From a virus (Duplodnaviria > Caudoviricetes): a stretch of DNA of 64,000 nucleotides. Location of the stretch: the IMG/VR virus record IMGVR_UViG_3300025118_004856, positions 1,163-65,162 of that record. One strand, 5' to 3'. The notes under the pieces are model-generated. The model saw only the letters and a list, made by a program, of their open reading frames with translations, had not been told where the DNA came from and made no database searches. Numbering within the stretch: the stretch's first letter is position 1; the number at the start of each line of letters is the position of its first letter. Positions 1 to 64,000 of the stretch are shown piece after piece. Made by a program: the position numbers and the translations under genes.

Positions 1-90
1 TTTTTGAGTGAATTCTGCACCTAATTTATCACTCACTATCTTTGGCAAATACTTTTGTATTCTCTTTTTTAATTCTTTTCTAAAATCCAT
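1..90 (-). CDS. hypothetical protein, N-terminal part (runs off window)
   Basis: ATG at 90 with AAGGTG RBS; open to window edge (MDFRKELKKRIQKYLPK...). Confidence 0.5.
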   Translation of the reverse strand, partial: MDFRKELKKRIQKYLPKIVSDKLGAEFTQK

Positions 91-109
91 AATGTCACCT
101 TTATTAAAA

Positions 110-182
110 GGCCGATAGTAGGATTCGAACCCACGACTTTCTCATTACAAAAGAGATGCTCTACCAGCTGAGCTATATCGGC
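110..182 (-). tRNA. tRNA-Thr(UGU)
   Basis: Minus strand GCCGATA acceptor, D arm GCTCAGCTGGTAGAGC, anticodon loop TT-TGT-AA, T loop TTCGAAT. Confidence 0.92.
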
Positions 183-189
183 ATTATTT

Positions 190-263
190 TGGTCTAAGTG
201 GAAGGAATCGAACCTCCATCTCACGACCCCAAATCGCGGATAATACCATTATACTACACTTAG
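190..263 (-). tRNA. tRNA-Pro(UGG), encoded CCA
   Basis: CTAAGTG/CACTTAG acceptor, loop TT-TGG-GG, GGAGG-TTCGATT-CCTTC, 3' CCA. Confidence 0.9.
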
Positions 264-273
264 TCTTTTTAAA

Positions 274-346
274 TGGAGACAGTAGGAATCGAACCTACCC
301 CACGGACGTTGCAAACGTCTGTCGCCCCCTTGGTACATGTGTCCTC
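274..346 (-). tRNA. tRNA-Ala(UGC), atypical D arm and acceptor
   Basis: GACG-TTTGCAA-CGTC anticodon arm, GTAGG-TTCGATT-CCTAC T arm; acceptor has a mismatch in either register. Confidence 0.7.
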
Positions 347-353
347 TTTTAGT

Positions 354-426
354 TGCAGTTGTGCCGGAATCGAACCGACGTCTCTGACTCGTAAGCCAGC
401 ATGATTCCAATTATACCAACAGCTAC
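354..426 (-). tRNA. degenerate tRNA (Val-UAC or Arg-ACG-like) with 6-nt anticodon loop
   Basis: T arm GTCGG-TTCGATT-CCGGC intact; anticodon arm CTGGC-TTACGA-GTCAG is one nt short; mismatches in acceptor and D stems. Confidence 0.55.
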
Positions 427-434
427 ACATATTA

Positions 435-506
435 TTGCGGGAGGTGGAATCGAACCACCGATTTCTGGCTTATGAGACCAGCATGTAACCACTACATCAT
501 CCCGCA
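435..506 (-). tRNA. tRNA-Met(CAU) (Met, fMet or Ile2 not resolved)
   Basis: TGCGGGA/TCCCGCA acceptor, loop CT-CAT-AA, GGTGG-TTCGATT-CCACC. Confidence 0.9.
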
Positions 507-1105
507 TCTAATTTATTAGCATGATCTATTGCTTGTTCAATAATGATACGTTCTAATTTATCTTTTCCAGATTCTTCATTAAACCACTCATAATATTTGA
601 ACCTATCTTCTACCTTAATTACAACAGGATCTAATCCTAACTTTAATGCTTGCCAATTCATTAACATTCTACCTATTCTTCCGTTACCATCAACAAATGG
701 ATGTATCTGTTCAAATTCAATATGTGCGTTAAGATGCCATTTAAGATTTTTTTTATCAACATCTAAAGTCTTGTCATTTAATACTTTATTTACATCCCAC
801 TTCTCTATCCACATGTTAACAGCACCTTCTAATGCTTTCTTCCCCACATCAGGACAAGTTCTATTACCAATACTAACAGCGCAGTCCCTAAATTGCCCTT
901 TGTATTTATCTTCAATATCTCTATCGATCATTAATGCTTTATGAGTATACAAAATAAGAAAATCTTTTAATTCATCATGATTATAAAGAAATCTCCATGC
1001 ACATAAGGATTGTTCTAATGCATCCGTTGACCACTCATTCTCAATCCAATTTGAATGAGTTAATGCTTCAATTAGTAACCTTGATTTTCTATTGTCTAAA
1101 TTCAT
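497..1105 (-). CDS. Fic/Doc family protein
   Basis: Canonical motif HPFVDGNGRIGR. Confidence 0.92.
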   Translation of the reverse strand: MNLDNRKSRLLIEALTHSNWIENEWSTDALEQSLCAWRFLYNHDELKDFLILYTHKALMIDRDIEDKYKGQFRDCAVSIGNRTCPDVGKKALEGAVNMWIEKWDVNKVLNDKTLDVDKKNLKWHLNAHIEFEQIHPFVDGNGRIGRMLMNWQALKLGLDPVVIKVEDRFKYYEWFNEESGKDKLERIIIEQAIDHANKLDAG

Positions 1106-1269
1106 TAATCACTCCAATTATCCATTTCTTCAAAACACGCATCGAAAGGATCCTCTCCATACCAGTCTGCGTAAGATATACCCGCGTATTCGTAACACTT
1201 AAACCAACCCAAATCAGATTCGTCCCACATTGTAAAAGCAAATTTTAATTTCCAAATTAACTTTTTCAT
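1105..1269 (-). CDS. small hypothetical protein (54 aa)
   Basis: Hand translation MKKLIWKLKFAFTMWDES...EEMDNWSD; stop abuts Fic start. Confidence 0.6.
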   Translation of the reverse strand: MKKLIWKLKFAFTMWDESDLGWFKCYEYAGISYADWYGEDPFDACFEEMDNWSD

Positions 1270-1421
1270 CCTTTACTCTCTATTTACCGTACCCTCAAAT
1301 CTTATTTTACTACGGTATTCTGTCAAGTGCTTACCATTAAAACCCAACTCCACCTTTCCATTCACTTATTGGTTTTTTACAACCACCAGCTTGACAAAAC
1401 TTCGTATCTTTGGCAAGTATT

Positions 1422-3299
1422 CTATCCATCCGTCTCTATTGAAATCTTACTTCCATCAATATCCTTCTCTATATTTATTATATTATAGAACCCGCCAAAA
1501 CTATTTAACTTTCTATGGTCAATTAAAAATAATTTCTTCTCTGATGATGAAGCTCTTTCCATCAATAACTCAAGCAAATCGTCAATCCCATTTTCCGATA
1601 ACCATTGTGTAGGTTCATCCCATATCTCTATATTCCAATCTGATCCTGTTCTACTTCTTATTAAATCTATCAGCCCCATTGTACCTGCTATTCTTAGTCG
1701 TTGAGACACACCTCCACCCCAACATTTGAATGGGACTGATCTATCATTATAAGGAGAATTAACTCTTACCTCAAATCCTCTCTTTATTGATTTACCTCCT
1801 CTTGTTTCCTTCTCAATGTCTAATTCTACTTCCCAATCACTTAATCCTAATTTCTGTAGATTGTTATTTATACAAATCTCAAACTCTTGTAAAGCCTGAC
1901 TAACCACAAATAAACGTACATCTTTAAAACCTTTAACCCAATATTCATACAATTTAGATTTCCTTTCTAAATCACTCAATTCCTTTTCCAACTGTTTTAA
2001 ATTATCTTTAACTTTTTTTAGCAATCTATCATTCTCTTCTTTCAGCTTAACAAAAGGGTTATCTTCACTGTTGATTTTGTTTTTACTTCTTAACCGATCA
2101 TCTATTTTATTATTATTATTTTCCATTTTTATACTAGCATCACGCAGCTCATCTTCTACTGATTTAATGTCATCTTCAATATTATTTAATTCTTTATCTA
2201 ACTTACCTAATTTTGAATCTATATCATTCCTTTTTTTAACCATATTAGTTTTATTTATATCATCAGCTTTCATCTCTGTTTCTATTTTATTAGCCTCTTT
2301 ATCTAACTTTCTCAACTCATCTCTAAGATATGTAGCTGATACCTTCTGTAAACAGTAAGGACACTCATCTTTAACCTCTTCAAATTTATCTATACTTTTC
2401 ACAATCAACTCTAGTGCATGATTTTTGACCATGATAATCTTATCCAAATCTAATACACACTCTCTTATCTTATCACGCTCTTTAACCACTTTGCCTATTT
2501 CTCTTGACTCCAGCCTTAACTCTTCCTTCAATTCTTTTTGTTCTATTTTTAATTCAGATATATTTTTTTCAAAAACAGTAATTTCCTTTTTCAATAAAAG
2601 AACATCAGCATCTATATCTTTTATTTTAGTCTTTTGATTTTTATCCCAATATTTAATATCTTCTTCATAATCCTTTTCAGCCAAAACTGATATCTTGCCT
2701 TCCAAAGTGTGCCTATTATTGATGCAAACACCAATATCATTTTTTATTAACTTTACTTCCTCTTTAGCTTTCTCACTTCTATGAATCCAATCATCTAAAT
2801 TTAATATATCACTAAATATCTTTAACTTCTCAGAAGGTTCAAGATCAAAAAACTTAGACGTAAACTGACTTATAAAAACTGAATACAAAAATCCATAGAA
2901 CCCTACCCCAATTAAATCATCTACTTCTTTCTGATTTTTTCCTCTCCATTCTTCAGAATGACCTACAACATAAATAGATAAACCATTAGGGTTCCATGTG
3001 CGCTTTAACCGATAAACAATATTATTTTTTTCAAATTTAATTTCTACATAACACTTCTTATCGCTATCCCAATTAGCAATATCACTTGCCCTTAATTTTG
3101 TAGAAGTGTGTCCATAAAAACCAAAACACAAAGCCTCAAACAAAGAACTTTTACCAACATCATTAGCTTCAAGATTCTCTTCTACTTTATTCTTTCCTGT
3201 TACATAGTTTAATGATTTAGTAATTATATCTTCAAACTTAAATGTTTGTCTTTCTTTAAATGTCCTAAAACCCTGTATTGTTATTGATCTAATATTCAA
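1422..3299 (-). CDS. SbcC/Rad50-like (gp46-like) ATPase
   Basis: Walker A NDVGKSS, coiled coil, zinc hook CPYC, Walker B IWDEP, H-loop. Confidence 0.93.
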   Translation of the reverse strand: MNIRSITIQGFRTFKERQTFKFEDIITKSLNYVTGKNKVEENLEANDVGKSSLFEALCFGFYGHTSTKLRASDIANWDSDKKCYVEIKFEKNNIVYRLKRTWNPNGLSIYVVGHSEEWRGKNQKEVDDLIGVGFYGFLYSVFISQFTSKFFDLEPSEKLKIFSDILNLDDWIHRSEKAKEEVKLIKNDIGVCINNRHTLEGKISVLAEKDYEEDIKYWDKNQKTKIKDIDADVLLLKKEITVFEKNISELKIEQKELKEELRLESREIGKVVKERDKIRECVLDLDKIIMVKNHALELIVKSIDKFEEVKDECPYCLQKVSATYLRDELRKLDKEANKIETEMKADDINKTNMVKKRNDIDSKLGKLDKELNNIEDDIKSVEDELRDASIKMENNNNKIDDRLRSKNKINSEDNPFVKLKEENDRLLKKVKDNLKQLEKELSDLERKSKLYEYWVKGFKDVRLFVVSQALQEFEICINNNLQKLGLSDWEVELDIEKETRGGKSIKRGFEVRVNSPYNDRSVPFKCWGGGVSQRLRIAGTMGLIDLIRSRTGSDWNIEIWDEPTQWLSENGIDDLLELLMERASSSEKKLFLIDHRKLNSFGGFYNIINIEKDIDGSKISIETDG

Positions 3300-4291
3300 A
3301 GTAACTCTTCCCCCACTTTTAATAGTTCATCGTCTATCTTTTCTTTTTCAGAAAATTCTTTTAAAATCTGAGAAGGATTTGTCAATGATCCAGTAACACT
3401 AGAAGACTTCAACCTTAACCGCTTACTCTTTTTTGGTTTTAATTCAACAGAAAACAATTCAAGTTTATTTGTTTTACAAAATTCATTCACTCCTTTTCGT
3501 ATTGCAGGGTATTCATGGAACTCTGATCTAGATAAATTAATTTCAACTTTCACATGATCCCCTCTTTTATATTCTAAATTCTTTAATTCAGAAACATCTT
3601 TTATCTTAAAACTTCTCTTTGCTATTGTTGGATAATTTATACTTTCTATTCTATTTTCCATAGAAATATGTAATATCCTACCTGTATAATTATCCCCAAA
3701 CTTTACTGGGTAAGGAGCACCAACATAAATAAAATTATCTCCTATCTCTTGTGGAATATGATTATCTCCTGATATAAATAGTGTATTTTTATATTTTTTA
3801 AAATTAGTTGGATCATAACCTTCTTCAATACAATAGTTATCATGCACCTTTGAACCCTTAACCATTTGATGCATATACACTATCTTATATTTATTAAAAT
3901 CTAAATCTTTCCAATCCTTTGAAGGGTTTCTTGTATGAGGCAAAAATAATTCTAAAGAAGAATCCTGAGTTTTTTTATTTATAAAATAAACACCATCAAG
4001 TTCATCTAAAAATTTAAAAAACGGAATACTATCATCCTTATCATAGTCGTGATTTCCTTTAACAATATGTATCTCTGCAAATACTTCAGATAATCCTATA
4101 AAAGAATCTACGATCCTATTAACTAACTTATCTGAATGATTATTTTTCCGATCACAAATATCTCCAAGAATATAAAGTATAATACTATTATTTTTCTCCC
4201 CCTGTTTCTTCAACCAAGGAAATATCTCCCATCTATATTCATTCCTAATGTTATCATCTAAATGTAAATCTGTACAAATCAATTTACTCAT
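3296..4291 (-). CDS. SbcD/Mre11-like (gp47-like) nuclease
   Basis: Metallophosphoesterase motifs DLH, LGD, GNHD; adjacent to SbcC-like gene. Confidence 0.92.
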   Translation of the reverse strand: MSKLICTDLHLDDNIRNEYRWEIFPWLKKQGEKNNSIILYILGDICDRKNNHSDKLVNRIVDSFIGLSEVFAEIHIVKGNHDYDKDDSIPFFKFLDELDGVYFINKKTQDSSLELFLPHTRNPSKDWKDLDFNKYKIVYMHQMVKGSKVHDNYCIEEGYDPTNFKKYKNTLFISGDNHIPQEIGDNFIYVGAPYPVKFGDNYTGRILHISMENRIESINYPTIAKRSFKIKDVSELKNLEYKRGDHVKVEINLSRSEFHEYPAIRKGVNEFCKTNKLELFSVELKPKKSKRLRLKSSSVTGSLTNPSQILKEFSEKEKIDDELLKVGEELL

Positions 4292-4811
4292 AATTTATCT
4301 TAATCTTTCTTTTTTCTGTGAACTTTTTAATGTTTTTTAAAAAATTAGAAAACCAAAAAACTTTAAAATAATTGGAAGTTATCACAGGATGCTCAATATT
4401 CGTAAAATAATTAATACAAATAACAGGTATTCGTCCATTTTCTTTAATTATAAGTAAAGGAGATTTTTTAACTCTAATCGCTTCCTCTTGAACTTTTTGC
4501 CAAAATTCTAAAATATTACCACCTGTAGGAGTTCCATAAATTAAAGAATCCCACCGAATATTTTTATATCTCTTACATTCAATTACAAACTTATCTGTTA
4601 ACTTATTTCCAATAGGATCAATAGCAGAAATATCACCAACTTGTGTTACATTCTTCACACCTTTTTTAAATTTAACAGTCGCCCTACCTCCCGACATAGC
4701 TGACCGCCAAAATATGTCATCTCTCTTATCATTAGATATAGCAAGGCTCAACTGTTTACAAACCCATCTTTCAAACTCTCCACCTTTTGCTTTGCCTCCA
4801 CCTTTTTTCAT
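4284..4811 (-). CDS. Holliday junction resolvase, PD-(D/E)XK (Hjc / T5 D14-like)
   Basis: KGGEFER...SAMSGG...GDI...IECK pattern. Confidence 0.8.
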   Translation of the reverse strand: MKKGGGKAKGGEFERWVCKQLSLAISNDKRDDIFWRSAMSGGRATVKFKKGVKNVTQVGDISAIDPIGNKLTDKFVIECKRYKNIRWDSLIYGTPTGGNILEFWQKVQEEAIRVKKSPLLIIKENGRIPVICINYFTNIEHPVITSNYFKVFWFSNFLKNIKKFTEKRKIKINYE

Positions 4812-4964
4812 ACTTTTCTTTCAAGAACAGATAACACTTCTTTTAAAATATCTATTTCCTGAGTACTCTTGCTGCCCCTACGTGCTCCATCTATCACAAC
4901 ATCTGCTGCTTTTCTTAATCTTTCTATTTCTTTGCAATTGTTACAAGCACACATATTTTCCTCC

Positions 4965-6353
4965 TTACAATTTAAAAATGACCTTTTCTATATTATACTC
5001 ATAATACTTTTTATGAATCCACTCAAAGAACCTATTTGGCTTAATATAAAATATTAAACAAAACAAAATCCAATAAGGAACTTTCCCACACAATGCTCCT
5101 AACAAATAAATATTGTATCGAACATCTTTATCTTTATTAGTAAAACATTTCAATGTCGATCTTGTTGAACAGTTACTCATATCACCTGAATAACTTTTAT
5201 CAATGTAACCTTTATCTATGCAATAATCATATAAATCTGTACCTTTAATTGGATCAGTCATTGAATAACTCGTATATGAAACTTTGCTAATTTTAGAAAT
5301 AGTCATAGTGTGCAAATCATCACCAACTGTAGATTCAGGTGCTGCTAACATATAGTTCACCCATGTCTCTATGCCATACTTATGAATCAACTCTAACTTA
5401 TCTCCTATCTGCCAGATATTTGATTTTGATTTTCTATTTAAAATCTTTTCTCTCACATTTTCATTTACACTATCAATTGATAAGTGTACTGAGTGACAAC
5501 CTGCATACTTTAATATCTCAATTAAACACTCATCAACACTATCAATCCTTAAATAACAATTAAATGGTATATTGATTTTTTCTTTATAGGCATAACAAAA
5601 TTTATATAACCATGTGTCGGCTTTCAAAGCAAACAAATCATCCCCAAACTTTATAAAATCACACCTATAATTCAACATAACATATTGAATTTCTTCAATA
5701 ATCCTATCAACAGAAAATCTTCTTACTATCTTCTGCCCTCTATACATTTTATTGTAATGATTGTTAGCACAATAAGTACAACTATATGGACACCCTCTTG
5801 ATGTATAAAAAGTTTTCTTTGGAGTATCTTTTAAATATGAATTTTCTAATGTTAAATCCCTATCAGGAAAAGGTAATGAATCTAAATCTTGAGTAAGTTC
5901 TCCCATCACAGGTTTTAAATTTCGTTTATCAATACAATTATTAGCTAACAATGGGTCACTTCTGTTATTATCTACTGCTGTAAGAAAATGAGCAAACGCT
6001 TCCTCTCCTTCACCAACACAATAATAATCCATCCCACTATCTTTAAATGTCTCAGGTGCAAATGTGGCATGAGCACCACCAAGTATTGAAATATAATTTT
6101 TCCACCATCTTTTAAGCATAATATTCCAATAACAAATTTCTTCAAAATGTTGGATAGTAGTTGTGTAAGCTACCACATCACAAACGGGAGTAGTTATACC
6201 TAAAACCGGAAATGAATTTTCAAACTTCAGTTCACCTACTCTCGCATTAAAAAAATAAGTTTCATGCCCTAACTCCTTTGCTACTGCTGATAAGTAGGCA
6301 ACAGAAATTTGATCAGCGTAGTCTAATGTCGGTACAACAAACAATATTTTCAA
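4965..6353 (-). CDS. B12-binding radical SAM protein (class B methyltransferase-like)
   Basis: GGAHAT and VGEGE of cobalamin-binding domain; CPYSCTYC. Confidence 0.9.
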   Translation of the reverse strand: MKILFVVPTLDYADQISVAYLSAVAKELGHETYFFNARVGELKFENSFPVLGITTPVCDVVAYTTTIQHFEEICYWNIMLKRWWKNYISILGGAHATFAPETFKDSGMDYYCVGEGEEAFAHFLTAVDNNRSDPLLANNCIDKRNLKPVMGELTQDLDSLPFPDRDLTLENSYLKDTPKKTFYTSRGCPYSCTYCANNHYNKMYRGQKIVRRFSVDRIIEEIQYVMLNYRCDFIKFGDDLFALKADTWLYKFCYAYKEKINIPFNCYLRIDSVDECLIEILKYAGCHSVHLSIDSVNENVREKILNRKSKSNIWQIGDKLELIHKYGIETWVNYMLAAPESTVGDDLHTMTISKISKVSYTSYSMTDPIKGTDLYDYCIDKGYIDKSYSGDMSNCSTRSTLKCFTNKDKDVRYNIYLLGALCGKVPYWILFCLIFYIKPNRFFEWIHKKYYEYNIEKVIFKL

Positions 6354-6526
6354 GCTAATTCCCTATTTATAAATTTCATAAACTGGCCTTTAAAATCCTT
6401 AATCAAAGGATTAATCTTACAATCATCACAGACGGAATCATCAGCGTAATGTAAAGTCATACACTCATTACAAGTAGCTTCGTCTATCGGCAGTTGAAAT
6501 AGTCTTTTATCTTCGTCTGGTCTCAT
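6350..6526 (-). CDS. small CxxC protein (58 aa)
   Basis: Hand translation with CNEC and CDDC; overlaps both neighbours by 4 nt. Confidence 0.55.
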   Translation of the reverse strand: MRPDEDKRLFQLPIDEATCNECMTLHYADDSVCDDCKINPLIKDFKGQFMKFINRELA

Positions 6527-7185
6527 TTAAAATACTCTTTAGCTTCTTCATAACCCTCCAATGCCCCTATATCTATAAAAACATTTTTTTCATCTGCTAC
6601 TTCAAAATCATAACAATGCGTACCTATAAGTGGTGGGAACACATGGTGTTCTAATGAGCAACACTTAACATCATAATCGTCTAATTCAGAATTCAAAGCT
6701 ATGTTATTTGCAAAATAAATTCCTGAGTTTATAGTGTTTAATCCATTAGACAACACACCCAACCCAACAGCTACCCCACGTTCTAATTTATAAATACTTT
6801 GCATAACAAATGACCTAAAATCTACAGAACAATATGTATCTCCATTCATTATAAAAAAATACTCGCTATTGACTGCTCCTTTATTAAGAGCACTCCTAAC
6901 CGCACCCCCAGTCCCTAATGGCTCATTCTCATGTGAAATAATCTTCTCACACTTTTCAGGCAGCATATTATAAACATATTGAGCTAATTCTACTCCTTTA
7001 TACCCAGTACAAAATATAAATCTTCTAAATCCTTGATCAAGTAGTTTGTCAACCAATATTTTTAAAAAGGGTGTTCCATTTATATCTATCAAGCATTTTG
7101 GTATTTTATCATTTGTAACTTTTCGTATTCGAGTACCTAAACCGCCGCACAGTATCACCACATCTATTTTTGAAAGATCAATCAT
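6523..7185 (-). CDS. hddC: sugar-1-phosphate nucleotidyltransferase, HddC-like
   Basis: LCGGLGTR, PK, EPLGTGG, NGDT, FIDIG motifs; next to HddA-like kinase. Confidence 0.8.
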   Translation of the reverse strand: MIDLSKIDVVILCGGLGTRIRKVTNDKIPKCLIDINGTPFLKILVDKLLDQGFRRFIFCTGYKGVELAQYVYNMLPEKCEKIISHENEPLGTGGAVRSALNKGAVNSEYFFIMNGDTYCSVDFRSFVMQSIYKLERGVAVGLGVLSNGLNTINSGIYFANNIALNSELDDYDVKCCSLEHHVFPPLIGTHCYDFEVADEKNVFIDIGALEGYEEAKEYFK

Positions 7186-8185
7186 AATTATTATCTATAG
7201 TTGAATAATGGATAACTTGACTTCCTAATGCTTCAAATTTAAAAGGGACATGGACTGATCCTTGCTTTGTCAAAGCGTTTTCAATAATTTTGTGTTTATG
7301 TGGTTCAGCAAATATCAATAAAAATCCCCCTCCTCCTGCACCTAACAACTTACCACCAATAGCACCTTTCCTTAATGCTATATTATACATATTGTCAATC
7401 GCATCTGTACTAATTTTATTAGAAATATCCTTTTTCAATTTCCAACTTTCATGCAATAACTTACCAAATTCTTTTATATCACTTGAACTTCTCAAAATAT
7501 TACTAGCTTCATCAACCAAATCAAATAGACTTCGTAATGTAGCATTCTTTATTTTAAAATTATCTATCTGACTTTTAGCTATATCAGAAGCAAACCTTGA
7601 AAAACCTGTAAAAAATAACATAAGGTGATCTTCCAACAATTTCAATCGTTCTGGATCGATAGTAAATGGATTAACATAAAATTCTTGACGCCCCCCAAAC
7701 TCTATTTTATTAAAACCTCCAAATGAACAAGCTACCTGATCTTGAGAGCCTACATTCTCTTCTATTATTTTTTGCTCAACGTGTAATGATGCCTCTGCTA
7801 GTTTTCTTTTTGTCACCATATCCCCTTGCAAACCGTATAAAGCATGAAGCAAACCAACTGTAAAAGCAGAACTTGAACCTACCCCTGACTTTGCTGGTAT
7901 ATCTCCTGTATGCACTACTTCTAAACCTCCTTTGATTTTCATATATATAAAACAAGCTCTAACTGAAGGGTGTTTTATTTCTGAAACCCATTTAACTTCT
8001 TCTTTTTCTGAATACCTAATAATATGATCAAACTTAAAAAATGGAGGAAGATTTCTTAAAAGAATATAGCAATACTTATTGATTGTAGTAGATAATACCT
8101 GCCCACCATGCTGTCTATACCATTGTGGGTAATCAGTTCCTCCCCCAAATAGACTGACACGAAATGGTGTTCTTGTAATAATTAT
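7178..8185 (-). CDS. hddA: GHMP sugar kinase, HddA-like; start extended to ATA at 8185
   Basis: Frame open upstream through IITRTPFRVSLFGGGTDYP; PAKSGVGSS, GSQDQ, GAGGGGF. Confidence 0.88.
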   Translation of the reverse strand: MIITRTPFRVSLFGGGTDYPQWYRQHGGQVLSTTINKYCYILLRNLPPFFKFDHIIRYSEKEEVKWVSEIKHPSVRACFIYMKIKGGLEVVHTGDIPAKSGVGSSSAFTVGLLHALYGLQGDMVTKRKLAEASLHVEQKIIEENVGSQDQVACSFGGFNKIEFGGRQEFYVNPFTIDPERLKLLEDHLMLFFTGFSRFASDIAKSQIDNFKIKNATLRSLFDLVDEASNILRSSSDIKEFGKLLHESWKLKKDISNKISTDAIDNMYNIALRKGAIGGKLLGAGGGGFLLIFAEPHKHKIIENALTKQGSVHVPFKFEALGSQVIHYSTIDNNYD

Positions 8186-8186
8186 G

Positions 8187-8324
8187 TCAATATCCTTTCT
8201 TTAATAATATTCCCAATTGCCATTCTAGTTCATTTCGTAATCTATCGATCTCATGAGCTGCCCCATTTAATTTATCAGCCAAATCCTGAGCAACTGCTTC
8301 ATTAACAGCTAAAAACACAGCTAT
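8187..8324 (-). pseudogene. 3' half of a small phage gene split by the R-M insertion
   Basis: Reads IAVFLAVNEAVAQDLADKLNGAAHEIDRLRNELEWQLGILLKKGY* with no own start; joins in frame to MNTQELRKAA (12232-12261). Confidence 0.7.
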
Positions 8325-11300
8325 TATGATAATGGATTATCTAACCCGTTTGAAACGCACCCGGCCATCCACCATGTTCCTCAATTACCTCGTCGATTTC
8401 TTTCATGATGCGGATAGTTTCGTTTAAGGCAACAACTATTTTCTGGTAGTGATTGAGATCTTCCTCGGTTAAAACACGTCCTGGGTTGCCTTTTTTTGGG
8501 CCACGATCTTTGAGCCATTTGTGACAAACCTGGTATCCTCCTATTTCGAAATCCCATATTTCTTGTTTGACACACTTAAAATGATCCACAGAATTAATTA
8601 AAATTTGTTTTTTTATGGAATCATACTTTGGGTAGCCATTTGCTACCTCGCTGTTAATTGCTCCCACATAAATCGCAATCTTTTGTCTAAAAGGATTAAT
8701 TTTGGTGATACCAGAAGCATTCCAGGGCGCATCTTTATAGTTTTCATCGAGAAGATGAAAAGCAACAAGTTCGGCACCTTTAGCCACAAGAGCCCATTTA
8801 AGATCACTTGAACCTGAAATAGGAATTCCAGGATATGTATCCATCAATGCTTGACCATATTTCTCGCGATAAGTTGGGGAATATAATATAGAGTATATAT
8901 AGTAAAAAGCAGCATACGGTGCTATCCATTGTTTATTACTATTCTTAAAGTGTTTTAGGAACGATGGGTCAATATTTGGCATAGGCTTATCATCTGTAGG
9001 TACATTAATCCAAAGGGGGAACATTTGTGTAGATCGATCATGAGAACAGCATTTTTTTTCCCCAGTCCTTCTTGAAACCAGTGCATGTGTAAATAGTTTT
9101 GTTGTTTTTACATGAGGCGTCATTAATACTAGGTTTTCCACACTAAGAATGCTCTCTGTAATTGGTCTAGCTGGAGCATCAAGTATATGAGGTTCGTAGT
9201 AAATGAGACGATAGTCAAAAGGACGATATAATATCGAATGAATTTTATCATCCGAAGTTCCATCATGGAGTAGTCTTCTTTTCGACTTCTCAACATCCCA
9301 CTTTTTTTTAACAGAATACCCAAGTTCCTCCTCTAAAGAGTTGTCTCCTCTGTCCAGTTTAGAGAATCTACTAATTTTGCTTCGAAGTGTCTGCCTATCA
9401 TGATCAATAACCAAACTGTCTCGCGAAGTGATAATGCAGCAGCTATTAATTCGCATTATGCTTCCCAAACCTTGCCAAACGGAGAATTCTTTTGTTGACT
9501 CTGCATCCTCAGGAATAAACTTATAAAATGGTTCTGAGGGATCCAAACTACTTTCAGGGAAATCCACCATGCTTTTATCTTCAACAGCTTTATATTTCTC
9601 TGCTCGATCTCCAAGTAGTCTGCTGTAGCTGCACCAACTCTTGTTTGAATTCATTGATATGGATAAAAACGAGATAGCAACCCCTTGGGAAATATCAAAA
9701 ATATTCTGATCTGCCTTTGCGGAAAATTCTTTTTCTGCCATATGACCACCAAGGTTTAAGAACTTCAATTTATTGAATAAATTGAGGAACGTCCATCTCA
9801 TCCCACGTAATGAACGTGAGCTAAGAAATCCAAAATTAGAAATATAAGAACCGATACCATGTCCGCTTTCGAATATGAGAGAGCTGAGTAACCCAAAAAA
9901 TTTTATGTAGTCGTCTTGTAAATTGAGTTCATGAGCTAGTGCTCCTTTCTCAATAATTCGTTTACCTGCAACATATCGAAAAGGCTTTATAAGAGAAACA
10001 GCAGCATCAGAAAGGTTAGCTGACATGACTGAATACGGAGGATTTCCTATAACCACTGTAAATCTAAGATTCCGCTTGATAGCATTCACTGCCTTCGCCT
10101 CATGCGCTAACGCAGGAATTTCAAAGACAAAGGTGTCTGAGAAATCCTGTGGTGGCTCAAGTGCGTTGGTCAGGTACACTCTCACTCGCTCTTCGCTGCC
10201 AAAGCAGTAGCCGGTCTCGTAAAGCTTGAGCCCGATCTTAAGATGTGCAATAGCGTAGGGTGCCATTAGCAGCTCGTAGCCGTACAAACGTGGCAGAAGG
10301 TACTTTGGAACGTACTCATTCCAGAGCTTATCGGTCTTCTTCTTGCTGTGGCCTTCGGCCTGCCACTTCTCGGTCATCGTTTTGTGGATGAGGTCGATCA
10401 CTTCTACTAAAAAGGTACCAGTACCAGTTGCGGGATCGAGAATCTGAACGAAGGGCTGATCCTTGGTTGCTCCCTCGGGAATATAGAGGTCGTCGTGGAG
10501 TTTGGTCATTTCGCCCCAGGTGATCGTGTCTGCAAGGCCATCTTCAAGACTGAACTTGGTGCGCAGCAGCTCGTCAACCGAGCGGACGATGAAGGAGACT
10601 ACAGGTCGGGGGGTATAAAACACTCCGCGCTGCATTCGTTTTTTGGCATCGTACTCCTTGAGGAAGAGCTCATAAAAGTGTATGACCGGGTCTTCCTGAG
10701 GGTTTCTGTCCCCAAAGTCCCGGACAATTGCTTCCATGTGAGTATTAGGGTTATTCAACAACTCCACTACCTCATTTACCCCGAGTTCGTCAAAGTCGAC
10801 GTCAGCACTAAGCTTGGTCCTATCGCTTTTTTCACCGACAGAAAGGAAAGTTTCCATCAGGTCTTTGAGGAAGGGATTTGTGATAGGAATCTGATCTAAG
10901 AAGTCATCTGCTGTGCTAGGTTTCGGGTTTGTAATTCGTGAAGAAAGCAGACCATAAGCAATAGTCTGTGCATACATATCAGCGAAACTGTCCTCATCTA
11001 AATCGTGAATAAGGGCTTTCTTAACTGCCTTCATTAGCATTCGGCGAGGACCGTTCTCTGTTTCAATGGATAGTACATCGTTGATACATGCTCGAATACT
11101 CTGTGCAAGTTTAGCAAGCCTTATGAACAAGGACTTAGACGTATTGATTACCTCTAAATGCTGCAATGTAAAAGCCGATGTCCATGTTTTTCGCCAAGTG
11201 TCTATATCATTTTCATCCTCTGGCCAAGTAAGTTTTGAGTGAAGTTCATCTGAAACATTATCAAGATGTAGAGGAGTATCTAAGTTATCCCATCCCAAAA

Positions 11301-12231
11301 CTTTTAGAGTAGGAAGAGATTTCTTGTTTACGTTTTGCGAAAAGTGCGCAAGGCTTATTCTTCGTTCTTCGCTTTCTCCATAGTTAGAGATGAAGAGTAA
11401 ATCGTTCATACTCCAAGCGGGTCTTTCTGAGACATTAGCAGAAGCACGCTTCCTAAATACAACTCGGCTAAGAATCCTCCGTAGGGCTACGACTGGGAGT
11501 CTTTTAGGCTCAAACTTGACAAAAAAGATAGCCCAAGGTGGTTGGTTAGGCACTAATGGTCTTAGACGTCTAATCTCCTTAATCTTAGCAGCATTTTTTC
11601 TATCGATTCCCAGTTCTTCAGGAGTATAGTCAAAGGTTAAGTCCTCAAAATTATCAGAACTGATAGGCCAATCGAGTTCGTCGTGGAGATACTTAATAAG
11701 TTGTGGGAACGCTCTAACATCTTTTAGCAAATCACGATGGTTTGGAGCCATTTATTACTCCTCGTTGAGTTCCATCCAGGCTTTAAGAATAGGTTTCACA
11801 TCTATAGGAGCATCAACACGTTTAAGATACGTATTTTTGATATGCTTTAGAACCTTTATCCGAATCTCTATTAGAGTTTTCTGGTCAGCAACGCACTTAC
11901 GTGGCGTGTTAGGTTTAGATCGAATACTCTGGATGATTTCGCCGGGTTCTTCGAGAATTACCCCTTTGTCAATGTCATAAAGATACCATCGGGTTGTTCC
12001 TGCCTCCTCGGTGAACTGTTCTTTTTCCTTATCCAGGGCAGGTAGGACGTAACAAAAAAAGACTCCATAAGTACCCTTAGCTGGGCGTTTCCGCCCACTG
12101 AATATGGAACCAGGAAGACCGCCAAGATACTTATCAAGATCAGGATTTTCCTTGAGCAACTTTTGATATTCAAGATGCATTCCCTCTACTGCTGTCTTCT
12201 TTCCTTCATAGGCATGGTTAAATTCTTTTTT
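8325..12231 (-). other. 3.9 kb foreign insertion of R-M DNA
   Basis: Visibly higher GC than flanks; starts mid-gene; flanks rejoin into one ORF; no transposase or inverted repeats. Confidence 0.75.
8341..11751 (-). CDS. N6-adenine DNA methyltransferase with C-terminal specificity domain (type IIG / type ISP-like)
   Basis: GVFYTP, LDPATGTGTF (motif I), IGNPPY (motif IV), C-terminal WDFEIGGYQVCHKWLKDR. Confidence 0.9.
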   Translation of the reverse strand: MAPNHRDLLKDVRAFPQLIKYLHDELDWPISSDNFEDLTFDYTPEELGIDRKNAAKIKEIRRLRPLVPNQPPWAIFFVKFEPKRLPVVALRRILSRVVFRKRASANVSERPAWSMNDLLFISNYGESEERRISLAHFSQNVNKKSLPTLKVLGWDNLDTPLHLDNVSDELHSKLTWPEDENDIDTWRKTWTSAFTLQHLEVINTSKSLFIRLAKLAQSIRACINDVLSIETENGPRRMLMKAVKKALIHDLDEDSFADMYAQTIAYGLLSSRITNPKPSTADDFLDQIPITNPFLKDLMETFLSVGEKSDRTKLSADVDFDELGVNEVVELLNNPNTHMEAIVRDFGDRNPQEDPVIHFYELFLKEYDAKKRMQRGVFYTPRPVVSFIVRSVDELLRTKFSLEDGLADTITWGEMTKLHDDLYIPEGATKDQPFVQILDPATGTGTFLVEVIDLIHKTMTEKWQAEGHSKKKTDKLWNEYVPKYLLPRLYGYELLMAPYAIAHLKIGLKLYETGYCFGSEERVRVYLTNALEPPQDFSDTFVFEIPALAHEAKAVNAIKRNLRFTVVIGNPPYSVMSANLSDAAVSLIKPFRYVAGKRIIEKGALAHELNLQDDYIKFFGLLSSLIFESGHGIGSYISNFGFLSSRSLRGMRWTFLNLFNKLKFLNLGGHMAEKEFSAKADQNIFDISQGVAISFLSISMNSNKSWCSYSRLLGDRAEKYKAVEDKSMVDFPESSLDPSEPFYKFIPEDAESTKEFSVWQGLGSIMRINSCCIITSRDSLVIDHDRQTLRSKISRFSKLDRGDNSLEEELGYSVKKKWDVEKSKRRLLHDGTSDDKIHSILYRPFDYRLIYYEPHILDAPARPITESILSVENLVLMTPHVKTTKLFTHALVSRRTGEKKCCSHDRSTQMFPLWINVPTDDKPMPNIDPSFLKHFKNSNKQWIAPYAAFYYIYSILYSPTYREKYGQALMDTYPGIPISGSSDLKWALVAKGAELVAFHLLDENYKDAPWNASGITKINPFRQKIAIYVGAINSEVANGYPKYDSIKKQILINSVDHFKCVKQEIWDFEIGGYQVCHKWLKDRGPKKGNPGRVLTEEDLNHYQKIVVALNETIRIMKEIDEVIEEHGGWPGAFQTG

Positions 12232-12261
12232 TGCTGCCTTTCTTAATTCTTGTGTATTCAT
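11755..12261 (-). pseudogene. chimeric ORF: 10 phage codons fused to C-terminal fragment of an R-M-associated (probably helicase) gene
   Basis: Composition changes after codon 10; remainder resembles, from memory, the tail of helicases that precede such MTases; stop 3 nt before MTase start. Confidence 0.55.
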
Positions 12262-12281
12262 AATTTCTCATAAATAAAAAA

Positions 12282-12550
12282 AGTAGTGGGTGCAAAAAAC
12301 AAAAAGTTCTACGCTATCAGAAAAGAACTCTCAACTGCCTTCTTCAACATATCCGACAGACACCCACTACTCAATAATGTGAGCTTACCACCTAAATTCT
12401 ATTAAAAGAATTTATGACTGCCTTATTCAATATATTCGGCAGACTCCCATTATTAAAATTGCAAGTAATGGGTGCATTAACCGTGTAAATCTTCGCTCAA
12501 AAAGACTTAACATTCCCGCTATTTCAATATATTTCACGGACACCCACTAC
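12282..12550 (-). ncRNA. three tandem ~85 nt three-way-junction RNA units (12282-12371, 12373-12454, 12465-12550)
   Basis: Each has an 11-12 bp closing stem, a short stem with conserved loop RAUAURUUGAA and a variable third hairpin; G-U pairs and compensatory changes on the minus strand. Confidence 0.7.
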
Positions 12551-12613
12551 CTGTTATTTCCTTTAAGAGAAGGCAACGCTTTTTCACATTGTTGTTTGAT
12601 TTTTCCGATTAAG

Positions 12614-12904
12614 CTAATTACTTCTACCGTAGAATACATACCATCCTTTGTTATCTTTTTCTTCTTCTACATGGCAGTTTTCCTTTAGTGCTTGTGGAGT
12701 AGATATTTCACTAAATGCTTGTACTGCGGCCACATACGCTTTATAAAAATCATCATTCAATTTCTCACTTTGAACACCATCAATCTTTAACATGAAAGCG
12801 TAACCTCCAAGACACCTATAAATTTTACAAAAACCCAAATCTATGCTTACACTACCATGTGTGCTAATCGTAATAAGGCATGGACTATTTTCTAAAATTA
12901 ACAT
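12614..12904 (-). CDS. hypothetical protein
   Basis: 96 aa ORF, co-oriented. Confidence 0.6.
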   Translation of the reverse strand: MLILENSPCLITISTHGSVSIDLGFCKIYRCLGGYAFMLKIDGVQSEKLNDDFYKAYVAAVQAFSEISTPQALKENCHVEEEKDNKGWYVFYGRSN

Positions 12905-12951
12905 TGTTTTCTCTTAATCCTTATACATATCTTTCTTTTCATTCTTATTCT

Positions 12952-13326
12952 TTATTCTTCAGTCTCTTCAGTGAATTTTCTCAAATCATTCTTAGATGGA
13001 TTAGCAAATCTTTCTCTTGCCATATCATGATACTCATTAGATAAATCAAATCCAATATAATCATGACCCAATAACTGTGCTGCTAGTCCAGTCGTACCTG
13101 AACCACTGTAGGGGTCAAGCACTAGACCAGATTCATCCAATACGCCTTGAATACATCTAGAAGGAAGTTGAATTGGGAAAGGTGCAGGATGAGGATTCTT
13201 CATCTCAGGTCCAAACTTCCATACACTTGTATAATTAACTGACCTTCTAGTATGATCATACTTTTTTAAATAGGTTCTTAGCCTGTTATCTAAGGCTAAA
13301 TTTCTTGATGTTAATAAACTTTGCAT
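12952..13326 (-). pseudogene. C-terminal fragment of a beta-class N4/N6 DNA methyltransferase fused to unrelated sequence
   Basis: SVW...HPAPFP, VLDPYSGSGTT (motif I), YIGFD; catalytic (S/D)PPY half absent. Confidence 0.8.
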
Positions 13327-13502
13327 ACGGCTAATATTGTCCTTTGAATACCTATCTTGATTCTCATAAAAAGTTCTCCGTTAACCTTACCAAAAGCAAA
13401 CTGACTACCATCTATCTTTTCCGTAATTTCTACTTCATCATCAAAAATGTTAGAAATGTAGTCTGTACCAATTGCAAATATTTTTGGAAATGCATTAATC
13501 AT
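13311..13502 (-). pseudogene. truncated RNA ligase (Rnl2-like nucleotidyltransferase), N-terminus only
   Basis: FPKI...ITEKIDGSQF (KxDG motif I); similarity lost after ELFMR (~13362). Confidence 0.75.
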
Positions 13503-14466
13503 TTTTATTCTCCTTATACCAATCTATAGTTTTCCTCATACCATCATAAATATTATTCCAAGAACGATATCCTAAAAGTTTATAAATTTTATCCATATTT
13601 AACAATCTCTTTTTAACTGTTGATGGTTTACCTTTTGAGTGTTTAATGTTTTTCTTTTTCACACCCATCATATCTAATATCTTATTAACACTGAAACCCT
13701 CTCCATAACCTACATTAAAAATATCAAACTTGTCTACCTTTTCCGTTAATGCTAAAACATCTCTTACAAAATCATCTACATAAATAAAATCCCTTACATC
13801 CTCACCATCTCCCCACACTTCAAACGGATTCTGACCATCGCAATATTTTTTAATCAATGCAGCCATTACATGGGAAGTATCAGGATTGAAGTCATCATAA
13901 GGACCATATACATTACTCGGTCTAACAATTAAACACTGCATAGGATTTTTTACTTTTGTGGAATAAAACTCACACAGCTTTTCTACATACCGTTTCATGT
14001 GAGCCACTCCAAAATAACAATCTGGAGGATCAGACAAATAACCTTCTGCTTCTAAAAAGCTTCTATCATTATTAATTACCAACTCTGGATAAACAGCACC
14101 ACTACTTATAAATACAAACTTTTTTACCCCAGCTTTATGAGCTGCATCCAGAAGATAAGTATTCATAACTGTATTATCAGTTACCAAAGCTGCAGGATTC
14201 TCATTCATAAACTTTGCACCATGCGTCACAGCTGCACAATGTATAATTATATCCATTTCTTCGACTACATCTTCACAATCTCTTTTTTTAGTTAAATCTC
14301 TATACATAAGAAATGCTTTGATAGTTGGATCTTGTAAAACATTGTTGTTAATAACACAATATAAATCACAACCCATTAACTGTTCCAATTTTAAAAGCAC
14401 ATTAGTTCCGATAAAGCCACTTGCTCCTGTTACCAATACTTTTTTACCTTTAAAATAATCACTCAT
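13495..14466 (-). CDS. NAD-dependent epimerase/reductase, GDP-fucose synthase-like
   Basis: GASGFIG, YxxxxK region, RPSNVYGPYDDF, SHVMAALI, VWGDGEDVRDFIYVDD. Confidence 0.88.
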   Translation of the reverse strand: MSDYFKGKKVLVTGASGFIGTNVLLKLEQLMGCDLYCVINNNVLQDPTIKAFLMYRDLTKKRDCEDVVEEMDIIIHCAAVTHGAKFMNENPAALVTDNTVMNTYLLDAAHKAGVKKFVFISSGAVYPELVINNDRSFLEAEGYLSDPPDCYFGVAHMKRYVEKLCEFYSTKVKNPMQCLIVRPSNVYGPYDDFNPDTSHVMAALIKKYCDGQNPFEVWGDGEDVRDFIYVDDFVRDVLALTEKVDKFDIFNVGYGEGFSVNKILDMMGVKKKNIKHSKGKPSTVKKRLLNMDKIYKLLGYRSWNNIYDGMRKTIDWYKENKND

Positions 14467-14732
14467 TTCTGTTCACCCCAAATATTTTTTGTAACCCAAT
14501 CACACCACTTCACAACTATCTCTTTATCAAGCCCAGTAGCTTCATCAATCATTTTTTCTATTGGTGACCGATTAACTAAAACTGCAATATCAATCCCAGT
14601 ATCTTCTTTAAATGCTTTTGTTATTCCTTCTACCCCAGAAGACGCTGATACACAGCTCAACCAAGCCTCTGTCATAATATTATCTCCATACGGAATTGAC
14701 TTCATACCTTTAACTGGTTTTTTCATTTTCAC
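14463..14732 (-). CDS. hypothetical protein
   Basis: 89 aa ORF overlapping both neighbours. Confidence 0.65.
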   Translation of the reverse strand: MKMKKPVKGMKSIPYGDNIMTEAWLSCVSASSGVEGITKAFKEDTGIDIAVLVNRSPIEKMIDEATGLDKEIVVKWCDWVTKNIWGEQK

Positions 14733-15261
14733 ACCATTCTATATTATCATCTCGTTTAGATAAAATTATTTCTTCTTTCCTAACTGGCCATCTTATATTA
14801 AATAAAGGTTCATCAAACCTATAAGTAAACTGCATCTCCTTACCTTCATAATAAGACGATTGTTTATAATGAAATATAGCTGTATCACTCATAACTAAAT
14901 GAGCATTTCCATAACACGGAGGTATTAATATCTGCTCCCTTCTTTTTTCAGATAGCATAAAACCTTCCCAAAACCCAAATTTATCAGATGTTTCATCACA
15001 ATTCACAACTACTAAATAAAATTCCCCATACAAACAAGATACTAATTTCCATGTTTTGTTATCCCCATGGATTCCTCGTAAGACATTTTTTCTTGAAACT
15101 GATATATCATCCTGAACAAAATTATCAAAATCTACTAAATATCCTAACTTGCCACCGTATCGCTGCCTATTATAAATTTCTATATATTCACCTCTATGAT
15201 CTATAAAAGGATCAAGTAATATTCTTTTTACTCCATCAAGTGTTGTGTCTTCTACTTTCAT
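14710..15261 (-). CDS. RmlC-like NDP-sugar 3,5-epimerase
   Basis: DHRG, FVQDDISVS, VLRGIH, GNAH cupin motifs. Confidence 0.9.
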   Translation of the reverse strand: MKVEDTTLDGVKRILLDPFIDHRGEYIEIYNRQRYGGKLGYLVDFDNFVQDDISVSRKNVLRGIHGDNKTWKLVSCLYGEFYLVVVNCDETSDKFGFWEGFMLSEKRREQILIPPCYGNAHLVMSDTAIFHYKQSSYYEGKEMQFTYRFDEPLFNIRWPVRKEEIILSKRDDNIEWCENEKTS

Positions 15262-16316
15262 CTAAAATAATTTTTCCTCAATTTGTATTCGTTTTGATTT
15301 TCCATATACCAATTCCAAGTCTTTTCTAATCCTAACTTTAACGAAGTTAAAAAGTTATACCCCAATTCGTGCCTTGCTAAAGAAATATCTAAAACTCTTT
15401 TTGAAGGTTTTGATTTCTCTTCACTAAAATTATACTCAAAACCGATAATATCTTTTAAAGTTTCTACTAATTCTTTTATACTTATCCCTTCACCTCCACC
15501 GAGATTATAAAATGGTAAAGTATAATCAGTCATTAATGCCAAAATAATCCCTTGTGCGATATCTTCACTATAGCAAAAATCCCTTATAGCAGTGCCGTCA
15601 CCTAAAACTATTATTGGAGGATGAGTAAGATTATTTTCCTCTTTATATTTTAATATTTTAGACATTAATGACGGAATTACCATTGCATTATCAGCATCAA
15701 AGTTATCTCCTTCACCATATACATTACCAAGTCTTACAAACTTATAATCTACTAACCCATGTTGAATTTTGTAAGTCATTATCTGATGCTCTCCCATTCT
15801 CTTAGCCCACCCAGGATACTCGTCCATAGGTGGCAAAGGAGTATCATCACTCTCTTTAAAAACTTCTAATGGCTTATACAAATCATATCCTTCAAGTTGA
15901 TCTATTATCTTAAAAGCTGGATAAGCACCTATACTGCTTGTATAAATTAATTTCTCTACATTTGCTCTCCTACTCGCTTCAAGTACATTAGTGTTCATTT
16001 GAAGTAAAGGTACAAAGAAAGATGCTGGTTTTTCTTTCGTTACCTTTGGGCTTCCTTTTATACCAGCAGTATGAAATACATAATGAATATTGTGCTGTTT
16101 TAACAATTCGTAGAAACCACTAAAATCTGATAAATCTCCATATCTATAAATTACTTTTTTGTTCAAATTTTGAATCTTATCTAATGACACTGATACTACA
16201 TGAGCAGAGGTATTCTCAACTAACAAATCACAAATTTTTCGTCCGATCATTCCGGTTCCACCTGTAATTAATACATTTTTCTTATTAAACTTTTCCCAAA
16301 TTTCTTTTTTTATCAT
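15258..16316 (-). CDS. NAD-dependent epimerase/reductase, GDP-fucose synthase-like
   Basis: GGTGMIG, SSIGAYP, GWAKR, NVYGEGDNF, GDGTAIRDF. Confidence 0.88.
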   Translation of the reverse strand: MIKKEIWEKFNKKNVLITGGTGMIGRKICDLLVENTSAHVVSVSLDKIQNLNKKVIYRYGDLSDFSGFYELLKQHNIHYVFHTAGIKGSPKVTKEKPASFFVPLLQMNTNVLEASRRANVEKLIYTSSIGAYPAFKIIDQLEGYDLYKPLEVFKESDDTPLPPMDEYPGWAKRMGEHQIMTYKIQHGLVDYKFVRLGNVYGEGDNFDADNAMVIPSLMSKILKYKEENNLTHPPIIVLGDGTAIRDFCYSEDIAQGIILALMTDYTLPFYNLGGGEGISIKELVETLKDIIGFEYNFSEEKSKPSKRVLDISLARHELGYNFLTSLKLGLEKTWNWYMENQNEYKLRKNYFR

Positions 16317-16466
16317 ACAACCTCTCTTAAAATATCCATACCAGCAAAGCTATCACACCAACAAAAGGTAAACTAATAATAGATAATATTGATAAACAAA
16401 CTAATATTATAAATAATACAATACCAACAACCATTCCAATCTCTAACAATGTTTCAAAAAAATAAT

Positions 16467-17201
16467 TCATATAGATACACTCTCCCCTCCATCTACAACT
16501 ATATTTGCACCATTAATATAACTTGCTTCATCTGAACACAAAAACCTTACTACATTCGCTACATCTTCTGGCTTACCAATTCTTCCCATAGGTGTATTTT
16601 TTATTATGTCTTTAAATTCGTCTGTATCTTTATTTTTTTCATAACTATAACCACAAGAAATATGTCCGGGCAAAATTGTATTGAATGTAACTCCTTTACT
16701 CACACATCTTTTTCTTGACATACTTTTCATATAAGCAATTTGTGCTGATTTTGCTGCAGTAAAATACTTATTCTTAAAAGCTTCCTTACCGTAAATAGAC
16801 GCAATAGCAATAACTCTACCCCACTTCTTCGCACACATACGCTCTAAATACTGCTCAGTAAAAAACACACTAAGGCCATAATTCTTTTCCATGACCTCCA
16901 TATAGTTTGTCCACGAACCTCCTCCACCAACATTGTTAACTAAAATATCAATATGTTCAATACTATCTCTAAACACCCACCTATTGTCTCTATACATAAT
17001 ATTTAACGTACGAACTTGATGACAAATATCAGGTTTCTTATAATTAATATCTAACTCGTCATGTAAAGTTCTAACTTCATTTTTATCCCTACCAAAAGTA
17101 ATTATTCTACATCCCTCTTTGGCAAGAGCAATACATACCGCTCTTCCGATACCTTTTGTACCGCCAGTTACTAATGCTGTTTTATTTTTAAGATTTGACA
17201 T
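16467..17201 (-). CDS. SDR family oxidoreductase (FabG-like)
   Basis: TGGTKGIG, LVNNVG, PMGRIGKPEDVA, VDGG. Confidence 0.9.
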   Translation of the reverse strand: MSNLKNKTALVTGGTKGIGRAVCIALAKEGCRIITFGRDKNEVRTLHDELDINYKKPDICHQVRTLNIMYRDNRWVFRDSIEHIDILVNNVGGGGSWTNYMEVMEKNYGLSVFFTEQYLERMCAKKWGRVIAIASIYGKEAFKNKYFTAAKSAQIAYMKSMSRKRCVSKGVTFNTILPGHISCGYSYEKNKDTDEFKDIIKNTPMGRIGKPEDVANVVRFLCSDEASYINGANIVVDGGESVSI

Positions 17202-18192
17202 CGCTTCTTATTTGTAGTGCCTCCCCAGTATTTTTTAAAAAGAATTGATTATCTGTTTTATAATTATTCAAATTTGCATTTATATGATGATGAAGTTTAA
17301 CCAACCTGTTGTAACCGAAACTATCACACATATCTCTTATATCATTTCTTATAACTTCTGTATCTCCTTTTTCTATACAAAGTCTTTCTAATATTGCATA
17401 AGTATAAGACAATTTCTCGTAACAAAAAGCTATTGCTGCCTGTTTAATAAGTTTTAAATCATCACTTTCTTCAAACATTGAATCTACTGTTCTCATCCAC
17501 AATGCTTCACCTACTGTTAAAAACCCACCTCCTGCTGCAGGACCAGGATGCCATCTTTGTAATCCATAAAGATCAGCTAGCCTTATATTATTTGCTTCAT
17601 AGTATTCAGTTTGATCTGAAAATAAAGCCTGTCCTTTGTATATTTCATAAAATTCTACTTCTGTAAATAAAGCACCTACATCTTTAATATAATCTCCCAT
17701 TCCTTTTATAACTTCCAATTCCATACCTTGCACATCAGCTACTATTAAATCAGGTGTTACTCCTTCTTTATCTATAAATTCTTTTAATGTTATCGCATCT
17801 AACTCAACTACCTTATCAAGCTCAGTATTCTCACCCCACGTAGTAATTTTCCTATCAGTAGTAAAAGGTACTATATGTTCATTTATTGTTTTTTCACTTG
17901 GTGGTAATAAGGAACTGCTTGGAGTTTGTTTATTCAAATAAAACTTTTGCAAACCACTTTTACCTGACACAGCCCTGTTGATTACTACAACTCTAACCCC
18001 TAAATTCAAATACTGTTGATATGCTTTCTTATCATAATCTCCAAACTCCCTTGCTTCAAAAGCATAGATAACTGTCCTATATGGAAATTTAGTAACCACA
18101 GAGTCAATAGCAGCACTACCACCTGCTCCAGCACCTATAACAAATAATACTATATCTTTGTCTTCTACTTCAAAATCAGTTATTGATTTCAT
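17188..18192 (-). CDS. FkbM family methyltransferase
   Basis: VIGAG, YAFEA, SSSLLPP, DVQGMELEVIKG, TEVEF. Confidence 0.85.
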   Translation of the reverse strand: MKSITDFEVEDKDIVLFVIGAGAGGSAAIDSVVTKFPYRTVIYAFEAREFGDYDKKAYQQYLNLGVRVVVINRAVSGKSGLQKFYLNKQTPSSSLLPPSEKTINEHIVPFTTDRKITTWGENTELDKVVELDAITLKEFIDKEGVTPDLIVADVQGMELEVIKGMGDYIKDVGALFTEVEFYEIYKGQALFSDQTEYYEANNIRLADLYGLQRWHPGPAAGGGFLTVGEALWMRTVDSMFEESDDLKLIKQAAIAFCYEKLSYTYAILERLCIEKGDTEVIRNDIRDMCDSFGYNRLVKLHHHINANLNNYKTDNQFFLKNTGEALQIRSDVKS

Positions 18193-18905
18193 CTATTCTC
18201 CGCCATGATTGGTTTAAAATATTTTACTAAATCATATTTATGATGATCTAATGGTGCTGGTGTTGCATATAAAATACCTCTGTATCTTTTTACATCTGAG
18301 CTATTGGCAAACTTTATACCATCAAGCACATCTTCATCTACTGTTATAGATAAATCCTTAACTGTCTCTTCTGTATTGATATCACAATATTCTTTCGTAT
18401 TTACATAATAATGAAAATTAGGATTGACTTGTTGCAAGTGTTTACCAACTACATTCCAATCTAAAGCTTCACCATCATACACTAAATGACCAAGCCCTGA
18501 ACATTTAAAATCATGTATTATAATTACACACTCTCTCAATCCTTTTAAAGCTTGAAGTTCTTTAACAACCACCCACCTATCTTCTGGCTTTGCATTTGGC
18601 TGGTAAAAGTGGGCATCAAGATAGAACATATTTCCAAGTAATGAGCGTCGTCTAACACTTTTAAAATAATTCCAACTATTTGCCAAAAGACAAAAAACAT
18701 TACGTTTTCCATTAATTCTTTGCTTTACTTTCTCGTAATTTTTTACATCACTTTCAATAGTAACAACTTCTTCGAAATTATGACTATGAAGCTCTGCATT
18801 AACTCCTCTAAATGATCCTGTCTCAAACAAAGTGTCAACTTTAAAATCATCTCTTAATTTTTTAATTTGTTCTATTGCTTTATTGTCTGTCCAGCTCATC
18901 ATCAC
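18189..18905 (-). CDS. putative SAM-dependent methyltransferase
   Basis: FETGSFRG, TIE, FYLDAH, IIIHD pattern. Confidence 0.7.
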   Translation of the reverse strand: MMMSWTDNKAIEQIKKLRDDFKVDTLFETGSFRGVNAELHSHNFEEVVTIESDVKNYEKVKQRINGKRNVFCLLANSWNYFKSVRRRSLLGNMFYLDAHFYQPNAKPEDRWVVVKELQALKGLRECVIIIHDFKCSGLGHLVYDGEALDWNVVGKHLQQVNPNFHYYVNTKEYCDINTEETVKDLSITVDEDVLDGIKFANSSDVKRYRGILYATPAPLDHHKYDLVKYFKPIMAENR

Positions 18906-19486
18906 CTCCTATAACTTGATACACAATTAGACATAACTCCATAACCAGACCTAACACCTTTTTTTGTTGCATCAAAATTAAATGAATCTTTTGCTTGAAT
19001 ACCCATTGACATACCAGCCTGTATAGCATCTTGATTAGCTGCAAGAAAAATAAATTCCCATTTCAATTTTTCCTTCTTTTCCTTTATCATTTCCAAAATC
19101 TGTTCTCTTTTAAATTCCCTACTTGAGTTCTCTTCACCATCAGTCAAAATTGCAAATATCACCTTCTTAGGCTGTTGACTTTTTTTCAAACCATCAATCC
19201 TTTTACCTACTTCATTTATTGTTTTACCAACAGCATCCAATAAAGCAGTAGCTCCTCTTGGTTGGTAAGTTTTATCAGTTAAATCAGGAACTTTTTTTAA
19301 TGGTTTATTCTCATGAATAATTTCGTATTCAGTATCAAATTGTGCATATGTAAGAGTCGCCTCTCCCTTTACTTTTTTCTGCTCCTTTAAAAATGTATTA
19401 AATCCACCTATTGCATCATTCACAATAGCCCCCATAGAGCCTGAACGATCAACAACGCAAACAATTTCTGAATATTTCTTCTTCAT
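18902..19486 (-). CDS. vWA domain protein
   Basis: MIDAS DRSGSM, TALLDA, ILTDGEENSS. Confidence 0.9.
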   Translation of the reverse strand: MKKKYSEIVCVVDRSGSMGAIVNDAIGGFNTFLKEQKKVKGEATLTYAQFDTEYEIIHENKPLKKVPDLTDKTYQPRGATALLDAVGKTINEVGKRIDGLKKSQQPKKVIFAILTDGEENSSREFKREQILEMIKEKKEKLKWEFIFLAANQDAIQAGMSMGIQAKDSFNFDATKKGVRSGYGVMSNCVSSYRR

Positions 19487-19701
19487 ACTTTCTCCTTTCT
19501 AATTAATAGATTTATCATTCTATATTCATTAATAACTTTTTCTAAAACATTAGCCATCAACCTCTTTAGTATCTCTTCTCCATTTTTATAAATTTGAGGT
19601 TTAACAAAATCAAATGTTTCATTCAATTTAGATATCGGGACTCTCCAAGCAAAATATATTTTTGTACTCATATCAAAATGGTCCTTTAAATTTATTTTCA
19701 T
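19483..19701 (-). CDS. hypothetical protein, possibly truncated
   Basis: Short co-oriented ORF. Confidence 0.45.
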   Translation of the reverse strand: MKINLKDHFDMSTKIYFAWRVPISKLNETFDFVKPQIYKNGEEILKRLMANVLEKVINEYRMINLLIRKEKV

Positions 19702-20740
19702 GCGAATAGCAATCTACATCACGTAGATCAGGTACACGTAATCCTAACCTATTTGTAACTTTTAAAACTATATCTTTTACATCATAATAAAAATCATTCT
19801 CAAGATGTCTTGCAGTAGGACAAGGAGTATTCTTCCAACCTATTCTTGAAAAATTAATAGGATTATGTGTAAGATTAAATTTACCATCGAGATACTTTGC
19901 TAAGAACCCAGCCCCAACACTATTGCTCAACCAATCATCCTCAACAATAATACATTCATCTGTGTTAATACAACTGACTATTAAATCTATATCAAGATTA
20001 GATAACCTTTTTAAATCTATTATATTAGTCTTCACAGAACACTTACTCCATAAAACATCTGCAGCTTTTTTACACTCAACTACCCCCCACGAATAACTTA
20101 ATAAAGTTATATCTGCTTCACCATCAGACCTATAAGGATGTACTACAGTTTGAAAAGGCTGTTCAAAATCAGATTCCAAAACACAAGGATGAACTTCTTG
20201 CTCTTGCCAATACAACCATCTATGTTCAAAACAAATAACAGGACTATTACTTCTAATTGCCTTAGTCAACATCCCTTTCATATCTATTGGATTTGAAGGG
20301 GCTATAACTATCAATCCGGGTACATGAGTAAATAAAGAAAATAAACTTTTACTATGCTGAAAACCTTGCCCCCATCCTCTTCCAATTATTATCCTTATAA
20401 CTATTGGGCATAATAGTTGATTATTGCTCATATACTGAATACCAGACATCATATTAATTATCTGATTCATAGCAAGCAAAGCAAAATCTGCTCTAATATG
20501 TATTTGTACAGGTCTCATGCCATTCATTGCTGCCCCTATCCCAAACCCAGTAAGCGAATCTTCACTAAGCGGAGTATCGAACACTCTATTTTTACCGAAC
20601 TTTTCTTGTAATCCTATAGTTGTACCAAATATTCCCTTAAAATCATCACAACCTATTCCATAACAGAAAACATTTTTATCTCGTTCCATTTCCTGTATTA
20701 AAGTTGTTCTTATTGCTTCTGCATAAGTCAATTTCTGCAT
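19673..20740 (-). CDS. TPP-dependent enzyme, E1 beta / transketolase C-like subunit
   Basis: RVFDTPLSE, GWGQGFQHS, PVICFEHR. Confidence 0.9.
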   Translation of the reverse strand: MQKLTYAEAIRTTLIQEMERDKNVFCYGIGCDDFKGIFGTTIGLQEKFGKNRVFDTPLSEDSLTGFGIGAAMNGMRPVQIHIRADFALLAMNQIINMMSGIQYMSNNQLLCPIVIRIIIGRGWGQGFQHSKSLFSLFTHVPGLIVIAPSNPIDMKGMLTKAIRSNSPVICFEHRWLYWQEQEVHPCVLESDFEQPFQTVVHPYRSDGEADITLLSYSWGVVECKKAADVLWSKCSVKTNIIDLKRLSNLDIDLIVSCINTDECIIVEDDWLSNSVGAGFLAKYLDGKFNLTHNPINFSRIGWKNTPCPTARHLENDFYYDVKDIVLKVTNRLGLRVPDLRDVDCYSHENKFKGPF

Positions 20741-21405
20741 AATCTTTTAACCCAAAAAGCCCTATTGTAATTAGTTTTCATATGACATTTCTTACATAAG
20801 GAAATTAGATTTTCTGACACACTATTCTTTTTATTATAATCAATATGATGTACTCCTAACTTATAATCTAATTCTTCCTGTTTAATTCCGCATTCTTGGC
20901 AAGTATAATTATCTCTTTTTCTAATTTCCTCTTTTAACTTTTCATTAAATTCTATCCCATATGGCTCAAAAGAAACACCGCCTACCCAGTTAGGATGGTC
21001 TTTCCCTAAAGAATATATACGATTCAGACTTATCTTTTCTCTGGTTTCTTTACTATGATTCTTTCCGTACATACCATTATTTTTACCAACAGTAGCATTT
21101 CTAATTTTTTCTATAGTTGCTTTAGAATGTTTTCTACCAATATGAGCTTTTCTATTGAGCTCCTTCGTTTCTTTCGTATGATTCCTTCCATAAAAAGGAT
21201 TATTTTTACCTAAATAATCTGGACTATTTAAACTCATTTTAATAAGTGATTCTTTAGAATGTTTTTTACCAAGAAAAGGATTATTACTACCTCTATTCTG
21301 ATGCCCATTAATAAAGGTATTAAACCTCTGATTATACTTATTCCAAATAGGAAATTCACTACAACCACATTCACAAAACTTTTTTAGTAGATTTATTGTT
21401 CTCAT
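20728..21405 (-). CDS. NUMOD3-HNH homing endonuclease
   Basis: GKKHSKES repeats, RDNYTCQECG, VHHIDYNK, NLISLCKKCH. Confidence 0.88.
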   Translation of the reverse strand: MRTINLLKKFCECGCSEFPIWNKYNQRFNTFINGHQNRGSNNPFLGKKHSKESLIKMSLNSPDYLGKNNPFYGRNHTKETKELNRKAHIGRKHSKATIEKIRNATVGKNNGMYGKNHSKETREKISLNRIYSLGKDHPNWVGGVSFEPYGIEFNEKLKEEIRKRDNYTCQECGIKQEELDYKLGVHHIDYNKKNSVSENLISLCKKCHMKTNYNRAFWVKRLCRN

Positions 21406-22271
21406 ACTGTACTTTTCACTTTTTCTAAACTCTTATTAACTTTCTTATTTATATTATACTCAATTCCACTTACAACACCTGCATCAACTATATCTTTTAT
21501 TAACTGTTTTTCTAACATCAACACAGGATCAACAGTTGTTATATCTGGTTTTACTCTATATCCTTCATCATAATCTTCATTGATACCAACATGCTCAAGC
21601 ATACGATGATAACTACAATGAAGAAACAACGGGGTTGTTTTATTCTTACAAACTTTATAATAAATACTACTATAGTCACAAACACCGAACCAACCATAAT
21701 TACTACGATGTAAATCCATATAGCACAATACAGTATTCAATTTTGAATGTACTGCCAAGCCATTATCTTCACAAACAAAAATAATAGGTAAATCATAAAG
21801 AAACGCAATATTAACACTTTCCCAAAATGCACCTTCCTGAACTGCACCATCACCAAAAAATACCACTACAATCTTATCATTCTTTTTTTGTTTATTTGCC
21901 CAAGCATAGCCACAAGCAACCGATATCTGACTTGCCACTATCGCCGACGACATTATGAATCCTTTTTCAGGATAACATAAATGCATTGAACCGCCTCTTC
22001 CTCCAAGAACAGACTCTTTTCTGCCGTACATCTCTAAAAAGAATTGGTCAGTATCCTCTGTCCTTGCAAGAAAAGGAGCATGTGAACGGTACGAAGAGGA
22101 AACTTGTGCTCTATCGCCAAGCGATAAACATACAGCAGATGATATATGCTCAGAACCCATGCTCATGTGCATGGGAGTCTTCATACCGTCATTATTATAT
22201 TCTCTTATTATTGCATTCTCACATGCTCTGATGAGATACATTTTTTTGTAAAGCTCTAACTCAATATTCAT
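21402..22271 (-). CDS. TPP-dependent enzyme, E1 alpha subunit
   Basis: HMSMGSE, YRSH, GRGGSMH, GDGA...EDN TPP motif. Confidence 0.9.
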   Translation of the reverse strand: MNIELELYKKMYLIRACENAIIREYNNDGMKTPMHMSMGSEHISSAVCLSLGDRAQVSSSYRSHAPFLARTEDTDQFFLEMYGRKESVLGGRGGSMHLCYPEKGFIMSSAIVASQISVACGYAWANKQKKNDKIVVVFFGDGAVQEGAFWESVNIAFLYDLPIIFVCEDNGLAVHSKLNTVLCYMDLHRSNYGWFGVCDYSSIYYKVCKNKTTPLFLHCSYHRMLEHVGINEDYDEGYRVKPDITTVDPVLMLEKQLIKDIVDAGVVSGIEYNINKKVNKSLEKVKSTV

Positions 22272-22501
22272 TTTGGAGTTTCTTTAGATTTAATTGCCAT
22301 ATCAAGACCTATATCTTTTTCTCCGAAGCACTCCTCACCCTTTAGAAAAAGATCATAATTAAAAGCAATGAACTTGAATAAAATTACTGCCGAACTTGTT
22401 TTTTCCAGTCTTGCAAATTCCTCAATCATCGCAAATTTTTGAACATAATCACGACTCATGAAATTGAAAAATTCTTTTGTAAATTTGTCTTTTGTGATCA
22501 T
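22268..22501 (-). CDS. hypothetical protein
   Basis: 77 aa ORF, ATGA overlap with E1 alpha. Confidence 0.55.
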   Translation of the reverse strand: MITKDKFTKEFFNFMSRDYVQKFAMIEEFARLEKTSSAVILFKFIAFNYDLFLKGEECFGEKDIGLDMAIKSKETPK

Positions 22502-22533
22502 ATTGATATTTCCTATAAAGGCAGATTTAGATT

Positions 22534-23033
22534 AATTAACTGTTCCATATTTTTTCTGATTAAATGTATATTTTACTGCAGTCTTAGCTGTTAATAAATT
22601 AATCAAAGCATTTGCTCCATTACTATCTCCTTCACTTTGACTTCCACCCATCTGTACCCCTACCAGTACCTGCTAAAGGATTTGGCTCTCTTAATTTATT
22701 TCCATCTGAATCTACTTTTGGTAATTTCACTTTCACTCTTATTTTACTTTTTCCTGTTAAATCAGTAGGGTCAAGAATTTCTCTTTCCTGTGTTTCAGTA
22801 ATATATGGACCATTGTCAATTTCAATAACCTCTTTAGTCACCCCTACTTCATTTTTTAAAACTTGTACTTTGCTTCTTGCTTTGACTAATTCTTCTTCCT
22901 TCTTTCTTAAAAGCTCTTCTTTTTCTTCAATAGACACACCTCCTTTCTTTTTAAAAGATTTATTAATAATCCAGTATAAAACACCAAAAATTATTCCTGT
23001 TACAACTATAGTCCCAAGTATTTGTGCGAACAT
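22534..23033 (-). pseudogene. small membrane protein fused to remnants of a probable SPFH/band-7-like gene
   Basis: TM N-terminus, then DNGPYITET...DPTDLTG...REPNPL; shifted frame gives MGGSQSEGDSNGANALINLLTAKTA. Family assignment from memory. Confidence 0.45.
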
Positions 23034-23048
23034 TTCACCCTCCTTTCT

Positions 23049-24077
23049 TCACTTATCAACACTTTTGACTTTCCAAGGATTAATTTTTAACTCCTCCCTC
23101 CAATAAGTTAAGATAGAATAAAGCGTGTCATCAATACTGTATAAAGGTTCCCACCCTGTCAGCTTTCTAAACTTTGAAGAATCTGGAATCTGAGTTGTAA
23201 CATCAGAAAGTCTTATTAATTTTTTATCAATACTAACCCTATCAAATTCTACTCCCAAGTCAGATAGCTCAAGTAATTTTTTTAAAATATGGCGTATAGT
23301 AATTTCCTTATCTCCTCCGATATTAAAAACTTCCCCATAGTCTTTAACTTTAGTTACTAATAACCAATAAGCTCTTACAGCATCACGAACATCCATAAAA
23401 GTTCTACTTGAATAAAGATTCCCGACTTTCATTTCCTTCAGTAATCCTAATTCAATTCCAACAATTTGTTTTGCAAAAGCTGATAAGACAAATACATCTC
23501 CTCTCCTTGCTCCACTATGGCTAAATAATCTTGTCCTTAATATTTTAATTCCATAACTTTGATGATATTGATAACCCAACATATCCTCAGCTACCTTACT
23601 AACAGCGTATGGAGATACTGGTTTTAATGGAGTCAACTCATTTGTAGGTTGGTCTTCTTTTAACACTTCCCCATACACCTCTGATGAAGAAGCAATTTGT
23701 ATTACAGGGTCAATCTCTCCTATAGCGTGTCGAAAACGGACTGCCTCCAACAAATTACAAGTTCCAATTACATTTCTTTGTAAAGTATCTATTGGAGAGG
23801 TAAAAGAAGTTTTCACATAAGATTGTGCAGCAAGATGAAAAATAATTTCTGGTTTAATCTTTCTTACAAGTATTTTTAAAGAAGCTAAATCTAATAAATC
23901 ACCTTCCACTAATTTAATTTGATTAATACAACTTTTTAAATTTTCCCGATTACTTCTCCATCTACAAAGCCCATATACCTCATGCTCTTCTTGTAGATTT
24001 AAAATATGTTCTGCTAAATGACTTCCTACAAATCCAGTTATTCCTGTTATTAATACTCTAATATTACCTTTATTCAT
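23049..24077 (-). CDS. GDP-mannose / GDP-heptose 4,6-dehydratase
   Basis: LITGITGFVGSHL, HLAAQSYV, SSSEVYG, SPYAVSK. Confidence 0.92.
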   Translation of the reverse strand: MNKGNIRVLITGITGFVGSHLAEHILNLQEEHEVYGLCRWRSNRENLKSCINQIKLVEGDLLDLASLKILVRKIKPEIIFHLAAQSYVKTSFTSPIDTLQRNVIGTCNLLEAVRFRHAIGEIDPVIQIASSSEVYGEVLKEDQPTNELTPLKPVSPYAVSKVAEDMLGYQYHQSYGIKILRTRLFSHSGARRGDVFVLSAFAKQIVGIELGLLKEMKVGNLYSSRTFMDVRDAVRAYWLLVTKVKDYGEVFNIGGDKEITIRHILKKLLELSDLGVEFDRVSIDKKLIRLSDVTTQIPDSSKFRKLTGWEPLYSIDDTLYSILTYWREELKINPWKVKSVDK

Positions 24078-24128
24078 TCATATCACCCCTTTATCCTTAC
24101 AAAAACGGCTCTATTTTGGACAAACTAT

Positions 24129-24230
24129 TCAAAGGGTATATTTCGTCCCACATGAGTGGCAAAAACCGCACTTCGGGCATCTTCTACCGTCATTTATAAA
24201 TTCCTGTCCACATTGTAAACATTGGATCAT
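24129..24230 (-). CDS. tiny zinc-ribbon protein (33 aa)
   Basis: AAGGAG RBS; CLQC, CPKC, CHSC. Confidence 0.5.
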   Translation of the reverse strand: MIQCLQCGQEFINDGRRCPKCGFCHSCGTKYTL

Positions 24231-24236
24231 TTATTA

Positions 24237-24437
24237 TTACTCCTTAAAAATTATACTCCCGACATTCAATAATAAATCACCTTCTAATAACTTTAAATTT
24301 TTATCATTGATACAATTCTTCAAATTATCTCTGGGACTTCGCCATCTACATAATCCATAAACAATATGTTCTTCATTTAAAGCTAAAATATACTCAGCAA
24401 GAAAACTCCCAACAAACCCAGTTGTCCCCGTTATCAA
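24237..24437 (-). pseudogene. truncated paralog of the 4,6-dehydratase
   Basis: First ~55 aa align with 23049..24077 (GFVGS.LAE.IL, VYGLCRWRS, EGDLL), then unrelated tail. Confidence 0.85.
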
Positions 24438-25438
24438 AATTCGACTCCTTTATATTTTCCTTTCCTCGGCATAAAACTGTCTTCAATATCATTCCAAACT
24501 TCTATCGTTCTAATATTAATAGAATCTCTCAATTTATCATCGCCACTAATTACTTCAAAAGCCTTATCAATATCAACAATTTTTTTATCTTTATTTTTTT
24601 TCATTGGCAATTTAATACCATCTAATCCATTGTCAACAGAAGACAAATAATTTATTGATGCCTCTATATCATTGATACCATACCGATACAAAATAGGAAA
24701 TTCGCATTCTCTTAAAGGCAACCCCACCTTATTCTTCTTACATCTCGCCCTAACTCTTCTACCTATTATCTTTTTAATTCCTCTTTTAGTTTTAACTATT
24801 CCTCCAGTATCATGTAACCAAAGAACTTGAGAGGCATAAAAATCCATTGCTCTCCCACCTGATCGTTTTTGTTTTTCTCCAAACATAGCCCCTATCTTAT
24901 CTCTTAATTGAGAAAGTACCATAAAATGAGTTTGACTTTTATTAATATTTGAAGTTAATTTCCTAAATAAAGAAGACATCCTTTCTGCTCTTCTTGCTCC
25001 ATGAAATCCTGACTCATCAAAATCACACCTGATTTCTTCAGAAGATTCTAAAGCATCAAGAGAATCTAAAACGTAAAATTTAGGTCTGTGTAACTCTTTC
25101 TTAACCACATCTAATAAATTTGTAAATAAACCACCAATAGTAAATACATTCTCAATAAAATGCACCTTGTCTAAAGGAACTCCAATTGCTTCAGCATTAG
25201 TAAAATTAAATGCTGATTCGGATTCATGATAAATAATTTGTCCTTTAGGATATTTAAAAGCAAAATTAGCACAAGCCTCCATCGCTAACAGAGTTTTCCC
25301 GCTACTTTTATCGCCAACCACATTGCTAATTCTACCTAAAGGAAACCCCCCACCTAAAGTACAATCCAACACAGCACATCCGGAAGAGATAAAATCAAAT
25401 TCTGGTTTAGACTTTTTTACTTTTATTCCTTTTTTCAT
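24434..25438 (-). CDS. recA: RecA/UvsX-like recombinase
   Basis: GGFPLGRI, GDKSSGKT, LDSLDAL, SQLRDKIG, SGGRAMDFYAS, KKNKV. Confidence 0.93.
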   Translation of the reverse strand: MKKGIKVKKSKPEFDFISSGCAVLDCTLGGGFPLGRISNVVGDKSSGKTLLAMEACANFAFKYPKGQIIYHESESAFNFTNAEAIGVPLDKVHFIENVFTIGGLFTNLLDVVKKELHRPKFYVLDSLDALESSEEIRCDFDESGFHGARRAERMSSLFRKLTSNINKSQTHFMVLSQLRDKIGAMFGEKQKRSGGRAMDFYASQVLWLHDTGGIVKTKRGIKKIIGRRVRARCKKNKVGLPLRECEFPILYRYGINDIEASINYLSSVDNGLDGIKLPMKKNKDKKIVDIDKAFEVISGDDKLRDSINIRTIEVWNDIEDSFMPRKGKYKGVEF

Positions 25439-26341
25439 TTATCTTCCGCTCCTTACCTTTCGTTTCAATCTATCTCTAACAGACTCTTTTTCAGATTCTG
25501 TATCTTCTGGTTCACTACTTCTACTTTGTCTTGAACTCCTTCTTGTAGGAGGGGAATGATCTGGCACGTCTTCCTCTGGCTCTTCAGAATCTGCATCTTG
25601 TCTTGAATGACTTTCAGACTCTTTCTCTTCTTCCTCTTCTACTCCACCACCAAAAAAATCAGCCTTCAATGTATCATACGTTGGCTCATCAGCAAGCACA
25701 TCAGCAAAAGATACTAACTGATCTTCCCACTCATTAGATCCTATCTCTGAAGATTCTCTTTCTACAAAAGCCTTATACTTCGTGTGCATCCCTTTACCCT
25801 CTTTTGTCACTACAATATCATACCCGTTATCAATGTTAGCAATATCAATAGTAATGTTTTTTCTCTTATCCTCCATCTGATCAAAAATATCTACCGCCAC
25901 CTGCCATCTTGACGCTGCATAAAGTTGAACTCCCTTTTTCTCATCCTCCCGATCAATAATGAAAAACAAGGTCTTTGCTCCAGGTTTAAATTGATTACAT
26001 ACTTTATCCTCTTCTCCCGCATCCTTAAGATTTTCATACTCTTCGCATACTGGGCAAGGACTTACTGAAGAATTCTTTGGAGACATCTCTTTTGGGCATA
26101 AAAAATATTTCTTGCTTTGAGGATTATAATGTATCCAAATATGACACCAGATATTAAAATCTTTATCACAAGAAGGTAAAATCCTTATGTAATTATCTCC
26201 CTCTTTAGGTGTCCATAATTCAATGTCATCAGGTAAATCCAAATAAAAAGTTCCTCCATCTTTTACATTCTCCGCCCTCACGCTTTCAGGATTTGCCCCA
26301 TAAAACTTTCTTCTTTTAGCCATTCCTTTCCTCCTTTTCAT
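25439..26341 (-). CDS. single-stranded DNA-binding protein (gp32-like); likely start 26323
   Basis: IRILP, H/C/CPVC zinc ligands, GYDI...GKG..TKY, acidic tail; next to recA. Confidence 0.8.
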   Translation of the reverse strand: MKRRKGMAKRRKFYGANPESVRAENVKDGGTFYLDLPDDIELWTPKEGDNYIRILPSCDKDFNIWCHIWIHYNPQSKKYFLCPKEMSPKNSSVSPCPVCEEYENLKDAGEEDKVCNQFKPGAKTLFFIIDREDEKKGVQLYAASRWQVAVDIFDQMEDKRKNITIDIANIDNGYDIVVTKEGKGMHTKYKAFVERESSEIGSNEWEDQLVSFADVLADEPTYDTLKADFFGGGVEEEEEKESESHSRQDADSEEPEEDVPDHSPPTRRSSRQSRSSEPEDTESEKESVRDRLKRKVRSGR

Positions 26342-26444
26342 AATCTATCTTACTGTTAAAATAAGCACGAGTAATCAATCTCGCACCAATATAAATAATA
26401 ATTAATGCTAAAACTATATATGGTATATATTTTAAATACTCCAT
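26316..26444 (-). CDS. small membrane protein (42 aa)
   Basis: MEYLKYIPYIVLALIIIYIGARL... Confidence 0.5.
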   Translation of the reverse strand: MEYLKYIPYIVLALIIIYIGARLITRAYFNSKIDYEKEERNG

Positions 26445-26446
26445 TA

Positions 26447-26911
26447 TTAATTACCTTTCTTTTTCTTTGACCGTTTATGACTATGTGACTCTCTACCAGA
26501 TTTTTCAGCTTCTGTTTCAGCCCGACTCCAATAAGTACTATTATGCAATTCTATCAAACCCCTTATCATTTCTTTTCTCTGCATGAAAGCATCCCTAACT
26601 ACTCTTGATTTCTCTGCTTTCTTTTTCGCTTCATAATAATCATCTTGTGCTGTTTGAAAATTTTTATCTAAAATTATTTGATTTTCTATAGCTTTTTCAG
26701 TTGGTTTTTTATCACCTGCCTTTAACGCATTAGTGACATTTTCCTTATACAAATCCGCTCTCAATTCCTCCATTTCGATTTTGCATATTTCCATTTCATG
26801 AATCAAATCGGGAACCTGAGAAGCGTATTCATCATACAACACAGGTTGATTAATACACTCCTCATCCAAATTATCTTTATCTATCTTCAAATATTTTGTG
26901 TAATCTTCCAT
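26447..26911 (-). CDS. recombination mediator, UvsY-like
   Basis: LKID..NLD.E...QP, helical, context with SSB and RecA. Confidence 0.65.
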   Translation of the reverse strand: MEDYTKYLKIDKDNLDEECINQPVLYDEYASQVPDLIHEMEICKIEMEELRADLYKENVTNALKAGDKKPTEKAIENQIILDKNFQTAQDDYYEAKKKAEKSRVVRDAFMQRKEMIRGLIELHNSTYWSRAETEAEKSGRESHSHKRSKKKKGN

Positions 26912-26951
26912 CTTCTCCTTTCAATATTATTATACTCATTTTTAAAACTAA

Positions 26952-27878
26952 CTAACCTAAATAAGCCATACTTAATCGAAGTAAAAAATCATTTCTCTGG
27001 CAAGCATAATCTAAAGGTCCAACAAAGGTATCCATTAATTTTGTAAATCTTTCAATATCAGTATCAGTATTTTTAACATTCAATAAACAACTCCCCAGAT
27101 ATCCCATAACAATAGCTTTTAAAGCTTCATAATCCTGCGTCTTTGGTAAACCTTTAAAAATCTCAACTATGTTTTTCCACTTACCTCTTTTGACTATTAA
27201 TCTACACAACTCTATAGCTTCAGATTCATATAAATCTTTATATACAAGATCAATAGCTTCATCTACATCTGTAACTCCGTTTAACATTCCTAATCTGGTC
27301 AATGCTTCTCTTGGGATTCCATTAGATGTTTCTACTATTAAATTAAATATCTCATCTGAAATATTTAAATTAGCTTCCTTAATAACCCTCTCAATAACTT
27401 TTTTAATATCGGCAAATCGTAATGGCTTCACTTCATATTCATAACAACGACTTCTTATAGTCTTCAATATCTTTTGTGGATCAGTAGAACAAAAAATAAA
27501 ATGTGACCCAGCGGTAGGAGTCTCAACCGTTGTTAATAAAGCATTCTGAGATTCCTTAGTTAACATATGACATTCATCAAATATAAATACTTTTGGGGAA
27601 CCATCAAAATTTCTATATTTTGAATCTTCAATAATTTGTCGGACAGTATCTATACCCCTATTATTAGCTGCATTTATATCCGCAACAGTAGTACTACCAA
27701 GCATCTTTGCTACTATCTTCCCTAAAGTAGTTTTCCCTGTACCAGCTTCACCATAAAATAAAAAAGCAGATGTTATAGAATCTTTATTCTCAAATTGTTT
27801 TTTCAAACTATCAACTATTCCTCTGTTACCAACAAAATCATCTAAATGATCAGGTCTATAAGCTGTGTGATAAGACAT
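26952..27878 (-). CDS. clamp loader AAA+ subunit (DnaX/RFC-like)
   Basis: YRP..LDDFVGN, GEAGTGKTT, FDECH, SRC motif. Confidence 0.9.
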   Translation of the reverse strand: MSYHTAYRPDHLDDFVGNRGIVDSLKKQFENKDSITSAFLFYGEAGTGKTTLGKIVAKMLGSTTVADINAANNRGIDTVRQIIEDSKYRNFDGSPKVFIFDECHMLTKESQNALLTTVETPTAGSHFIFCSTDPQKILKTIRSRCYEYEVKPLRFADIKKVIERVIKEANLNISDEIFNLIVETSNGIPREALTRLGMLNGVTDVDEAIDLVYKDLYESEAIELCRLIVKRGKWKNIVEIFKGLPKTQDYEALKAIVMGYLGSCLLNVKNTDTDIERFTKLMDTFVGPLDYACQRNDFLLRLSMAYLG

Positions 27879-27882
27879 ATTT

Positions 27883-30246
27883 TTAATCCCCTAAAATTTC
27901 ATTAATATCAACCATATCAAACCAATTTTCTCCTACAGAACAATCAACTTCTAAAGGTACATTTATAAAAGGTAAATCTAAATTAGTCATAATATCTTTT
28001 ATCTCATTATACGAACTTTCTACTTTGTCATCTGGGATATAAAAAGAATTATCATCATGAATCGTCCAGCACATTCTATATCCTTTTTTTATGGACTTAA
28101 TTAAAGATTTTAAAGTAAAATCTGCCGCCAATGATTGGATCGGAGTATTTATAATTTGGTTGTAACTCAAAGGAGCATATCTCTTCCGACCAAATAATGA
28201 TTCTACATAACCATTTTTATCATAAAATTTTTTAACTTTCACTTGCCATCTCTTCATTCCAGGGAACTCTTTAAATAGCTCATCCTGTAATTGTTTAGAT
28301 ATATCTTCTTTAATATCTAAAGACTCAGCAATTGATTTATAGGAAGCCCCATAAAACGAAGGAAACACAAATGAATTTTTACCTTCGTGTCTTGTAGTTT
28401 CCCTACCAGTTAATTCTTTTATTCTATCCGCCCAGAACTGATGCATATCATATTTTTCTTTAATATATTTAATCAATGTACTGTCCTTTGATTCCATAGC
28501 CATACCCCTAACTTCCGCACCACTATAATCAAAAGACATAATCAAATGATCTTTAGGAGCATTAAACATTCCCCGAATAAATCTATTTTTCCTCTTTGGA
28601 ATATTTTGCATATTCGGATTCGTACCTGACAACCTACCTGTCCCAGTAAGATGAAGATTAAAACTTGGGTGCAATAATCCATCATCATAAAGAACATCTT
28701 CAAGCCCATCTACATAAGTCGACAACAACTTCGCTAACCCACGATACTCCAATAAAAATTCACAGAAAGGTTCTTTTTTATAATGTTCTAATACTTCCTT
28801 ATCCACACTATTCTTACCTTTAGCAGTTTTCTTAATTGATTTCAATTTTAACACATTAAATAAAATTTTAGATATTTGATCTGGTGAATTTAAATCCTTA
28901 ATATCTGTCAAAATAATTCCATTTCTTTTCAGAATATCTTTTAAATTTTTTATTGCTATTGTCTGTTTACTAATTAATTTACCCCTAATATCTTTCACTA
29001 CAGATTTATCAACTAGAACACCTTCTATTTCAGAATCAAGTATAGTATCTGTCCCAGGAAGTAATAAATCATAATAAATTTTAGATTGTTTATCATCTGT
29101 ATCCATATAAATCCATTTGCATTCTTCTAATGCAAAAGTTAATCGGGCATCTCTTCCCTGATAATCATGTAATAATGTTGTAGGACACCTCCTCATATCT
29201 TTTTTATATTTATTAGCTTCTTTAATTTTACCAACCCCAAAATTAACAAATGATTGAAACTCAAGATTATTCGTACCTTTTCGTGAATCTTCTAAATAAG
29301 AAACCAACATCATATCTCTAATGTCACCTGTTATATCAACTCCTAATCTGTTGACCGCCCAATCTTTTTCAAACTTATAATTAAAAAATACTTTAGGACA
29401 ATCAGAATTAAACAATTCATCAAACTCAAATACTAATTCTTTCCACTGCTCATCACTCCAATTACCTTCCATAAGAAACGTATATGATTCATTTGCCCCA
29501 ATAGCTATCCCGCAACTAACAATAACTGAATCTTCATTATATGGACGCAATGGGTATGTTTCCCAATCTAAAGCAAATTTTAAACTATCCTTTCTTATAC
29601 TTCTTAATACATCAATAACATCATCAAACTCTTCTAATACAGTATTACCTTTAGTGAAATCATTTAACTTTAAATCTTTATTCTTTAAAATTTTTAATTT
29701 CGATAAATCATTTTCAAAGATAGTTTTATATTCATAATCTTTTAATACTTTGGTTGGATGATAGGTAGGAACTATATAGCAATTGTAATCTGTGGACAAT
29801 AATTGGTAACCACTATATTTAGAAACAGCACTCTCATTTAAAATAGCCTTACAAGCCACCCCTCCTAACAAAACCATTATCTTTGGTTGAACTTGCTTAA
29901 TATCTTCCTGAAGGAATTTAAAACAGCATTTTATTTCTTTAGCAGTAGGAGTTCTATTTTTTTCTGGTCTGCATCTTACACTGTTAGTTATAAAACAATC
30001 TTCAGCTTTAATCTTAAATTTCTTTAAAGTATTTCTTAACAACTCCCCAGATTTCCCAAGGAAAGGTCTGCCTTGTCTATCTTCCTCCCGCATAGGAGCT
30101 TCGCCAATAATCATAATGTCAGCTTCAGAATTGCCCGATCCTTTCATTACAGGAGTCTTACAGTTCTTATCTAACTTACAAACCGAGCAGTCATAAACTG
30201 ACCCAGTGCTTTTCGATTTTTTAATTCTAACAGGGAAAAAAGACAT
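27883..30246 (-). CDS. family A DNA polymerase with N-terminal family-4 uracil-DNA glycosylase-like domain
   Basis: GEAP, NSVRCRP, TYHP (UDG); DWET exo I; TGRLS, NMQNIP, DYSGAE, IHD. Confidence 0.93.
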   Translation of the reverse strand: MSFFPVRIKKSKSTGSVYDCSVCKLDKNCKTPVMKGSGNSEADIMIIGEAPMREEDRQGRPFLGKSGELLRNTLKKFKIKAEDCFITNSVRCRPEKNRTPTAKEIKCCFKFLQEDIKQVQPKIMVLLGGVACKAILNESAVSKYSGYQLLSTDYNCYIVPTYHPTKVLKDYEYKTIFENDLSKLKILKNKDLKLNDFTKGNTVLEEFDDVIDVLRSIRKDSLKFALDWETYPLRPYNEDSVIVSCGIAIGANESYTFLMEGNWSDEQWKELVFEFDELFNSDCPKVFFNYKFEKDWAVNRLGVDITGDIRDMMLVSYLEDSRKGTNNLEFQSFVNFGVGKIKEANKYKKDMRRCPTTLLHDYQGRDARLTFALEECKWIYMDTDDKQSKIYYDLLLPGTDTILDSEIEGVLVDKSVVKDIRGKLISKQTIAIKNLKDILKRNGIILTDIKDLNSPDQISKILFNVLKLKSIKKTAKGKNSVDKEVLEHYKKEPFCEFLLEYRGLAKLLSTYVDGLEDVLYDDGLLHPSFNLHLTGTGRLSGTNPNMQNIPKRKNRFIRGMFNAPKDHLIMSFDYSGAEVRGMAMESKDSTLIKYIKEKYDMHQFWADRIKELTGRETTRHEGKNSFVFPSFYGASYKSIAESLDIKEDISKQLQDELFKEFPGMKRWQVKVKKFYDKNGYVESLFGRKRYAPLSYNQIINTPIQSLAADFTLKSLIKSIKKGYRMCWTIHDDNSFYIPDDKVESSYNEIKDIMTNLDLPFINVPLEVDCSVGENWFDMVDINEILGD

Positions 30247-31335
30247 TTAACCTACAAGACTAACAAGAATATCAATTTTAGAATCTTCCGCAATAAAATA
30301 CAAAACTTTAGCCTTACCAGAATCAACAACACCAAATTTATCACTAATTTTACTACAAGAAAATAATGATGGAATAAATACTTCTACTTCATCCTTTATT
30401 TTACAACCCTTAACCTCTACCTTCTCATTTAAATGACTGAACGATTTATTATCTAAATCGAACTCAACGCCACCCTTATCAAATTTTAATGAGCAATTCT
30501 TGTCTATCAATCCTTGGCTAACTAAATTTATTCTTTCAAAACAATCTAAGAATTCATCAACTATATTTATAACATCAGTTTTTAAATGTTTTTTAAATGA
30601 AGTAAACGTACCTTTACAATCAGGAAACTTAACATCTGGAATAGAATGAATAACCTCAACCTTATTTCCTTTTGTCCCATAAGCAGTAATAAAATTATCA
30701 AACACTTCTATTGTTTCTAATTCTGAAATCAACCGTATTAACTCAATACAAAAAGATTTAGGAATAAAAATATCAGATTTCAAATCTAATTTAATTTTGG
30801 CTCTTGAAATAATTCTACCATTTGTAGCATATATATAATCTGAAGTAGCTAATAAACCTATATAATGCGGAAATAATTGATCATCACCAGTAAAAGGTAA
30901 TAAATCTCTAACAGCCTTAATAAATTTTTCTGTTATAATTAAAGTAGTAGTTGGCTTATCATTCTCACCAATAACAGGACAATTAAAATCCTTTGCGGGC
31001 AACCCCTGCAATTTATTAACAGATTTCCCAGAAGTAATAGTCACCAAATTATCTTTATTAGTTTTAAATTTTATATCTTTTTTTAATGTTGAAACAAATC
31101 TGTACAAAAAATCTCCTGGCACAGCCAAATCAAAATCCACATCTGTATCCGCTCCAACATAGAGCTCACCATTATAAGCTTCAACTCTTTTATCATTAAA
31201 ACAAAAATGAGTTAATATAGGAGAATACGGTTTATTTGAGCCTCCAATAATCCATTCGGCACAATATCTATTCCAAGGTATAGATAAAGCAGGTCTTACT
31301 AAATTTAATGATGCTAATAAATCAGCTGTTTTCAT
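30247..31335 (-). CDS. sliding clamp (DnaN-like)
   Basis: ~360 aa, PILTHFCF, YATNG, FIP, FP motifs; beside polymerase and loader. Confidence 0.75.
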   Translation of the reverse strand: MKTADLLASLNLVRPALSIPWNRYCAEWIIGGSNKPYSPILTHFCFNDKRVEAYNGELYVGADTDVDFDLAVPGDFLYRFVSTLKKDIKFKTNKDNLVTITSGKSVNKLQGLPAKDFNCPVIGENDKPTTTLIITEKFIKAVRDLLPFTGDDQLFPHYIGLLATSDYIYATNGRIISRAKIKLDLKSDIFIPKSFCIELIRLISELETIEVFDNFITAYGTKGNKVEVIHSIPDVKFPDCKGTFTSFKKHLKTDVINIVDEFLDCFERINLVSQGLIDKNCSLKFDKGGVEFDLDNKSFSHLNEKVEVKGCKIKDEVEVFIPSLFSCSKISDKFGVVDSGKAKVLYFIAEDSKIDILVSLVG

Positions 31336-31487
31336 TTAATTCCTTTCGAATAAAGTTTTATTAATTTTCTTATACCATTTTTATTAACACGTCCAGAATC
31401 CACAAAAGACGTTAATATTTTAGCATCATTTTCACGTAACATTTTAGCCCTTGTTAATCTATGAACAAATGCAAAATATATTTTCAC
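31332..31487 (-). CDS. small protein resembling the N-terminus of phage TGT/DpdA-like proteins
   Basis: GTG start; MKIYFA...LTSFVDSG; directly after queE remnant. Confidence 0.45.
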   Translation of the reverse strand: MKIYFAFVHRLTRAKMLRENDAKILTSFVDSGRVNKNGIRKLIKLYSKGIK

Positions 31488-31725
31488 TCCATATTTACCA
31501 ACTTATGTAATTGAACACTTACAACTGGGTATAAAATATTATACTCACCCATTAAACCCATTAATTGTCTACATGAAAACATATTTAAAACTGGAGAAAA
31601 AGCAACATTTGCATGATCTGGGAAAAGCCAATGAATTACCGATACCGCTTTTACAAAATCTTTATGATCTTGAATAACAAATTTTACCCAATCATCTTTA
31701 TGCAGAGCTGTTTTGAATATCTCAT
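31484..31725 (-). pseudogene. queE: C-terminal remnant of QueE (7-carboxy-7-deazaguanine synthase)
   Basis: DWVKFVIQDHKDF...FSPV...SVQLHK matches the QueE C-terminal pattern; radical SAM CxxxCxxC half missing. Confidence 0.75.
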
Positions 31726-32680
31726 CTTTCTTAATCCCAGAAGTAGAAAGCGCATAATACCTTTTAATTTGAGGATTGTTTTTAATTTTTCTTTCAACAA
31801 TGTCCGTTACCAGCTGCAATGATATTTCTTTTCCTGGTCCATGTTTTACCTCAACAGACTCAACAATATTATCTTCTCCGTCCAATATGTCAATATCTCC
31901 AGCCGCATGTTTGTCAGGGCCTGTATGTCTTCCTATTTCCATTGTTTTATTGTGATAACGATTAATCTCTTTCATCAAGCACTCATAAATAGCCGCTATT
32001 GCAAGCACTGGAAGTCTAGCAGCACCATGTGTATGATCTGTATAACTATAGTAAAAATGCTTTTGTAATGCCGAGATAATTATATTAATACTTGGCTCTA
32101 CTTCAGAAGCAACCAACGAAGGGATTTTTTTTATTGATGACAATATATGATCCATCTGCAATATTATTCTACAAAAAAGCGCAAGGAGATAATCTTTGGG
32201 GTTCTTTCCTTTTTCATTAATATCATTTAAAATTTGCAGGAAAGCTTTTTTTAGTTTTTCAGGTGATATTTTACCAGGGTAACTGAGGTTATATGGTTCT
32301 GGCTGTTCCAGGCTTCTAGTGAGCCAACCGGACTCAACCATGTAAGGGAAAATATGCTTGCCATCCATGGTGATTTTTTTCAGTGCTGGTGTAATATATG
32401 CTGTATCAATGGTCCGTCCGGAAAATCCCTCCGCAAGTTGCTGCTGATGATACCTTACGTCTTGAGATTCGTTTTTTATTTTATACGTCAATAGAGTTAT
32501 AAGTACCGTTGTTACTGCTTTACGTTTATAGCAATATTCTGCAACAATATCTAAACAGTTATTGGCATGGAAGGAAAGACGCTTATTAATAGAGTTCCCA
32601 TTATCGATTTCTCTTTCGCTGTGTGCCTCTCCGTATATTTCCAATACAAACTTGCCATAGTCAAATGCCATTACAGTCAC
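31484..32680 (-). CDS. type II restriction endonuclease (PD-(D/E)XK), C-terminally truncated and fused in frame to the QueE remnant
   Basis: FSGRTIDT, ESGWLTRSLEQ, GDIDI...VEVKHG; preceded by Dcm fragments. Confidence 0.7.
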   Translation of the reverse strand: MTVMAFDYGKFVLEIYGEAHSEREIDNGNSINKRLSFHANNCLDIVAEYCYKRKAVTTVLITLLTYKIKNESQDVRYHQQQLAEGFSGRTIDTAYITPALKKITMDGKHIFPYMVESGWLTRSLEQPEPYNLSYPGKISPEKLKKAFLQILNDINEKGKNPKDYLLALFCRIILQMDHILSSIKKIPSLVASEVEPSINIIISALQKHFYYSYTDHTHGAARLPVLAIAAIYECLMKEINRYHNKTMEIGRHTGPDKHAAGDIDILDGEDNIVESVEVKHGPGKEISLQLVTDIVERKIKNNPQIKRYYALSTSGIKKDEIFKTALHKDDWVKFVIQDHKDFVKAVSVIHWLFPDHANVAFSPVLNMFSCRQLMGLMGEYNILYPVVSVQLHKLVNME

Positions 32681-32873
32681 TCACTTAAATATTTAAAATA
32701 GTTGAACTCATTTTCCCATACCCTCTTGGAAAGGGATAACAGGACATAAAATATCCCTTTTCGATTGTTCTGTTTGTATAAGAAGATCTTAAATCAAATC
32801 TCATATTCCAAATTTCTTGGATAAACTCTTTTTTTTGATTTTCTTTTCCATTCAAATTGTTTGATGGATGCGA

Positions 32874-33005
32874 TAATGTTTCCGAAAATACTTTTTCAAT
32901 TTCAACACACGCTAAAATATCAAAGCCTGCCTGGTGGAATCCTATATCTAGCCCACCAGCTCCAGAAAACAAAGAAAGGGTTCTAATTTGACATTTTGTG
33001 GCCAT
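32874..33005 (-). pseudogene. C5-cytosine DNA methyltransferase N-terminal fragment 2
   Basis: TLSLFSGAGGLDIGF (motif I), CVEIE (motif II); no PCQ motif follows. Confidence 0.85.
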
Positions 33006-33066
33006 AACATCCAACTCCCCCTGAACTGAAAAGTGTGACATATGTAAGTTCCTTGTTCTTCAGCAT
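33001..33066 (-). pseudogene. C5-cytosine DNA methyltransferase N-terminal fragment 1 (different frame, not in ORF track)
   Basis: MLKNKELTYVTLFSSGGVGCYG, a motif I variant. Confidence 0.7.
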
Positions 33067-33096
33067 ATCGTCTTATTACCCAAATAAGAATATATT

Positions 33097-33426
33097 TTAT
33101 TGAACTCTTGACCTCTTCAAAGTTCTTGTTTTGGTTCCGCTTTTCTTTTCGCCTTTTGCACTTTTTTTAGATTTCTTTTTTGCTGTAGTTTTTGCCATTT
33201 TCTTTTCCTCCTTTCTAATAATTTTTGTTTTAACTTTTGTTATTGTAACCTCCTTTCCATTTGTTAAATCTTTACAGGTAATATGGTATGCTTCACAATC
33301 CTCCCAACAATGAGCGCAGCATTTATCACTTTCCAAATAACCCACACCAAATGAAGGGCATGGATCTTCTATACCATGTTTATGACTTAATTCCTCATTC
33401 AATTTTTTTATTTCACTAACTTCCAT
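33097..33426 (-). CDS. Cys-rich, basic-tailed protein; 3' end likely cut by insertion near 33130
   Basis: C-x-CC-C-C-C cluster then Lys-rich linker ending abruptly. Confidence 0.6.
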   Translation of the reverse strand: MEVSEIKKLNEELSHKHGIEDPCPSFGVGYLESDKCCAHCWEDCEAYHITCKDLTNGKEVTITKVKTKIIRKEEKKMAKTTAKKKSKKSAKGEKKSGTKTRTLKRSRVQ

Positions 33427-34492
33427 CTCTTACCTCCTCACAAATATTATACTCATTAAAAATGTTATGAAGCTGACTTTTTTTTAAATCCGCAGGGTCT
33501 TTTCCATCAGGCAACCTCACAACGGTAATGTTATCAATAAAAACACCTAATTCTTTTTTTATTTTTTCCGCTTCAATCCAAGCATTATAATCAAACATAA
33601 TGAACAGTTTCTTTGGATTCCTTAAAAACAGAAGTTCCTTTTGTCTTTCAGAAAGAACCAAGCCCATAGAGGCAACCGCCAAACCTTTACCGACTCTTAT
33701 AGCATCAAGCACCCCTTCAACTAACACCAATTGGTCTTGCTTAACTTCAACATAATCTAATCCGTATAAAATAGATTTTATTGATATGATTGATTCATCA
33801 TTACCCAGATGCAGATATCTTAACGTGGCATTGCCTGTCACATCTCTTCCCGTGTAATTAACTATTTTACCGTCACTGTATAACGGAAAAACCAATCTCC
33901 TTGTGAATTTACCTGAGATATACGCCTTCACGCCCCATCTGTTCAATTGGTCTATCGTAAAATTTCTTTGTTTTATATAAGACAGGAAAGAATTGTCTGT
34001 CAGTAAATTTGGATTTAACTCTTCTAACTTTTTACACCTCCCTTCTATAATCAATTTTTTCCTACTATTAATTTCCAGAAGTTTTTTATTCTCTGTACTT
34101 TTCCATCTTTCTTCTATCTTTTTCAGACTTTCATAAACGTTTTTGTCTTCCCAATCAGCTTCGTAAACGGAATATCCAACTATCCTTTTAAATGCTTCTT
34201 TAGAATTTAAACCCTCCAACAAATAAATGAGTTTAAATAAACTTCCTCTGCCATTCTCATCATAATCCCCGCATCGCCAACAGTTGTAAAATTTCTTTTC
34301 AATGTTAATGCCCATATGATAATTATCATCACCACACAACGGACAACAAATCCCTATTGAACCATTCCCAATATTCTTTCCTGAATCCTTATAATCAATT
34401 CCTATCTCATCAAGATAAGATTCAATATCAAATTCCTGTATTACTTCTTGAAGGTCAATTGCCAATCGTTTCCTCCAAAGAGGTTTCATCAC
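33416..34492 (-). CDS. DNA primase
   Basis: Zinc finger CPLC...CWRC; TOPRIM LVEGVLDA, MFD, KDPAD. Confidence 0.92.
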   Translation of the reverse strand: MMKPLWRKRLAIDLQEVIQEFDIESYLDEIGIDYKDSGKNIGNGSIGICCPLCGDDNYHMGINIEKKFYNCWRCGDYDENGRGSLFKLIYLLEGLNSKEAFKRIVGYSVYEADWEDKNVYESLKKIEERWKSTENKKLLEINSRKKLIIEGRCKKLEELNPNLLTDNSFLSYIKQRNFTIDQLNRWGVKAYISGKFTRRLVFPLYSDGKIVNYTGRDVTGNATLRYLHLGNDESIISIKSILYGLDYVEVKQDQLVLVEGVLDAIRVGKGLAVASMGLVLSERQKELLFLRNPKKLFIMFDYNAWIEAEKIKKELGVFIDNITVVRLPDGKDPADLKKSQLHNIFNEYNICEEVRDGS

Positions 34493-34760
34493 CTATTTCA
34501 ATTCCACGACCTACATAAATATAAATATCTCCCATAGAATCCTCCTCATCAAAGGCTCCTTCAGTATAAAAAACATCATGTATAACTTCTATAACTTTAT
34601 GCTTATGGGAAACGCCCTTATTGTCTTCTTCCTTATTATTATAATACATAATATTTATAAAATCCCCCACTCTTGGTACAGACATAACATCCTTTATACA
34701 AACTTCCCCTTCAAAAGCACTGGCGGCACTATTACTAACTCCTCGGATATACATAACCAT
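34455..34760 (-). CDS. hypothetical protein
   Basis: AGGAGG RBS; VPRVGD motif. Confidence 0.65.
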   Translation of the reverse strand: MVMYIRGVSNSAASAFEGEVCIKDVMSVPRVGDFINIMYYNNKEEDNKGVSHKHKVIEVIHDVFYTEGAFDEEDSMGDIYIYVGRGIEIGDETSLEETIGN

Positions 34761-34778
34761 TTTTTCCTCCTATAAAAA

Positions 34779-36107
34779 TTACTCAACAAATTCACTTTCT
34801 AAAGCAAATCCACCTATAGCAAAGCATTGCTTCAATCTTATCTCAAAATGTTTTCTACCTTCCCGAACCTTCGCTCCAAATAATCGCATGACTCCATCCT
34901 TTTCCTCTGCGTCTGTCTGGCACAGGGCAATTATTATATCCGCGATAGTAACTTTCCCGATAGATTTCGATATGTTTTTTAACGTAACTTTTGAAGCGTC
35001 AAAAGCTTGCCTGTTTGCCTGCGAAGCCGACACAACAGCTATGTTTCTTTCTTTTGCCAATCCTCTTAACTGAGTGAACACCCGATCAATTTCATCCTGA
35101 TGATTTTTATAATCCTTATCCGATGAAATCAAATCAGCGTAATCTACAAATATAATATCAGGGACAAAACCTTTTATGGCTTCAAGTGAATTAAGATGAT
35201 TATGTAAATCATCAACAGTACATTTACCTTCTACAAATTCCTTAACTAAAATTTCCCCGCCCCTTGCCTGATAAAATTTCTTACTAAAATGAAAACTGTT
35301 TCCACTTGAAATAGTTTCCCTGTCACTAAAATCTCCTATAGTTCCATCCAAATAAACAACCTCTAATTTTTTACCTTTGTCAATATCCCGCCTCAACCCA
35401 GATAAAGACATTCCTATTCTTTGGTGTATTCTATTCTTTGACATCTCAAGAGTGTAATACACTCCGTAACCACCACGCCTTAAAATACTCTTTACCCCTT
35501 CAATCATAGCCCATGATTTTCCCACCCCAGTTGCTGCAAGCCATAAAAAAAGTTCCCCTCTTACATAACCGCCCAACAAAGTATTTAGTTCTGGGATAGA
35601 AAAATTACACACTACATCCATGTCCTCTTTTTGATATTGGTAATCCCAAAAGCTTTCCCCAACCTCTTGACCATCAACTCTATTTCGACAAGCATCTATT
35701 ATAATATCTTTTATATCTTCATAATCACCTTTTCGAACTAATTCAGCAGCCTCCAGAATTGCCTTCGCTATAGCAGCCTTCTGAACACAATCTGATAACT
35801 TACCCAAAACATATTCTTTATTGGGTTCCATATCATAAAGTTTACCAATATACTTTTCATATAAATCCTGTTTTATTTTACTAAGCTTTAATATCTTCGA
35901 TTTGGAAAAAAAGAAGTCAATAAATTCTTCGGTAGGACTATGCTTATATTTATCATAATAATCATATATAGACTGGCAAGTGGTTTTCCTTATCTCCCCA
36001 TCAAACATATCAGCAGATACAAGTGAACGAATTATCTTTAATGAATCAGTATCCATTAACATAATTCGTAAAGTTGAATCTTGAATGTAATTAGTAAAGG
36101 TTTCCAT
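34779..36107 (-). CDS. replicative helicase (DnaB/gp41-like)
   Basis: ATGVGKS, YTLEM, FVDYAD, SASQANR. Confidence 0.92.
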   Translation of the reverse strand: METFTNYIQDSTLRIMLMDTDSLKIIRSLVSADMFDGEIRKTTCQSIYDYYDKYKHSPTEEFIDFFFSKSKILKLSKIKQDLYEKYIGKLYDMEPNKEYVLGKLSDCVQKAAIAKAILEAAELVRKGDYEDIKDIIIDACRNRVDGQEVGESFWDYQYQKEDMDVVCNFSIPELNTLLGGYVRGELFLWLAATGVGKSWAMIEGVKSILRRGGYGVYYTLEMSKNRIHQRIGMSLSGLRRDIDKGKKLEVVYLDGTIGDFSDRETISSGNSFHFSKKFYQARGGEILVKEFVEGKCTVDDLHNHLNSLEAIKGFVPDIIFVDYADLISSDKDYKNHQDEIDRVFTQLRGLAKERNIAVVSASQANRQAFDASKVTLKNISKSIGKVTIADIIIALCQTDAEEKDGVMRLFGAKVREGRKHFEIRLKQCFAIGGFALESEFVE

Positions 36108-37030
36108 TAAATTAATGCATCAGATTTAATATAAAATTTTACGGTCTCAGGTAATAAATGAGGAAACTTTTCAAAAACAGATTTTACATCATTAACTTTA
36201 TTATAAAAAGTTTTTACCTGCATCATCATTATCTTATTAAAACTCCCCTCAAGTTTACTTTCTTTTATTAAATTCTTTTTTATAGTTACCAATTCATTAA
36301 TATCCCAATCATATTCCCAATCCTGTATCTCCATCATAAGGTTTGAATACTTCAGCTTCTCTCTGGATTTATTTATCTTGTGTACCCAATAATTATGACA
36401 CTCAATAGAATCTTTAAAGCTAAATTTTTTCTTACACATTTTTTCTTTGTTTGTTAATTCAACAACCCGTTTTTGAAATAATCCATTTCCTTCTTTAATA
36501 TTATACCCATGGTCTTCGTCGTATTTATCCCAATGACCTTCCCATTCAAGTAAACTCCTATCTGTTAAAAGCTGGTTTGGTAAAGGTCTATTCTTTTTAA
36601 AATAAGAGGATTGAGGAAGGTCGCCTTCCCTAAAACAGATATTAAAATATTCTTTTATTATATATTTAAAATCTGTAAATCTCTGGCGACCCTGATGAAG
36701 CTTCCAATGAAGAATGTAATTGGTAAGAGAAACAAAATATTTGGTATTCGTCTTTGAGTTTATAAATCTTCTAATACCAAAAGAATTATTTTGTCGATAC
36801 CAGTGCTTCAATATGTACAGATACATCTCCTGAACAATATCAAAGCACTGGTTGTAGCTATGTTGCTTAATCTGTAGCTCCTTTAATGTTAAATCCTGGT
36901 ACTGAGCAAATACTGTTTTCGTATTTAATTTTGTTGGTGTTGCTTTCTTTAAATTTCCATTCCTATCTCTTAATGAATGAATAAAAATTCTTTTATATAT
37001 TCCACTTCTAATTTTTATTCTTTTAGACAT
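36107..37030 (-). CDS. hypothetical protein (replication-associated by context)
   Basis: 307 aa basic ORF coupled to helicase. Confidence 0.6.
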   Translation of the reverse strand: MSKRIKIRSGIYKRIFIHSLRDRNGNLKKATPTKLNTKTVFAQYQDLTLKELQIKQHSYNQCFDIVQEMYLYILKHWYRQNNSFGIRRFINSKTNTKYFVSLTNYILHWKLHQGRQRFTDFKYIIKEYFNICFREGDLPQSSYFKKNRPLPNQLLTDRSLLEWEGHWDKYDEDHGYNIKEGNGLFQKRVVELTNKEKMCKKKFSFKDSIECHNYWVHKINKSREKLKYSNLMMEIQDWEYDWDINELVTIKKNLIKESKLEGSFNKIMMMQVKTFYNKVNDVKSVFEKFPHLLPETVKFYIKSDALI

Positions 37031-37164
37031 ACTTCTTCCTAAAATAAATAATTATAAATTTATATTTAGAATTCATATGTAGGTTTGGAATATTTTTCAC
37101 TTTGAAAAGCAAAGCTAAAAATATTATACGAAATTTTTTTGTGGATGAAGCTATTATTTTAAAA

Positions 37165-37686
37165 TTATTTTAAAACTCGGAGAGCTTCACGTCTTAATCT
37201 GTTAAATTCACAGGTAGAAACTTTGGCATGTTTCAAAATAGACTTCATTGCAAATCGTCTGTTTGAATACCCCAGCTTAATCATTTCAGCAGGAGCTTTT
37301 AATATTAAATCCATTACCTCAAGACTTTCTTTTGATAATCTCTTTGTTAAAAATACTATATTAGCAACAACATCAAGATCACCCTGACCGCTTTCATCTG
37401 GTAATGTATCTACATCAATTGAACTAAAATTATAGATACTATTTTTCTTATGAGTTCTATTTAATTCGGATTTGAATCTGTTGTTAAGACTTGTTATGAG
37501 GTAGGTTTTAAATTTTACTTTTTTATCTGGATTGAATTGCTTTCTGGTTTTTAATAAAGTTTCTTTGCCGATGTCTATTAAAAAATCTAAATCAACATGG
37601 TCAGGAAACTTTGGAATCCACATATAAACTGTTTTGTAAACTATATTCAACGCATAATTTTTTCTTTTGTTTTTTTCAAAAGACAT
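37165..37686 (-). CDS. phage sigma-70-like factor
   Basis: FNPDKKVKFKTYL region 2 signature; C-terminal HTH-like segment. Confidence 0.75.
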   Translation of the reverse strand: MSFEKNKRKNYALNIVYKTVYMWIPKFPDHVDLDFLIDIGKETLLKTRKQFNPDKKVKFKTYLITSLNNRFKSELNRTHKKNSIYNFSSIDVDTLPDESGQGDLDVVANIVFLTKRLSKESLEVMDLILKAPAEMIKLGYSNRRFAMKSILKHAKVSTCEFNRLRREALRVLK

Positions 37687-37755
37687 AAAGTTTATCTCCT
37701 TATTAATAGGTTAAAATTTATTATATAATAAAAATCTGGTGTTTTAAAATATAAT

Positions 37756-39399
37756 TTATTTTTCATATTTGTCGACAATTTTCTTTAACAAATCTTTGTA
37801 GATACTTCCTAAATCTTTTGTCTTTACATCAATCAAATTAGAAGTCTGCATAACATCATCAAATACTTTCTTTTTACTTTCCAGCAATTCATAGATGTCC
37901 TCCTCAATAGTTCCCTTGGCTATAAAGTAATAAGCAGTGACATTATCCTTTTGACCTATCCTATGACAACGATCTTCACATTGAGCATGATCCTGATAAT
38001 TCCAACCGAGTTCAAAGAACGCAACTGTGTTAGCTTCAGTCAAAGTTATCCCGACCCCTGCCGCCTTCATAGAACAAATGATAATCCTGTGACTTCTTTT
38101 ATTCTGAAACATATCAATTGAGTCTTGTCTTTTTTGTATGGCATCACCTCCTACTATAGAAACAGGATCAAATTTTTTTAAGTCTACTAATAATTTATTA
38201 ATGTAATCTCTGTGATGAGCAAACAGGACTATCTTCTGCCCCGTCATATCTATAAAATCTTTTATCCACTCAACAAACTCTTTGTACTTTGTTTCAAGCG
38301 CAGCCTGTTTCAACTTCTCTATTTTCACAAGATGATCTCCGCCTGATGAATCCCCAGTTATTTTATTTTGTCTTATCCAATCAGCCAAGCACCGTTCCTC
38401 TATCTTGTATGATTTTAAATCTACATTTTGAGGTAACAGTACTCTTGTCTTAGCAGGTAAATCTTTTAACACATCTTTCTTCTCACGTCTAATCATTACG
38501 GACTTTTTAAGTTTGTCCGCCAACTTATCTGTGTTGCTTGCACCACTGAAGTCCCATCCCCAATATCCTTTTTTAGCATCGCAATATTTAAAAGCGTATT
38601 GCCAAAAGTTTGAGAACTCTGAAGGACTAACAAGCTGTAATGTGTTAAACATCTCTACTGGTCTATTTAAAAAAGGCGTGCCAGATAAACAAATAACATG
38701 AGGAATTTTCTTAGCTAACTTTACCACCGCTTTAGTTCTTTTAGCTTTGCTGTTTTTAATCAATGTTGATTCGTCTATTATAATACATTGAAATTTTATT
38801 TTCTTTAAATCTTCAAGGTATCTATCGACAATATCATAATTGATAATTATAATTTCTGAATCATCCCAAGCTTCTCCAGCGTTCACTACACAAACAGATT
38901 TATTTTTTGACATCCATTTGTTTATTTCCCTTTCCCAATTTAATTTTAATGTCGCAGTGCATATAACAAGTACGGGTCTAACTTTACTTCTTAATTGTAG
39001 CCAAGCCAATGCCTGCGCTGTTTTACCAAGCCCCATCTCATCAGCTAATAAGCAACTCTTTGTGGTATCAATAAACTCTACCCCTATCATTTGATAAGGG
39101 TAGAGTTTCATTTTTAATCCCGTAATTTTTAGATTGGATTTTTTCTGTTCGGTTATTTTCTTAAAATCTTTTGTTGAATAACTGCTAACAACTTTTTTAG
39201 CCTCTTCATCCCAAGTGAATTTTTTAAATACCGAATTCGTTTTAAGCATTTCAATGTTGTCATCACAAATTGGTATCAGCCATAGTTTAGATTGTTTATC
39301 CCATCTTCTGATAGGAAACTTTCGCATTTCATCTACAAGACGAGGATTATACGCAAATTCTATTGCTAAGGCTTTTGGCGAAAATTTATATATTTTCAT
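37756..39399 (-). CDS. SNF2/SMARCAL1-like helicase
   Basis: ADEMGLGKT, IIDES, LSGTP, GVGITLT, QCEDRCHRIGQ. Confidence 0.93.
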   Translation of the reverse strand: MKIYKFSPKALAIEFAYNPRLVDEMRKFPIRRWDKQSKLWLIPICDDNIEMLKTNSVFKKFTWDEEAKKVVSSYSTKDFKKITEQKKSNLKITGLKMKLYPYQMIGVEFIDTTKSCLLADEMGLGKTAQALAWLQLRSKVRPVLVICTATLKLNWEREINKWMSKNKSVCVVNAGEAWDDSEIIIINYDIVDRYLEDLKKIKFQCIIIDESTLIKNSKAKRTKAVVKLAKKIPHVICLSGTPFLNRPVEMFNTLQLVSPSEFSNFWQYAFKYCDAKKGYWGWDFSGASNTDKLADKLKKSVMIRREKKDVLKDLPAKTRVLLPQNVDLKSYKIEERCLADWIRQNKITGDSSGGDHLVKIEKLKQAALETKYKEFVEWIKDFIDMTGQKIVLFAHHRDYINKLLVDLKKFDPVSIVGGDAIQKRQDSIDMFQNKRSHRIIICSMKAAGVGITLTEANTVAFFELGWNYQDHAQCEDRCHRIGQKDNVTAYYFIAKGTIEEDIYELLESKKKVFDDVMQTSNLIDVKTKDLGSIYKDLLKKIVDKYEK

Positions 39400-39602
39400 T
39401 ATTTTTCTCCCTTTGAAAGAACGTAGTCTCTATATGACATTTCAAAATTACTAAACTTTTCTCTATCAGCATTGCAAAGTTGATCTCTTAAATCACCATC
39501 TTCAACGTCTGAACGATGACAACCGCAATCTTTACACCGACCATATTCATCAAACTTGTGCCTTTGCAAATCGGCATTAAACAATTGTACTAAATCTATC
39601 AT
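39399..39602 (-). CDS. hypothetical zinc-binding protein
   Basis: H...CKDCGC...C; GGAGG RBS. Confidence 0.55.
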   Translation of the reverse strand: MIDLVQLFNADLQRHKFDEYGRCKDCGCHRSDVEDGDLRDQLCNADREKFSNFEMSYRDYVLSKGEK

Positions 39603-39903
39603 TTAGAAATCCTCCATTCTAAATTTACTTTTACGTTTACAACTATAGCAGTACATATGTTTTGGATGTCCGCTTCGTTTTTGTTTTGAGAGTTTTCGTG
39701 GGATGTCCCTTATTGAACTACACCTTTCACATTTGTAATGTTCTATCGCCAATCGCCTCATGACAACTTGACTAATTTAGAAAGCTCTTTTTTAGATTCC
39801 CCACGTCTACTTTTAGCTCTCTTTATTTTAGAAGCAACATCTAATATATTATACTCATTTTGCCTTTCCATAGCTTCCTGCCGTTTTAATTGTTTAGTTT
39901 TCT

Positions 39904-40113
39904 TCACGCAATCACCTCCTGTTCTTTAATAGATTTATAAAACACACTTCCCTTTGCCATTTCACTGTTCATCCATTTGTAAGAACCTACACTACAACTA
40001 CCATGTCTGGCAATTATTAAATTACCCCGATTTCCTACAACAGAAGTTTGAGATTTTATATTTACTATTCCATCACAAACCCAACATCTGATTGTTGGTT
40101 GTCTTCTTTCCAT
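39904..40113 (-). CDS. hypothetical protein
   Basis: GGAG RBS; CWVC...HGSC. Confidence 0.55.
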   Translation of the reverse strand: MERRQPTIRCWVCDGIVNIKSQTSVVGNRGNLIIARHGSCSVGSYKWMNSEMAKGSVFYKSIKEQEVIA

Positions 40114-40174
40114 TTATATCACTCCCTTCAAAAGCATGGTTAAAAGATAAAACTTCCCTTTGGTGTCTCCCTTA

Positions 40175-40206
40175 AAAATAGAGGAGCTGATTTTACTCAG
40201 CCCCTC
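40175..40206 (-). terminator. intrinsic terminator after vWA peptidase gene
   Basis: GAGGGGCTGA-loop-TCAGCTCCTC then TATTTT. Confidence 0.7.
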
Positions 40207-40214
40207 CTGTTTAA

Positions 40215-41384
40215 TTAAAATTTATTTTTAATAGATACTACATCACCAAAAGGAACTTTGTTTGCGTACTTAGAACCTGTACTAATCCAAAGAACTGGGT
40301 AATCAGGTGTATCACCGAAATCACTACATTCCAGATCAGTAAGATACACTAAGCACTTTGGTGTTAAACCAAGCTCATCTACTTTTTTAAACACAGGTGA
40401 AAATCTTGTACCGCCACCTCTTTCAATCTTCACATCCAATTCATCATACTCATTAAATGTTTCTACAGATTGAACTGAAGTGTTACAGCTTATAGCTGTG
40501 ATGTTGGCTTTGAATTCTCTCCCGATAACTTTTATTTCAGTCAGGAATTGATTCAGCTCCTCTTGAGTTACCGAAGTCGAAATGTCAATCCCAATTACCA
40601 AGTCTAACATATCAGACTTTAAAGATGGGAGATAAATTCCGTGCGCAACGTATCTTCTGTTAGGAGCTGTCCAAGAATAATCTGACTTTGCAGACTGTTC
40701 AACAAATCTTCTTAGCAACTGCTTCCAGTCAACTTTAGGATTCAATAATTCATGAACGAGTTTTTCAAGTTCACCTGAAAGGTTGCCTTGATTTTTTGCC
40801 GTGTTAGCCGCCTGCTGTGTAGCAGTTTTCCAATCATCTGCAGTTGCTGTAGAGTCTTCAGAATCTCTAACTTCACCGCACTCACCAGGATCATTACCTT
40901 CACCATTTACATCTCCAGGTTGACCCGCAGGTCCTTTTCCGTTTCCACCTTCATCTTCTTCTTTAGGCAACATAGTATAAATTATATCTGAAGAAAGGTC
41001 TGCATACTGATCGTCAACCAATCCACCTTTAGGAAGATAAAATACCTGACGATTTTCTTTATCTTTGATACTAAGGAGAACTAAATTGATTTGATAATCA
41101 CAAGCTTTATTCCATTGCCTTGCGTTTCTACCATTACGTCTTCCGATGTGATCGTACACGCAGTGTAAAACTTCATGTGCAGTGACCCCAGTTGTTTCAT
41201 CCAATGTTAAACTATCAATCCATTTAGGATTATAGCCCATTGACTTACCATCTGTCCAAGCAGTAGGACAAGAAGAATCTTCAATTATATTTAACTTCAT
41301 AATTAAAGAACCAAAAAATGGTTGCGTCAAAATCAAATTGATTCTGGCTTTCATAATTTTATCTTTCGCAGTCATGTTTACCAC
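40215..41384 (-). CDS. HExxH metallopeptidase-like plus vWA protein (DUF2201-like)
   Basis: TAWTDG, HEVLH, WNKACD, DISTS, GGGT, YLTD. Confidence 0.88.
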   Translation of the reverse strand: MVNMTAKDKIMKARINLILTQPFFGSLIMKLNIIEDSSCPTAWTDGKSMGYNPKWIDSLTLDETTGVTAHEVLHCVYDHIGRRNGRNARQWNKACDYQINLVLLSIKDKENRQVFYLPKGGLVDDQYADLSSDIIYTMLPKEEDEGGNGKGPAGQPGDVNGEGNDPGECGEVRDSEDSTATADDWKTATQQAANTAKNQGNLSGELEKLVHELLNPKVDWKQLLRRFVEQSAKSDYSWTAPNRRYVAHGIYLPSLKSDMLDLVIGIDISTSVTQEELNQFLTEIKVIGREFKANITAISCNTSVQSVETFNEYDELDVKIERGGGTRFSPVFKKVDELGLTPKCLVYLTDLECSDFGDTPDYPVLWISTGSKYANKVPFGDVVSIKNKF

Positions 41385-41407
41385 TCCTTTAAAAAGATTA
41401 ATTTATT

Positions 41408-41432
41408 TAGAGGGTCTTATTAAGACCCTCTA
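41408..41432. terminator. perfect hairpin between early genes (terminator, processing site or operator)
   Basis: TAGAGGGTCTTA-T-TAAGACCCTCTA. Confidence 0.5.
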
Positions 41433-41447
41433 TTATTATACTATTTA

Positions 41448-42290
41448 TTACATGAAACCTTTCATCTTGTCCACGATGTCTTTCGCTTCCTGTGCCGCCT
41501 GTGACCTTACCTTTTTGTCTGTCCTCAAATCCTCTGGGTCATAAGCAGACAACTTGTTAGCAACTTCTTTCCTCATGTTTTCTAAATTAGGATCGTTGCT
41601 TACATTAAGTTTCGGCAGAAGCTTTACTAAGTCGTCAATATTACCCACCAAAGAATTTTTAAATCTGGAAGATGGGTCAGTTAATTTTTCTGCCATGTGG
41701 GTAACTGTACCGTAAAGACGATTCCACAAATCTTTCATTGCTTCCTCCTGAGCATCTTTAATTTTTGATTCCAGATTTTTTTTCATATCATTAATAATAT
41801 CTTCATCAAGATCAACCCTGAAATCTTTTGAATCAGGGATCGGAAACATATCAACATCAATACTAAACTTGTCTGCGATTGAAGAAGATGAAGGATAATC
41901 TGAAGGATCAAACATAGAACCGAGTTTCACTTGCGCAGTACTAACAAGATGTTCATACTGTCTTTGAAAGCTTTCCACTTGTTCTTGAAACTTAGTTTTC
42001 AATTGTCTCATACCTTCAATGTATTTACTGTGGTTAGCTATGGGGAGAATTCCTATCCCATCTTGCATCCACGGTAAAGTATTTGTGTTATGAAAATTAC
42101 GAATTTCATTTGCGCTTTTGGTTATCTTTTTAATCTCCTGAATATCCACCAGCACTTTATTCACCCTTGCATAATCATGTGAAGCATTATGTTTGGTTGT
42201 TAATTCATCTGAAATATTTCTGTCATACTTTCTTGCTGTCCACTGGCTGACTTTTAATTTAACTAAAATTGAATTTTCTTTTAAGCTCAT
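41448..42290 (-). CDS. conserved helical protein of MoxR/vWA triads (DUF3150-like)
   Basis: WTARKYD, TLPW, FDPSDYP, LPKLNV; between AAA and vWA genes. Confidence 0.7.
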   Translation of the reverse strand: MSLKENSILVKLKVSQWTARKYDRNISDELTTKHNASHDYARVNKVLVDIQEIKKITKSANEIRNFHNTNTLPWMQDGIGILPIANHSKYIEGMRQLKTKFQEQVESFQRQYEHLVSTAQVKLGSMFDPSDYPSSSSIADKFSIDVDMFPIPDSKDFRVDLDEDIINDMKKNLESKIKDAQEEAMKDLWNRLYGTVTHMAEKLTDPSSRFKNSLVGNIDDLVKLLPKLNVSNDPNLENMRKEVANKLSAYDPEDLRTDKKVRSQAAQEAKDIVDKMKGFM

Positions 42291-42356
42291 TTGTTTCTCC
42301 TTAATAAAAAGTTTAATGAATTCTTCTCTTCCCTGAGAAGATTTAAAAAGTAAAGT

Positions 42357-43352
42357 TTAGATCATCACCTTATCATTTTTTCCTAACCAAGAAATGAACG
42401 CAGTTGTTTTCGCACATTCAGGTTTTGATATTGCGATGTCTCTGGTTAAAAAGATTTCAAATTCTTTTGAAAGCCTGCCAACATACTTAATAATGTTTCC
42501 GACATTTGCCTTGGTGGCTTCCTCAACCAACTTACCGCACAATGCGTATTGAACACCTATGTTCTCAGGTACGGTAGCTTCCATAGGATTAGTTAATATT
42601 TGTTTTATGTCAGGAAGCTCATTATGAAATTTGACATAAGCACTGAACTCGGCTGCGAATCCTTCACCTGCAGCACCTGCGATGACTTCATAAAAGACCG
42701 CTTCAGGAATACCAGCTTTCATCATCTTGTCGATGTTGTGAGCGGTTCTTGGTGCGGGAGAATTTACAAGATCACCCGTGGGTTTGAAATCATGAAGCAG
42801 ATTAGGGCGGAAGTTAAAAAATGATCTTAGCATTGGGGAGATATTATTTTCAATTGCCCACTCCATCCAATCATCCTGTTTCGTTTCTAACTCAACGATA
42901 GTTACGAACCTTGACTTAACGGGTTCCAGCATTCCTGAAACACCAGCTCGGTCAACCTGTCTGTTAGTTGCAGCAATGAAAGTAACTTTGTCACTTACTT
43001 CATGGCCATTAATTCGTCTCTCTAAAAGTAATTGCATACAAGCCGCCTGAACTGATGGACTTGCCTGACCCAAATCGTCCAAGAAATAAATGATGTCTTC
43101 TTTGGTGTGGATTAATTCGTGAAGATCACCAAACGGTAAGAACTTTGCAATCTCACCTTGAATTGAGGGCATGCCTTTATAGTCGATAGGTTCATCAACT
43201 ACAGGATGTTTAATTCTAACTTTCTGTTTGAGTTTTTTTCCAACCAGTTTAATAACAGATGTTTTACCGCCACCAGGTTTTCCTTTAACAAGTACAGGTA
43301 ACTTTGCTGTTATCATATTTGTTAAAAACTCTTCCAATTGTTTTGCGTACAT
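42357..43352 (-). CDS. MoxR-like AAA+ ATPase
   Basis: GKPGGGKT, FLDDL, AATNR, SRF. Confidence 0.88.
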   Translation of the reverse strand: MYAKQLEEFLTNMITAKLPVLVKGKPGGGKTSVIKLVGKKLKQKVRIKHPVVDEPIDYKGMPSIQGEIAKFLPFGDLHELIHTKEDIIYFLDDLGQASPSVQAACMQLLLERRINGHEVSDKVTFIAATNRQVDRAGVSGMLEPVKSRFVTIVELETKQDDWMEWAIENNISPMLRSFFNFRPNLLHDFKPTGDLVNSPAPRTAHNIDKMMKAGIPEAVFYEVIAGAAGEGFAAEFSAYVKFHNELPDIKQILTNPMEATVPENIGVQYALCGKLVEEATKANVGNIIKYVGRLSKEFEIFLTRDIAISKPECAKTTAFISWLGKNDKVMI

Positions 43353-43569
43353 AGGTTTCTCCTTAATATAATAGTTAATAAAAAATGAATTTAATTTTAA
43401 AAGATTAATAAATTATTTTTTAATACCGTATCTTGTCCAAATATTCGGAACTGCAACTTGAAGCTTTAACATGTTCTGCCATTGTCTCAAGGACAAGGTC
43501 TTCAGTGCGTTCTCCTTCCAACACTTTTCATTCTTCATTAATAACCACCTCCTTTAAATAATTTTTGAC

Positions 43570-43728
43570 TATACTTTTGAATAACAATTTTTACAAAAAG
43601 AAAAATCAATTTCATCTTGTTGTTCTGTGCCTTGATTAACTGTTAAATATTTGTAGTAAACTTTACCAGTTATTTCCTTGCGACATTTATTACAATATTC
43701 TTTCCAGTTTTTTAAAGCATTTTCCATT
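43570..43728 (-). CDS. small zinc-finger protein (52 aa)
   Basis: GGAGGTG RBS; CNKC...CKNC. Confidence 0.6.
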
Positions 43729-43954
43729 TAATCACCTCCCTTAGTTAATTTGGATAACACATTCAAACCCTCTCTTTCTTTCGTAGGCGAAAGGGTTTTG
43801 ATGTGTTGACCCCGTTGTTTATAAATTTCGGTAGTGCTTAATTTTCATCATCAATTATTTTTACTACAAAAAGATTAGCAAGTTCTTTTACTGAACCATC
43901 TTTTGCATTGTTACCAAATTAAATCCTCCTATATATAATAGTTAATAATAAATT

Positions 43955-44390
43955 TTCGATTGCCCACCGATTTGCACCAGTGGGCTCGGGAAATTTACTA
44001 TTTAATTGTTTGCACTTCCGCTTTATAGCTTGTCGATTTTTTTGTCAGCCGTAAAAGCGAAAACCTTTTAAAACTCTACGACACTACCGCTTCAAGCTCG
44101 TGCTGTCCTAAAAGACCTGAGTTCTTCGCTCATTGGTCAGGATGCGCTATTGACTTGAATACCCGAGTGTTCCGATATCTTTAAATTGGTTATCCGCAGT
44201 TTGCTGGGGATCGCAGACTGAATTAGCTCCGTCTGCTTATTGTGCCCAATTCCTCAGTGAATGTTTTGAAAATTTAAATCCAGTTTACATAGTTACGATA
44301 GTTGTCTGCACTTGAGATGTCGTATTCTGTTGAACCGCTTTGAGCCTCCTTGTAGGCATGGCAACTGTGTTTGAAAAAATAATTGCCGTG
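43955..44390 (-). ncRNA. putative large structured non-coding RNA / leader
   Basis: GC-enriched, no ORF in track, many nested helices and a long-range 7-bp pairing. Confidence 0.55.
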
Positions 44391-44434
44391 ATTAAAATTG
44401 AAATAATTAAATTGTAAATATCATTTATCATCCT

Positions 44435-44475
44435 GATAATAATATATATTATTTTTTATTATATTGCCAGGAAAA
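44435..44475 (-). promoter_or_regulatory. candidate sigma70-like early promoter
   Basis: CTGGCA-N18-TATATT in AT-rich DNA upstream of the structured leader; weak match. Confidence 0.35.
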
Positions 44476-44676
44476 AATGAGCCCTTTTTCACTTTTCTTG
44501 CGTTTTATTCATAACTCCTATAGAAACAAGCACTTACAAGGTGAAAAAAACGCAGAAAAACAGCTATTTTTTGTGAAAAAACTTAGTTTTATATGGACAG
44601 TCTATTATTTTTTATTTAAAAATAAAATTTAAAATTTAAAAATAATATAGTATAATAAAAATGAAAGGAGAATTTT

Positions 44677-44835
44677 ATGAGGAGAGTTGAAAAAGATGAG
44701 ACGTATAAAACATATTCATTTTATTTAAAGGGTCTGCTGGTTAAAAAATTAGAGGATGAAGCTATCAAAGAAAAAAGATCAACTTCAAAACAACTGGAAT
44801 TAATTTTAGAAAAATTTCTAAATGGTAAGAGTTAA
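44677..44835 (+). CDS. ribbon-helix-helix (Arc/CopG-like) regulator, 52 aa
   Basis: AAAGGAG RBS, upstream TATAAT; YSFYL strand then LVKKLEDEAIKEKRSTSKQLELILEKFL; below ORF-track cutoff. Confidence 0.75.
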   Translation: MRRVEKDETYKTYSFYLKGLLVKKLEDEAIKEKRSTSKQLELILEKFLNGKS

Positions 44836-45371
44836 AACATATCTGATAAAAAATTCTTTGTTAAACCTGTAACAAAACCAATAGCACATCCTGGAACAAC
44901 ACCGACCCCAGCAAACAAGCTACCTGTAAGACAACCAGCCCCAGTATGTTCAGCTACTGTTCCGACTTTTGCTATTTTATTTTTTGTACCTTTACTTTCT
45001 AATTGTACAATTTCTTCACGGTAACGATCTGCTAATTTATCTAAAAACTTTATTGCATCATCTTGTTGAGCAACTATCTTTTTATAATTAGGAATTATCG
45101 TTCCTTCATTTATCTTAACATCTTCTTCGTGTAACCTGATCTGTTCCAAAAGATTTTCATTTGCTTCATTTAAAGTGGTCAATGTATTTTTTAAATCTTC
45201 AATCTGCTTTTGTTGCATCTCTACTGTTTCAACAGCATAGATATAATCTTTTTCTGTAACTACTTTTTCCTCACCAAAAGCAAATTTAAAGAATCCCAAA
45301 ATGAGAACTATAAACACAGCATATATAAACATTCTCACTACAGAAATCTTCTTGTCAACTTCATAGCTCAT
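44832..45371 (-). CDS. membrane-anchored coiled-coil lysis-module protein (spanin-like)
   Basis: N-terminal TM, coiled coil, C-terminal glycine zipper; in lysis cassette. Confidence 0.55.
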   Translation of the reverse strand: MSYEVDKKISVVRMFIYAVFIVLILGFFKFAFGEEKVVTEKDYIYAVETVEMQQKQIEDLKNTLTTLNEANENLLEQIRLHEEDVKINEGTIIPNYKKIVAQQDDAIKFLDKLADRYREEIVQLESKGTKNKIAKVGTVAEHTGAGCLTGSLFAGVGVVPGCAIGFVTGLTKNFLSDMF

Positions 45372-45736
45372 TTTTTCTCTTTCTTCTTTTTCAATCTATC
45401 CATATAAGCAAGAGCAGAATTCAAAGAGGTTATTTCAGAATTGACAACAGCTACCTTTTTATAATCCTCAGCAATCTTTTTCTTTAATTTTGTGTGGTCT
45501 GCTTTCAGGATTTTTAATGTAGCTTTATTTTTAGTCTTTTGTTTGTTGGCAATCTTTATCTGACCATCCAGACTTGTTACAGCCTCTGTCATAGTTTTTA
45601 ATCTTGCTTTGTGTTTTGTCTTTTCTGCTTTTGCTTTTGACCGTGCTGCTTTTTTTCTCAGTACTGAATTTTGAGAAAAAATTATACCAATAATAATAAG
45701 GAGTATGCTCCATCCTACAACTTTTAATTTATTCAT
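45368..45736 (-). CDS. inner-membrane spanin-like protein
   Basis: N-terminal TM plus basic coiled coil, downstream of holin. Confidence 0.55.
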   Translation of the reverse strand: MNKLKVVGWSILLIIIGIIFSQNSVLRKKAARSKAKAEKTKHKARLKTMTEAVTSLDGQIKIANKQKTKNKATLKILKADHTKLKKKIAEDYKKVAVVNSEITSLNSALAYMDRLKKKKEKK

Positions 45737-45800
45737 TTTTTCTTCCTCTTACGCATCATTCTACGTTTTTTACTGCCGACTTTTCGTCTTTCTTTTTTAT

Positions 45801-46088
45801 TCATGCTACATCTTTATCTTTGTTAAAAGCAGAATCACTACCGTAACCAGCAAGAATCCCGACCAACATAGCTTTGTACCAAATAAGGTTTGGATCATAT
45901 ATCATAAAAACTGATACAACCATGCCTATTAAAGCTGTTATGGTGTATCTCATGTTATCTGTAAAATAATCAACTATAGCTGATGCTGATTCTCCTTTAA
46001 CTTTCTTCTTTAGGATATGAACTATCATCCCCATCAATCCCCCTACCATAGCCCACGCCATTGGGTACTGTGTAAATAAATTATCCAT
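45801..46088 (-). CDS. putative holin
   Basis: 95 aa, three hydrophobic segments, charged tail, near endolysin. Confidence 0.65.
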   Translation of the reverse strand: MDNLFTQYPMAWAMVGGLMGMIVHILKKKVKGESASAIVDYFTDNMRYTITALIGMVVSVFMIYDPNLIWYKAMLVGILAGYGSDSAFNKDKDVA

Positions 46089-46148
46089 TTTAATTCCTCC
46101 ATTAAAATTCAGGTGGCCATTCTATATAAAGATTTAATTTTCTTCTTT

Positions 46149-46616
46149 TCATTTATAAGTAACCTTTACATCTTTCCATTGTTCTTGAAGTTTCTGCTCT
46201 AAACATTCACCCCATTTAAAAACAACAGTATATTTATAAAATAATATCATTAAGCCTTTATCAGTTATCTTCCAAATAACTTCCTGATTTTCTCTCGTAT
46301 ACAATAGCCCAGCATCTTTAAATGTATGATATTCTAAAAAAGCATGAACTTGTTTAACATAACAAGCTCTTAAAATAGGGTGTAAATCAGTTCTTCCTGC
46401 TAAATATTTTTCTATATCTTTTAATTCTTTATTTAAAAATTTTTGATATTTTTCTTTACTGAATTTTTTATTTTTAAATTCTGAATTTGGGTCTTTCGAT
46501 ATTTCATTGATAGCTTTTAAATCCAAATCTTCAGATACACTTATCTGTTTTGTTTCTGTAGTACGACAGCCAATAAGCATAATTGATATTAGTATTGTAA
46601 TTAATATTTTCATCAT
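46149..46616 (-). CDS. putative lipoprotein
   Basis: Signal peptide with lipobox LIGC. Confidence 0.65.
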   Translation of the reverse strand: MMKILITILISIMLIGCRTTETKQISVSEDLDLKAINEISKDPNSEFKNKKFSKEKYQKFLNKELKDIEKYLAGRTDLHPILRACYVKQVHAFLEYHTFKDAGLLYTRENQEVIWKITDKGLMILFYKYTVVFKWGECLEQKLQEQWKDVKVTYK

Positions 46617-46639
46617 TTATATTGTACTCATTTTTAACG

Positions 46640-47119
46640 TTAAATGATTTTAGGTATTCTATCCCAATCAAATCTTTTCCCAGGATCTTTTTTTCTACCT
46701 TTTGGTAATGCTATATCTTCATGCCCTACTATATTTTTTATAGGGTAATCTCTTTTTAAATCGTTTGTTAATTTATTTAAAGAATCATATTGTATAGATT
46801 TAAAATCTACAAAACTACCACCAACAATTTCTACACCTATTGAGTAATCATTACAATTGCGTCTTTGTCCGTATTCAGACCTCCCAGCATGCCATGCTTT
46901 CAAAGCAGGTTCTACCATTTCAATAATTCTTCCTGACCTTTCTATTAAATAATGAGCACTTAACTTATATTGCCCAAATATACCAAGTATCAAACCAAGA
47001 TCATCCCATTTATCTTTATCTAAATTAATTGCCGATATATAATGTATAACCATCACATCAACAGAAATATCAACAGGTCGTATACTATAGTGTTTTAAAG
47101 GTATGATTAAATTATTCAT
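46640..47119 (-). CDS. N-acetylmuramoyl-L-alanine amidase (Amidase_2, AmpD-like) endolysin
   Basis: VIHY, SAHY, AWHAG, SIGVE, GHEDI, RKKDPG. Confidence 0.92.
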   Translation of the reverse strand: MNNLIIPLKHYSIRPVDISVDVMVIHYISAINLDKDKWDDLGLILGIFGQYKLSAHYLIERSGRIIEMVEPALKAWHAGRSEYGQRRNCNDYSIGVEIVGGSFVDFKSIQYDSLNKLTNDLKRDYPIKNIVGHEDIALPKGRKKDPGKRFDWDRIPKII

Positions 47120-47122
47120 TTT

Positions 47123-47599
47123 TTAATTCGTTGTTACGTTAAAAGATATTTCACCATTCATTTGAGTTTGTTTTAGACTCCCATTATTAAATTTGTATTT
47201 TCCTACCTCCTTAATTTCTGAACCAAGAATAGTCACGTTTCCAATACCATTTGTTACTGTCGCTCTTATTAATAGCGATTTGCCAGGGTTTGTTTCATTT
47301 TCTATTTTTAATTGGAAATCGCCAGAAAAGTCCGTATCAATATTTAAACCTTCTTCATCCGTTGTTACTTTATATGTTGCCGGTATGGGTTGTCCAAATA
47401 TCACATCGGCAATAGGGTCAACATTAAGCCATGATTTGTCATGCTTCTTCCATTTGTCCATTCTGACACCATTTATTTTTTTAACCCCACTATCGGTTTT
47501 TCTTATATGTTCCTTGCCATCCTTACCTGTCCATGTTTTAACCTTTAGAATCTGATAAAAGTTTGGTTTCAATTCGACTTCTTCTTCTGTTATTGGCAT
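47123..47599 (-). CDS. hypothetical protein (tail-associated by context)
   Basis: AAAGGAG RBS; beta-rich C-terminus. Confidence 0.6.
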   Translation of the reverse strand: MPITEEEVELKPNFYQILKVKTWTGKDGKEHIRKTDSGVKKINGVRMDKWKKHDKSWLNVDPIADVIFGQPIPATYKVTTDEEGLNIDTDFSGDFQLKIENETNPGKSLLIRATVTNGIGNVTILGSEIKEVGKYKFNNGSLKQTQMNGEISFNVTTN

Positions 47600-47611
47600 G
47601 ACTCTCCTTTC

Positions 47612-48211
47612 TTATGGTAATAATTTTGCCTTTTGACCTCTAATCACAAAATGTTGATAATTTCCAACTTGAATAAAATCTATTGCTTTCTGTATTAATA
47701 TTGGAGGTAAATCTATATTTAAAGATTTAACTAAACCGCAGATTACAGTTTCAGGCGACCTAATTAAATGCTCAAAACTTATTGGAATACAGTTAGCTGA
47801 ATTTATATTATTCATCATAAATCTATAGTTAGATGATGCTTCATCTGCAGCCCTTGTTAATGCAATAAAATGAGGCGTTTTACACCTCGACAATTGAGAC
47901 AATGCCGTAGCATAAACATCTCTAATGACAATTACATATTTAGGGTTAATTAAATGATGCTTCACACTTTCTATATATCTATCCAAAGCAAAATATTTCC
48001 AACCCCAAACCTCATGTTCTGCATTTCTCTTTTTTATGATCTCCTTTATTTCATCTACTGTGGCATCTATAACATCAGTATCTTCGTATTCGCCTCTGTG
48101 AGTAATCTCATCCCCCATGTGAACCCCCATAATTGACAAGGCCCCCGCAATAGAAGATGTGCCACCTTTAAACCCACCCATTACAACAACTGTCTGTTTA
48201 GTTTTTATCAT
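47612..48211 (-). CDS. sulfotransferase-like P-loop protein
   Basis: VVVMGGFKGGTS, GEYED, WGWK, VIRD...ALS, ISFEHL. Confidence 0.75.
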   Translation of the reverse strand: MIKTKQTVVVMGGFKGGTSSIAGALSIMGVHMGDEITHRGEYEDTDVIDATVDEIKEIIKKRNAEHEVWGWKYFALDRYIESVKHHLINPKYVIVIRDVYATALSQLSRCKTPHFIALTRAADEASSNYRFMMNNINSANCIPISFEHLIRSPETVICGLVKSLNIDLPPILIQKAIDFIQVGNYQHFVIRGQKAKLLP

Positions 48212-48214
48212 AAA

Positions 48215-48631
48215 CTATATATCTTCTGACGAGGACACACTACAAGCAATTACACCTGTATCAGTATCGTTCTTTGCCCTTACCAAAATTGACGTACCAA
48301 AATCTTGATTAACTGGTACTGTAAAATTTTGCGTACCAATATTAGAACCTTCGGACCATGTGCTTGCATCACTACCTTTTATGAAATGTGTAGCCATATC
48401 AAGTTCATATAGCGTTCCACCATCTACCGTTATTTCCCAATGTGTTTTTACTATATTTGCCACAGACGCCGCCGCCGAAACAGCCACAAGTAAACCTGCC
48501 CCCACAAAAGTATAAACAGTTTCATAAGTATCTCCAACTGTTGAAACATCTGAATTTGAATTTAATTGCCACTCACTTGTTTTTCTTGGATTTATAAATG
48601 AACTTCTACTTGTCATGTTGAAAACCTCCAA
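48215..48631 (-). CDS. putative tail-tip / receptor-binding accessory protein
   Basis: Beta-rich ORF in tail module. Confidence 0.5.
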   Translation of the reverse strand: MEVFNMTSRSSFINPRKTSEWQLNSNSDVSTVGDTYETVYTFVGAGLLVAVSAAASVANIVKTHWEITVDGGTLYELDMATHFIKGSDASTWSEGSNIGTQNFTVPVNQDFGTSILVRAKNDTDTGVIACSVSSSEDI

Positions 48632-49218
48632 TCAGTTGTGCTTAAATTGTATTCTAATACGAAAAAATCATCGCTTACATCGCCTGTTAAAACACTGGTT
48701 GAAAGTAAAATAGTTTTTCCGTTAGGATTAATAGATACATTACTTGTTGCCCAATTACCATGAGGATCTACAAATGCAATTCTATTTCCATCAGAAGGAG
48801 TAGCAGGAAGATCAGCTGTAATTGATCCACTCATAAAATATCTATTTCCAGATACGGCACTAAAATTAGCCGTCTTATCAGATTTGGTTTCACTTACAGC
48901 ACCAGCTCCAGCAGCAGTTAGCTTCCACCCTGAATGAGTACCCGAATCTGTGACAATTCTTAAATTATCAATTGAACTGGTAGGAAAAATACCATTAATC
49001 CCTGAAGAAGTAAAAACAGCAAGATCACCTTTTGTTGCGGTGGGACTCAAAGCATTGAATCCTGAATTTGCCGTTTTAAATCCATGACCACCATTAAGAA
49101 TACCCCAAGGAGTAGCATTATTAATAGCACTTGTAACAAGATTAAATTGAGTTAATGCAACATCTGTTGCTGTGCCTTTAGGTAATGCTCCAGAATCTAA
49201 TGCCATAATTTTCTCCAA
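48613..49218 (-). CDS. tail fibre-like protein; likely start ATG 49206
   Basis: TKGDL and LPATPSDG...D..GNWAT.NV.INPNG motifs common in tail fibres. Confidence 0.65.
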   Translation of the reverse strand: MEKIMALDSGALPKGTATDVALTQFNLVTSAINNATPWGILNGGHGFKTANSGFNALSPTATKGDLAVFTSSGINGIFPTSSIDNLRIVTDSGTHSGWKLTAAGAGAVSETKSDKTANFSAVSGNRYFMSGSITADLPATPSDGNRIAFVDPHGNWATSNVSINPNGKTILLSTSVLTGDVSDDFFVLEYNLSTTDWRFST

Positions 49219-49277
49219 TAAAAAAACCCAAAGCCAATAGACAATGTTCTGTCTTTTAACTTTGGGTTCATCCCTCT
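49217..49277 (-). terminator. long hairpin plus U-tract directly before tail fibre gene
   Basis: AACCCAAAG...CTTTGGGTTTTTTT; related to 63812-63900. Confidence 0.6.
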
Positions 49278-49318
49278 ATTAATATTATATAAGTTTTTGA
49301 TAAACTTTTAAATAGTTT

Positions 49319-51061
49319 TTATGTAGATTCTGTCCATCTAATCTCCCTTAAAGTTAGCTTGACACTTTCTAAATTAAAACTTCTTTGTATACAAATAAAA
49401 AATTTATCTGTCCAACTTTGATCAACATCTGTTACAGAAACCATATCGCCTTCTTCTACTATTGATGCTTCATGTGTACAATCATATGTAATTATTATTA
49501 ATGTTTCTGATCTTAAAATTGCTTGAAATTCCAACCACCTATCAGCAGTAGTATTGGATTGTATATCGTTGGCATTTAAAACAGGAGCTTCAAGTAAACC
49601 ATATCTATCTTGCGATATTTGAAGAAGCCTTGATCCTGTATTATCAAGTTTTTTATATTTCGTATATTGTCCTAATCTTGGATTATACCCATAATTTATT
49701 TCAAAAGAATTTTTTACTTTTGTAACATCTGTTTCAGTTACTAATCCTGATCTTGCTATAATGTTTTTATTTCTTTTTAATTTAATAATTGGGACTGGGT
49801 TATCTAAATCAATTACTATTATCCCATATTTCCCGTTCCTCCATACTGGGACAATCGGCAATTGTGGGGCAAGCCTTCTTTGGATAGTATCAAACACAGT
49901 AGCTTCTGTTTTACCAGCACCATTGAATATTGAAGCTAACGACCACCCTGCTAATTTATTCTTTGCTGTACCAAATGCTCCTGAATCTATTTGACCTGAA
50001 TCCAATCCACTAAAATCTGTTACAATATCTTCTATTATTTCTCCTGCATTACTAAAAAAAGATGAGCCATCTTTTGTTCCATTAGCATCTACTGTTACCG
50101 CTTCAGTAGAAAAATCAGATGCTGATTCTATAAAGAAATAAGTATTGCCATCTCCATCAGTAGCTGTACCACTATCTGAAGGAGAAAAAGTTGAGCCATT
50201 GTGTCTTGCTGTAGAAATACCATTTATATCGTGTCCAGCCACTAACCACCTATGATCTGTATCAGGTTGTCCAATATAAAAACATGGAGAATCTATAACC
50301 GAACCATATAATACAGGATAAGAATTTCCTATAACTTGAGCATTCGCTCCAGAAAAATTTTCAGAAGTTATTCTTACTGAAGGAAATTTTCTATCAAGAT
50401 TCTTTCTTAAATCTAATAAATTAAAAGTAAAATTAGTTTCTGTATCTCCCCATGATATGTTTCGTATAACACCTTCACCAAGTTGTAGTCTGTCTTGGTA
50501 AAGCATCCCTTCAACCCACAACCCCAACTCAGCTGTCATATTAGTCAAAACAAAAGTTGTTCTTAAATTCTGTAAAGCATGAGAACCATCTATTGATAAC
50601 TTTATAGAGGAAATCCTACTGGTTAATGTATCTAAATCAATAGAGGAAACTATATTTCCAGTTGATCCTAATCCAGCTTTAAATTTCTTTATTACAAAAT
50701 CAGTTAATACTTCATATGTTTTAGCAGATTCTGTTGCTTCTAAATATTCTGTTTTTAAAGCTAATGCTGTATTTGTAGTTGGAGCATTTGTTTCATAAAA
50801 AGGAGCATTGGGGTTGGAAGTTATTCTAAATAAACCACCATCTTCAACATTACCTAAAAGAGAAGAACCAACAAATGTTAATGATTTAGATAAATTAGTA
50901 ACTGTGACTGTCCCAACTTTATAGGTTGTAGTAGCATCTATAACCTCAAGATTACTGGTAGCAAACAATTGTTCTTTACCAGATATCTCCATTTTCAAAA
51001 TAAGATGCTTTGTTACTTTTGAATCTTTTATTATCCCAACCCAATTATTATCTGAGATCAT
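49319..51061 (-). CDS. tail tip / hub protein
   Basis: YPVLYG motif, beta-rich, downstream of tape measure. Confidence 0.65.
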   Translation of the reverse strand: MISDNNWVGIIKDSKVTKHLILKMEISGKEQLFATSNLEVIDATTTYKVGTVTVTNLSKSLTFVGSSLLGNVEDGGLFRITSNPNAPFYETNAPTTNTALALKTEYLEATESAKTYEVLTDFVIKKFKAGLGSTGNIVSSIDLDTLTSRISSIKLSIDGSHALQNLRTTFVLTNMTAELGLWVEGMLYQDRLQLGEGVIRNISWGDTETNFTFNLLDLRKNLDRKFPSVRITSENFSGANAQVIGNSYPVLYGSVIDSPCFYIGQPDTDHRWLVAGHDINGISTARHNGSTFSPSDSGTATDGDGNTYFFIESASDFSTEAVTVDANGTKDGSSFFSNAGEIIEDIVTDFSGLDSGQIDSGAFGTAKNKLAGWSLASIFNGAGKTEATVFDTIQRRLAPQLPIVPVWRNGKYGIIVIDLDNPVPIIKLKRNKNIIARSGLVTETDVTKVKNSFEINYGYNPRLGQYTKYKKLDNTGSRLLQISQDRYGLLEAPVLNANDIQSNTTADRWLEFQAILRSETLIIITYDCTHEASIVEEGDMVSVTDVDQSWTDKFFICIQRSFNLESVKLTLREIRWTEST

Positions 51062-54000
51062 AGTTCTTCTTCCAGCACTAAATTATTAATATTGAATATA
51101 TTTGTTATGACATGTTGTTTATTATAAACATTAGATAATCTTGCCAATACAAAATTTTGAAGATCATCATCATCTAAAATAAATACAAATGGATTGTTAG
51201 CCCAATCTGTAGCTTCTAAAAATTGCTCAATTTCATCTGTAAATGCCGATGTCTTATGTGTAAAATTAAGTTGGAATGCTTGTCTGCTTTCACCTCTCTT
51301 TGTACTAAATTTTTGTCCTCCTCTTGAGGAAGTATTGACCCCTACATTTGGTGCTTGAGAAAATTTATATCCAACATTAAAGTTTTTAGATAAAGCAATT
51401 TTCTTACCGAATACTAATTTGCCTATTTTATAAAAATCATCAGCAGTTTCTTGAGCATCTATAACCAACCTCGCATACCTTAAACTTGTATCAGCTATCT
51501 GTTGAGATACTCTATCTACAAATACTACAAAAGTATCTGAAGAAGCTAAACCATCAGTTGTTAATGATGCAGTAGTTATTTTTATTTCTGTGGCATTATT
51601 AGATTCTATTTTATAAGTCTTCCCACTTGCTGTTCCACTTGTAGGTCTTAAATACATTGGTCTGTTTGGTCTTGCCAATTGATTAAGTTTTAAAGCTAAT
51701 GAGCTATCAGTTACTGTATTCTGTGTTACACCTGTAACAGTACCACTTACCTCTGATCTAACTGTAAATGCTTGATCAATTGTAGGACTACCCCAAGAAT
51801 CTGCTGCATTCATTTGAAACTTGCCAGTTCTAAAATTTATCCCTACAAGATTAATTTGATCAACATTAAAAATTTTATTTTCACCAGCATCAAATACATA
51901 AACATGCTCTGATCCATCATCTTCTGTTCTAACTAAATCAGATGGACTATCAGTTACCATATCTTCTTTTGGAAAAGTAAATGCAGAACCAATTGTCCAT
52001 AAATCATCAACAACTCCATCAGAACCACCCCATGTTATTGTTACACCATCTTTAAGGAATTGTGGTTTTGATCCTGTAGCAGTTAATCTTTGTACCAAAT
52101 CATCAGGATTACTAAATCCATCATACAGCCCGTCTTCACTTTCTACAAACTCCAATGAATGAACTTTCATAGTTGCAGCATTTTTGACAATCCCAAATTC
52201 TAAAAAACTATCTGTGTCAACACCAGATTTACTTATCTCTGTTCCTTCAACAGCACTTATCCACTTTATACCTCTATCGTGTGTATTCCTATACCAAATA
52301 GACACAGCACTATTTTTCATTGCTAATAAAAACTCATGGTCATCTGTCAAGCCATGAACAACATTTTTAGCTACTGTATCTGAAAATTCACTCCATGTTC
52401 TTGCTTGCCATTGTAAAGCTCCCCAAGCATCAGTTTTATTTCCATCCATTACAGAAAATGCTGTCGTTGAAAATCTTAAAGTAGTTTGTATATGATTAGT
52501 CCCGTCAGATAGTTGTGCTCTAAATATACAAGCCTCAGTTGCTGTTGACCCACCTGAATCTATTTCAACTTTAAATCTTGCTTTAACACCACTTGTTGTC
52601 CTTACATTATTTATTGTTCTTTTATAAAGTCTACTATCTACACTTGATGTAGTTGTAAGAGTTAAAACCCCACCTGACTCCGCTCCTGTTCCAGCAGCAG
52701 TTGTCAAAACAAAACTTGTGACTTTATCTGGCAACCCTAATATTGGATAGTAGCAATCTCTATAAGGAGTAGACTCTGTAACATTTCTCCAAGCATGAGT
52801 CTTTATAGCAGATAAATGACCATTAGCTCCGTCCCAACTTTCAAATAAAGTAAGGAGTGTCCCTGCAAATCTTTCTAATGTTGGATTATAGAATCCTCTG
52901 TTTGCAGTTGCTAAAATAGTATGTCCTTGATTTGGTAAGGGATTCATTAGTTGAACTGTCCCCCAAGCAGTACCTGTTTTATCACTTGATTTTACTATTC
53001 TCAAATCTCTATTTTTATTTTCATGAGCAACTACATGAATCAATCCACCATCTTCTATTGTAGTAGTCGGCATTGAATATTCTTCAGTAGCAGAAGACAT
53101 AACAGAAGAAGAAGCTAACCCCCAAGACGATCCATCAGCAGAAGATGAAATATAAATCTTTCCAAAATTATTTGTTGCTATATCTTGATGCTCATATGCA
53201 GCTATAAATGCTCCTGTGTCTAATACACTTAAATCACAATGAACAGCACTTGTCTTTATTGTTACCTCCGCCCCCCATGTCCCGCCATTATCAGTAGATT
53301 TTCTTGAATAACAAATTCTACCTCTATGGTAAGATATTAAAATATTATTTCCTGATCTTGCTAAAGATATTTTATTATTCTCATCTAAATCAGCTGTTAT
53401 AGTTGTAACAGTTGCAAAAGTAGCACCATTATCATCTGATTTAAATATATTTATTGTACCTGCTGCTTTATCTCTAAAGGCACATATGATTCTGTTTGGT
53501 ATTGAAGCATTTGAAGCTAACTGTACAACTGCTGGGTGTGTATAACCTGTATTGTTAGCATCTATTGAAACCTCACTCCCCCATGTTCCAGCTGATATAT
53601 CAAATCTTTTTGCTACAGCATCATAATTTGCCCCACCTTGGTTTTTATTATAAACTGCTAACAAATCAGCATTATTCAATTTAATACAATCAATAGATGA
53701 AATAGTAGATTCAAAAGCAAGTCCAGTTGGAACTGTGCTTACACTTGAAAATGAAGTTGTTATTGTAGAACTTATTCCTGAGAATTGATAAATCCTATCT
53801 GTATTAGAATCGCCATGCAATAAATTTCTACTATCAAATGCTAATCCTGCAGGTGTAGTTGATGGAGAAGAAAAAGATGTCAACACTGTAGTACTAAATC
53901 CTGAATGTCTATAAATTCTATCCGCTGCTGAATCTGCTGATACTAAATTCTGTCCTTCAAAAGTAAGTCCAGTTGGGTTGGTTGAAATAGAAGAAAAAGA

Positions 54001-54327
54001 ATCTATAACTGTCTGGCTCATCCCAGAAAATTTATAAATTCTTTGAGTAGTAGCATCACCTGAAATTAAATTTCTACCATCAAATGTTAATCCAGTAGCA
54101 TTTGTTCCTGGCACAGTAAAGCTGTTCAGTACTGTATTACTAACTCCACTCATGTGAAAGACAATACCAGAAGTATTAATCAAAGCAATATCTCTTTGAT
54201 TAACAAATGCCAATCCCTGTGGGTTAGTAACTGGACTTGAAAACGAATTTATTATAGTTCCAGTGTTAGCAGAATGAAGATAAATTCTATCTGTATTTGA
54301 ATCTGCGGAGAATAAGTTTTTTCTCAT
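51058..54327 (-). CDS. large tail protein with beta-propeller repeats and BNR/Asp-box (sialidase-like) domain
   Basis: Five ~40 aa SADSxTDRIY...PTGLxF repeats; SDDNGATF, STDNGGTW, SADGSSW Asp boxes. Confidence 0.75.
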   Translation of the reverse strand: MRKNLFSADSNTDRIYLHSANTGTIINSFSSPVTNPQGLAFVNQRDIALINTSGIVFHMSGVSNTVLNSFTVPGTNATGLTFDGRNLISGDATTQRIYKFSGMSQTVIDSFSSISTNPTGLTFEGQNLVSADSAADRIYRHSGFSTTVLTSFSSPSTTPAGLAFDSRNLLHGDSNTDRIYQFSGISSTITTSFSSVSTVPTGLAFESTISSIDCIKLNNADLLAVYNKNQGGANYDAVAKRFDISAGTWGSEVSIDANNTGYTHPAVVQLASNASIPNRIICAFRDKAAGTINIFKSDDNGATFATVTTITADLDENNKISLARSGNNILISYHRGRICYSRKSTDNGGTWGAEVTIKTSAVHCDLSVLDTGAFIAAYEHQDIATNNFGKIYISSSADGSSWGLASSSVMSSATEEYSMPTTTIEDGGLIHVVAHENKNRDLRIVKSSDKTGTAWGTVQLMNPLPNQGHTILATANRGFYNPTLERFAGTLLTLFESWDGANGHLSAIKTHAWRNVTESTPYRDCYYPILGLPDKVTSFVLTTAAGTGAESGGVLTLTTTSSVDSRLYKRTINNVRTTSGVKARFKVEIDSGGSTATEACIFRAQLSDGTNHIQTTLRFSTTAFSVMDGNKTDAWGALQWQARTWSEFSDTVAKNVVHGLTDDHEFLLAMKNSAVSIWYRNTHDRGIKWISAVEGTEISKSGVDTDSFLEFGIVKNAATMKVHSLEFVESEDGLYDGFSNPDDLVQRLTATGSKPQFLKDGVTITWGGSDGVVDDLWTIGSAFTFPKEDMVTDSPSDLVRTEDDGSEHVYVFDAGENKIFNVDQINLVGINFRTGKFQMNAADSWGSPTIDQAFTVRSEVSGTVTGVTQNTVTDSSLALKLNQLARPNRPMYLRPTSGTASGKTYKIESNNATEIKITTASLTTDGLASSDTFVVFVDRVSQQIADTSLRYARLVIDAQETADDFYKIGKLVFGKKIALSKNFNVGYKFSQAPNVGVNTSSRGGQKFSTKRGESRQAFQLNFTHKTSAFTDEIEQFLEATDWANNPFVFILDDDDLQNFVLARLSNVYNKQHVITNIFNINNLVLEEEL

Positions 54328-54344
54328 TTGTCATATACTCTGGG

Positions 54345-54650
54345 TTAAATTCTGACTGTTACAACCTCAAAATCTTCAAAAATAGGTTCAGCATTTAACC
54401 CAAAGAATGTAGCACCTCCGTCATCAGAGAATATAAATTTTGATGCACCTATATCGCCTGCAGTCTTTATTTGTACAGTTATGTTCATGGCAGTAGTGCC
54501 AAAATAAGCACCAGCACTAACTAGTGTTAATGATCCAGTATTGTTGGTGCTCTTTACTGGTTGATCTACAAACTCATCAAACTCAGATGTAGACGATAAA
54601 ACATTATCTTTTACTAAATTTTTATTTGCAAGTATGACGCTTGAACCCAT
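54345..54650 (-). CDS. tail protein, possibly detached N-terminus of the 1089 aa protein
   Basis: SDDGGATF Asp box; ends 18 nt before next gene. Confidence 0.55.
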   Translation of the reverse strand: MGSSVILANKNLVKDNVLSSTSEFDEFVDQPVKSTNNTGSLTLVSAGAYFGTTAMNITVQIKTAGDIGASKFIFSDDGGATFFGLNAEPIFEDFEVVTVRI

Positions 54651-54652
54651 AG

Positions 54653-55417
54653 CTAAACTCTCTCAATAATTTCATCAAGTTTCTTTTGGTGCTCAATATT
54701 TTTTACAATTTTTAAATTTCCATTATTCCTTTTATTTTGTTCTTCAACTAAAAGATCATTGACTCTTTTTAATGACATACGATCAACCTTATGGTCACAA
54801 TGAACATTTTTATCTACATATATTTTATAACCAATGTCTATTGCATTATCACAAAAGATAAAATCTTGACCACAAGATATTTCACCTCTCTCATTATATT
54901 TACTTTCATAAAACATTGTTCGTCCTGTAGTTTTTAATAAATGCTCTTTCATCTTTACTATAACTTCTCTTTTTATTAACACACAAGAAGCACCAGTAGC
55001 AGAACATTCTTGCAACCTTATATCTTTATTCTTTTGCCAATCTACATTAGAATAGCCTCCATTTACTTTATCTAAAATAACCGCAAATGGATATCCATAT
55101 TGAAAGCTGAAACAAGTAGCACCGACAATATCTTTGTCATGTCTAACTAATTCATCTATACAATTCTGTGGTGGAACAATGTCACTATCTATTGTTAAAA
55201 CATAATCATTATCACTTTCTAAAAATCTATGCATAGCTTTGTTTCTGACACTGTCTATCGGTTTTCCGTCAACTATATCTATATTTAAAATATATTTTCC
55301 TGGTTCTATAAAATTATAATGCGTTACATTTTTCAAAACCCACATGAAAAGTTCTGGCTCAATTCTTGTGTATGGAGCAATCGGGATGCTTATAAGAATT
55401 TTTTTAGGTTTATCCAT
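54653..55417 (-). CDS. glycosyltransferase, GT-A fold (GT2-like)
   Basis: RN, IDSD (DxD), GASCVLIKREV, GQDFIFC, CDH. Confidence 0.85.
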   Translation of the reverse strand: MDKPKKILISIPIAPYTRIEPELFMWVLKNVTHYNFIEPGKYILNIDIVDGKPIDSVRNKAMHRFLESDNDYVLTIDSDIVPPQNCIDELVRHDKDIVGATCFSFQYGYPFAVILDKVNGGYSNVDWQKNKDIRLQECSATGASCVLIKREVIVKMKEHLLKTTGRTMFYESKYNERGEISCGQDFIFCDNAIDIGYKIYVDKNVHCDHKVDRMSLKRVNDLLVEEQNKRNNGNLKIVKNIEHQKKLDEIIERV

Positions 55418-56084
55418 TCATTTCTCCTGTTAAATTTATAGATTCATAATTAAAATTCAAGTCATGATTGAGTTTATTTAAAGATTTTAAAATAACTGTC
55501 CAATGTATTCTAACAAAATTAGTTTTTAAATGACAAGTAACACAAAGACTAATTAAATTTTCAGGATTATTATTTTGTTTATTATAATCTATGTGATGAA
55601 CATGTAATTTCTTATTCTTTTGTTTTTTACTACATAATCTACAAAGATATTTATCTCTTTTTCTTACTTGTTCTTTTAAAGTGTTATTAAACTCGATTCC
55701 GTATGGTTCAAAGGAAATTCCACCCAACCATCTTGGATTCTTACTACCTTTTGTATCAATTGAATTACTTATCTTCTTTCGTGTTTCTTCTGAATGCTGT
55801 TTCCCATACATTGCATTACCTGAACCAGAACGATCTCTACTCATCTTTAGTTTAGTTTCTTCTGAGTGTTTTTTACCAAACATAGAATTATTTTTACCCG
55901 ACGTATCTGAACGATTAAGCTTTAACTTTAATTTTTGTTCTTCTGTAAACGTAGTACCCTTTCTTTTTTTACCAAGATTTCTAATACGTTCCATTTCGTA
56001 CTTATTATTTTTTAATGTATTGCTTATCTTTAGTTTCTGTTCTTCTGACATCCTTTTACCTTTATTCCAAGCTATTCTTTTCAT
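55410..56084 (-). CDS. NUMOD3-HNH homing endonuclease
   Basis: GKKHSEET repeats, VHHIDYNK, NLISLCVTCH. Confidence 0.88.
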   Translation of the reverse strand: MKRIAWNKGKRMSEEQKLKISNTLKNNKYEMERIRNLGKKRKGTTFTEEQKLKLKLNRSDTSGKNNSMFGKKHSEETKLKMSRDRSGSGNAMYGKQHSEETRKKISNSIDTKGSKNPRWLGGISFEPYGIEFNNTLKEQVRKRDKYLCRLCSKKQKNKKLHVHHIDYNKQNNNPENLISLCVTCHLKTNFVRIHWTVILKSLNKLNHDLNFNYESINLTGEMNG

Positions 56085-56093
56085 AAGAAACTC

Positions 56094-59000
56094 TTAAGAA
56101 TTCACGAGATTAAAATTTTCTGTATTTTGTTCTTCTACCATCAATCTAAAATCTCCTATGTTTCTATTTTGATTATCTGAATTCACTTCATCTATTATTG
56201 AATTTAAATCTTTTGCGAATAAATTTTCTACAAATACATTTATAACTTTACCTCCTCCACCTCCTAATGGAACTATTGCTTCAGGTCCTTGTTCAGCCAT
56301 CAAACCTACTCCCCCAGTTTTTGTCCCTAGTAGTATAGTTGGTTCTTTTATAATTCCTCCGTCTGCAAATATACTACTAAGTCCACCCACTATACCTCCA
56401 ATCACAGTTCCAATACCAGGAGCAACAAGCGTACCTGCTGCTGCACCACCAGCTATTCCTCCAATAGTACTTCCTGCTTGACCACCTACAACTTCTTCCC
56501 CTAAAGCACTGCCAATTTGACCACCTATCAACCCAGCTCCACCAGCACCAAGAAGCACCCCCCCTGATGCACCTGTGCCTGCAAATCCTGCAGAGGTAAT
56601 AGAACCTCCCGCAGTTGTCGGACCAATGAATCCTGCTACTGGAGCACCTGCTGAACTACCACCGAAAAGACCAGCTATTTGGGTTAGATTACCGATTCCA
56701 CCTCCTCCAACTTGACCTCCAGATACACCAGTAGGACCACCTCCCAATGCACCAGGAAATAAAAGTCTAAATACTGCCGATGCTGCTGCTTGTGCTGCCA
56801 TTTGAGCAAGTGCATCAATAAAAAGATCAAGCATTCGTTGCATCAATGTTTTAAATGAATTTCCAATATCTTTAAAATTTCCTTTTAATGCATCAGTCAC
56901 AATACTCTTAAAACTATCTTTTAAAACACCATAAGTAGCTATTCCAAAATCAGCTATTTGTTGGTTAACAGATTTAAAAGATAACAATTGACTCGCAATA
57001 CCAATTCGAAACGCATCAAGACGAGTTACTTCACCTTCAGCTAATATATTATTTAGTTTATTATGAATCTCTTGTCTTGCTTTAGCAGTAAGATTTTCGT
57101 CGTTGACTTGTATTAGTAATTGAGCAGCAGATTCTTGTGTGACCTCTTTTTTAAGTTCCCTTAATTTTTCTGTTGTAGCTCTTTCTATATTTACAATTGC
57201 TTCTGCTGCATTTTCTTTAATCAACGCTTCAGCTCGAGAACCTGCTTCAATTTCTAATAATTTTTCATTAGCAGCATCTCTAACGATTTCTATTTGAATC
57301 TTTTCTTGTGCTTTGACAACTCTGGTCAAATCTTTTATTCCGATTATCCTTGTTTTATTTGCAAGAGTTTGCGTTTTTAGAATTTCTTTTATTTTTCCTT
57401 CTTCTAAAGCAAAAGCCTGCAATTGTAGTTTTCTCCTAATACTTATTTCTTTTTTCAATACTTTTGTTATCTCTAACTGAGAAACTATAAAATTTGGAAC
57501 TTGCTTTTGTCCTAATTTTAATATCAATAATTGTGCTTCTTCTAATGTAGTAAGAACTTTCTTAGTTTCTGTTTGTACAGTTACAAATGGTTTTTTAATA
57601 GGTTCATCAATTTCTTTTACAGTCTTTTTTAAATTAGCAAGTTGTTTCTCCATAGCAATCAAATCTTCAGTTGATGCAGGAACAACTTTACTGAATCCAA
57701 ATAAACCATCTTCTAATTTAGTACCAGTTCTTATTTGTTGTTCAAGAAGTTTGATTTGATCATTGAGTCTGTCAGTAGTATCAATAGCTCCATTTAAAGA
57801 TTCTGCTAAAAATTTTACAGTCTTATCAGTAGCAGTTATAGCAGCTAAAAATCCAACCGCCCCTATTTTACCAAAAAAGATAGATCCTAATAATCCACCA
57901 ACACCAAAAAAAGTAACATTTTCTAAAAATATTTTAGCTAAATCTCCTATAATACTTACAACATCTAAAAAAGGCTGTTTTAAATCTCGCATTACGTTTA
58001 ATATGCCTTTACTTGTTTCTTTAAATTGAATGTACCCTTTATCTAATAATTCTCTAACTGCATCTTTATTTTTAGTAAACTTATCAGCTACTCCATCCAA
58101 TATTTTTTGTAAATCTCCCCCTGCTGTTTTAATTAAATCATTAACAACAGGTAACAAAACATCACCAATTGCGAATGCAGCTTGTCCTAATCTATTCCCT
58201 AATAATCTTAACTTACTTGCAGTACCACTAATAAAAATATCAAACTCCTTTTGTAAAGAAGTCCCTCTTTTTACTTCATCACTTGCAGTTTTTAAATTCT
58301 TCCCCATCAATTCAGTACTATTAGATAAAGCATTAAATACTAATCTTGCTCTTGAACCTGAAATACCAACAGCTTCAAATTGTGCTATAACTTGATCAGC
58401 AGGTAATTTACTAATAGCTTCAGCCCACTTTTGAATTGTTCCTATCCCATCTTTTTGTATAGCTAATCTAAACTCTGCAGCAGTAAGACCCATCTGCTTT
58501 CCAAAAACATCCGCCTTCTTAATCATATTTGCAAAAGTATTACTAACAGCAGTACCAGCCAACTCTGCTCTGAATCCTAAATCTATTAAAGTAGCACTTA
58601 ATCCAGCAACTTCAGAAGCACTTAAACCTATTTGCAGAGATGCAGGACCTAACCTACGCATAAAATCAGCTATCTGAGGAACTTTAGCAGTTGTAGTATT
58701 TTCCAATTCATTCATAACCCCAGCTAAATTTTCTATTTCTGCTATAGGGATCTTAAAAACATTTGCTATTCGTGCCAATGAGGTAGCAGCTTCTTCAGCT
58801 GTAAAATTAGTAACTGTTGCAACCTTAGCAATAGTCTCAGTAAATTTAAGGATATCAGGAGCATTTTGGATACCAAGCTGACCAGCTACAGCTCCAATTT
58901 CTGCTAATTCTCTTGCTGATATTGGAATAGCAGTAGATAGATTAATAAAATCTTTTCTTAATGTGTCTATAGTTTTTGCAGATAAACCAGTAGTTTTTCT

Positions 59001-59282
59001 AACACTCAACATAGATTTTTCCAAATCTATAGTCCTTTTTATTGTTACTCCAAGCCCAGCAGCTAATCCTAAACCAGCAATTACAGTAAATCGTTTTACA
59101 GCTGTTCCAGCAAATTCAGCAGCTCTTTTTATCTTTAATCCAGCTTTATCAAATCCTGTAGAAAACCTTCTGGCTGCAGCAGAACCTTTTTTATCAAGTT
59201 TCTCAACTTCACCAGTAAACTGACGAATGCCTTTTATAGCACCAGAAGGATCAGTAGTTATGGAAAGTGAAATCACTGCCAT
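56094..59282 (-). CDS. tail tape measure protein (TP901-family core)
   Basis: VRKTTG, AGQLGI, AELAGTA core; C-terminal FADGGII...AEQGPEAIVPL. Confidence 0.92.
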   Translation of the reverse strand: MAVISLSITTDPSGAIKGIRQFTGEVEKLDKKGSAAARRFSTGFDKAGLKIKRAAEFAGTAVKRFTVIAGLGLAAGLGVTIKRTIDLEKSMLSVRKTTGLSAKTIDTLRKDFINLSTAIPISARELAEIGAVAGQLGIQNAPDILKFTETIAKVATVTNFTAEEAATSLARIANVFKIPIAEIENLAGVMNELENTTTAKVPQIADFMRRLGPASLQIGLSASEVAGLSATLIDLGFRAELAGTAVSNTFANMIKKADVFGKQMGLTAAEFRLAIQKDGIGTIQKWAEAISKLPADQVIAQFEAVGISGSRARLVFNALSNSTELMGKNLKTASDEVKRGTSLQKEFDIFISGTASKLRLLGNRLGQAAFAIGDVLLPVVNDLIKTAGGDLQKILDGVADKFTKNKDAVRELLDKGYIQFKETSKGILNVMRDLKQPFLDVVSIIGDLAKIFLENVTFFGVGGLLGSIFFGKIGAVGFLAAITATDKTVKFLAESLNGAIDTTDRLNDQIKLLEQQIRTGTKLEDGLFGFSKVVPASTEDLIAMEKQLANLKKTVKEIDEPIKKPFVTVQTETKKVLTTLEEAQLLILKLGQKQVPNFIVSQLEITKVLKKEISIRRKLQLQAFALEEGKIKEILKTQTLANKTRIIGIKDLTRVVKAQEKIQIEIVRDAANEKLLEIEAGSRAEALIKENAAEAIVNIERATTEKLRELKKEVTQESAAQLLIQVNDENLTAKARQEIHNKLNNILAEGEVTRLDAFRIGIASQLLSFKSVNQQIADFGIATYGVLKDSFKSIVTDALKGNFKDIGNSFKTLMQRMLDLFIDALAQMAAQAAASAVFRLLFPGALGGGPTGVSGGQVGGGGIGNLTQIAGLFGGSSAGAPVAGFIGPTTAGGSITSAGFAGTGASGGVLLGAGGAGLIGGQIGSALGEEVVGGQAGSTIGGIAGGAAAGTLVAPGIGTVIGGIVGGLSSIFADGGIIKEPTILLGTKTGGVGLMAEQGPEAIVPLGGGGGKVINVFVENLFAKDLNSIIDEVNSDNQNRNIGDFRLMVEEQNTENFNLVNS

Positions 59283-59284
59283 CG

Positions 59285-60061
59285 TTATATTACCTTTAAT
59301 TTACTATTAACTAATTTAATTAAAAATAATTTCCATTTTTCTCTATTATAATTTGTCTTTGGATGACATTTATTGCAAAGGGAAATTAAATTTTTAGGAT
59401 CATTATTTTGCTTATCATAATCAATATGATGAACATGCAAATATTCATTCTTAATTTTTATTGAACAAATTCTACAAATATAATTGTCTCTTTTCTTAAT
59501 TAAATGTTTTAATTGTGTATTAAAATCTTCACCATATTCACCAAAAGATAGACCACCTCTCCAAAAATGAGATTTTGATCCTGTTCTACCTTTCATAGGA
59601 CTAACTCTACCTTTATTTTTTTCACTTATCTTTAATCGAGTTTCTTTAGAATGCTTTTCCCCAAACATTCCGTGATCTTTACCTTTTGCTACATTTAAAA
59701 ATGTAATCTTCCCTTCTACTATCAATCTCTTACGAGTTTCACTCATTTTTCGCTTTGTTTCTTTTGAAGCTTTCGTCCCAGTTTTAACTCTACTTAATTT
59801 CTTTTTAGTTTCTTCTGGCATAGGAACACCTTTGTTCCAAGCAGACACTCCTTTTTTAAAAAGGTAAGGAGCATTTTTTCTTTCTGGAGGCAAAGGTCTT
59901 CCTTTTTGAGCTTTCCTGATCTTTTCTTTAGTCTCTTCAGAACAAGGAATACCTTTATTTCCTGGTACATTCCCCATTAACTTTTTACTAATTCTCTTTT
60001 TCATTTCTTCAGCCATTGGAATACCTTTATTCCAGGGAATATTTCCTTTTTTTACTGGCAT
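59285..60061 (-). CDS. NUMOD3-HNH homing endonuclease
   Basis: PWNKG repeats, VHHIDYDK, NLISLCNKCH. Confidence 0.88.
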   Translation of the reverse strand: MPVKKGNIPWNKGIPMAEEMKKRISKKLMGNVPGNKGIPCSEETKEKIRKAQKGRPLPPERKNAPYLFKKGVSAWNKGVPMPEETKKKLSRVKTGTKASKETKRKMSETRKRLIVEGKITFLNVAKGKDHGMFGEKHSKETRLKISEKNKGRVSPMKGRTGSKSHFWRGGLSFGEYGEDFNTQLKHLIKKRDNYICRICSIKIKNEYLHVHHIDYDKQNNDPKNLISLCNKCHPKTNYNREKWKLFLIKLVNSKLKVI

Positions 60062-60062
60062 G

Positions 60063-60374
60063 CTATTTCTTTCTTTCTTCAGGAGTATGTTGCTTTACTG
60101 TGTCTGATATGGTAAATAGTTTATTTAAAACCTTACTAATTCCTTCTTCTTGAATACGTTCTTTAAACTGTTCCCAAATAACAGTTTGGAGTTTGAATTT
60201 ATTTACCACTTCTGAATTTAATACTTGATACAATTCAAAAGAGGAATAATTTTCAATCATTAACTTTGGGATAACACCATATCTCTTTTCACACACCTTA
60301 CAATTGGGTTCAAAGGCTTCATCCTCCTCCATATCCTGGTAACACTTCTCACAGGATACTTTAGGATATATCAT
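60063..60374 (-). CDS. tail assembly chaperone, frameshift (GT-like) extension
   Basis: In -1 frame to upstream chaperone, before tape measure; CxxC pairs. Confidence 0.75.
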   Translation of the reverse strand: MIYPKVSCEKCYQDMEEDEAFEPNCKVCEKRYGVIPKLMIENYSSFELYQVLNSEVVNKFKLQTVIWEQFKERIQEEGISKVLNKLFTISDTVKQHTPEERKK

Positions 60375-60793
60375 TTTGAAGCTGATGAAGCTTTCGAGTT
60401 TTTTAGTTCTTCTTCATTTTGTTTCTCGTCTACAAAGTTATTAATATCTTGTGCAAAATCCATTATAAAATTTGCATGAGCACCAGATTTATCTGCTAAT
60501 AATTTTTTATGTACCTTAGTACATTCAAGAGGAGTTTGTTTTCCTGTATTATCTGTAGTAACAACACCTTTCCAATCTTCTACCATCATATCCCAAAGAT
60601 CAGCATCCCATTTCTCATTATCTGTTTTAGACATTTCTATTTCCTGCCTAACTCCACCTCTCATTTTTGTCTTAACATATTTATTTCTTGATTTTCTAAT
60701 TGATTCTGGACTTGCAAAACGAATTTTGAAACTTACATCTTCATCATATTCAGCCCAAATACCTTCTCCTCCTACAGATAAATCTAACAACAT
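60371..60793 (-). CDS. tail assembly chaperone (G-like)
   Basis: DWKGV...LECT motif; directly after tail tube gene. Confidence 0.8.
   Translation of the reverse strand: MLLDLSVGGEGIWAEYDEDVSFKIRFASPESIRKSRNKYVKTKMRGGVRQEIEMSKTDNEKWDADLWDMMVEDWKGVVTTDNTGKQTPLECTKVHKKLLADKSGAHANFIMDFAQDINNFVDEKQNEEELKNSKASSASK
60398..60404 (-). promoter_or_regulatory. -1 ribosomal frameshift slippery site A-AAA-AAC
   Basis: CTA AAA AAC; -1 frame reads KLESFISFKMIYPK without a stop into next ORF. Confidence 0.8.
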
Positions 60794-60821
60794 AAAGTTT
60801 ATCTCCTTTTAAAACATTAAT

Positions 60822-60848
60822 AAAAAGCTCCCCATATTTCAGGGGAGC
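60822..60848 (-). terminator. intrinsic terminator after tail tube gene
   Basis: GCTCCCC-loop-GGGGAGC-TTTTT. Confidence 0.8.
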
Positions 60849-60857
60849 CATAAAGAC

Positions 60858-62006
60858 TTATGCTAAAGCATTTGATTGTAAAACTGAGAATAATTCTATT
60901 CTCAAACTTTCTGTAAAACTACCTCTTGATTCTTCATTTGCTCCTGCACCATTTGACAGATTACCATTACCATCCATCCCATCTCTTGCTGCTTCTGCTT
61001 TCTTAGCTGTAAAACTAAAAGGTGCTGGTACTTTACTAAACCCACTAACAGGTCTTTGTGCGTCAGATATCTGAACAGCTGGCATGAACATTTCAAAAGC
61101 GTAGTAATAAGGTTGATTCCCACCTACTTGAATTTGATCAGTTGCTCTTGCTCTTGCGTCCATCTTTAAAACCTGTCCTGATATAAACCAATTCTCAATA
61201 CTTAAAGTTTCAGCTGCATCAAATTTTGGTATTTCAAATGATCCTGTTATTTCTCTTGCGGCATCTCTTAAAGGTTCATCAACATAAGGAGCATTCAATG
61301 AAGTCAAATCTCCAACCAAGCTGTTGTTTAATGTAAGTGAAAAACTTGTTGGATAAAACTGCTCATCACCTGTTAATGCACCATCTGTATCTACTCCTAT
61401 CCTGAATTGAAAATCTTCAAACCTGATAAACTTCTTTGGTGTTGCTACTGTTGCTGCTGCCAATGAAGTTGTAGTCGTACCTGAATTTCTTAAACGTCTT
61501 GCTATAACATCAAAACTAACTTTAACAAATTCCCCAGCTGCTCCTGTAATTGTCATACCATTGATTTTTACAGAATCATATTCATGAATAGCAGTAGATC
61601 CACTATCACCAAACTTATCAATAGCAAGTGAAACAAAATATCCTTCAAGATCATCTCCTAATCTATATGAAGCATAATAAGCATAAGGCTTATCTCCAAG
61701 CATACCCAATGGTGTTACTGGAGTATCAGCTCTGCCCATTGCCATTGCCATCATTGTGGCAAGAACTGGACTTGAATATTGGAAGTTCGTTTCAATAGTA
61801 CCTGTTACAGTTTGAGAACTTGTAAGACCTGTCCCCTGATCTGCCGTACCTGTTAATGATTCATCTGTTAAAAGGTTGGATGAAAAGACCAAAGCTTCAC
61901 TTAATATTTCAATGCCTTGATTTGCTACATTGGTATCAATTGCAGTTCCCCAAGTAGCACCCTTTCTTATTCCAATCTTCGTCAAATATCCTTTTGCGAT
62001 TGGCAT
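60858..62006 (-). CDS. major tail tube protein
   Basis: TWGT, FSLTLNNSL, REITGSFE patterns; precedes chaperones and tape measure. Confidence 0.8.
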   Translation of the reverse strand: MPIAKGYLTKIGIRKGATWGTAIDTNVANQGIEILSEALVFSSNLLTDESLTGTADQGTGLTSSQTVTGTIETNFQYSSPVLATMMAMAMGRADTPVTPLGMLGDKPYAYYASYRLGDDLEGYFVSLAIDKFGDSGSTAIHEYDSVKINGMTITGAAGEFVKVSFDVIARRLRNSGTTTTSLAAATVATPKKFIRFEDFQFRIGVDTDGALTGDEQFYPTSFSLTLNNSLVGDLTSLNAPYVDEPLRDAAREITGSFEIPKFDAAETLSIENWFISGQVLKMDARARATDQIQVGGNQPYYYAFEMFMPAVQISDAQRPVSGFSKVPAPFSFTAKKAEAARDGMDGNGNLSNGAGANEESRGSFTESLRIELFSVLQSNALA

Positions 62007-62278
62007 TAGTATTTCCTCCTAAATCTCTTCTTACTTTTAGGCTTTAATGAGTCTTTACTTGACTCTTCATCAGATATATCTAAATCTGCTTTATGTTTCT
62101 TTTCTGGGTTATCCTGTCCTGTATAAGGAACAACCAATCCTTCACGAATAAGTCTTTCTGCCATTTTATCCTCATACCTATTTTTTCCTGGTCGTATACC
62201 ACCAGCCTGAGCATGGTTTGTAGCTCTATCATTCGGAAACCAGACTTCGATCATCGTTGCCATCTTAGTTCCTCCCAA
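62006..62278 (-). CDS. hypothetical protein
   Basis: GGAGG RBS suggests start at MATM; coupled to tail tube. Confidence 0.6.
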   Translation of the reverse strand: MGGTKMATMIEVWFPNDRATNHAQAGGIRPGKNRYEDKMAERLIREGLVVPYTGQDNPEKKHKADLDISDEESSKDSLKPKSKKRFRRKY

Positions 62279-62353
62279 ACATTGTTAATATAAAAATCTT
62301 CATCTTTAATTTAATCTTTGTTAAAAAAATCAATAAAGAAATGTAATTTCTTT

Positions 62354-62875
62354 TTAGGCACATAATTTTTTAGTTATGATAATACCTTTAGTAAAAAATA
62401 ATTCCCAAGAATCTCTATTAAAATTAGTTTTTATGTGACATTTAACACATAAAGTAATTAAATTTTTAGGATCATTATTTTGCTTATTATAATCAATGTG
62501 GTGGACACAATGTTTAAGTTTTTCTTCTTTTTCACCACACAATTGACAAGTATAATTATCTCTTTCTTTAATAGATTTTTTTAATTCTTTTGTAAAATTA
62601 AAAGAATAAGGTAGTTTTGAAATACCTCCTTGCCAATTATAATTATTTTTTCCTCTAATCTTGTCTTTAGATTTTTCATACATCGCAATACCTTTATTCC
62701 AACTCTTATGTCCTTTTAAAGCAATGCTAAGTTTTTTTCTTGTTTCAATAGAAACAATCTTTCCTCTATTGCCATCACCTATTTTCTTTTTATGTTCTTC
62801 AGAATGCCTTTTACCTATTTTCCCAAGACTCATTTTCTTTCGTGTTTCTTCTGTGATTTTTTGACCTTTACGCAT
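62354..62875 (-). CDS. NUMOD3-HNH homing endonuclease
   Basis: GKRHSEEH, RDNYTCQLCG, VHHIDYNK, NLITLCVKCH. Confidence 0.88.
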   Translation of the reverse strand: MRKGQKITEETRKKMSLGKIGKRHSEEHKKKIGDGNRGKIVSIETRKKLSIALKGHKSWNKGIAMYEKSKDKIRGKNNYNWQGGISKLPYSFNFTKELKKSIKERDNYTCQLCGEKEEKLKHCVHHIDYNKQNNDPKNLITLCVKCHIKTNFNRDSWELFFTKGIIITKKLCA

Positions 62876-63809
62876 CTTTAAATAATATCCTTATAAGTTT
62901 CTGAGCCATTAATTTTATAGAATACTGTTTCTCTATAAATTTTCTAACTTCTTTACTATGATTTTTTATTTCATCATAAAACTCGTAAACATAATGTAAT
63001 TTTTCAATCAAATCATATTCTTTTACATTAGGTGCTTCTGTTTTTACACCATAGTCAGCTTTTACAAGTCCATAATCTAAAGGGATAGCAGTCTCCTCAT
63101 TTATAAATCCCTCCATCCCTCCTATTGAAGGAGCCATACAAATAAGTCCAGATGCCATAGCTTCTAATGCTGGCAATCCAGTTGCTTCCCCTCTGCTGGG
63201 AAAAACAAATACATGGTTGTCTTTATATAAATCCAACATATCTGCTAAAGCTAATCTTCTGGAATCAAAAACTACATTATCAGTAAGATTGTAAACTTCT
63301 TGCTTCCCTTTCCCATTTGTCTTTAAATAAAGTCGGACATCTTTTCTATTACCAAAAGCCTTTTGAAAAGCACTTGCTACAATGTCCCACCCTTTACGAA
63401 TAGATGTTTGACCTATCCACAAAAAATTTAAAGTTTCTTTTCTTTCTTTTTTCTCATATTTAAAAATATCTAAATCTATTCCTTGGACACAAACATGTAT
63501 CGGTTTCTTTACACCGTTCTTTTTAAAAACCTTTTTATTATGCTCACACACAGCAATGACCTCATCTGCTTCATCTATCTTCTTTATCAGTGACGGATGT
63601 ATATCATTAGCTTCGTGAGTGGGCATAATAAAACTCTTTTCAGTTTGCCTATTGTATAAATGAGCTGATAAGTGCTGTAGTTCAATACTTGCTTTGTGTA
63701 CAATATCAACTCCTTGTCCTTCTAATGCTTTCCTTATGGTTCTTTGACCTGAACTAAATCCCATGCACTCATTTGCAAAATGATTAAACTCAAGAAATTT
63801 TAATCGCAT
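62868..63809 (-). CDS. glycosyltransferase, GT-B fold (GT4-like)
   Basis: RKGWD, FVFPSRGEATGLPALEAMASG (E-x7-E). Confidence 0.9.
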   Translation of the reverse strand: MRLKFLEFNHFANECMGFSSGQRTIRKALEGQGVDIVHKASIELQHLSAHLYNRQTEKSFIMPTHEANDIHPSLIKKIDEADEVIAVCEHNKKVFKKNGVKKPIHVCVQGIDLDIFKYEKKERKETLNFLWIGQTSIRKGWDIVASAFQKAFGNRKDVRLYLKTNGKGKQEVYNLTDNVVFDSRRLALADMLDLYKDNHVFVFPSRGEATGLPALEAMASGLICMAPSIGGMEGFINEETAIPLDYGLVKADYGVKTEAPNVKEYDLIEKLHYVYEFYDEIKNHSKEVRKFIEKQYSIKLMAQKLIRILFKDA

Positions 63810-63811
63810 AA

Positions 63812-63900
63812 AATAAAAAACCCGAATCCAATACAGTTAATGAAATGGATGAAACTATGGGAAACATCCACTCCCTGTACCAAATTCGGGTTTATCCCTT
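63812..63900 (-). terminator. branched hairpin plus U-tract directly before GT4 gene
   Basis: AAACCCGAAT...ATTCGGGTTTTTT; related to 49217-49277. Confidence 0.6.
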
Positions 63901-63910
63901 TTACTAATTT

Positions 63911-64000
63911 TTATACTGCTATTTCTAAAGTGCTTTCAATAAACTTCAATTCACCATGTCTTACAATAAATCTGTAATCAATTGGATTATCGTATTTCTT
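63911..64000 (-). CDS. 3' end of a hypothetical gene entering from beyond the window
   Basis: Open frame ...KKYDNPIDYRFIVRHGELKFIESTLEIAV*. Confidence 0.4.
   Translation of the reverse strand, partial: KKYDNPIDYRFIVRHGELKFIESTLEIAV

What the first reader, a model, noticed from the sequence alone, without database searches (positions are those of the whole stretch)
8325..33135. Repeated, transposase-free capture of restriction-modification DNA at three separate sites
Seen: the three clearly foreign patches (8325-12231, ~12964-13361, ~31725-33135) all contain R-M DNA, lie in the phage's coding orientation, break a resident gene and lack terminal repeats, integrase or transposase. Together they hold pieces of four different MTases (type IIG/ISP-like N6, beta-class N4/N6, two C5) and one REase. 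Only one MTase is intact. Inference: the lineage serially acquires MTases by illegitimate or microhomology recombination as anti-restriction protection and later deletes them, leaving layered fossils. The encoded SbcCD-like nuclease, RecA and SMARCAL1-like helicase are candidate agents, which is speculative.
Basis: partly seen in the sequence, partly recalled or inferred. Interest (0 to 1): 0.85.

Follow-up and report, generated by a model that had tools for sequence, protein, structure and literature searches.

The report
Phage loci swapping DNA-modification genes
A marine phage carries a freshly inserted bacterial DNA-methylase gene plus the wreckage of older methylase and restriction genes at two swap-prone sites, one of which replaced a whole DNA-hypermodification pathway; it is a clear natural example of a known way in which phages evolve against host defences.

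Summary
All three patches are absent from close relatives and contain restriction-modification (R-M) or methylase DNA. No transposase, integrase or flanking repeats were found.

- **Patch 1 (8322-12228, 3907 bp, 41.5% GC against about 32%).** It holds the last ~157 codons of a bacterial PLD-nuclease/SNF2-helicase gene and a full-length 1136-aa type-ISP-like N6-methylase/specificity protein. It sits inside a 55-codon phage ORF, with at most 1 nt shared at the joint. Other marine metagenomes hold the uninterrupted ORF, an allele lacking the ORF, and methylase copies with internal deletions.
- **Patch 2 (12957-13250).** This is a dead fragment of a cyanophage-type beta-class methylase.
- **Patch 3 (31731-33118).** This is a replacement, not a simple insertion. 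In a close relative the site holds 4.8 kb encoding a full 7-deazaguanine DNA-modification cluster (QueC, two DpdA-like, FolE, QueD, QueE). The window has an internally deleted C5 methylase and a SacI-family endonuclease, cut ~70 residues short and fused in frame to the QueE tail.

Serial capture by illegitimate recombination followed by deletion is well supported. The anti-restriction function and the proposed recombination agents are untested. This is a new member of a known kind, and unusually well documented.

The parts
8322..12228 (-). Patch 1: 3907-bp captured bacterial DNA inserted inside a small phage ORF
   Evidence: Joint 8321->12229 (skips 3907, 1 shared nt) in runs X3 and X4. Logan contigs of X1 span both ends. 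GC 41.5%. Absent from L003 and L004.
8341..11751 (-). Full-length 1136-aa type-ISP-like protein: nuclease-like N-domain, helical region, gamma-class N6 methylase (DPATGTG and NPPY motifs present), Type_ISP_C specificity domain
   Evidence: Pfam PF02384 and PF18135; PADLOC PDLC03610 at 4e-159. 99-100% coverage of 1108-1150-aa homologues. LlaBIII, LlaGI and DrdV matched over residues 434-1011. N-domain.
11755..12261 (-). Chimeric 168-aa ORF: 11 codons of the phage small ORF (12261-12229) fused in frame to the last ~157 codons of a donor PLD-nuclease/SNF2-helicase gene (12228-11755)
   Evidence: tblastn to the region just upstream of the methylase in 6 of 8 loci. The upstream gene is 1046-1066 aa, with PLDc_2, ResIII/SNF2 and Helicase_C. 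Alignment.
8187..8321 (-). 3' part (44 codons + stop) of the interrupted 55-codon phage ORF ('orfX')
   Evidence: In frame with 12261-12229 across the joint seen in X3 and X4. No homologue in the other fetched loci.
7178..8185 (-). Resident GHMP-family sugar kinase. The ancestral ATG position reads ATA (8185-8183). The frame is open from 8200, and the first canonical start is at 7942.
12957..13250 (-). Patch 2: fragment of a beta-class N4/N6 methylase (about residues 148-242 of a 258-aa cyanophage-type enzyme). It lacks the SPPY motif that sits at residues 28-31 of that enzyme.
   Evidence: Pfam PF01555, positions 133-220 of 221. 74% identity to the Prochlorococcus phage P-TIM68 methylase. Loose ends at 12957 and 13250 in 4 of 4 runs, with depth 143-217 in three of them (18 in X5).
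13311..13502 (-). 63-aa N-terminal remnant of a resident gene with a KxDG-type motif (putative RNA ligase). Only the first 11 codons are shared with relative L003.
   Evidence: Pfam RNA_ligase at E 0.016, below cut-off. phrog_20735 at E 5e-4..
12614..12904 (-). 96-aa ORF of unknown function, absent from L003
   Evidence: No family hit. No homologue in the fetched loci.
12283..12550 (-). Two full copies and one partial copy of a ~90-nt stem-loop element ending in a U-run (12283-12370, 12404-12457, 12465-12550). L003 has one copy at the same place.
   Evidence: Folding z about -4 for all three sequences folded. No Rfam family.
31731..33118 (-). Patch 3: 1388-bp R-M remnant that replaces 4846 bp present in relative L020
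   Evidence: boundaries. (content of L020).
31484..32680 (-). 398-aa in-frame fusion. A SacI-family endonuclease (residues 1 to ~316 of about 370-389, D...ExK core kept) is joined to the last ~88 residues of QueE. The joint lies near 31730-31745, with a TTCTGG 6-mer shared by both parents.
   Evidence: NCBIfam TIGR03963 on residues 300-395. The identical protein occurs on 7 contigs, the longest 76,110 bp.
32685..33041 (-). 118-aa C5 cytosine methylase with an internal in-frame deletion (N-terminal motif I region + C-terminal ~35-47 residues; about 500 residues missing)
   Evidence: Pfam PF00145 on residues 19-66. Aligns to residues 4-81 and 573-606 of a 628-aa methylase. Homologues are 608-660 aa or longer.
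32986..33066 (-). 27-codon ORF with a motif-I-like string; a possible remnant of a second C5 methylase (weak)
   Evidence: No Pfam hit. phmmer E >= 0.68. Two unannotated phage records at E 3e-4 and 2e-3.
33097..33426 (-). Resident 109-aa gene truncated at its 3' end by patch 3. Homologues are 161-163 aa in L020 and L022, and 124 aa in L023.

Best explanation
The window is part of a marine phage genome (an IMG/VR contig, about 46% complete). It has two hypervariable accessory sites where DNA-modification genes are gained, swapped and eroded without any dedicated mobile-element machinery.

**Site A (between a sugar epimerase and a GHMP kinase).**
- A 3.9-kb piece of a bacterial two-gene R-M system was joined end to end into a 55-codon phage ORF. 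That system consists of a PLD-nuclease/SNF2-helicase gene followed by a methylase-specificity gene.
- The piece keeps the whole methylase-specificity gene but only the last 15% of the helicase-nuclease gene.
- The in-frame fusion to the phage ORF keeps the donor's stop/start spacing of 3 nt. The methylase can therefore be translated from the phage operon.
- Inferred: the enzyme methylates adenine at its target sites on phage DNA and protects it from the cognate host system.
- Next to it lie older remnants: a cyanophage-type methylase fragment and a ligase-like stub.

**Site B (between a 109-aa gene and the sliding clamp).**
- An ancestral 7-deazaguanine (dPreQ0-type) DNA-modification cluster was replaced by a C5-methylase/SacI-like R-M cassette.
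- The cassette's endonuclease was cut short at the joint. Its methylase later lost its core by an internal deletion.

In both captures the junction falls inside the restriction gene. This is what selection for a methylase without its toxic partner would leave behind.
For: **Shown: insertion of patch 1.**
- L003 and L004 lack it.
- Joints 8110->12272 (depth 85 in X3, 107 in X4) and 8321->12229 (18.7 and 37.5) occur in two runs from other samples and studies.
- In X1, Logan contigs cover 6000-8347 and 8513-12565 at flat depth of 51-60.
- The exact chimeric 168-aa ORF occurs on 6 contigs from JGI, Logan and ENA.

**Shown: donor architecture.**
- The 168-aa ORF matches the end of the gene just upstream of the methylase in 6 of 8 loci.
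- Two of those upstream genes were scanned, and both have PLDc_2, ResIII/SNF2 and Helicase_C.

**Shown: the methylase gene is whole.** It covers 99-100% of 1108-1150-aa homologues, and the DPATGTG and NPPY motifs are present.

**Shown: decay.** 520-aa in-frame deletion forms exist, and depth is zero over 8709-10213 in X3 and X4. The C5 methylase is internally deleted.

**Shown: site B.**
- L020 holds QueC (E 1e-63), FolE (2e-69), PTPS/QueD (1e-32), a QueE-like rSAM protein (phrog_2076, 7e-38) and two phrog_887 transglycosylase-like proteins.
- The window keeps only the QueE tail, 77% identical over 94 residues.
- No QueC, TGT, PTPS or FolE match was found in the 65-kb contig.
- Other relatives hold Vsr-dCMP deaminase + ThyX (L022) or a ParB-like + PAPS-reductase/DUF3440 pair (L023) at the same site.

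**Inferred.** The protective function, translational coupling and the selection filter.
Against: - X1 may be the sample the contig was assembled from. In X3 and X4 no listed contig bridges a patch-1 end by 31 nt or more, and the key joints have a shorter side of 29-30 nt, at the tool's caution limit.
- There is no methylation data, and neither the host nor a donor is identified. The best homologue is 66% identical, and no DNA-level donor was found in the phage or plasmid collections.
- The 1136-aa protein has a nuclease-like N-domain with family-conserved D50 and E81-x-K83. It may therefore not be a methylase only.
- For patch 3 there is no pre-replacement allele on a near-identical backbone. 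Identity to relatives falls to 69-83% beside the site, so the replacement could have occurred in another phage and been imported.
- For patch 2, insertion in the window and deletion in the relative cannot be told apart.
- The kinase downstream of patch 1 has lost its canonical start. This cost is not explained.
Confidence: 0.75

Rival explanations
1. The patches are artefacts: chimeric joins made by the metagenome assembler or by amplification.
For: The record is a metagenome-assembled contig. Patch 2 lies in a region where contigs of all four runs branch.
Against: The junction-bearing ORFs occur with identical sequence on 5-7 contigs from several pipelines. A second assembler (Logan) reproduces both patch-1 ends at flat depth. 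Both fusions are in frame. Alternative alleles occur in other samples.
Confidence: 0.02
2. The patches are ancestral phage genes, and the relatives are the ones that lost them by deletion.
For: Direction cannot be decided for patch 2 or the ligase stub. L003 keeps an even shorter ligase remnant.
Against: - Patch 1 starts in mid-gene of a helicase and has foreign GC.
- Its removal restores an open 55-codon ORF exactly.
- Patch 3 is bounded by truncated resident genes (QueE and the 109-aa gene). These cannot be ancestral to the full genes in L020.
Confidence: 0.05
3. The illegitimate joins arose elsewhere. The window lineage received ready-made mosaic alleles from co-infecting phages by homologous recombination in the conserved flanks. 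This is allele exchange at hotspots, possibly helped by the repeated stem-loop elements, as with PeSL cassettes in T4-type phages.
For: - Identity to relatives is mosaic (69-100%) and falls towards site B on both sides.
- Four different gene sets occupy site B in four relatives.
- The patch-2 fragment is closest to a cyanophage gene.
- Stem-loop elements are duplicated beside site A.
- PeSL-mediated shuffling is described in PMC2839356 (abstract read).
Against: - Patch 1 has its empty-site allele on flanks that match the window without differences in X3 and X4 (records 10, 11, 13, 14: 0 other letters). This speaks for an in-lineage event.
- No promoter-like site beside the elements stood out (10 found against 15.4 expected).
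- This does not exclude illegitimate joining as the origin; it only moves it elsewhere.
Confidence: 0.3
4. The captured 1136-aa gene is a self-contained type IIG/IIL-like restriction-modification enzyme (nuclease + methylase + specificity domain). The phage uses it offensively against host or rival DNA as well as for self-methylation.
For: - PADLOC files it under REase_MTase_IIG.
- The N-terminal 430 residues are collinear with DrdV (Foldseek E 1.5e-3; VIA Z 6.4 over residues 5-407). Residues 13-198 align to the BpuSI N-terminal domain at Z 4.0.
- D50 is invariant, and E81, P82 and K83 are nearly invariant, in 44 sequences.
Against: - All fold scores are below the tool's own caution level (Z < 8), and model pLDDT is 72.
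- In bacteria the gene is accompanied by a PLD-nuclease/helicase gene in 6 of 8 loci. This suggests that cleavage needs the partner, which the phage lacks.
Confidence: 0.15
5. A dedicated mobile element (transposon, integron-like cassette, or homing endonuclease or intron) moved the patches.
For: The window does encode an HNH/NUMOD3 homing-type endonuclease at 20728-21405.
Against: - It is more than 7 kb from any patch.
- No transposase, integrase or HNH domain was found in or beside the patches.
- There are no terminal repeats or target duplication, and 1 nt at most is shared at the patch-1 joint.
Confidence: 0.03

Closest known systems
Phage-encoded orphan DNA methyltransferases acquired from R-M systems (general concept, recalled; papers using the term came up in the listing but were not read)
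   Same: A methylase gene without a working restriction partner, in a lytic-type phage genome, in the phage's own transcription direction.
   Different: Here the capture event itself is visible. The donor's neighbouring gene stub, the empty-site allele and the deletion derivatives all survive in natural populations. The captured protein is a 1136-aa methylase-specificity subunit, not a small type II methylase.
[quoted passage not shown]
   Same: The gamma-class N6 methylase and the Type_ISP_C specificity domain match by sequence (E 1e-18 and 3e-18). The helical region before the methylase aligns at Z 7.8 and 6.6.
   Different: Type ISP enzymes are single chains with an Mrr nuclease and an SF2 ATPase. 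The donor system here is two genes with a PLD nuclease fused to an SNF2-type ATPase. The phage has only the second gene.
Type IIL/IIG enzymes such as DrdV (PDB 7lo5) and BpuSI (3s1s)
   Same: Best PDB sequence match (DrdV, E 5e-27). Same order of N-domain, methylase and specificity domain. PADLOC class REase_MTase_IIG.
   Different: Nuclease activity of the N-domain is not shown. The bacterial homologues come with a helicase-nuclease partner, which type IIL/IIG enzymes do not need (the last point is recalled).
Phage 7-deazaguanine DNA modification clusters (Hutinet et al. 2019, PMC6884629; 2023, PMC10516641; abstracts seen in the listing)
   Same: Relative L020 has FolE, QueD, QueE, QueC and two DpdA-like genes in one block, the gene set those papers describe as protecting phage DNA from restriction.
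   Different: In the window the cluster is gone except for the last ~88 codons of QueE, which are fused to a restriction-enzyme gene. I did not search for, and do not know of, a described case of such a cluster being replaced by an R-M cassette.
Hyperplastic regions and PeSL cassettes of T4-type phages (Arbiol et al. 2010, PMC2839356; abstract and outline read)
   Same: Insertions, deletions and replacements concentrate at a few sites rich in non-essential genes. A terminator-like stem-loop element is repeated beside site A.
   Different: The patch-1 joint is not at the repeated element but inside a small ORF, with at most 1 nt of shared sequence. No promoter part was recognised.
SacI-type R-M systems (Pfam PF09566 endonuclease with a C5 methylase)
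   Same: Methylase gene directly followed by the endonuclease gene. 40-48% identity to PF09566-bearing proteins. Some homologues are fused to PF00145.
   Different: Both genes are broken. Pfam itself did not score the window protein. Specificity is unknown.

Membership tests
Type ISP R-M enzyme | Single polypeptide carrying nuclease, SF2 ATPase, coupler, methylase and specificity domains | tested here: not met
   The window protein has no ATPase domain. In bacterial relatives the ATPase is a separate upstream gene.
Type ISP R-M enzyme | Mrr-family nuclease | tested here: not met
   The partner genes scanned (2 of 6) carry PLDc_2 / RE_NgoFVII PLD domains instead.
Type ISP R-M enzyme | Gamma-class N6-adenine methylase followed by a Type_ISP_C specificity domain | tested here: met
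   PF02384 and PF18135 (E 1.5e-63). LlaBIII and LlaGI matched.
Type IIG/IIL R-M enzyme | N-terminal PD-(D/E)XK nuclease domain in the same chain as the methylase | tested here: inconclusive
   Conserved D50 and E81-x-K83. DrdV at Foldseek E 1.5e-3 and BpuSI at Z 4.0, all below the caution level.
Type IIG/IIL R-M enzyme | DNA cleavage by the single protein | not testable with these tools
   Needs a biochemical assay.
Orphan (solitary) phage methyltransferase | Complete methylase gene with catalytic motifs and no functional cognate restriction gene in the genome | tested here: met
   Full length, with motifs DPATGTG and NPPY. The partner is reduced to 157 codons without PLD or ATPase motifs. Only 46% of the genome is in hand.
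Orphan (solitary) phage methyltransferase | Methylation of phage DNA | not testable with these tools
   Needs methylome sequencing.
SacI restriction endonuclease family (PF09566) | Full-length homology to family members | tested here: not met
   Homology covers residues ~7-316 and stops ~70 residues before the end of 379-389-aa homologues. The rest is QueE.
C5 cytosine methyltransferase (PF00145) | Catalytic core between motif I and the C-terminal motifs | tested here: not met
   Only residues 19-66 match Pfam positions 1-48 of 324. Alignment to a 628-aa homologue skips its residues 82-572.
Beta-class N4/N6 methyltransferase (PF01555) | The catalytic (D/S)PPY motif (its catalytic role is recalled, not from a call) | tested here: not met
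   Only profile positions 133-220 of 221 are present. The SPPY of the P-TIM68 homologue lies at residues 28-31, outside the retained part.
QueE (7-carboxy-7-deazaguanine synthase) | Radical-SAM cluster-binding CxxxCxxC region | tested here: not met
   The window keeps only the C-terminal ~88 residues. The relative's gene has the motif and PF04055.
Transposon / integrative element | Transposase or integrase gene, terminal repeats, target-site duplication | tested here: not met
   No such domain. No flanking repeats stand out from the other short repeat pairs listed. 1 nt shared at the joint.

The most novel reading that the evidence does not exclude
This phage group keeps dedicated 'DNA-modification swap sites'. 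There, alternative anti-restriction strategies replace one another in natural populations: 7-deazaguanine hypermodification, captured methylases, thymidylate/dCMP-pathway genes, and ParB-like/PAPS-reductase pairs. Captures of host R-M DNA survive only when the crossover cuts the restriction gene. The window shows this filter twice: the helicase-nuclease is cut at its 3' end, and the SacI-like enzyme is cut ~70 residues short. On this reading, loss of a costly hypermodification pathway and its replacement by simple methylation is an ongoing, observable trade-off in the sea. The three co-existing allelic states of patch 1 would let the rate and mechanism of host-gene capture be measured directly.
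Probability: 0.3. Interest if true: 0.65.

Novelty: new member of a known kind. Interest (0 to 1): 0.5.

Why it matters
How phages pick up host methylases is usually inferred from end products. Here the empty site, the fresh insertion with its donor-gene stub, and deletion derivatives co-occur in public marine metagenomes. The join is blunt (at most 1 nt), and the later deletions use about 4 nt of microhomology, which constrains the mechanism.

The case also links two anti-restriction strategies at a single locus. A complete 7-deazaguanine cluster in one phage corresponds to R-M wreckage in its relative. Whether phages trade hypermodification for methylation therefore becomes testable.

It also points to a widespread, uncharacterised two-gene relative of type ISP enzymes (PLD-nuclease/SNF2 ATPase plus methylase-specificity protein). 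The search for homologues of the methylase-specificity protein returned 7961 proteins with E <= 1e-10 among the 8000 candidates scored.

Tried and rejected
- **DNA-level donors of patch 1.** None in 'phages'. Only a 169-nt match at 69% in one plasmid. megablast of 6000-26000 against phages found nothing.
- **Relatives spanning patch 3.**
  - The viral-contig scans with clamp and polymerase gave only the contig that ends inside QueE; the scan with primase found no relative.
  - The metagenome scan with the clamp alignment found nothing.
  - G002 is too diverged or rearranged to help.
  - The primase scan finally gave L020-L023.
  - Records behind L020-L023 are not held for the genome search, so site A of those phages could not be read.
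- **Rfam.** The whole window gave only tRNAs, and no family for the stem-loop element.
- **GAGCTC (the SacI site) depletion.** 3 found against 5.9 expected; 96 of 100 shuffles had at least 3. No signal.
- **Second C5 fragment.** No Pfam hit. phmmer against the 370 proteins held gave E >= 0.68. BLASTP to a C5 methylase was not significant. The matching unannotated phage record has no clear ORF at the match.
- **Tail of the 118-aa ORF as a second SacI remnant.** Rejected (E 0.4-1). It is the methylase's own C-terminus.
- **PDB sequence search with the SacI-like fusion.** No match.
- **Fold of the N-terminal 430 residues.** Only middling matches.
- **Promoter and terminator scan of site A.** Not above shuffles.
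- **The pattern search for the stem-loop element across loci** missed L003, because its loop exceeds the gap I allowed.
- **Not used.** Supplements of papers were not consulted. No complex prediction was run.

Full report
**What the window is.** The window is bases 1163-65162 of a 65,162-bp linear IMG/VR virus record, rated 46% complete. All sizeable ORFs lie on the - strand. GC is about 31-33%, with strong negative GC skew.

The genes include:
- a UDG-PolA-type polymerase, clamp, clamp loader, primase, DnaB-like helicase, RecA, a gp32-like protein, SbcCD-like proteins and an SNF2 helicase;
- tail genes;
- a long run of nucleotide-sugar enzymes.

No cultured phage is close to it. Runs that hold the sequence are marine metagenomes.

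**Checking the observation.**
- The 1136-aa ORF has N6_Mtase and Type_ISP_C, with PADLOC REase_MTase_IIG at 4e-159.
- The 124-aa ORF is the C-terminal part of an N4/N6 methylase.
- The 118-aa ORF starts like a C5 methylase.
- The first ~316 residues of the 398-aa ORF match a large family of 366-389-aa proteins that carry PF09566, the SacI endonuclease domain. Its last ~88 residues are QueE.

No transposase, integrase or homing-endonuclease domain lies in or next to a patch. No flanking repeats stand out from the other short repeat pairs listed.

**Site A: relatives.** A 38.7-kb IMG/VR contig (L002, L003, L016) is collinear with the window at 70-98% nucleotide identity.
- In that contig, window 12270 abuts 8185. 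Everything between is missing there.
- Window 12375-13470 is represented by about 48 nt.
- A more distant relative (L004) joins the epimerase almost directly to the kinase.

**Site A: the donor of patch 1.** In eight bacterial or viral loci that encode a relative of the 1136-aa protein, the 168-aa ORF upstream of it in the window matches the DNA just upstream of the methylase in six. Of the other two, L014 has only 173 nt upstream and L015 is 32% identical.
- In the three loci whose ORFs I listed, that upstream gene is 1046-1066 aa long.
- In the two I scanned, it combines a PLD nuclease domain with a ResIII/SNF2 ATPase and Helicase_C.
- The alignment shows that helicase homology starts at about residue 12 of the 168-aa ORF.

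The phage therefore holds the last ~157 codons of a restriction-type gene and the complete second gene of a two-gene system. The second gene is full length against 1108-1150-aa homologues, has the DPATGTG and NPPY motifs, and matches DrdV, LlaBIII and LlaGI over methylase and specificity domains.

**Site A: population data.** Logan contigs of four marine runs were laid on 6000-15000.

In X1, which may be the source sample, contigs cover 6000-8347 and 8513-12565 with no differences. Depth is flat (51-60) across backbone and patch.

In X3 and X4, which come from other samples and studies, the backbone has depth 30-100 and the patch has 0-10. Three joints appear:
- **8110->12272** (depth 85 in X3, 107 in X4). 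This is the arrangement of relative L003.
- **8321->12229** (depth 18.7 and 37.5, 1 shared nt). Read on the - strand, it links the first 11 codons of the 168-aa ORF in frame to the 44 codons that end at 8187. This gives an uninterrupted 55-codon ORF.
- **8535->11304** (depth about 6). This is a low-depth joint inside the methylase gene.

Patch 1 proper is therefore 8322-12228. It begins in mid-gene of the donor helicase and ends 19 nt after the methylase stop, with no target duplication.

Caveat: the joints have 29-30 nt on their shorter side, and no listed X3 or X4 contig bridges a patch end by 31 nt. That is expected where a de Bruijn graph branches, but it falls short of read-level proof. 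In support, the exact chimeric 168-aa protein is on 6 contigs and the 124-aa protein on 5, from JGI, ENA and Logan.

**Decay of the new gene.** The 90%-identity cluster of the methylase contains two 520-aa members on short contigs.
- They equal residues 1-463 joined to residues 1079-1136, an in-frame loss of 1845 nt (window 8518-10362).
- The two ends share TGGC.
- The same stretch has zero depth over 8709-10213 in X3 and X4, and a contig starts exactly at 10362.

The methylase is thus intact in some populations and gutted in others.

**Patch 2 and its neighbours.**
- The 124-aa ORF is 74% identical to residues ~125-242 of the 258-aa methylase of Prochlorococcus phage P-TIM68. Strong similarity starts at window 13250.
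- All four runs have contigs that match 12957-13250 and then continue differently on both sides. Depth there is 143-217 in three of the runs (18 in X5). Translated by eye, the upstream loose end continues like the P-TIM68 methylase.
- The fragment lacks the N-terminal half, including the SPPY motif, so it cannot be active.
- Upstream lies a 63-aa stub with a KxDG-type motif. Pfam RNA_ligase scores E 0.016, below cut-off. Only its first 11 codons are shared with L003.
- Downstream lie a 96-aa ORF without relatives and 2.5 copies of a ~90-nt stem-loop element.

Whether the window gained or the relative lost this stretch cannot be decided.

**Site B.** The primase scan of metagenome contigs gave four relatives.

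L020 (a 50.6-kb scaffold) has a QueE 100% identical to that of L002, so it is probably the same phage type. DNA homology to the window stops at L020 7347 (window 33119) and resumes at L020 12194 (window 31730). The 4846 bp between encode:
- the last ~50 codons of the 163-aa homologue of the window's 109-aa gene;
- QueC;
- two phrog_887 (queuine tRNA-ribosyltransferase, DpdA-like) proteins;
- a PRTase-FolE fusion;
- QueD;
- several ~51-aa ORFs;
- the first two thirds of QueE.

This is the gene set reported to make 7-deazaguanine-modified phage DNA that resists restriction (abstracts of PMC6884629 and PMC10516641). The window's 65-kb record has no QueC, TGT, PTPS or FolE match, although half the genome is unseen.

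In place of the cluster the window has 1388 bp:
- A 27-codon ORF with a motif-I-like string. This is weak evidence for a second C5 methylase.
- The 118-aa C5 methylase. It aligns to residues 4-81 and 573-606 of a 628-aa homologue, so about 500 residues are deleted in frame.
- The SacI-family gene, immediately after. It is cut ~70 residues before its normal end and fused in frame to QueE. Both parents share TTCTGG near the joint.

The identical fusion protein and the identical 118-aa protein are each on 7 contigs, the longest 76,110 bp.

Other relatives carry other genes at the same site:
- L021 and L022 have a Vsr-dCMP-deaminase fusion, ThyX and a PRA-PH-type pyrophosphatase.
- L023 has a ParB-like protein with a PAPS-reductase/DUF3440 protein.

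Identity between the window and its relatives drops from 95-100% to 69-83% on approaching the site from either side.

**How it most likely works.**
- *Shown:* foreign DNA was joined into the phage without long homology, repeats or a recombinase gene. Later deletions used a few bases of microhomology. Both sites are variable among relatives.
- *Inferred:* the joins are illegitimate (end-joining or template-switch) events during infection. Only those that keep a methylase and disable its restriction partner persist. Both R-M captures have a junction inside the restriction gene.
- *Inferred:* the in-frame fusion of orfX to the helicase stub preserves the donor's 3-nt gap between the stop and the methylase start, so the methylase can ride on the phage's translation.
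- *Inferred:* the methylase marks phage DNA against the cognate host system.
- *Open:* the host; the target motif; whether the conserved D50/E81-x-K83 nuclease-like N-domain is active; and why the kinase downstream tolerates ATA in place of ATG.

It rests only on their presence.

**Comparison with what is known.**
- Phage orphan methylases and accessory-gene hotspots are established ideas. PeSL-mediated shuffling in T4-type phages (PMC2839356, abstract read) is the nearest described mechanism for such sites, and the repeated stem-loop beside site A recalls it. The patch-1 joint itself, however, is not at that element.
- The captured protein is not a type ISP enzyme in the defined sense. It is not a single chain, and it has no Mrr domain and no ATPase. 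It shares their methylase-specificity module.
- It resembles type IIL/IIG enzymes in domain order, with the nuclease question open.

I rate this a new member of a known kind. Its value lies in the completeness of the record (empty site, fresh capture, decay) and in the replacement of a hypermodification cluster by R-M DNA.

**Limits.**
- Patch 3 and the inner joins of patch 2 were not tested with reads, because read laying allowed one call.
- X1 may not be independent of the assembly.
- The literature was seen only as listings and abstracts, plus one outline. Supplements were closed.

Noticed in passing
window 12283-12370, 12404-12457, 12465-12550; L003 11282-11389: A ~90-nt element with an 11-13-bp closing stem (GTAGTGGGTG...CACCCACTAC), inner hairpins and a U-run. 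The window has two full copies and one partial copy; relative L003 has one. It is better conserved than the neighbouring coding DNA (87-91% against ~78%). Folding z is about -4. No Rfam family matches. It could be a complex terminator, a small RNA or a cassette boundary.
   Followed up: partly
window 8183-8200: The GHMP-family kinase has ATA where relatives L003 and L004 have the ATG start. The frame stays open for 81 codons upstream of the first canonical start (7942). Either a non-canonical start is used or the enzyme is N-terminally truncated.
   Followed up: partly
L020 9790-9948, 10835-10990, 11327-11491, 11488-11646, 12440-12595; window 31332-31487: Five ~51-54-aa ORFs, all beginning MKIY-, are interspersed between the deazaguanine-pathway genes of the relative. 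One survives in the window next to the QueE stub. They have no family hits. They may be paralogous small genes or repeated gene-boundary sequences that favour rearrangement.
   Followed up: no
window 4965-7942 and 13495-24077: A large block of nucleotide-sugar and related enzymes sits in a phage replication region: B12-rSAM, nucleotidyltransferase, GHMP kinase, three epimerase/dehydratases, dTDP-sugar isomerase, SDR, FkbM methyltransferase, and transketolase-like E1 alpha and beta. It may serve sugar hypermodification of DNA or alteration of the host surface.
   Followed up: no
window 20728-21405: An HNH + NUMOD3 homing-type endonuclease gene sits between the two halves of the split E1/transketolase-like enzyme (21402-22271 and 19673-20740). 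In the relative, a similar sequence lies elsewhere (L002 8898-9085).
   Followed up: no
window 110-506: A cluster of tRNA genes. ARAGORN finds five (Thr, Pro, Ala, Met and one at 354-426 with an odd anticodon loop, reported as '???'). Rfam confirms four of them at gathering score.
   Followed up: no
L003 9766-10002: The relative's epimerase ORF is preceded in frame by a long (GT)n-type microsatellite that reads as a Gly-Val repeat. The window has nothing like it.
   Followed up: no
L003 10968-11210 against window 13495-13510: The relative has an extra 80-aa ORF between the epimerase and the ligase stub. The ORF ends with the same KENKND-stop and overlapping ATG as the window's epimerase. The insertion is thus bounded by a duplicated gene-end/gene-start sequence, a different kind of joint from patch 1.
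   Followed up: partly
P0001 against window 8341-11751: A 99%-identical variant of the methylase (on 2 contigs) has all 10 of its differences in the last 56 residues. This suggests a small recombinant C-terminal segment.
   Followed up: no
L008 4800-14883: An IMG/VR 'viral' contig carries the complete two-gene system (PLD-SNF2 gene + methylase gene), followed directly by HamA and a DEAD-box helicase, a Hachiman-like pair. This looks like a bacterial defence island or prophage cargo.
   Followed up: no
L006 8444-8800: A distant relative (epimerase 37% identical) encodes a beta-class methylase homologue (31% to the window fragment) about 1.2 kb upstream of its epimerase. Methylase genes therefore recur near this sugar cluster in the group.
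   Followed up: no

What the first reader, a model, noticed from the sequence alone, without database searches (positions are those of the whole stretch)
12282..12550. Tandem triplet of an unrecognised three-way-junction RNA with a conserved 15-16 nt loop
Seen (minus strand): P1 AGUAGUGGGUGU/GCACCCACUACU, AAUAAUGGGAGU/GCUCACAUUAUU, GUAGUGGGUGU/GCACCCAUUAC. P2 CUGUC/GGCAG, CUGCC/GGCAG, CCGU/GCGG, closing loops GGAUAUGUUGAAGAA, GAAUAUAUUGAAUAA, GAAAUAUAUUGAAAUA. P3 varies and has U-rich loops. Stems covary between copies and most imperfect pairs are G-U only on this strand, which points to RNA-level selection. The P3 loop of unit 2 (UUUAAU) could pair with AUUGAA. I do not recognise the family. 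Hypotheses: protein-sequestering decoy RNAs (RUUGAA resembles type I-B/III crRNA 5' handles, so possibly an RNA anti-CRISPR or antitoxin mimic), a tandem riboswitch, or substrates of the nearby, now broken, RNA ligase.
Basis: partly seen in the sequence, partly recalled or inferred. Interest (0 to 1): 0.8.

Follow-up and report, generated by a model that had tools for sequence, protein, structure and literature searches.

The report
Conserved structured RNA module in marine phage
Three tandem copies of a small, previously undescribed folded RNA element sit next to a broken RNA ligase gene at a recombination-prone junction of an uncultured marine phage; the element is real and conserved, but rare, and its function is still inferred.

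Summary
Window 12282-12550 (minus strand) carries three units of 86, 82 and 90 nt. Each has an 11-12 bp closing helix P1, a 4-5 bp P2 capped by a conserved 15-16 nt A/U-rich loop, and a variable hairpin P3. They fold far better than shuffles and better on the minus strand. They show compensatory changes and match no Rfam family.

Only two other distinct units were found, one each in two syntenic marine contigs. The module is better conserved (36-37 of 38 nt) than the flanking genes (66-79% nt).

It begins at the stop codon of a ~300-aa RNA ligase gene that is broken here. It lies inside a long nucleotide-sugar operon. Metagenome contigs show different neighbours on both sides and arrays of one to three units.

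The 168-aa ORF downstream is no toxin. It is a helicase C-terminal fragment brought in with a type IIG methylase cassette.

Best reading (0.45): an intercistronic RNA cassette that acts as terminator/attenuator and carries a factor-binding loop, and that also serves as a homology patch for gene shuffling. Riboswitch, ribozyme, antitoxin and anti-CRISPR readings are poorly supported. A functional link to the ligase stays open.

The parts
12465..12550 (-). Unit A (86 nt). P1 12550-12540 with 12475-12465; P2 12539-12536 with 12519-12516; 16-nt loop 12535-12520; P3 about 12511-12485.
   Evidence: Covariance model R1 scores it 79.1 bits. Its 5' module is 36 of 38 identical to the L025 unit.
12373..12454 (-). 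Unit B (82 nt). P1 12454-12443 with 12384-12373 (one G.A mismatch); P2 12442-12438 with 12422-12418; 15-nt loop 12437-12423; P3 12414-12393.
   Evidence: R1 scores it 82.7 bits. It carries the three compensatory P1 changes.
12282..12371 (-). Unit C (90 nt), the last of the array. P1 12371-12360 with 12293-12282; P2 12359-12355 with 12339-12335; 15-nt loop 12354-12340; P3 about 12332-12302; U-rich J3/1.
   Evidence: R1 scores it 101.8 bits. Its 5' module is 37 of 38 identical to the L001 unit.
12269..12281 (-). U-rich tail (U7 AUUUAU) directly after P1 of unit C. It is shared with L001.
   Evidence: In one contig of run X6 the sequence diverges after 12272 (table 7).
13311..13502 (-). Remnant of an RNA ligase gene. 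Codons 1-49 (13502-13356) match ~300-aa PF09414 ligases; the rest is unrelated.
   Evidence: 271 longer proteins at E<=0.001; all 120 listed carry PF09414, most about 300 aa; 45 of 49 identical to P0003; 13.7 bits, below the family cut-off.
12952..13326 (-). Fragment (C-terminal part) of an N6/N4 DNA methylase.
   Evidence: PF01555, profile positions 133-220 of 221; 82% nt identity to a Prochlorococcus phage P-TIM68 methylase. Contigs in three runs diverge at 12957.
12614..12904 (-). 96-aa ORF with no family, directly upstream of the array.
12229..12261 (-). First 11 codons of a small ORF that originally followed the array. Here they are fused to the inserted cassette.
   Evidence: table 7: loose ends at 12229 in runs X6 and X10..
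8322..12228 (-). Inserted foreign cassette. It holds the C-terminal ~157 aa of a PLD/SNF2 helicase (11755-12228) and a complete type IIG-like methylase (8341-11751).
   Evidence: 99% identity to the end of a 1049-aa helicase. Type_ISP_C, N6_Mtase, REase_MTase_IIG at E 4e-159. GC 0.37-0.50 and flat GC skew, against 0.29-0.35 and strongly negative skew beside it; contigs without the cassette join 12229 to 8321.
8187..8321 (-). 3' part of the small ORF split by the cassette.
7178..8185 (-). GHMP-type heptose-phosphate kinase gene. It directly follows the unit in L001 and L025. Here the frame is open but ATA stands where the relatives have ATG.
13495..14466 (-). NAD-dependent epimerase, the conserved upstream neighbour of the variable junction.

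Best explanation
The three units are copies of one small, undescribed structured RNA module, transcribed with the minus-strand operon.

Each unit has four parts:
- a closing helix P1 of nearly fixed sequence;
- a short helix P2 stacked on P1;
- a conserved 15-16 nt A/U-rich loop on P2, whose 8-nt core is self-complementary (G-U tolerated);
- a hairpin P3 that keeps its shape but not its sequence.

The module is the 3'-flanking, intercistronic cassette of a phage RNA ligase gene lodged in the middle of a long nucleotide-sugar operon.

Inferred mechanism: the last unit of an array ends in U-tracts and acts as a terminator/attenuator and as a protective 3' structure. This sets the ratio of upstream to downstream expression. 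The fixed P1 and P2 loop are the binding site of a trans factor, either a protein or a loop-loop contact between units.

Shown: the module is far better conserved than its neighbours. It sits exactly where neighbouring genes are swapped, and its copy number varies from 1 to 3. So it also works as the homology patch for recombination. Unit A resembles the L025 unit and unit C the L001 unit more than either resembles the other.
For: Structure and strand:.

Sequence constraint: the 5' module (P1 5' arm, P2 and loop) is 37 of 38 identical between C and L001, and 36 of 38 between A and L025. The flanking epimerase and kinase genes are 76-79% and 66-68% identical in nucleotides. Eleven loop positions are invariant in all 5 units.

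Position:
- The window is syntenic with L001 and L025, running epimerase ... unit ... kinase.
- In L001 the ligase remnant (residues 1-11 and 282-300 of P0003) ends with its stop codon inside the P1 5' arm.
- In one contig of run X6 a two-unit array follows codons that I read by eye as the ligase C-terminus (tables 5, 7 and 8; compare the P0003 end).

Terminal against internal units: C and L001 have U7 right after P1 and a U5GU6 J3/1 after P3. L025 has U5 in J3/1 and a U-rich tail. Internal units A and B have neither.

Junction role:
- Contigs in runs X6 and X10 lack the 3.9-kb cassette.
- One X6 contig diverges after 12272 into another gene, and one diverges upstream of 12550.
- A 34-nt contig over the P1 3' arm and tail has a word depth of 49, against 17-27 for the longer contigs around it.

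Arrays of 1 (L001, L025), 2 (X6 contig) and 3 (window) units occur.
Against: - No transcript evidence of any kind.
- The simple terminator scan flags nothing on the minus strand here. P1 encloses a 60-nt branched insert, and by eye the short stems of unit C's P3 hold too few G-C pairs for the scan's rule.
- L025 has no uninterrupted U-tract right after P1.
- A plain terminator would not need a fixed P1 sequence or a conserved loop, so the 'factor' is pure inference.
- Only 5 distinct units from 3 assembled lineages are known, and all three compensatory P1 changes come from unit B alone.
- High identity between lineages could reflect recent lateral exchange rather than purifying selection.
- The module occurs at one locus only in the 65-kb and 38.7-kb records, unlike dispersed regulatory cassettes.
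Confidence: 0.45

Rival explanations
1. The units are genes for stand-alone small RNAs (about 85-90 nt each, cut from the array or ended at the U-tract) that act in trans. They could be a decoy or sponge for an RNA-binding protein or nuclease, or a dedicated partner (substrate, decoy or regulator) of the adjacent RNA ligase.
For: - The closed, end-paired architecture, the fixed P1 and loop sequence, and the variable spacer hairpin fit a protein-recognised RNA.
- The arrays end with a helix and U7, as many small RNAs do.
- The unit starts at the ligase stop codon in L001 and apparently in an X6 contig.
- A ligase remnant lies 750 nt upstream in the window.
Against: - The units are conserved where the ligase is destroyed (window, L001), and L025 shows no ligase remnant by eye.
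- 0 of 80 other loci of this ligase family carry a significant match to the unit. None of 17 ligase 3' flanks inspected looks like it.
- No Ro60/TROVE gene is present in the two partial records.
- No promoter is evident upstream of unit A, and no processing sites are known.
Confidence: 0.22
2. The conservation is at the DNA level. The module is a recombination or mobile-element sequence (like a PeSL or a MITE, with P1 arms as terminal inverted repeats), and the RNA folds are a by-product.
For: - It marks the exact borders of gene replacements and of copy-number change.
- Units are closer between phages than within the array.
- L025 looks like a chimera of an A-type 5' half and a C-type 3' half.
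- The region is a graveyard of gene fragments.
Against: - It always sits at the same syntenic site, with no second locus in either record, so it is not dispersed like a MITE or a PeSL.
- About 10 G-U against 0 A-C pairs in P1/P2, and much weaker plus-strand folds, point to selection on one transcribed strand.
- P3 keeps a hairpin through complete sequence turnover.
- No target-site duplication was seen.
Confidence: 0.18
3. It is a tandem riboswitch or a self-cleaving ribozyme array that controls the downstream sugar genes.
For: - A three-way junction in tandem copies lies just upstream of the heptose kinase gene in 2 of 3 assembled loci.
- A U-tract follows P1.
Against: - The junction strands are not conserved in length or sequence (J2/3 of 3-7 nt and J3/1 of 8-12 nt, all different). 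Known ligand pockets and ribozyme cores lie there.
- The downstream gene differs among variants: kinase, a small ORF, or another gene.
- There is no Rfam match even at E up to 10.
- 0 of 17 more distant kinase loci have it.
Confidence: 0.06
4. It is an RNA anti-CRISPR (repeat mimic) or a type III antitoxin-like RNA array.
For: - Tandem repeats of structured RNA in a phage.
That likeness was not measured here.
Against: - The downstream ORF is a helicase fragment brought by an insertion, not a toxin.
- PADLOC gives only a weak hit (E 6e-4) to that ORF.
- The units are 60-69% identical to one another and 82-90 nt long, unlike the short near-identical repeats that I recall for type III antitoxins.
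- The host and its CRISPR repeats are unknown.
Confidence: 0.04

Closest known systems
PeSL cassettes (promoter-early stem-loop) of T4-type phages (PMC2839356, passages read; PMC4122927, abstract read)
   Same: [quoted passage not shown] Both contain a stem-loop thought to attenuate transcription. Both lie at the borders of insertions, deletions and replacements, and both offer homology for recombination between otherwise unrelated neighbours.
   Different: PeSLs are defined by a strong sigma-70 consensus promoter and occur many times per genome in hyperplastic regions. Here the promoter-like hexamers are at chance level and only one locus per record carries the module. This phage is not T4-like. 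The fold is a three-helix junction with a conserved large loop, not a simple G/C-rich hairpin.
Intrinsic (factor-independent) terminators and attenuators
   Same: A stable helix is followed at once by a U-tract in units C and L001 (P1 then U7), and P3 is followed by a U-rich J3/1 in all three terminal units.
   Different: The closing helix encloses about 60 nt with two further hairpins. Its sequence and a 15-16 nt loop are conserved across lineages, which terminators do not need. Internal units A and B have no U-tract, and the consensus scan does not flag the site.
Bacterial Y RNAs beside RNA repair genes (rsr-yrlBA-rtcBA; PMC4201824, search listing and start of abstract only)
   Same: Both are small RNAs closed by pairing of their 5' and 3' ends. 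Both can stand in tandem next to an RNA ligase gene, and I recall Y RNAs also being found in some phages.
   Different: There is no match to any Rfam family, Y RNA models included. No TROVE/Ro60 gene is present in the two partial records. The ligase here is an ATP-type PF09414 enzyme, not RtcB. No tRNA-like domain is present.
EAR and put-type antitermination RNAs inside long operons (HK022 put: PMC9378689, search listing only; EAR: recalled)
   Same: Both are a cis-encoded folded RNA placed between genes of a long operon. EAR lies in polysaccharide operons, and this module lies in a phage nucleotide-sugar operon of about 20 kb.
   Different: There is no sequence or model similarity. No terminators to be bypassed have been mapped. 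The likeness is one of position only.

Membership tests
Any Rfam 15 family | Score at or above the family's gathering threshold | tested here: not met
   The whole window gives only 4 tRNA matches. Region 11800-13000 at E up to 10 gives two unrelated weak hits at E 2.5 and 3.9. L001 and L025 at E up to 1 give 0 matches.
tRNA / tmRNA | Cloverleaf recognised by ARAGORN | tested here: not met
   There are 5 tRNA genes at 110-506 only, and none in 12282-12550.
PeSL cassette | Strong sigma-70 consensus promoter within the module | tested here: inconclusive
   One 9-of-12 site (TTAATA-16-TATATT) spans the A-B spacer and the unit B loop. But 3 sites were found against 4.8 expected in the region. Read by eye, units C and L001 have TTGAGT-17-TATRTT. 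The host polymerase is unknown.
PeSL cassette | Many copies per genome, flanking orphan genes in variable regions | tested here: not met
   Model R1 finds only the one locus in the 65-kb record and one in the 38.7-kb record. Both records are partial (46% and 24% complete).
PeSL cassette | Lies at the borders of indels and replacements between related phages | tested here: met
Intrinsic terminator | Stable G+C-containing helix followed at once by a U-tract | tested here: inconclusive
   This is met by eye for P1 + U7 in C and L001. It is not met in L025 or in units A and B. The consensus scan finds none on the minus strand.
Type III toxin-antitoxin RNA (ToxI-like) | Repeat array directly upstream of an endoribonuclease toxin gene | tested here: not met
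   The downstream ORF is a helicase C-terminal fragment inside an inserted cassette. In L001 and L025 the downstream gene is a sugar kinase.
Riboswitch | Conserved nucleotides in the junction or core, and a consistent class of regulated genes | tested here: not met
   The junction strands vary in length and sequence. The downstream genes differ among variants.
Y RNA | Ro60 (TROVE) gene nearby and a Ro-binding helix | tested here: not met
   PF05731 is absent from both records, though both are partial. There is no Rfam Y RNA match.
RNA anti-CRISPR (repeat mimic) | Sequence and fold like the host's CRISPR repeat | not testable with these tools
   The host is unknown.

The most novel reading that the evidence does not exclude
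The module is the dedicated RNA partner of the phage's ~300-aa ATP-dependent RNA ligase. It would be a ligase-linked structured RNA, for example a cleavable decoy for a host ribonuclease that the ligase reseals, or an RNA whose paired ends the ligase joins. It is encoded from the ligase stop codon onward in arrays of 1-3. That would be a new two-part phage RNA-repair or counter-defence system.
Probability: 0.1. Interest if true: 0.8.

Novelty: new variant of a known kind. Interest (0 to 1): 0.42.

Why it matters
If it is real at the RNA level, this adds a new, compact, sequence-constrained RNA fold from uncultured marine phages. It also gives a concrete case in which a regulatory RNA cassette doubles as the crossover point for gene shuffling, outside the T4-like phages where PeSLs were described. 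The start at the stop codon of an RNA ligase gene gives a direct, cheap biochemical test of a possible ligase-RNA partnership. If the module is only a terminator-like spacer, the finding is ordinary. It still documents how a bacterial methylase cassette was captured next to it.

Tried and rejected
Searches for more copies
- Four degenerate or gapped patterns were scanned over IMG/VR. They returned 1, 20, 3 and 1 loci. By inspection only L001 is a true unit.
- One pattern was scanned over metagenome contigs. It returned 4 loci, of which 2 are true: L024, identical to L001, and L025.
- Model R1 was run over 80 ligase loci. There was no significant match; the best hits had E 2 and 5.5.
- R1 was run with filters off over 17 kinase loci. 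The best hit was 20 bits, at E 0.023, 39 nt long and lying on the opposite strand within the kinase match; nothing lies upstream of the kinase.
- The R1 hit at window 3102-3183 (19.3 bits) has broken pairs and no loop, so I count it as chance.

Searches that could not be done
- Bacterial genomes were never searched. Genome contigs gave no answer three times and was then capped.

Expression
- No RNA holder was listed. 24 runs from 19 studies hold the DNA, all marine or seawater metagenomes.
- The one run guessed to be RNA (X24) covered only 12957-13000. This says nothing on expression.

Protein searches
- P0001 gave no match in the phages collection or in IMG/VR.
- The ligase fragment gave no match in the phages collection.

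Literature
- Six full-text searches (and the PeSL reading) gave no description of this motif. The papers' supplements were not seen and may list unnamed motifs.

Ideas considered and dropped
- A conserved pseudoknot between the P2 loop and the P3 loop: present in unit B only.
- A peptide encoded in the unit C loop: the AUG is not conserved in L001.
- An alternative pairing of the P2 5' strand with J3/1: possible in A and B only.

Full report
**1. The observation**

Read on the minus strand, window 12550-12282 holds three head-to-tail units: A 12550-12465, B 12454-12373 and C 12371-12282.

- The 291-nt stretch folds at -86.6 kcal/mol, against -62.5 +/- 4.9 for 200 dinucleotide shuffles (z -4.9).
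- Each unit folds more stably on the minus strand (-26.3, -19.4, -31.0) than on the plus strand (-13.5, -17.1, -20.4).
- A 24-nt degenerate pattern over P1, P2 and the loop occurs 3 times in the window, against 0.01 expected.
- No ORF of 40 aa or more overlaps 12262-12613 on either strand.
- All larger genes of the window lie on the minus strand, so the units would be transcribed in the sense orientation.

**2. Anatomy**

With P1 and P2 enforced, every unit adopts the same three-helix fold within 0-2 kcal/mol of its unconstrained optimum.

| Element | Form |
|---|---|
| P1 | 11-14 bp |
| P2 | 4-5 bp, directly stacked on P1 |
| Loop on P2 | 15-16 nt |
| J2/3 | short, variable |
| P3 | 8-15 bp hairpin, U-rich 5' strand and purine-rich 3' strand |
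| J3/1 | variable |

Eleven loop positions are invariant in all five known units. The loop core (AAUAUAUU, GAUAUAUU or GAUAUGUU) is self-complementary in 5 of 5 units if G-U is allowed; I read this from the sequences. The junction strands are not conserved.

**3. Not a known family**

- Rfam at gathering thresholds finds only tRNAs at 110-506.
- At E up to 10 the region gives two irrelevant hits.
- The two homologous loci give nothing at E up to 1.
- ARAGORN finds no tRNA-like gene here.

**4. Homologs**

The window is a 65-kb fragment of an uncultured virus record.

- Four pattern scans of IMG/VR and one of metagenome contigs gave only two further distinct units: L001:8379-8471 (L024 is identical) and L025:7530-7437.
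- A covariance model built from the five units finds nothing else in the window, in L001's whole record or in L025.

On the model-fitted alignment:
- P1 is 98% paired, with 3 of 12 pairs changed on both sides, all in unit B.
- Over P1 and P2 together the covariation score is 0.259, against 0.136 +/- 0.034 in shuffles (0 of 500). Slid registers pair only 31-56%.
- P2 of the A-type units is mis-registered in that alignment. Read from the P1 side it keeps 4 pairs, one of them U-A changed to C-G.

The three-helix model holds 25 G-U, 0 A-C and 1 G.A among 139 pairs. The P3 part of that count is biased by the folding program. The roughly 10 G-U against 0 A-C in P1/P2 is not.

**5. Constraint**

- The 38-nt 5' module is 37 of 38 identical between unit C and L001, and 36 of 38 between unit A and L025.
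- The flanking epimerase and kinase genes are only 76-79% (L001) and 66-68% (L025) identical in nucleotides.
- A against C is 26 of 38.

So the units of the array are closer to units in other phages than to each other. The array is not a recent local duplication.

**6. Context**

The phage is not T4-like. It has a family-A polymerase, a DnaB-like helicase, a UvsX-like recombinase and SbcC. Its helicase is at most about 34% identical to anything in the phages collection.

The units lie inside a run of about 20 kb of nucleotide-sugar genes, all on the minus strand. The window is syntenic with L001 and L025 on both sides.

| Locus | Order of genes (in the direction of transcription) |
|---|---|
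| L001 | epimerase, 80-aa ORF, 28-codon ligase remnant, one unit, heptose-phosphate kinase |
| Window | epimerase, ligase N-terminal remnant, methylase fragment, 96-aa ORF, units A-B-C, then the rest below |

**7. The ligase**

- Window 13502-13356 matches residues 1-49 of ~300-aa PF09414 ligases (45 of 49 to P0003).
- L001:8297-8380 matches residues 1-11 and 282-300 of P0003. This is an internal deletion. Its stop codon TAG lies inside the P1 5' arm.
- In run X6 one 1726-nt contig aligns to 12550-12519 and to 12370-12276, with 67 other letters between. That is a two-unit array. The letters just upstream read, by eye, as the last codons of a P0003-like ligase followed by a stop (tables 5, 7 and 8). 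This is one contig, laid at 80% likeness.
- The link is not general. 0 of 80 IMG/VR loci of this ligase family (42-66% identical) have a significant match. None of 17 ligase 3' flanks inspected shows a similar element.

**8. What lies downstream**

The 168-aa ORF has no Pfam, PHROG or NCBIfam family. It is 99% identical to the C-terminal end of a 1049-aa PLD/SNF2 helicase. It is followed by a complete type IIG-like methylase.

Contigs in runs X6 and X10 run from 12229 straight into letters identical to window 8321-8292. So 8322-12228 is a cassette inserted into a small ORF. Its composition is foreign. The units therefore do not belong to that cassette, and the ORF is not a toxin.

Another X6 contig leaves the window sequence after 12272, inside the U-rich tail, and continues, by eye, with a ribosome-binding site and a different gene. 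A 34-nt contig over the P1 3' arm and tail has the highest word depth, 49 against 17-27. This fits a node shared by several arrangements.

**9. Terminal against internal units**

- C and L001: U7 directly after P1, and U5GU6 after P3.
- L025: U5 in J3/1 and a U-rich but interrupted tail.
- A and B: neither feature.

The consensus terminator scan flags nothing here on the minus strand.

**10. Interpretation**

Shown:
- a conserved, strand-specific, three-helix element that is absent from Rfam;
- its place from the ligase stop codon to the next gene;
- variable neighbours and copy number.

Inferred:
- it acts as a terminator/attenuator and a protective structure;
- P1 and the loop bind a factor;
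- recombination between units changes copy number, with L025 looking like an A-type 5' half joined to a C-type 3' half.

The closest concept is the PeSL cassette of T4-type phages (PMC2839356 passages; PMC4122927 abstract). But two of the PeSL features tested fail or are unclear (see the membership test).

Riboswitch and ribozyme readings are weak because the junction is not conserved. The antitoxin reading fails on the downstream gene. The anti-CRISPR reading could not be tested. A true functional link to the ligase remains the boldest reading that the data allow.

**11. Limits**

- Only five distinct units are known.
- There is no RNA evidence.
- Bacterial genomes were not searched.
- Supplements of papers were not seen.

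Noticed in passing
window 8322-12228: A bacterial-type module was captured by the phage. It holds the last ~157 aa of a PLD/SNF2 helicase-nuclease (99% identical to a 1049-aa marine protein) and an intact 1136-aa type IIG-like methylase. Its GC content and skew are foreign, and contigs of two other runs lack it. The phage kept the methylase and lost the nuclease/helicase, which may serve as self-protection.
   Followed up: partly
window 8183-8185: The heptose-phosphate kinase frame is open from here to 7178, but ATA stands where L001 and L025 have ATG. The first canonical start is 81 codons in, at 7942. This may be a non-canonical start or a dying gene.
   Followed up: partly
window 12952-13326: A fragment of an N6/N4 DNA methylase (only the last ~88 profile positions). 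It is 82% identical in DNA to a Prochlorococcus phage P-TIM68 methylase. Contigs of three runs share it and diverge at 12957.
   Followed up: partly
window 20728-21405: A NUMOD3 + HNH homing-endonuclease ORF sits between the two halves of a split transketolase-like pair (21402-22271 and 19673-20740). L025 has the two halves without this ORF between them (coordinates).
   Followed up: no
window 110-506: A cluster of five tRNA genes lies on the minus strand. One (354-426) is reported with an undetermined anticodon by ARAGORN and is missed by Rfam's tRNA model at the gathering score.
   Followed up: no
L001:8297-8383: The RNA ligase is reduced to 28 codons by an in-frame internal deletion (residues 1-11 joined to 282-300), and its stop codon lies inside the RNA unit.
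   Followed up: yes
window 40215-41384: A 389-aa ORF matches a PHROG family annotated as HNH endonuclease (E 3e-104). It is a second possible homing element in the replication module.
   Followed up: no

Follow-up and report, generated by a model that had tools for sequence, protein, structure and literature searches.

A GC-rich, largely non-coding stretch ahead of the early genes of a marine siphovirus-like phage: a possible early-operon leader with a stable terminal hairpin

What is the role of a GC-rich stretch of 436 nt that lies, for most of its length free of open reading frames, between the late and the early genes of a marine, siphovirus-like phage? We addressed this question for positions 43955-44390 of the window, that is, of the whole 64,000-nt stretch of DNA analyzed, which covers nearly all of a 65,162-base IMG/VR record with an estimated completeness of 46%. 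The minus strand carries all long ORFs of the window, and the element sits inside a 1.1-kb gap that separates the last late gene (44832-45371) from the early genes. To the right of the element lies the minus-strand tail module, with the tape-measure protein encoded at 56094-59282 and with small last genes that have no clear function. To its left, the first conserved gene of the early module encodes a MoxR/AAA_5-type ATPase (42357-43352, minus strand) and is followed leftward by genes for a weakly DUF3150-like protein and a DUF2201 metallopeptidase/VWA protein and, further left, by those for a helicase, DnaB, a DNA polymerase and SbcC. A first-pass annotation had placed the stretch ahead of the early genes, and this position holds: on the sense (minus) strand the element follows the tail module and immediately precedes the early/replication genes.

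The same gap contains, on the plus strand, a gene for a CopG/Arc-like ribbon-helix-helix protein of 52 aa (44677-44835), which is transcribed away from the early operon and toward the last late gene. This assignment comes from PHROG matches to phrog_7325 (CopG-like repressor, E 9.2e-5) and phrog_2639 (Arc-like, E 0.0046), while a Pfam search of the gene gave no match. Between this gene and the element lies a candidate divergent promoter region for both strands (44391-44676) with a GC content of 0.199. Sigma-70-like hexamers were found there on the minus strand at 44439-44411 (TTATCA-17-TACAAT) and 44470-44441, as consensus matches only, and on the plus strand at 44628-44656, likewise a consensus match only and in AT-rich DNA. 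The region also holds repeats of GTGAAAAA, two in direct orientation (44541-49 and 44573-81) and one inverted (44485-92); these could be operators for the divergent ribbon-helix-helix protein.

We next turn to composition and coding status. The GC content of the element is 0.424 compared to 0.331 for the window and 0.265 and 0.199 for the two flanks, in agreement with its earlier description as a GC-enriched island between AT-rich flanks. Only 2.6% of 436-nt windows across the 64 kb reach this value; it lies inside the range spanned by the richest coding windows. The further description of the island as free of ORFs was right for 43955-44284 and wrong for 44285-44390, a part that lies inside a 48-aa ORF. 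In 43955-44284 (minus strand), which we refer to as the GC-rich non-coding core of the leader, there was no coding or protein signal: each of the six frames contains seven or more stops of mixed type, and codon-usage scores were negative in six of six frames. An alternative genetic code was considered and rejected, since all three stop types occur in every frame and no single reassignment opens one. The period-3 power of the island as a whole (43955-44390) was 0.47, compared to a median of 5.17 and a minimum of 0.84 in 90 coding windows and to 0.68 in shuffles. Searches of Pfam and PHROG with the six read-through frames of the element, with X at the stops, returned 0 families each, and tblastn of these frames against the loci fetched up to that stage (see below) gave nothing but an identical stretch on one metagenomic scaffold. 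A protein match betraying a decayed coding gene, which had been named beforehand as evidence against a structured RNA, was thus not found with Pfam, PHROG or tblastn.

The ORF at the right end of the island (44285-44431, minus strand) overlaps its rightmost 105 nt and would encode a hydrophobic peptide of 48 aa, with a hydrophobic N-terminal stretch followed by a basic/polar tail; its coding status is uncertain. The period-3 power of this ORF was 3.06, a value as high being reached in 0 of 1000 shuffles, and its own frame scored best of the six, with a codon score of -0.02; the in-frame q10 of real genes, at 0.10, is higher. We looked for a spaced Shine-Dalgarno sequence ahead of the ORF and found none; the neighboring genes all have a strong one. 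Family searches with the peptide were empty, and among 1.84 billion representative proteins it matched itself only.

At its left end, the element runs into a long hairpin of about 25 bp (43944-44002, minus strand), identified by its folding energy and z-score, and this is the one RNA element of the stretch that is statistically outstanding. Read as minus-strand RNA from 44002 to 43944, the hairpin consists of a lower stem of 12 bp (AU-rich), a middle stem of 3 bp and an upper stem of 10 bp (GC-rich), separated by two small internal loops and capped by a GCAA (GNRA-type) tetraloop at 43975-43972. Its folding energy was -28.2 kcal/mol on the minus strand (z -5.73) and -22.3 kcal/mol on the plus strand (z -3.83), and it is the fifth most stable 80-nt minus-strand window in the 64 kb. 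The minus-strand hairpin is more stable by 5.9 kcal/mol because of three G.U pairs, and these pairs, together with the weakness of the plus strand, argue for an RNA of the sense strand rather than a DNA cruciform. The hairpin terminates 13 nt upstream of an AGGAGG Shine-Dalgarno sequence (43930-43925), which together with the remnant of the first early gene occupies 43838-43930 (minus strand, by alignment with the metagenomic scaffold described below). With at least about 20 bp of mostly continuous double-stranded RNA, placed in a leader or intercistronic gap, it has the shape of an RNase III-type site. We also considered an intrinsic terminator at 43944-44002 and rejected it, as the terminator scan was negative there and the stem is followed by AAUCGAAAAUUU with no U-tract; in the phage's real terminators, at 40205-40175, 49270-49215 and 63890-63815, the U-run comes immediately after a GC stem.

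The next gene, too, is preceded by a hairpin of this kind. This second hairpin lies at 43752-43812 on the minus strand (-26.8 kcal/mol, z -4.88), is the eleventh most stable 80-nt window and, reading from 43812 to 43752, is located just upstream of the Shine-Dalgarno sequence of a 52-aa gene (43569-43727). Furthermore, the 16-mer TTATTAACTATTATAT (43933-43948, minus strand) is found just before the Shine-Dalgarno sequence at 43930-43925, and a second exact copy (43366-43381) is found ahead of that of the ATPase gene. These are the two exact copies; six other matches carry 3 mismatches each, as expected by chance. A role of TTATTAACTATTATAT as a promoter for a phage RNA polymerase was rejected, no RNA polymerase having been found among the large proteins.

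The order of element, hairpin and early gene is best seen in the one relative that we recovered, a 3.9-kb Tara scaffold (L083) whose ATPase is 93% identical. Across 44584-43919, scaffold and window had 0 differences in 666 nt. The first early gene is intact on the scaffold, where it encodes 117 aa, while in the window it has suffered a 274-nt internal deletion (junction 43919/43918). On the scaffold this gene begins 27 nt past the hairpin, with AGGAGG-N7-ATG as its start, and the presence of an intact gene with a Shine-Dalgarno sequence directly past the hairpin places the element ahead of the first early gene. A search for relatives of the 117-aa protein found none, making it an orphan. In the 447 nt that adjoin the identical block, window and scaffold differ at 4 positions, and at this rate the probability of 0 differences in 666 nt is about 0.003 by our own arithmetic. 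The divergence between the two genomes is blocky, ranging from 0 to 19% per 150 nt, with about 0.7-1.3% beside the element and 18-19% inside the ATPase gene. The lack of any difference over 666 nt hints at constraint on the element, in a comparison of two mosaic genomes only; the identity may instead reflect mosaic exchange rather than selection.

Beyond this scaffold, searches for homologs were empty. With nhmmer over 339 fetched loci, the Tara scaffold was the sole homolog of the element. The loci included 241 around relatives of the ATPase (1 + 80 viral, 80 metagenome and 80 GTDB), which are 35-56% identical to it; the nearest of these apart from the scaffold, at 50-56%, were among those in which nhmmer found no copy of the element. 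Beyond these fetched loci, a closer metagenome relative of the ATPase, P0002, has 73% identity. Furthermore, blastn against 50,697 phage records gave no match to the element, and of four exact or gapped DNA patterns run against IMG/VR, two returned nothing and two returned 91 and 7 stretches with similarity confined to the pattern. The loci of the 241 relatives contain 61 ORF-free gaps of at least 250 nt, which were taken as candidate positional analogues of the element, and an Rfam search of 18 relatives' loci with such gaps yielded a tRNA and a twister-P3 ribozyme and nothing like the element. The absence of conserved homologs, which had likewise been named beforehand as counting against a structured RNA, is thus largely what we observed: there was no diverged homolog among the loci searched, and the only copy is 100% identical and so offers no variation for a covariation analysis.

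Known RNA families gave a similar picture. In a cmscan check against Rfam 15, covering GOLLD, ROOL, introns (group I and II), tmRNA, HEARO, OLE, RNase P, 6S, riboswitches and self-cleaving ribozymes, the element stayed below every gathering threshold. At E<=10, the region 43700-44700 gave two weak matches inside the element, to cspA (10.4 bits compared to a gathering threshold of 78) and to alpha_tmRNA (9.5 bits compared to 50), and ARAGORN detected no tRNA and no tmRNA in the element. Four tRNAs at 110-506 were the sole gathering-level Rfam matches of the window. The proposal in the first-pass annotation that the stretch is either a put/EAR-like antiterminator or a new large class of ncRNA is therefore left without support, as no Rfam family matched and the only homolog is 100% identical.

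That proposal had started from a large folded RNA spanning the stretch. We compared folding energies with those of dinucleotide shuffles. For 43940-44400, z was -3.26 (minus strand) and -3.10 (plus strand), and this overall value of about -3.3 is due almost entirely to the single hairpin at 44002-43944. Once this terminal hairpin was left out, the core (44005-44400) had a z of -1.55, and 7 of 100 shuffles folded as well; folding energy thus does not mark the element over its full length as a structured ncRNA. A 120-nt scan over 43700-44689 pointed to the same place: 43940-44059 was a strong outlier (minus -5.6, plus -3.0) and the sole strong one inside 43880-44690, a second scanned outlier near 43730-43849 corresponding to the separate hairpin. 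Central 120-nt windows of the element had z-scores from +0.9 to -2.4, and 300-nt windows starting at 44000, 44050 and 44100 had z-scores of -0.97 to -1.16, compared to -0.44 +/- 1.27 for a background of 19 windows across the phage. When the 460-nt MFE was regressed on GC across the window, the element ranked 157/381 on the minus strand and 9/381 on the plus strand. Folding no better than that of shuffles, which the annotation had itself set against its reading, is accordingly what we largely see, for the core. The significance of an MFE is a weak test for real ncRNAs, and so the result for the core leaves a large fold unsupported, not disproved.

Within the GC-rich core there may be further local stems, as modeled by folding. 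On the minus strand, a three-way junction is predicted at 44180-44255, in which AAUUGG/CCAAUU closes two hairpins (-22.4 kcal/mol, z -3.58; plus-strand z -2.33), in a region picked post hoc. A nested hairpin with TCCT, GACC and TGAG stems (44100-44150) can be drawn on either strand, and its folding energy favors the plus strand (-19.3 kcal/mol, z -4.0) over the minus strand (-12.7 kcal/mol, z -2.06). This plus-strand preference, together with the better plus-strand rank of the 460-nt MFE, runs against a leader transcribed from the minus strand. Furthermore, a 5'-3' closing pairing is predicted between 43990-44011 and 44401-44422 (22 nt at 86%). With the 5' flank added, the MFE structure closes the element by this AT-rich pairing, in competition with the lower stem of the hairpin, whereas the centroid structure keeps the hairpin and lacks the 5'-3' fold-back.

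The individual stems and repeats on which the idea of a large fold had been built are real as strings of letters. The pairs 44077-83/44318-24, 44091-96/44154-59, 44184-89/44246-51 and 44213-18/44231-36 are exact, as are TCCT/AGGA, GACC/GGTC, TGAG/CTCA and GCCCAC/GTGGGC, and on the minus strand AAGCGG does occur three times and AAGTGCARACAA twice. They are, however, what 436 nt of such composition yields by chance. Exact inverted 6-, 7- and 8-mers numbered 32, 6 and 2, where dinucleotide shuffles had on average 30.9, 8.8 and 2.8, and the near-exact 12-mer and 15-mer direct repeats were equaled or exceeded in 53 and 26 of 300 shuffles, respectively. With stems at chance frequency and a core that folds no better than its shuffles, a large folded RNA was not borne out. 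Two motifs, AAGCGGWAGTG and AAGTGCARACAA, each present twice, are unique to the element in the 64 kb, even when 1 mismatch is allowed. The element also contains one DnaA-box-like 9-mer (44190-44198); enrichment of DnaA boxes was tried and rejected, as the count of 31, compared to an expected 24.4, was reached in 5 of 100 shuffles.

We tentatively favor the reading that the stretch is a long untranslated leader or control region of the early operon at the late-to-early boundary, and we put the chance of this somewhat below even. Host RNA polymerase would start in the AT-rich divergent region, at about 44400-44470, and the neighboring CopG/Arc-like repressor would probably control this start region. 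Transcription would then proceed leftward over about 480 nt before it reaches the first early gene, and the hairpin at 44002-43944 would act on the mRNA as an RNase III-type processing site, a 5' stabilizer or a translation-control hairpin. The position, strand context, non-coding character and GC excess of the stretch are observations, as are the stability and strand bias of the hairpin; the start of transcription, the part played by the repressor and a function in processing or stability are inferred, RNase III-type cleavage from shape alone.

Such hairpins are familiar from early phage mRNAs: the leader of lambda N, from nutL to N, and the R sites of T7 early mRNA are RNase III-type hairpins in this setting. 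Like them, the hairpin described here would lie in an untranslated leader that separates a candidate early promoter from the first early gene; it is long and imperfect, with about two helical turns and small internal loops, is located just upstream of a ribosome-binding site, and has a similar counterpart between the next cistrons. Unlike them, it bears no sequence relation to either system, and its leader, at about 480 nt, is longer and GC-richer; moreover, neither a nut-like box nor an N-like protein was recognized in this phage. The put RNAs of HK022 and EAR are cis-acting processive antiterminator RNAs of about 70-120 nt with two defined stem-loops. The element resembles them in lying just downstream of a candidate early promoter, with terminator hairpins further along the operon, and differs from them in that no Rfam family of any kind matches it. 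It has in common with GOLLD and ROOL that it is a GC-rich, ORF-free island of several hundred nt in a phage genome; yet compared to those RNAs it is shorter and lies away from the tRNA cluster (110-506), and no family of diverged copies was found for it.

The leader reading does not account for everything. A plain leader needs no GC content of 0.424, and this excess suggests a further constraint. As it goes unexplained, we retain as an unlikely alternative a large structured RNA of the minus strand, restricted to this lineage, that would span about 430-480 nt. It would serve in cis as a processive antiterminator, by which RNA polymerase passes the terminators within the early operon, or exist as a phage ncRNA of its own. 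An island in the top 2.6% for GC that is non-coding in an AT-rich genome, the 0 differences in 666 nt to the Tara scaffold and the whole-region z of about -3 all speak for such an RNA, and so does the predicted closing pairing of 43990-44011 with 44401-44422. The earlier remark that terminators lie downstream is also correct, with canonical or near-canonical terminator hairpins at 41430-41405 and 40205-40175 within the early genes, and a modest MFE significance weighs little, being a weak test. Against this, the z of the core is -1.55, with 7/100 shuffles as good, complementary k-mers occur at chance frequency and the minus-strand MFE given GC ranks 157/381; Rfam gave no credible match and nhmmer on the fetched loci was empty beyond the scaffold. 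The closing helix, moreover, is AT-rich and partly inside the presumed promoter, and the sub-hairpins differ in the strand that they favor. A more specific model, to which we assign a distinctly low probability, is that of a new, lineage-restricted RNA of about 430-480 nt forming the first part of the early operon. By thermodynamic prediction, it would alternate between a structure closed from 5' to 3' end and the GNRA-capped hairpin and would thereby control read-through or processing into the early genes.

The GC excess would be explained differently if the stretch were debris of one or more decayed genes, now functionless, that has kept the GC content of its former coding sequence. The adjoining 117-aa orphan gene is indeed broken by a 274-nt deletion in the window, neither it nor the 48-aa ORF has relatives, the core shows no significant folding, and a GC content such as that of the stretch is also seen among the richest coding windows. 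We nonetheless regard debris as improbable: with at least 7 mixed stops per frame and a period-3 power of 0.47, below the coding minimum of 0.84, and with read-through frames that have no counterpart among Pfam or PHROG families and, by tblastn, match the Tara scaffold only, the decay would have to be so deep that the GC content should have eroded toward the 0.20-0.27 of true intergenic DNA, and neutral DNA is not expected to show 0 differences in 666 nt while its neighbors differ. A function at the level of DNA, as a replication origin, a genome terminus or terminal-repeat junction, or an operator array, would fit the location at a module boundary with AT-rich flanks on either side, the confinement of the AAGCGGWAGTG and AAGTGCARACAA motifs to the element, the nearly equal overall folding of the two strands and the DnaA-box-like 9-mer at 44190-44198. 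Such a function appears rather improbable, however, as repeats are no more numerous than expected by chance, DnaA-like boxes show no enrichment, the adjoining genes encode neither an initiator nor a terminase, and the G.U pairs and GNRA-type loop of its strongest feature make sense only in minus-strand RNA. The remaining alternative takes the 48-aa ORF as a membrane-peptide gene whose long structured 3' region folds back on the 5' end, similar to a type I toxin of the hok type. Type I toxin systems combine a small hydrophobic toxin ORF that has a ribosome-binding site with an antisense RNA. Like hok/sok mRNAs, the putative transcript of about 500 nt has a small hydrophobic ORF at its 5' end, a predicted 5'-3' fold-back, present in the MFE structure, and a possible antisense promoter, for which the plus-strand TTACCA-17-TATAAT at 43911-43939 is a candidate by consensus match only. 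In favor of a peptide gene are also the coding-like periodicity of the ORF, the best score of its own frame and the hydrophobic N-terminal stretch ahead of a basic/polar tail. Unlike in hok/sok, the ORF has no spaced Shine-Dalgarno sequence, family match or relatives among the 1.84 billion representatives; its codon score of -0.02 falls below the in-frame q10 of real genes, and the fold-back pairing is AT-rich and missing from the centroid structure. We consider this last reading very unlikely.

If the leader reading is true, the stretch adds another case to the phage early-operon leaders that carry a hairpin for processing or stability, and its main use would be in annotating a phage that is widespread in marine metagenome runs: 20 DNA runs of marine metagenomes, from 16 studies, contain the stretch and no RNA run is among them, a fact that says nothing on expression. 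The case also counsels caution: many stems can be picked by hand in a GC-rich island free of ORFs without its being a large ncRNA. Should the GC excess reflect a structured RNA after all, this would be a new class of cis-regulatory RNA controlling early transcription in a phage, and the switch model, if true, would describe an early-gene switch that needs no protein and is not related to put, EAR, GOLLD or ROOL. Two natural variants of the locus exist, one with the downstream gene intact, on the Tara scaffold, and one with this gene deleted, in the window, making direct testing possible.

Comparison of the window with L083, the 3.9-kb Tara scaffold that carries the only homolog of the element, showed that the first early gene differs between the two phages. 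This gene, an orphan of 117 aa, is intact in L083, whereas the window copy has a 274-nt internal deletion with its junction at 43918/43919; the part deleted in the window corresponds to L083:667-940, and only the Shine-Dalgarno and the 3' end of the gene remain. We also found two blocks of elevated divergence between the window and L083, one of 18-19% at 42912-43211 in the ATPase gene and one of 14% at 40962-41111, against a background of about 1%. Both blocks point to mosaic recombination among close phage variants.

The 16-mer TTATTAACTATTATAT is present on the minus strand as exact copies at 43933-43948 and 43366-43381, each immediately 5' of the Shine-Dalgarno of an early gene (two genes), and no further copy with fewer than three mismatches was found in the 64 kb; it may act as a regulatory or promoter-proximal site common to both genes. 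A second long hairpin (43752-43812, minus strand; -26.8 kcal/mol, z -4.88) lies closely 5' of the Shine-Dalgarno of a 52-aa cysteine-rich gene, and its sequence is identical in L083. Furthermore, an AT-rich stretch flanked by predicted divergent promoters contains three copies of GTGAAAAA, two direct and one inverted, within 44485-44581, together with a 19-nt inverted repeat (44493-44511/44542-44560). The GTGAAAAA copies and the inverted repeat may serve as operators for the CopG/Arc-like protein.

Some related loci also carry ORF-free gaps upstream of their ATPase genes. In the related phage locus L086, whose ATPase is 49% identical, a type-P3 twister ribozyme (L086:2152-2222, plus strand; Rfam 40.2 bits, gathering threshold 39.9, E 1e-4) sits in a 589-nt ORF-free gap, about 780 nt 5' of the ATPase gene. 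RNA processing elements may be a recurring feature of the early leaders of these phages. Two related metagenome loci, L109 and L111, have in common a 1243-nt stretch upstream of the ATPase (458-1700 in both) that is without an ORF of at least 60 aa; its GC content of 0.41 equals that of the surrounding locus, and an Rfam search of L109 gave no match at gathering level.

Elsewhere in the window, canonical intrinsic terminators (GC stem and U-run) occupy the sense strand of intergenic gaps at 40175-40205, 49215-49270, and 63815-63890 (minus strand), and some of them fall within the early gene block. A cluster of five tRNA genes lies at 110-506 (minus strand); the gene at 354-426 is assigned no anticodon by ARAGORN and is not among the Rfam matches at the gathering threshold. 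The minus strand also encodes a radical-SAM protein that carries a B12-binding domain (4965-6353) and a Type ISP-like methyltransferase/specificity protein of 1136 aa (8341-11751; Type_ISP_C E 1.5e-63).
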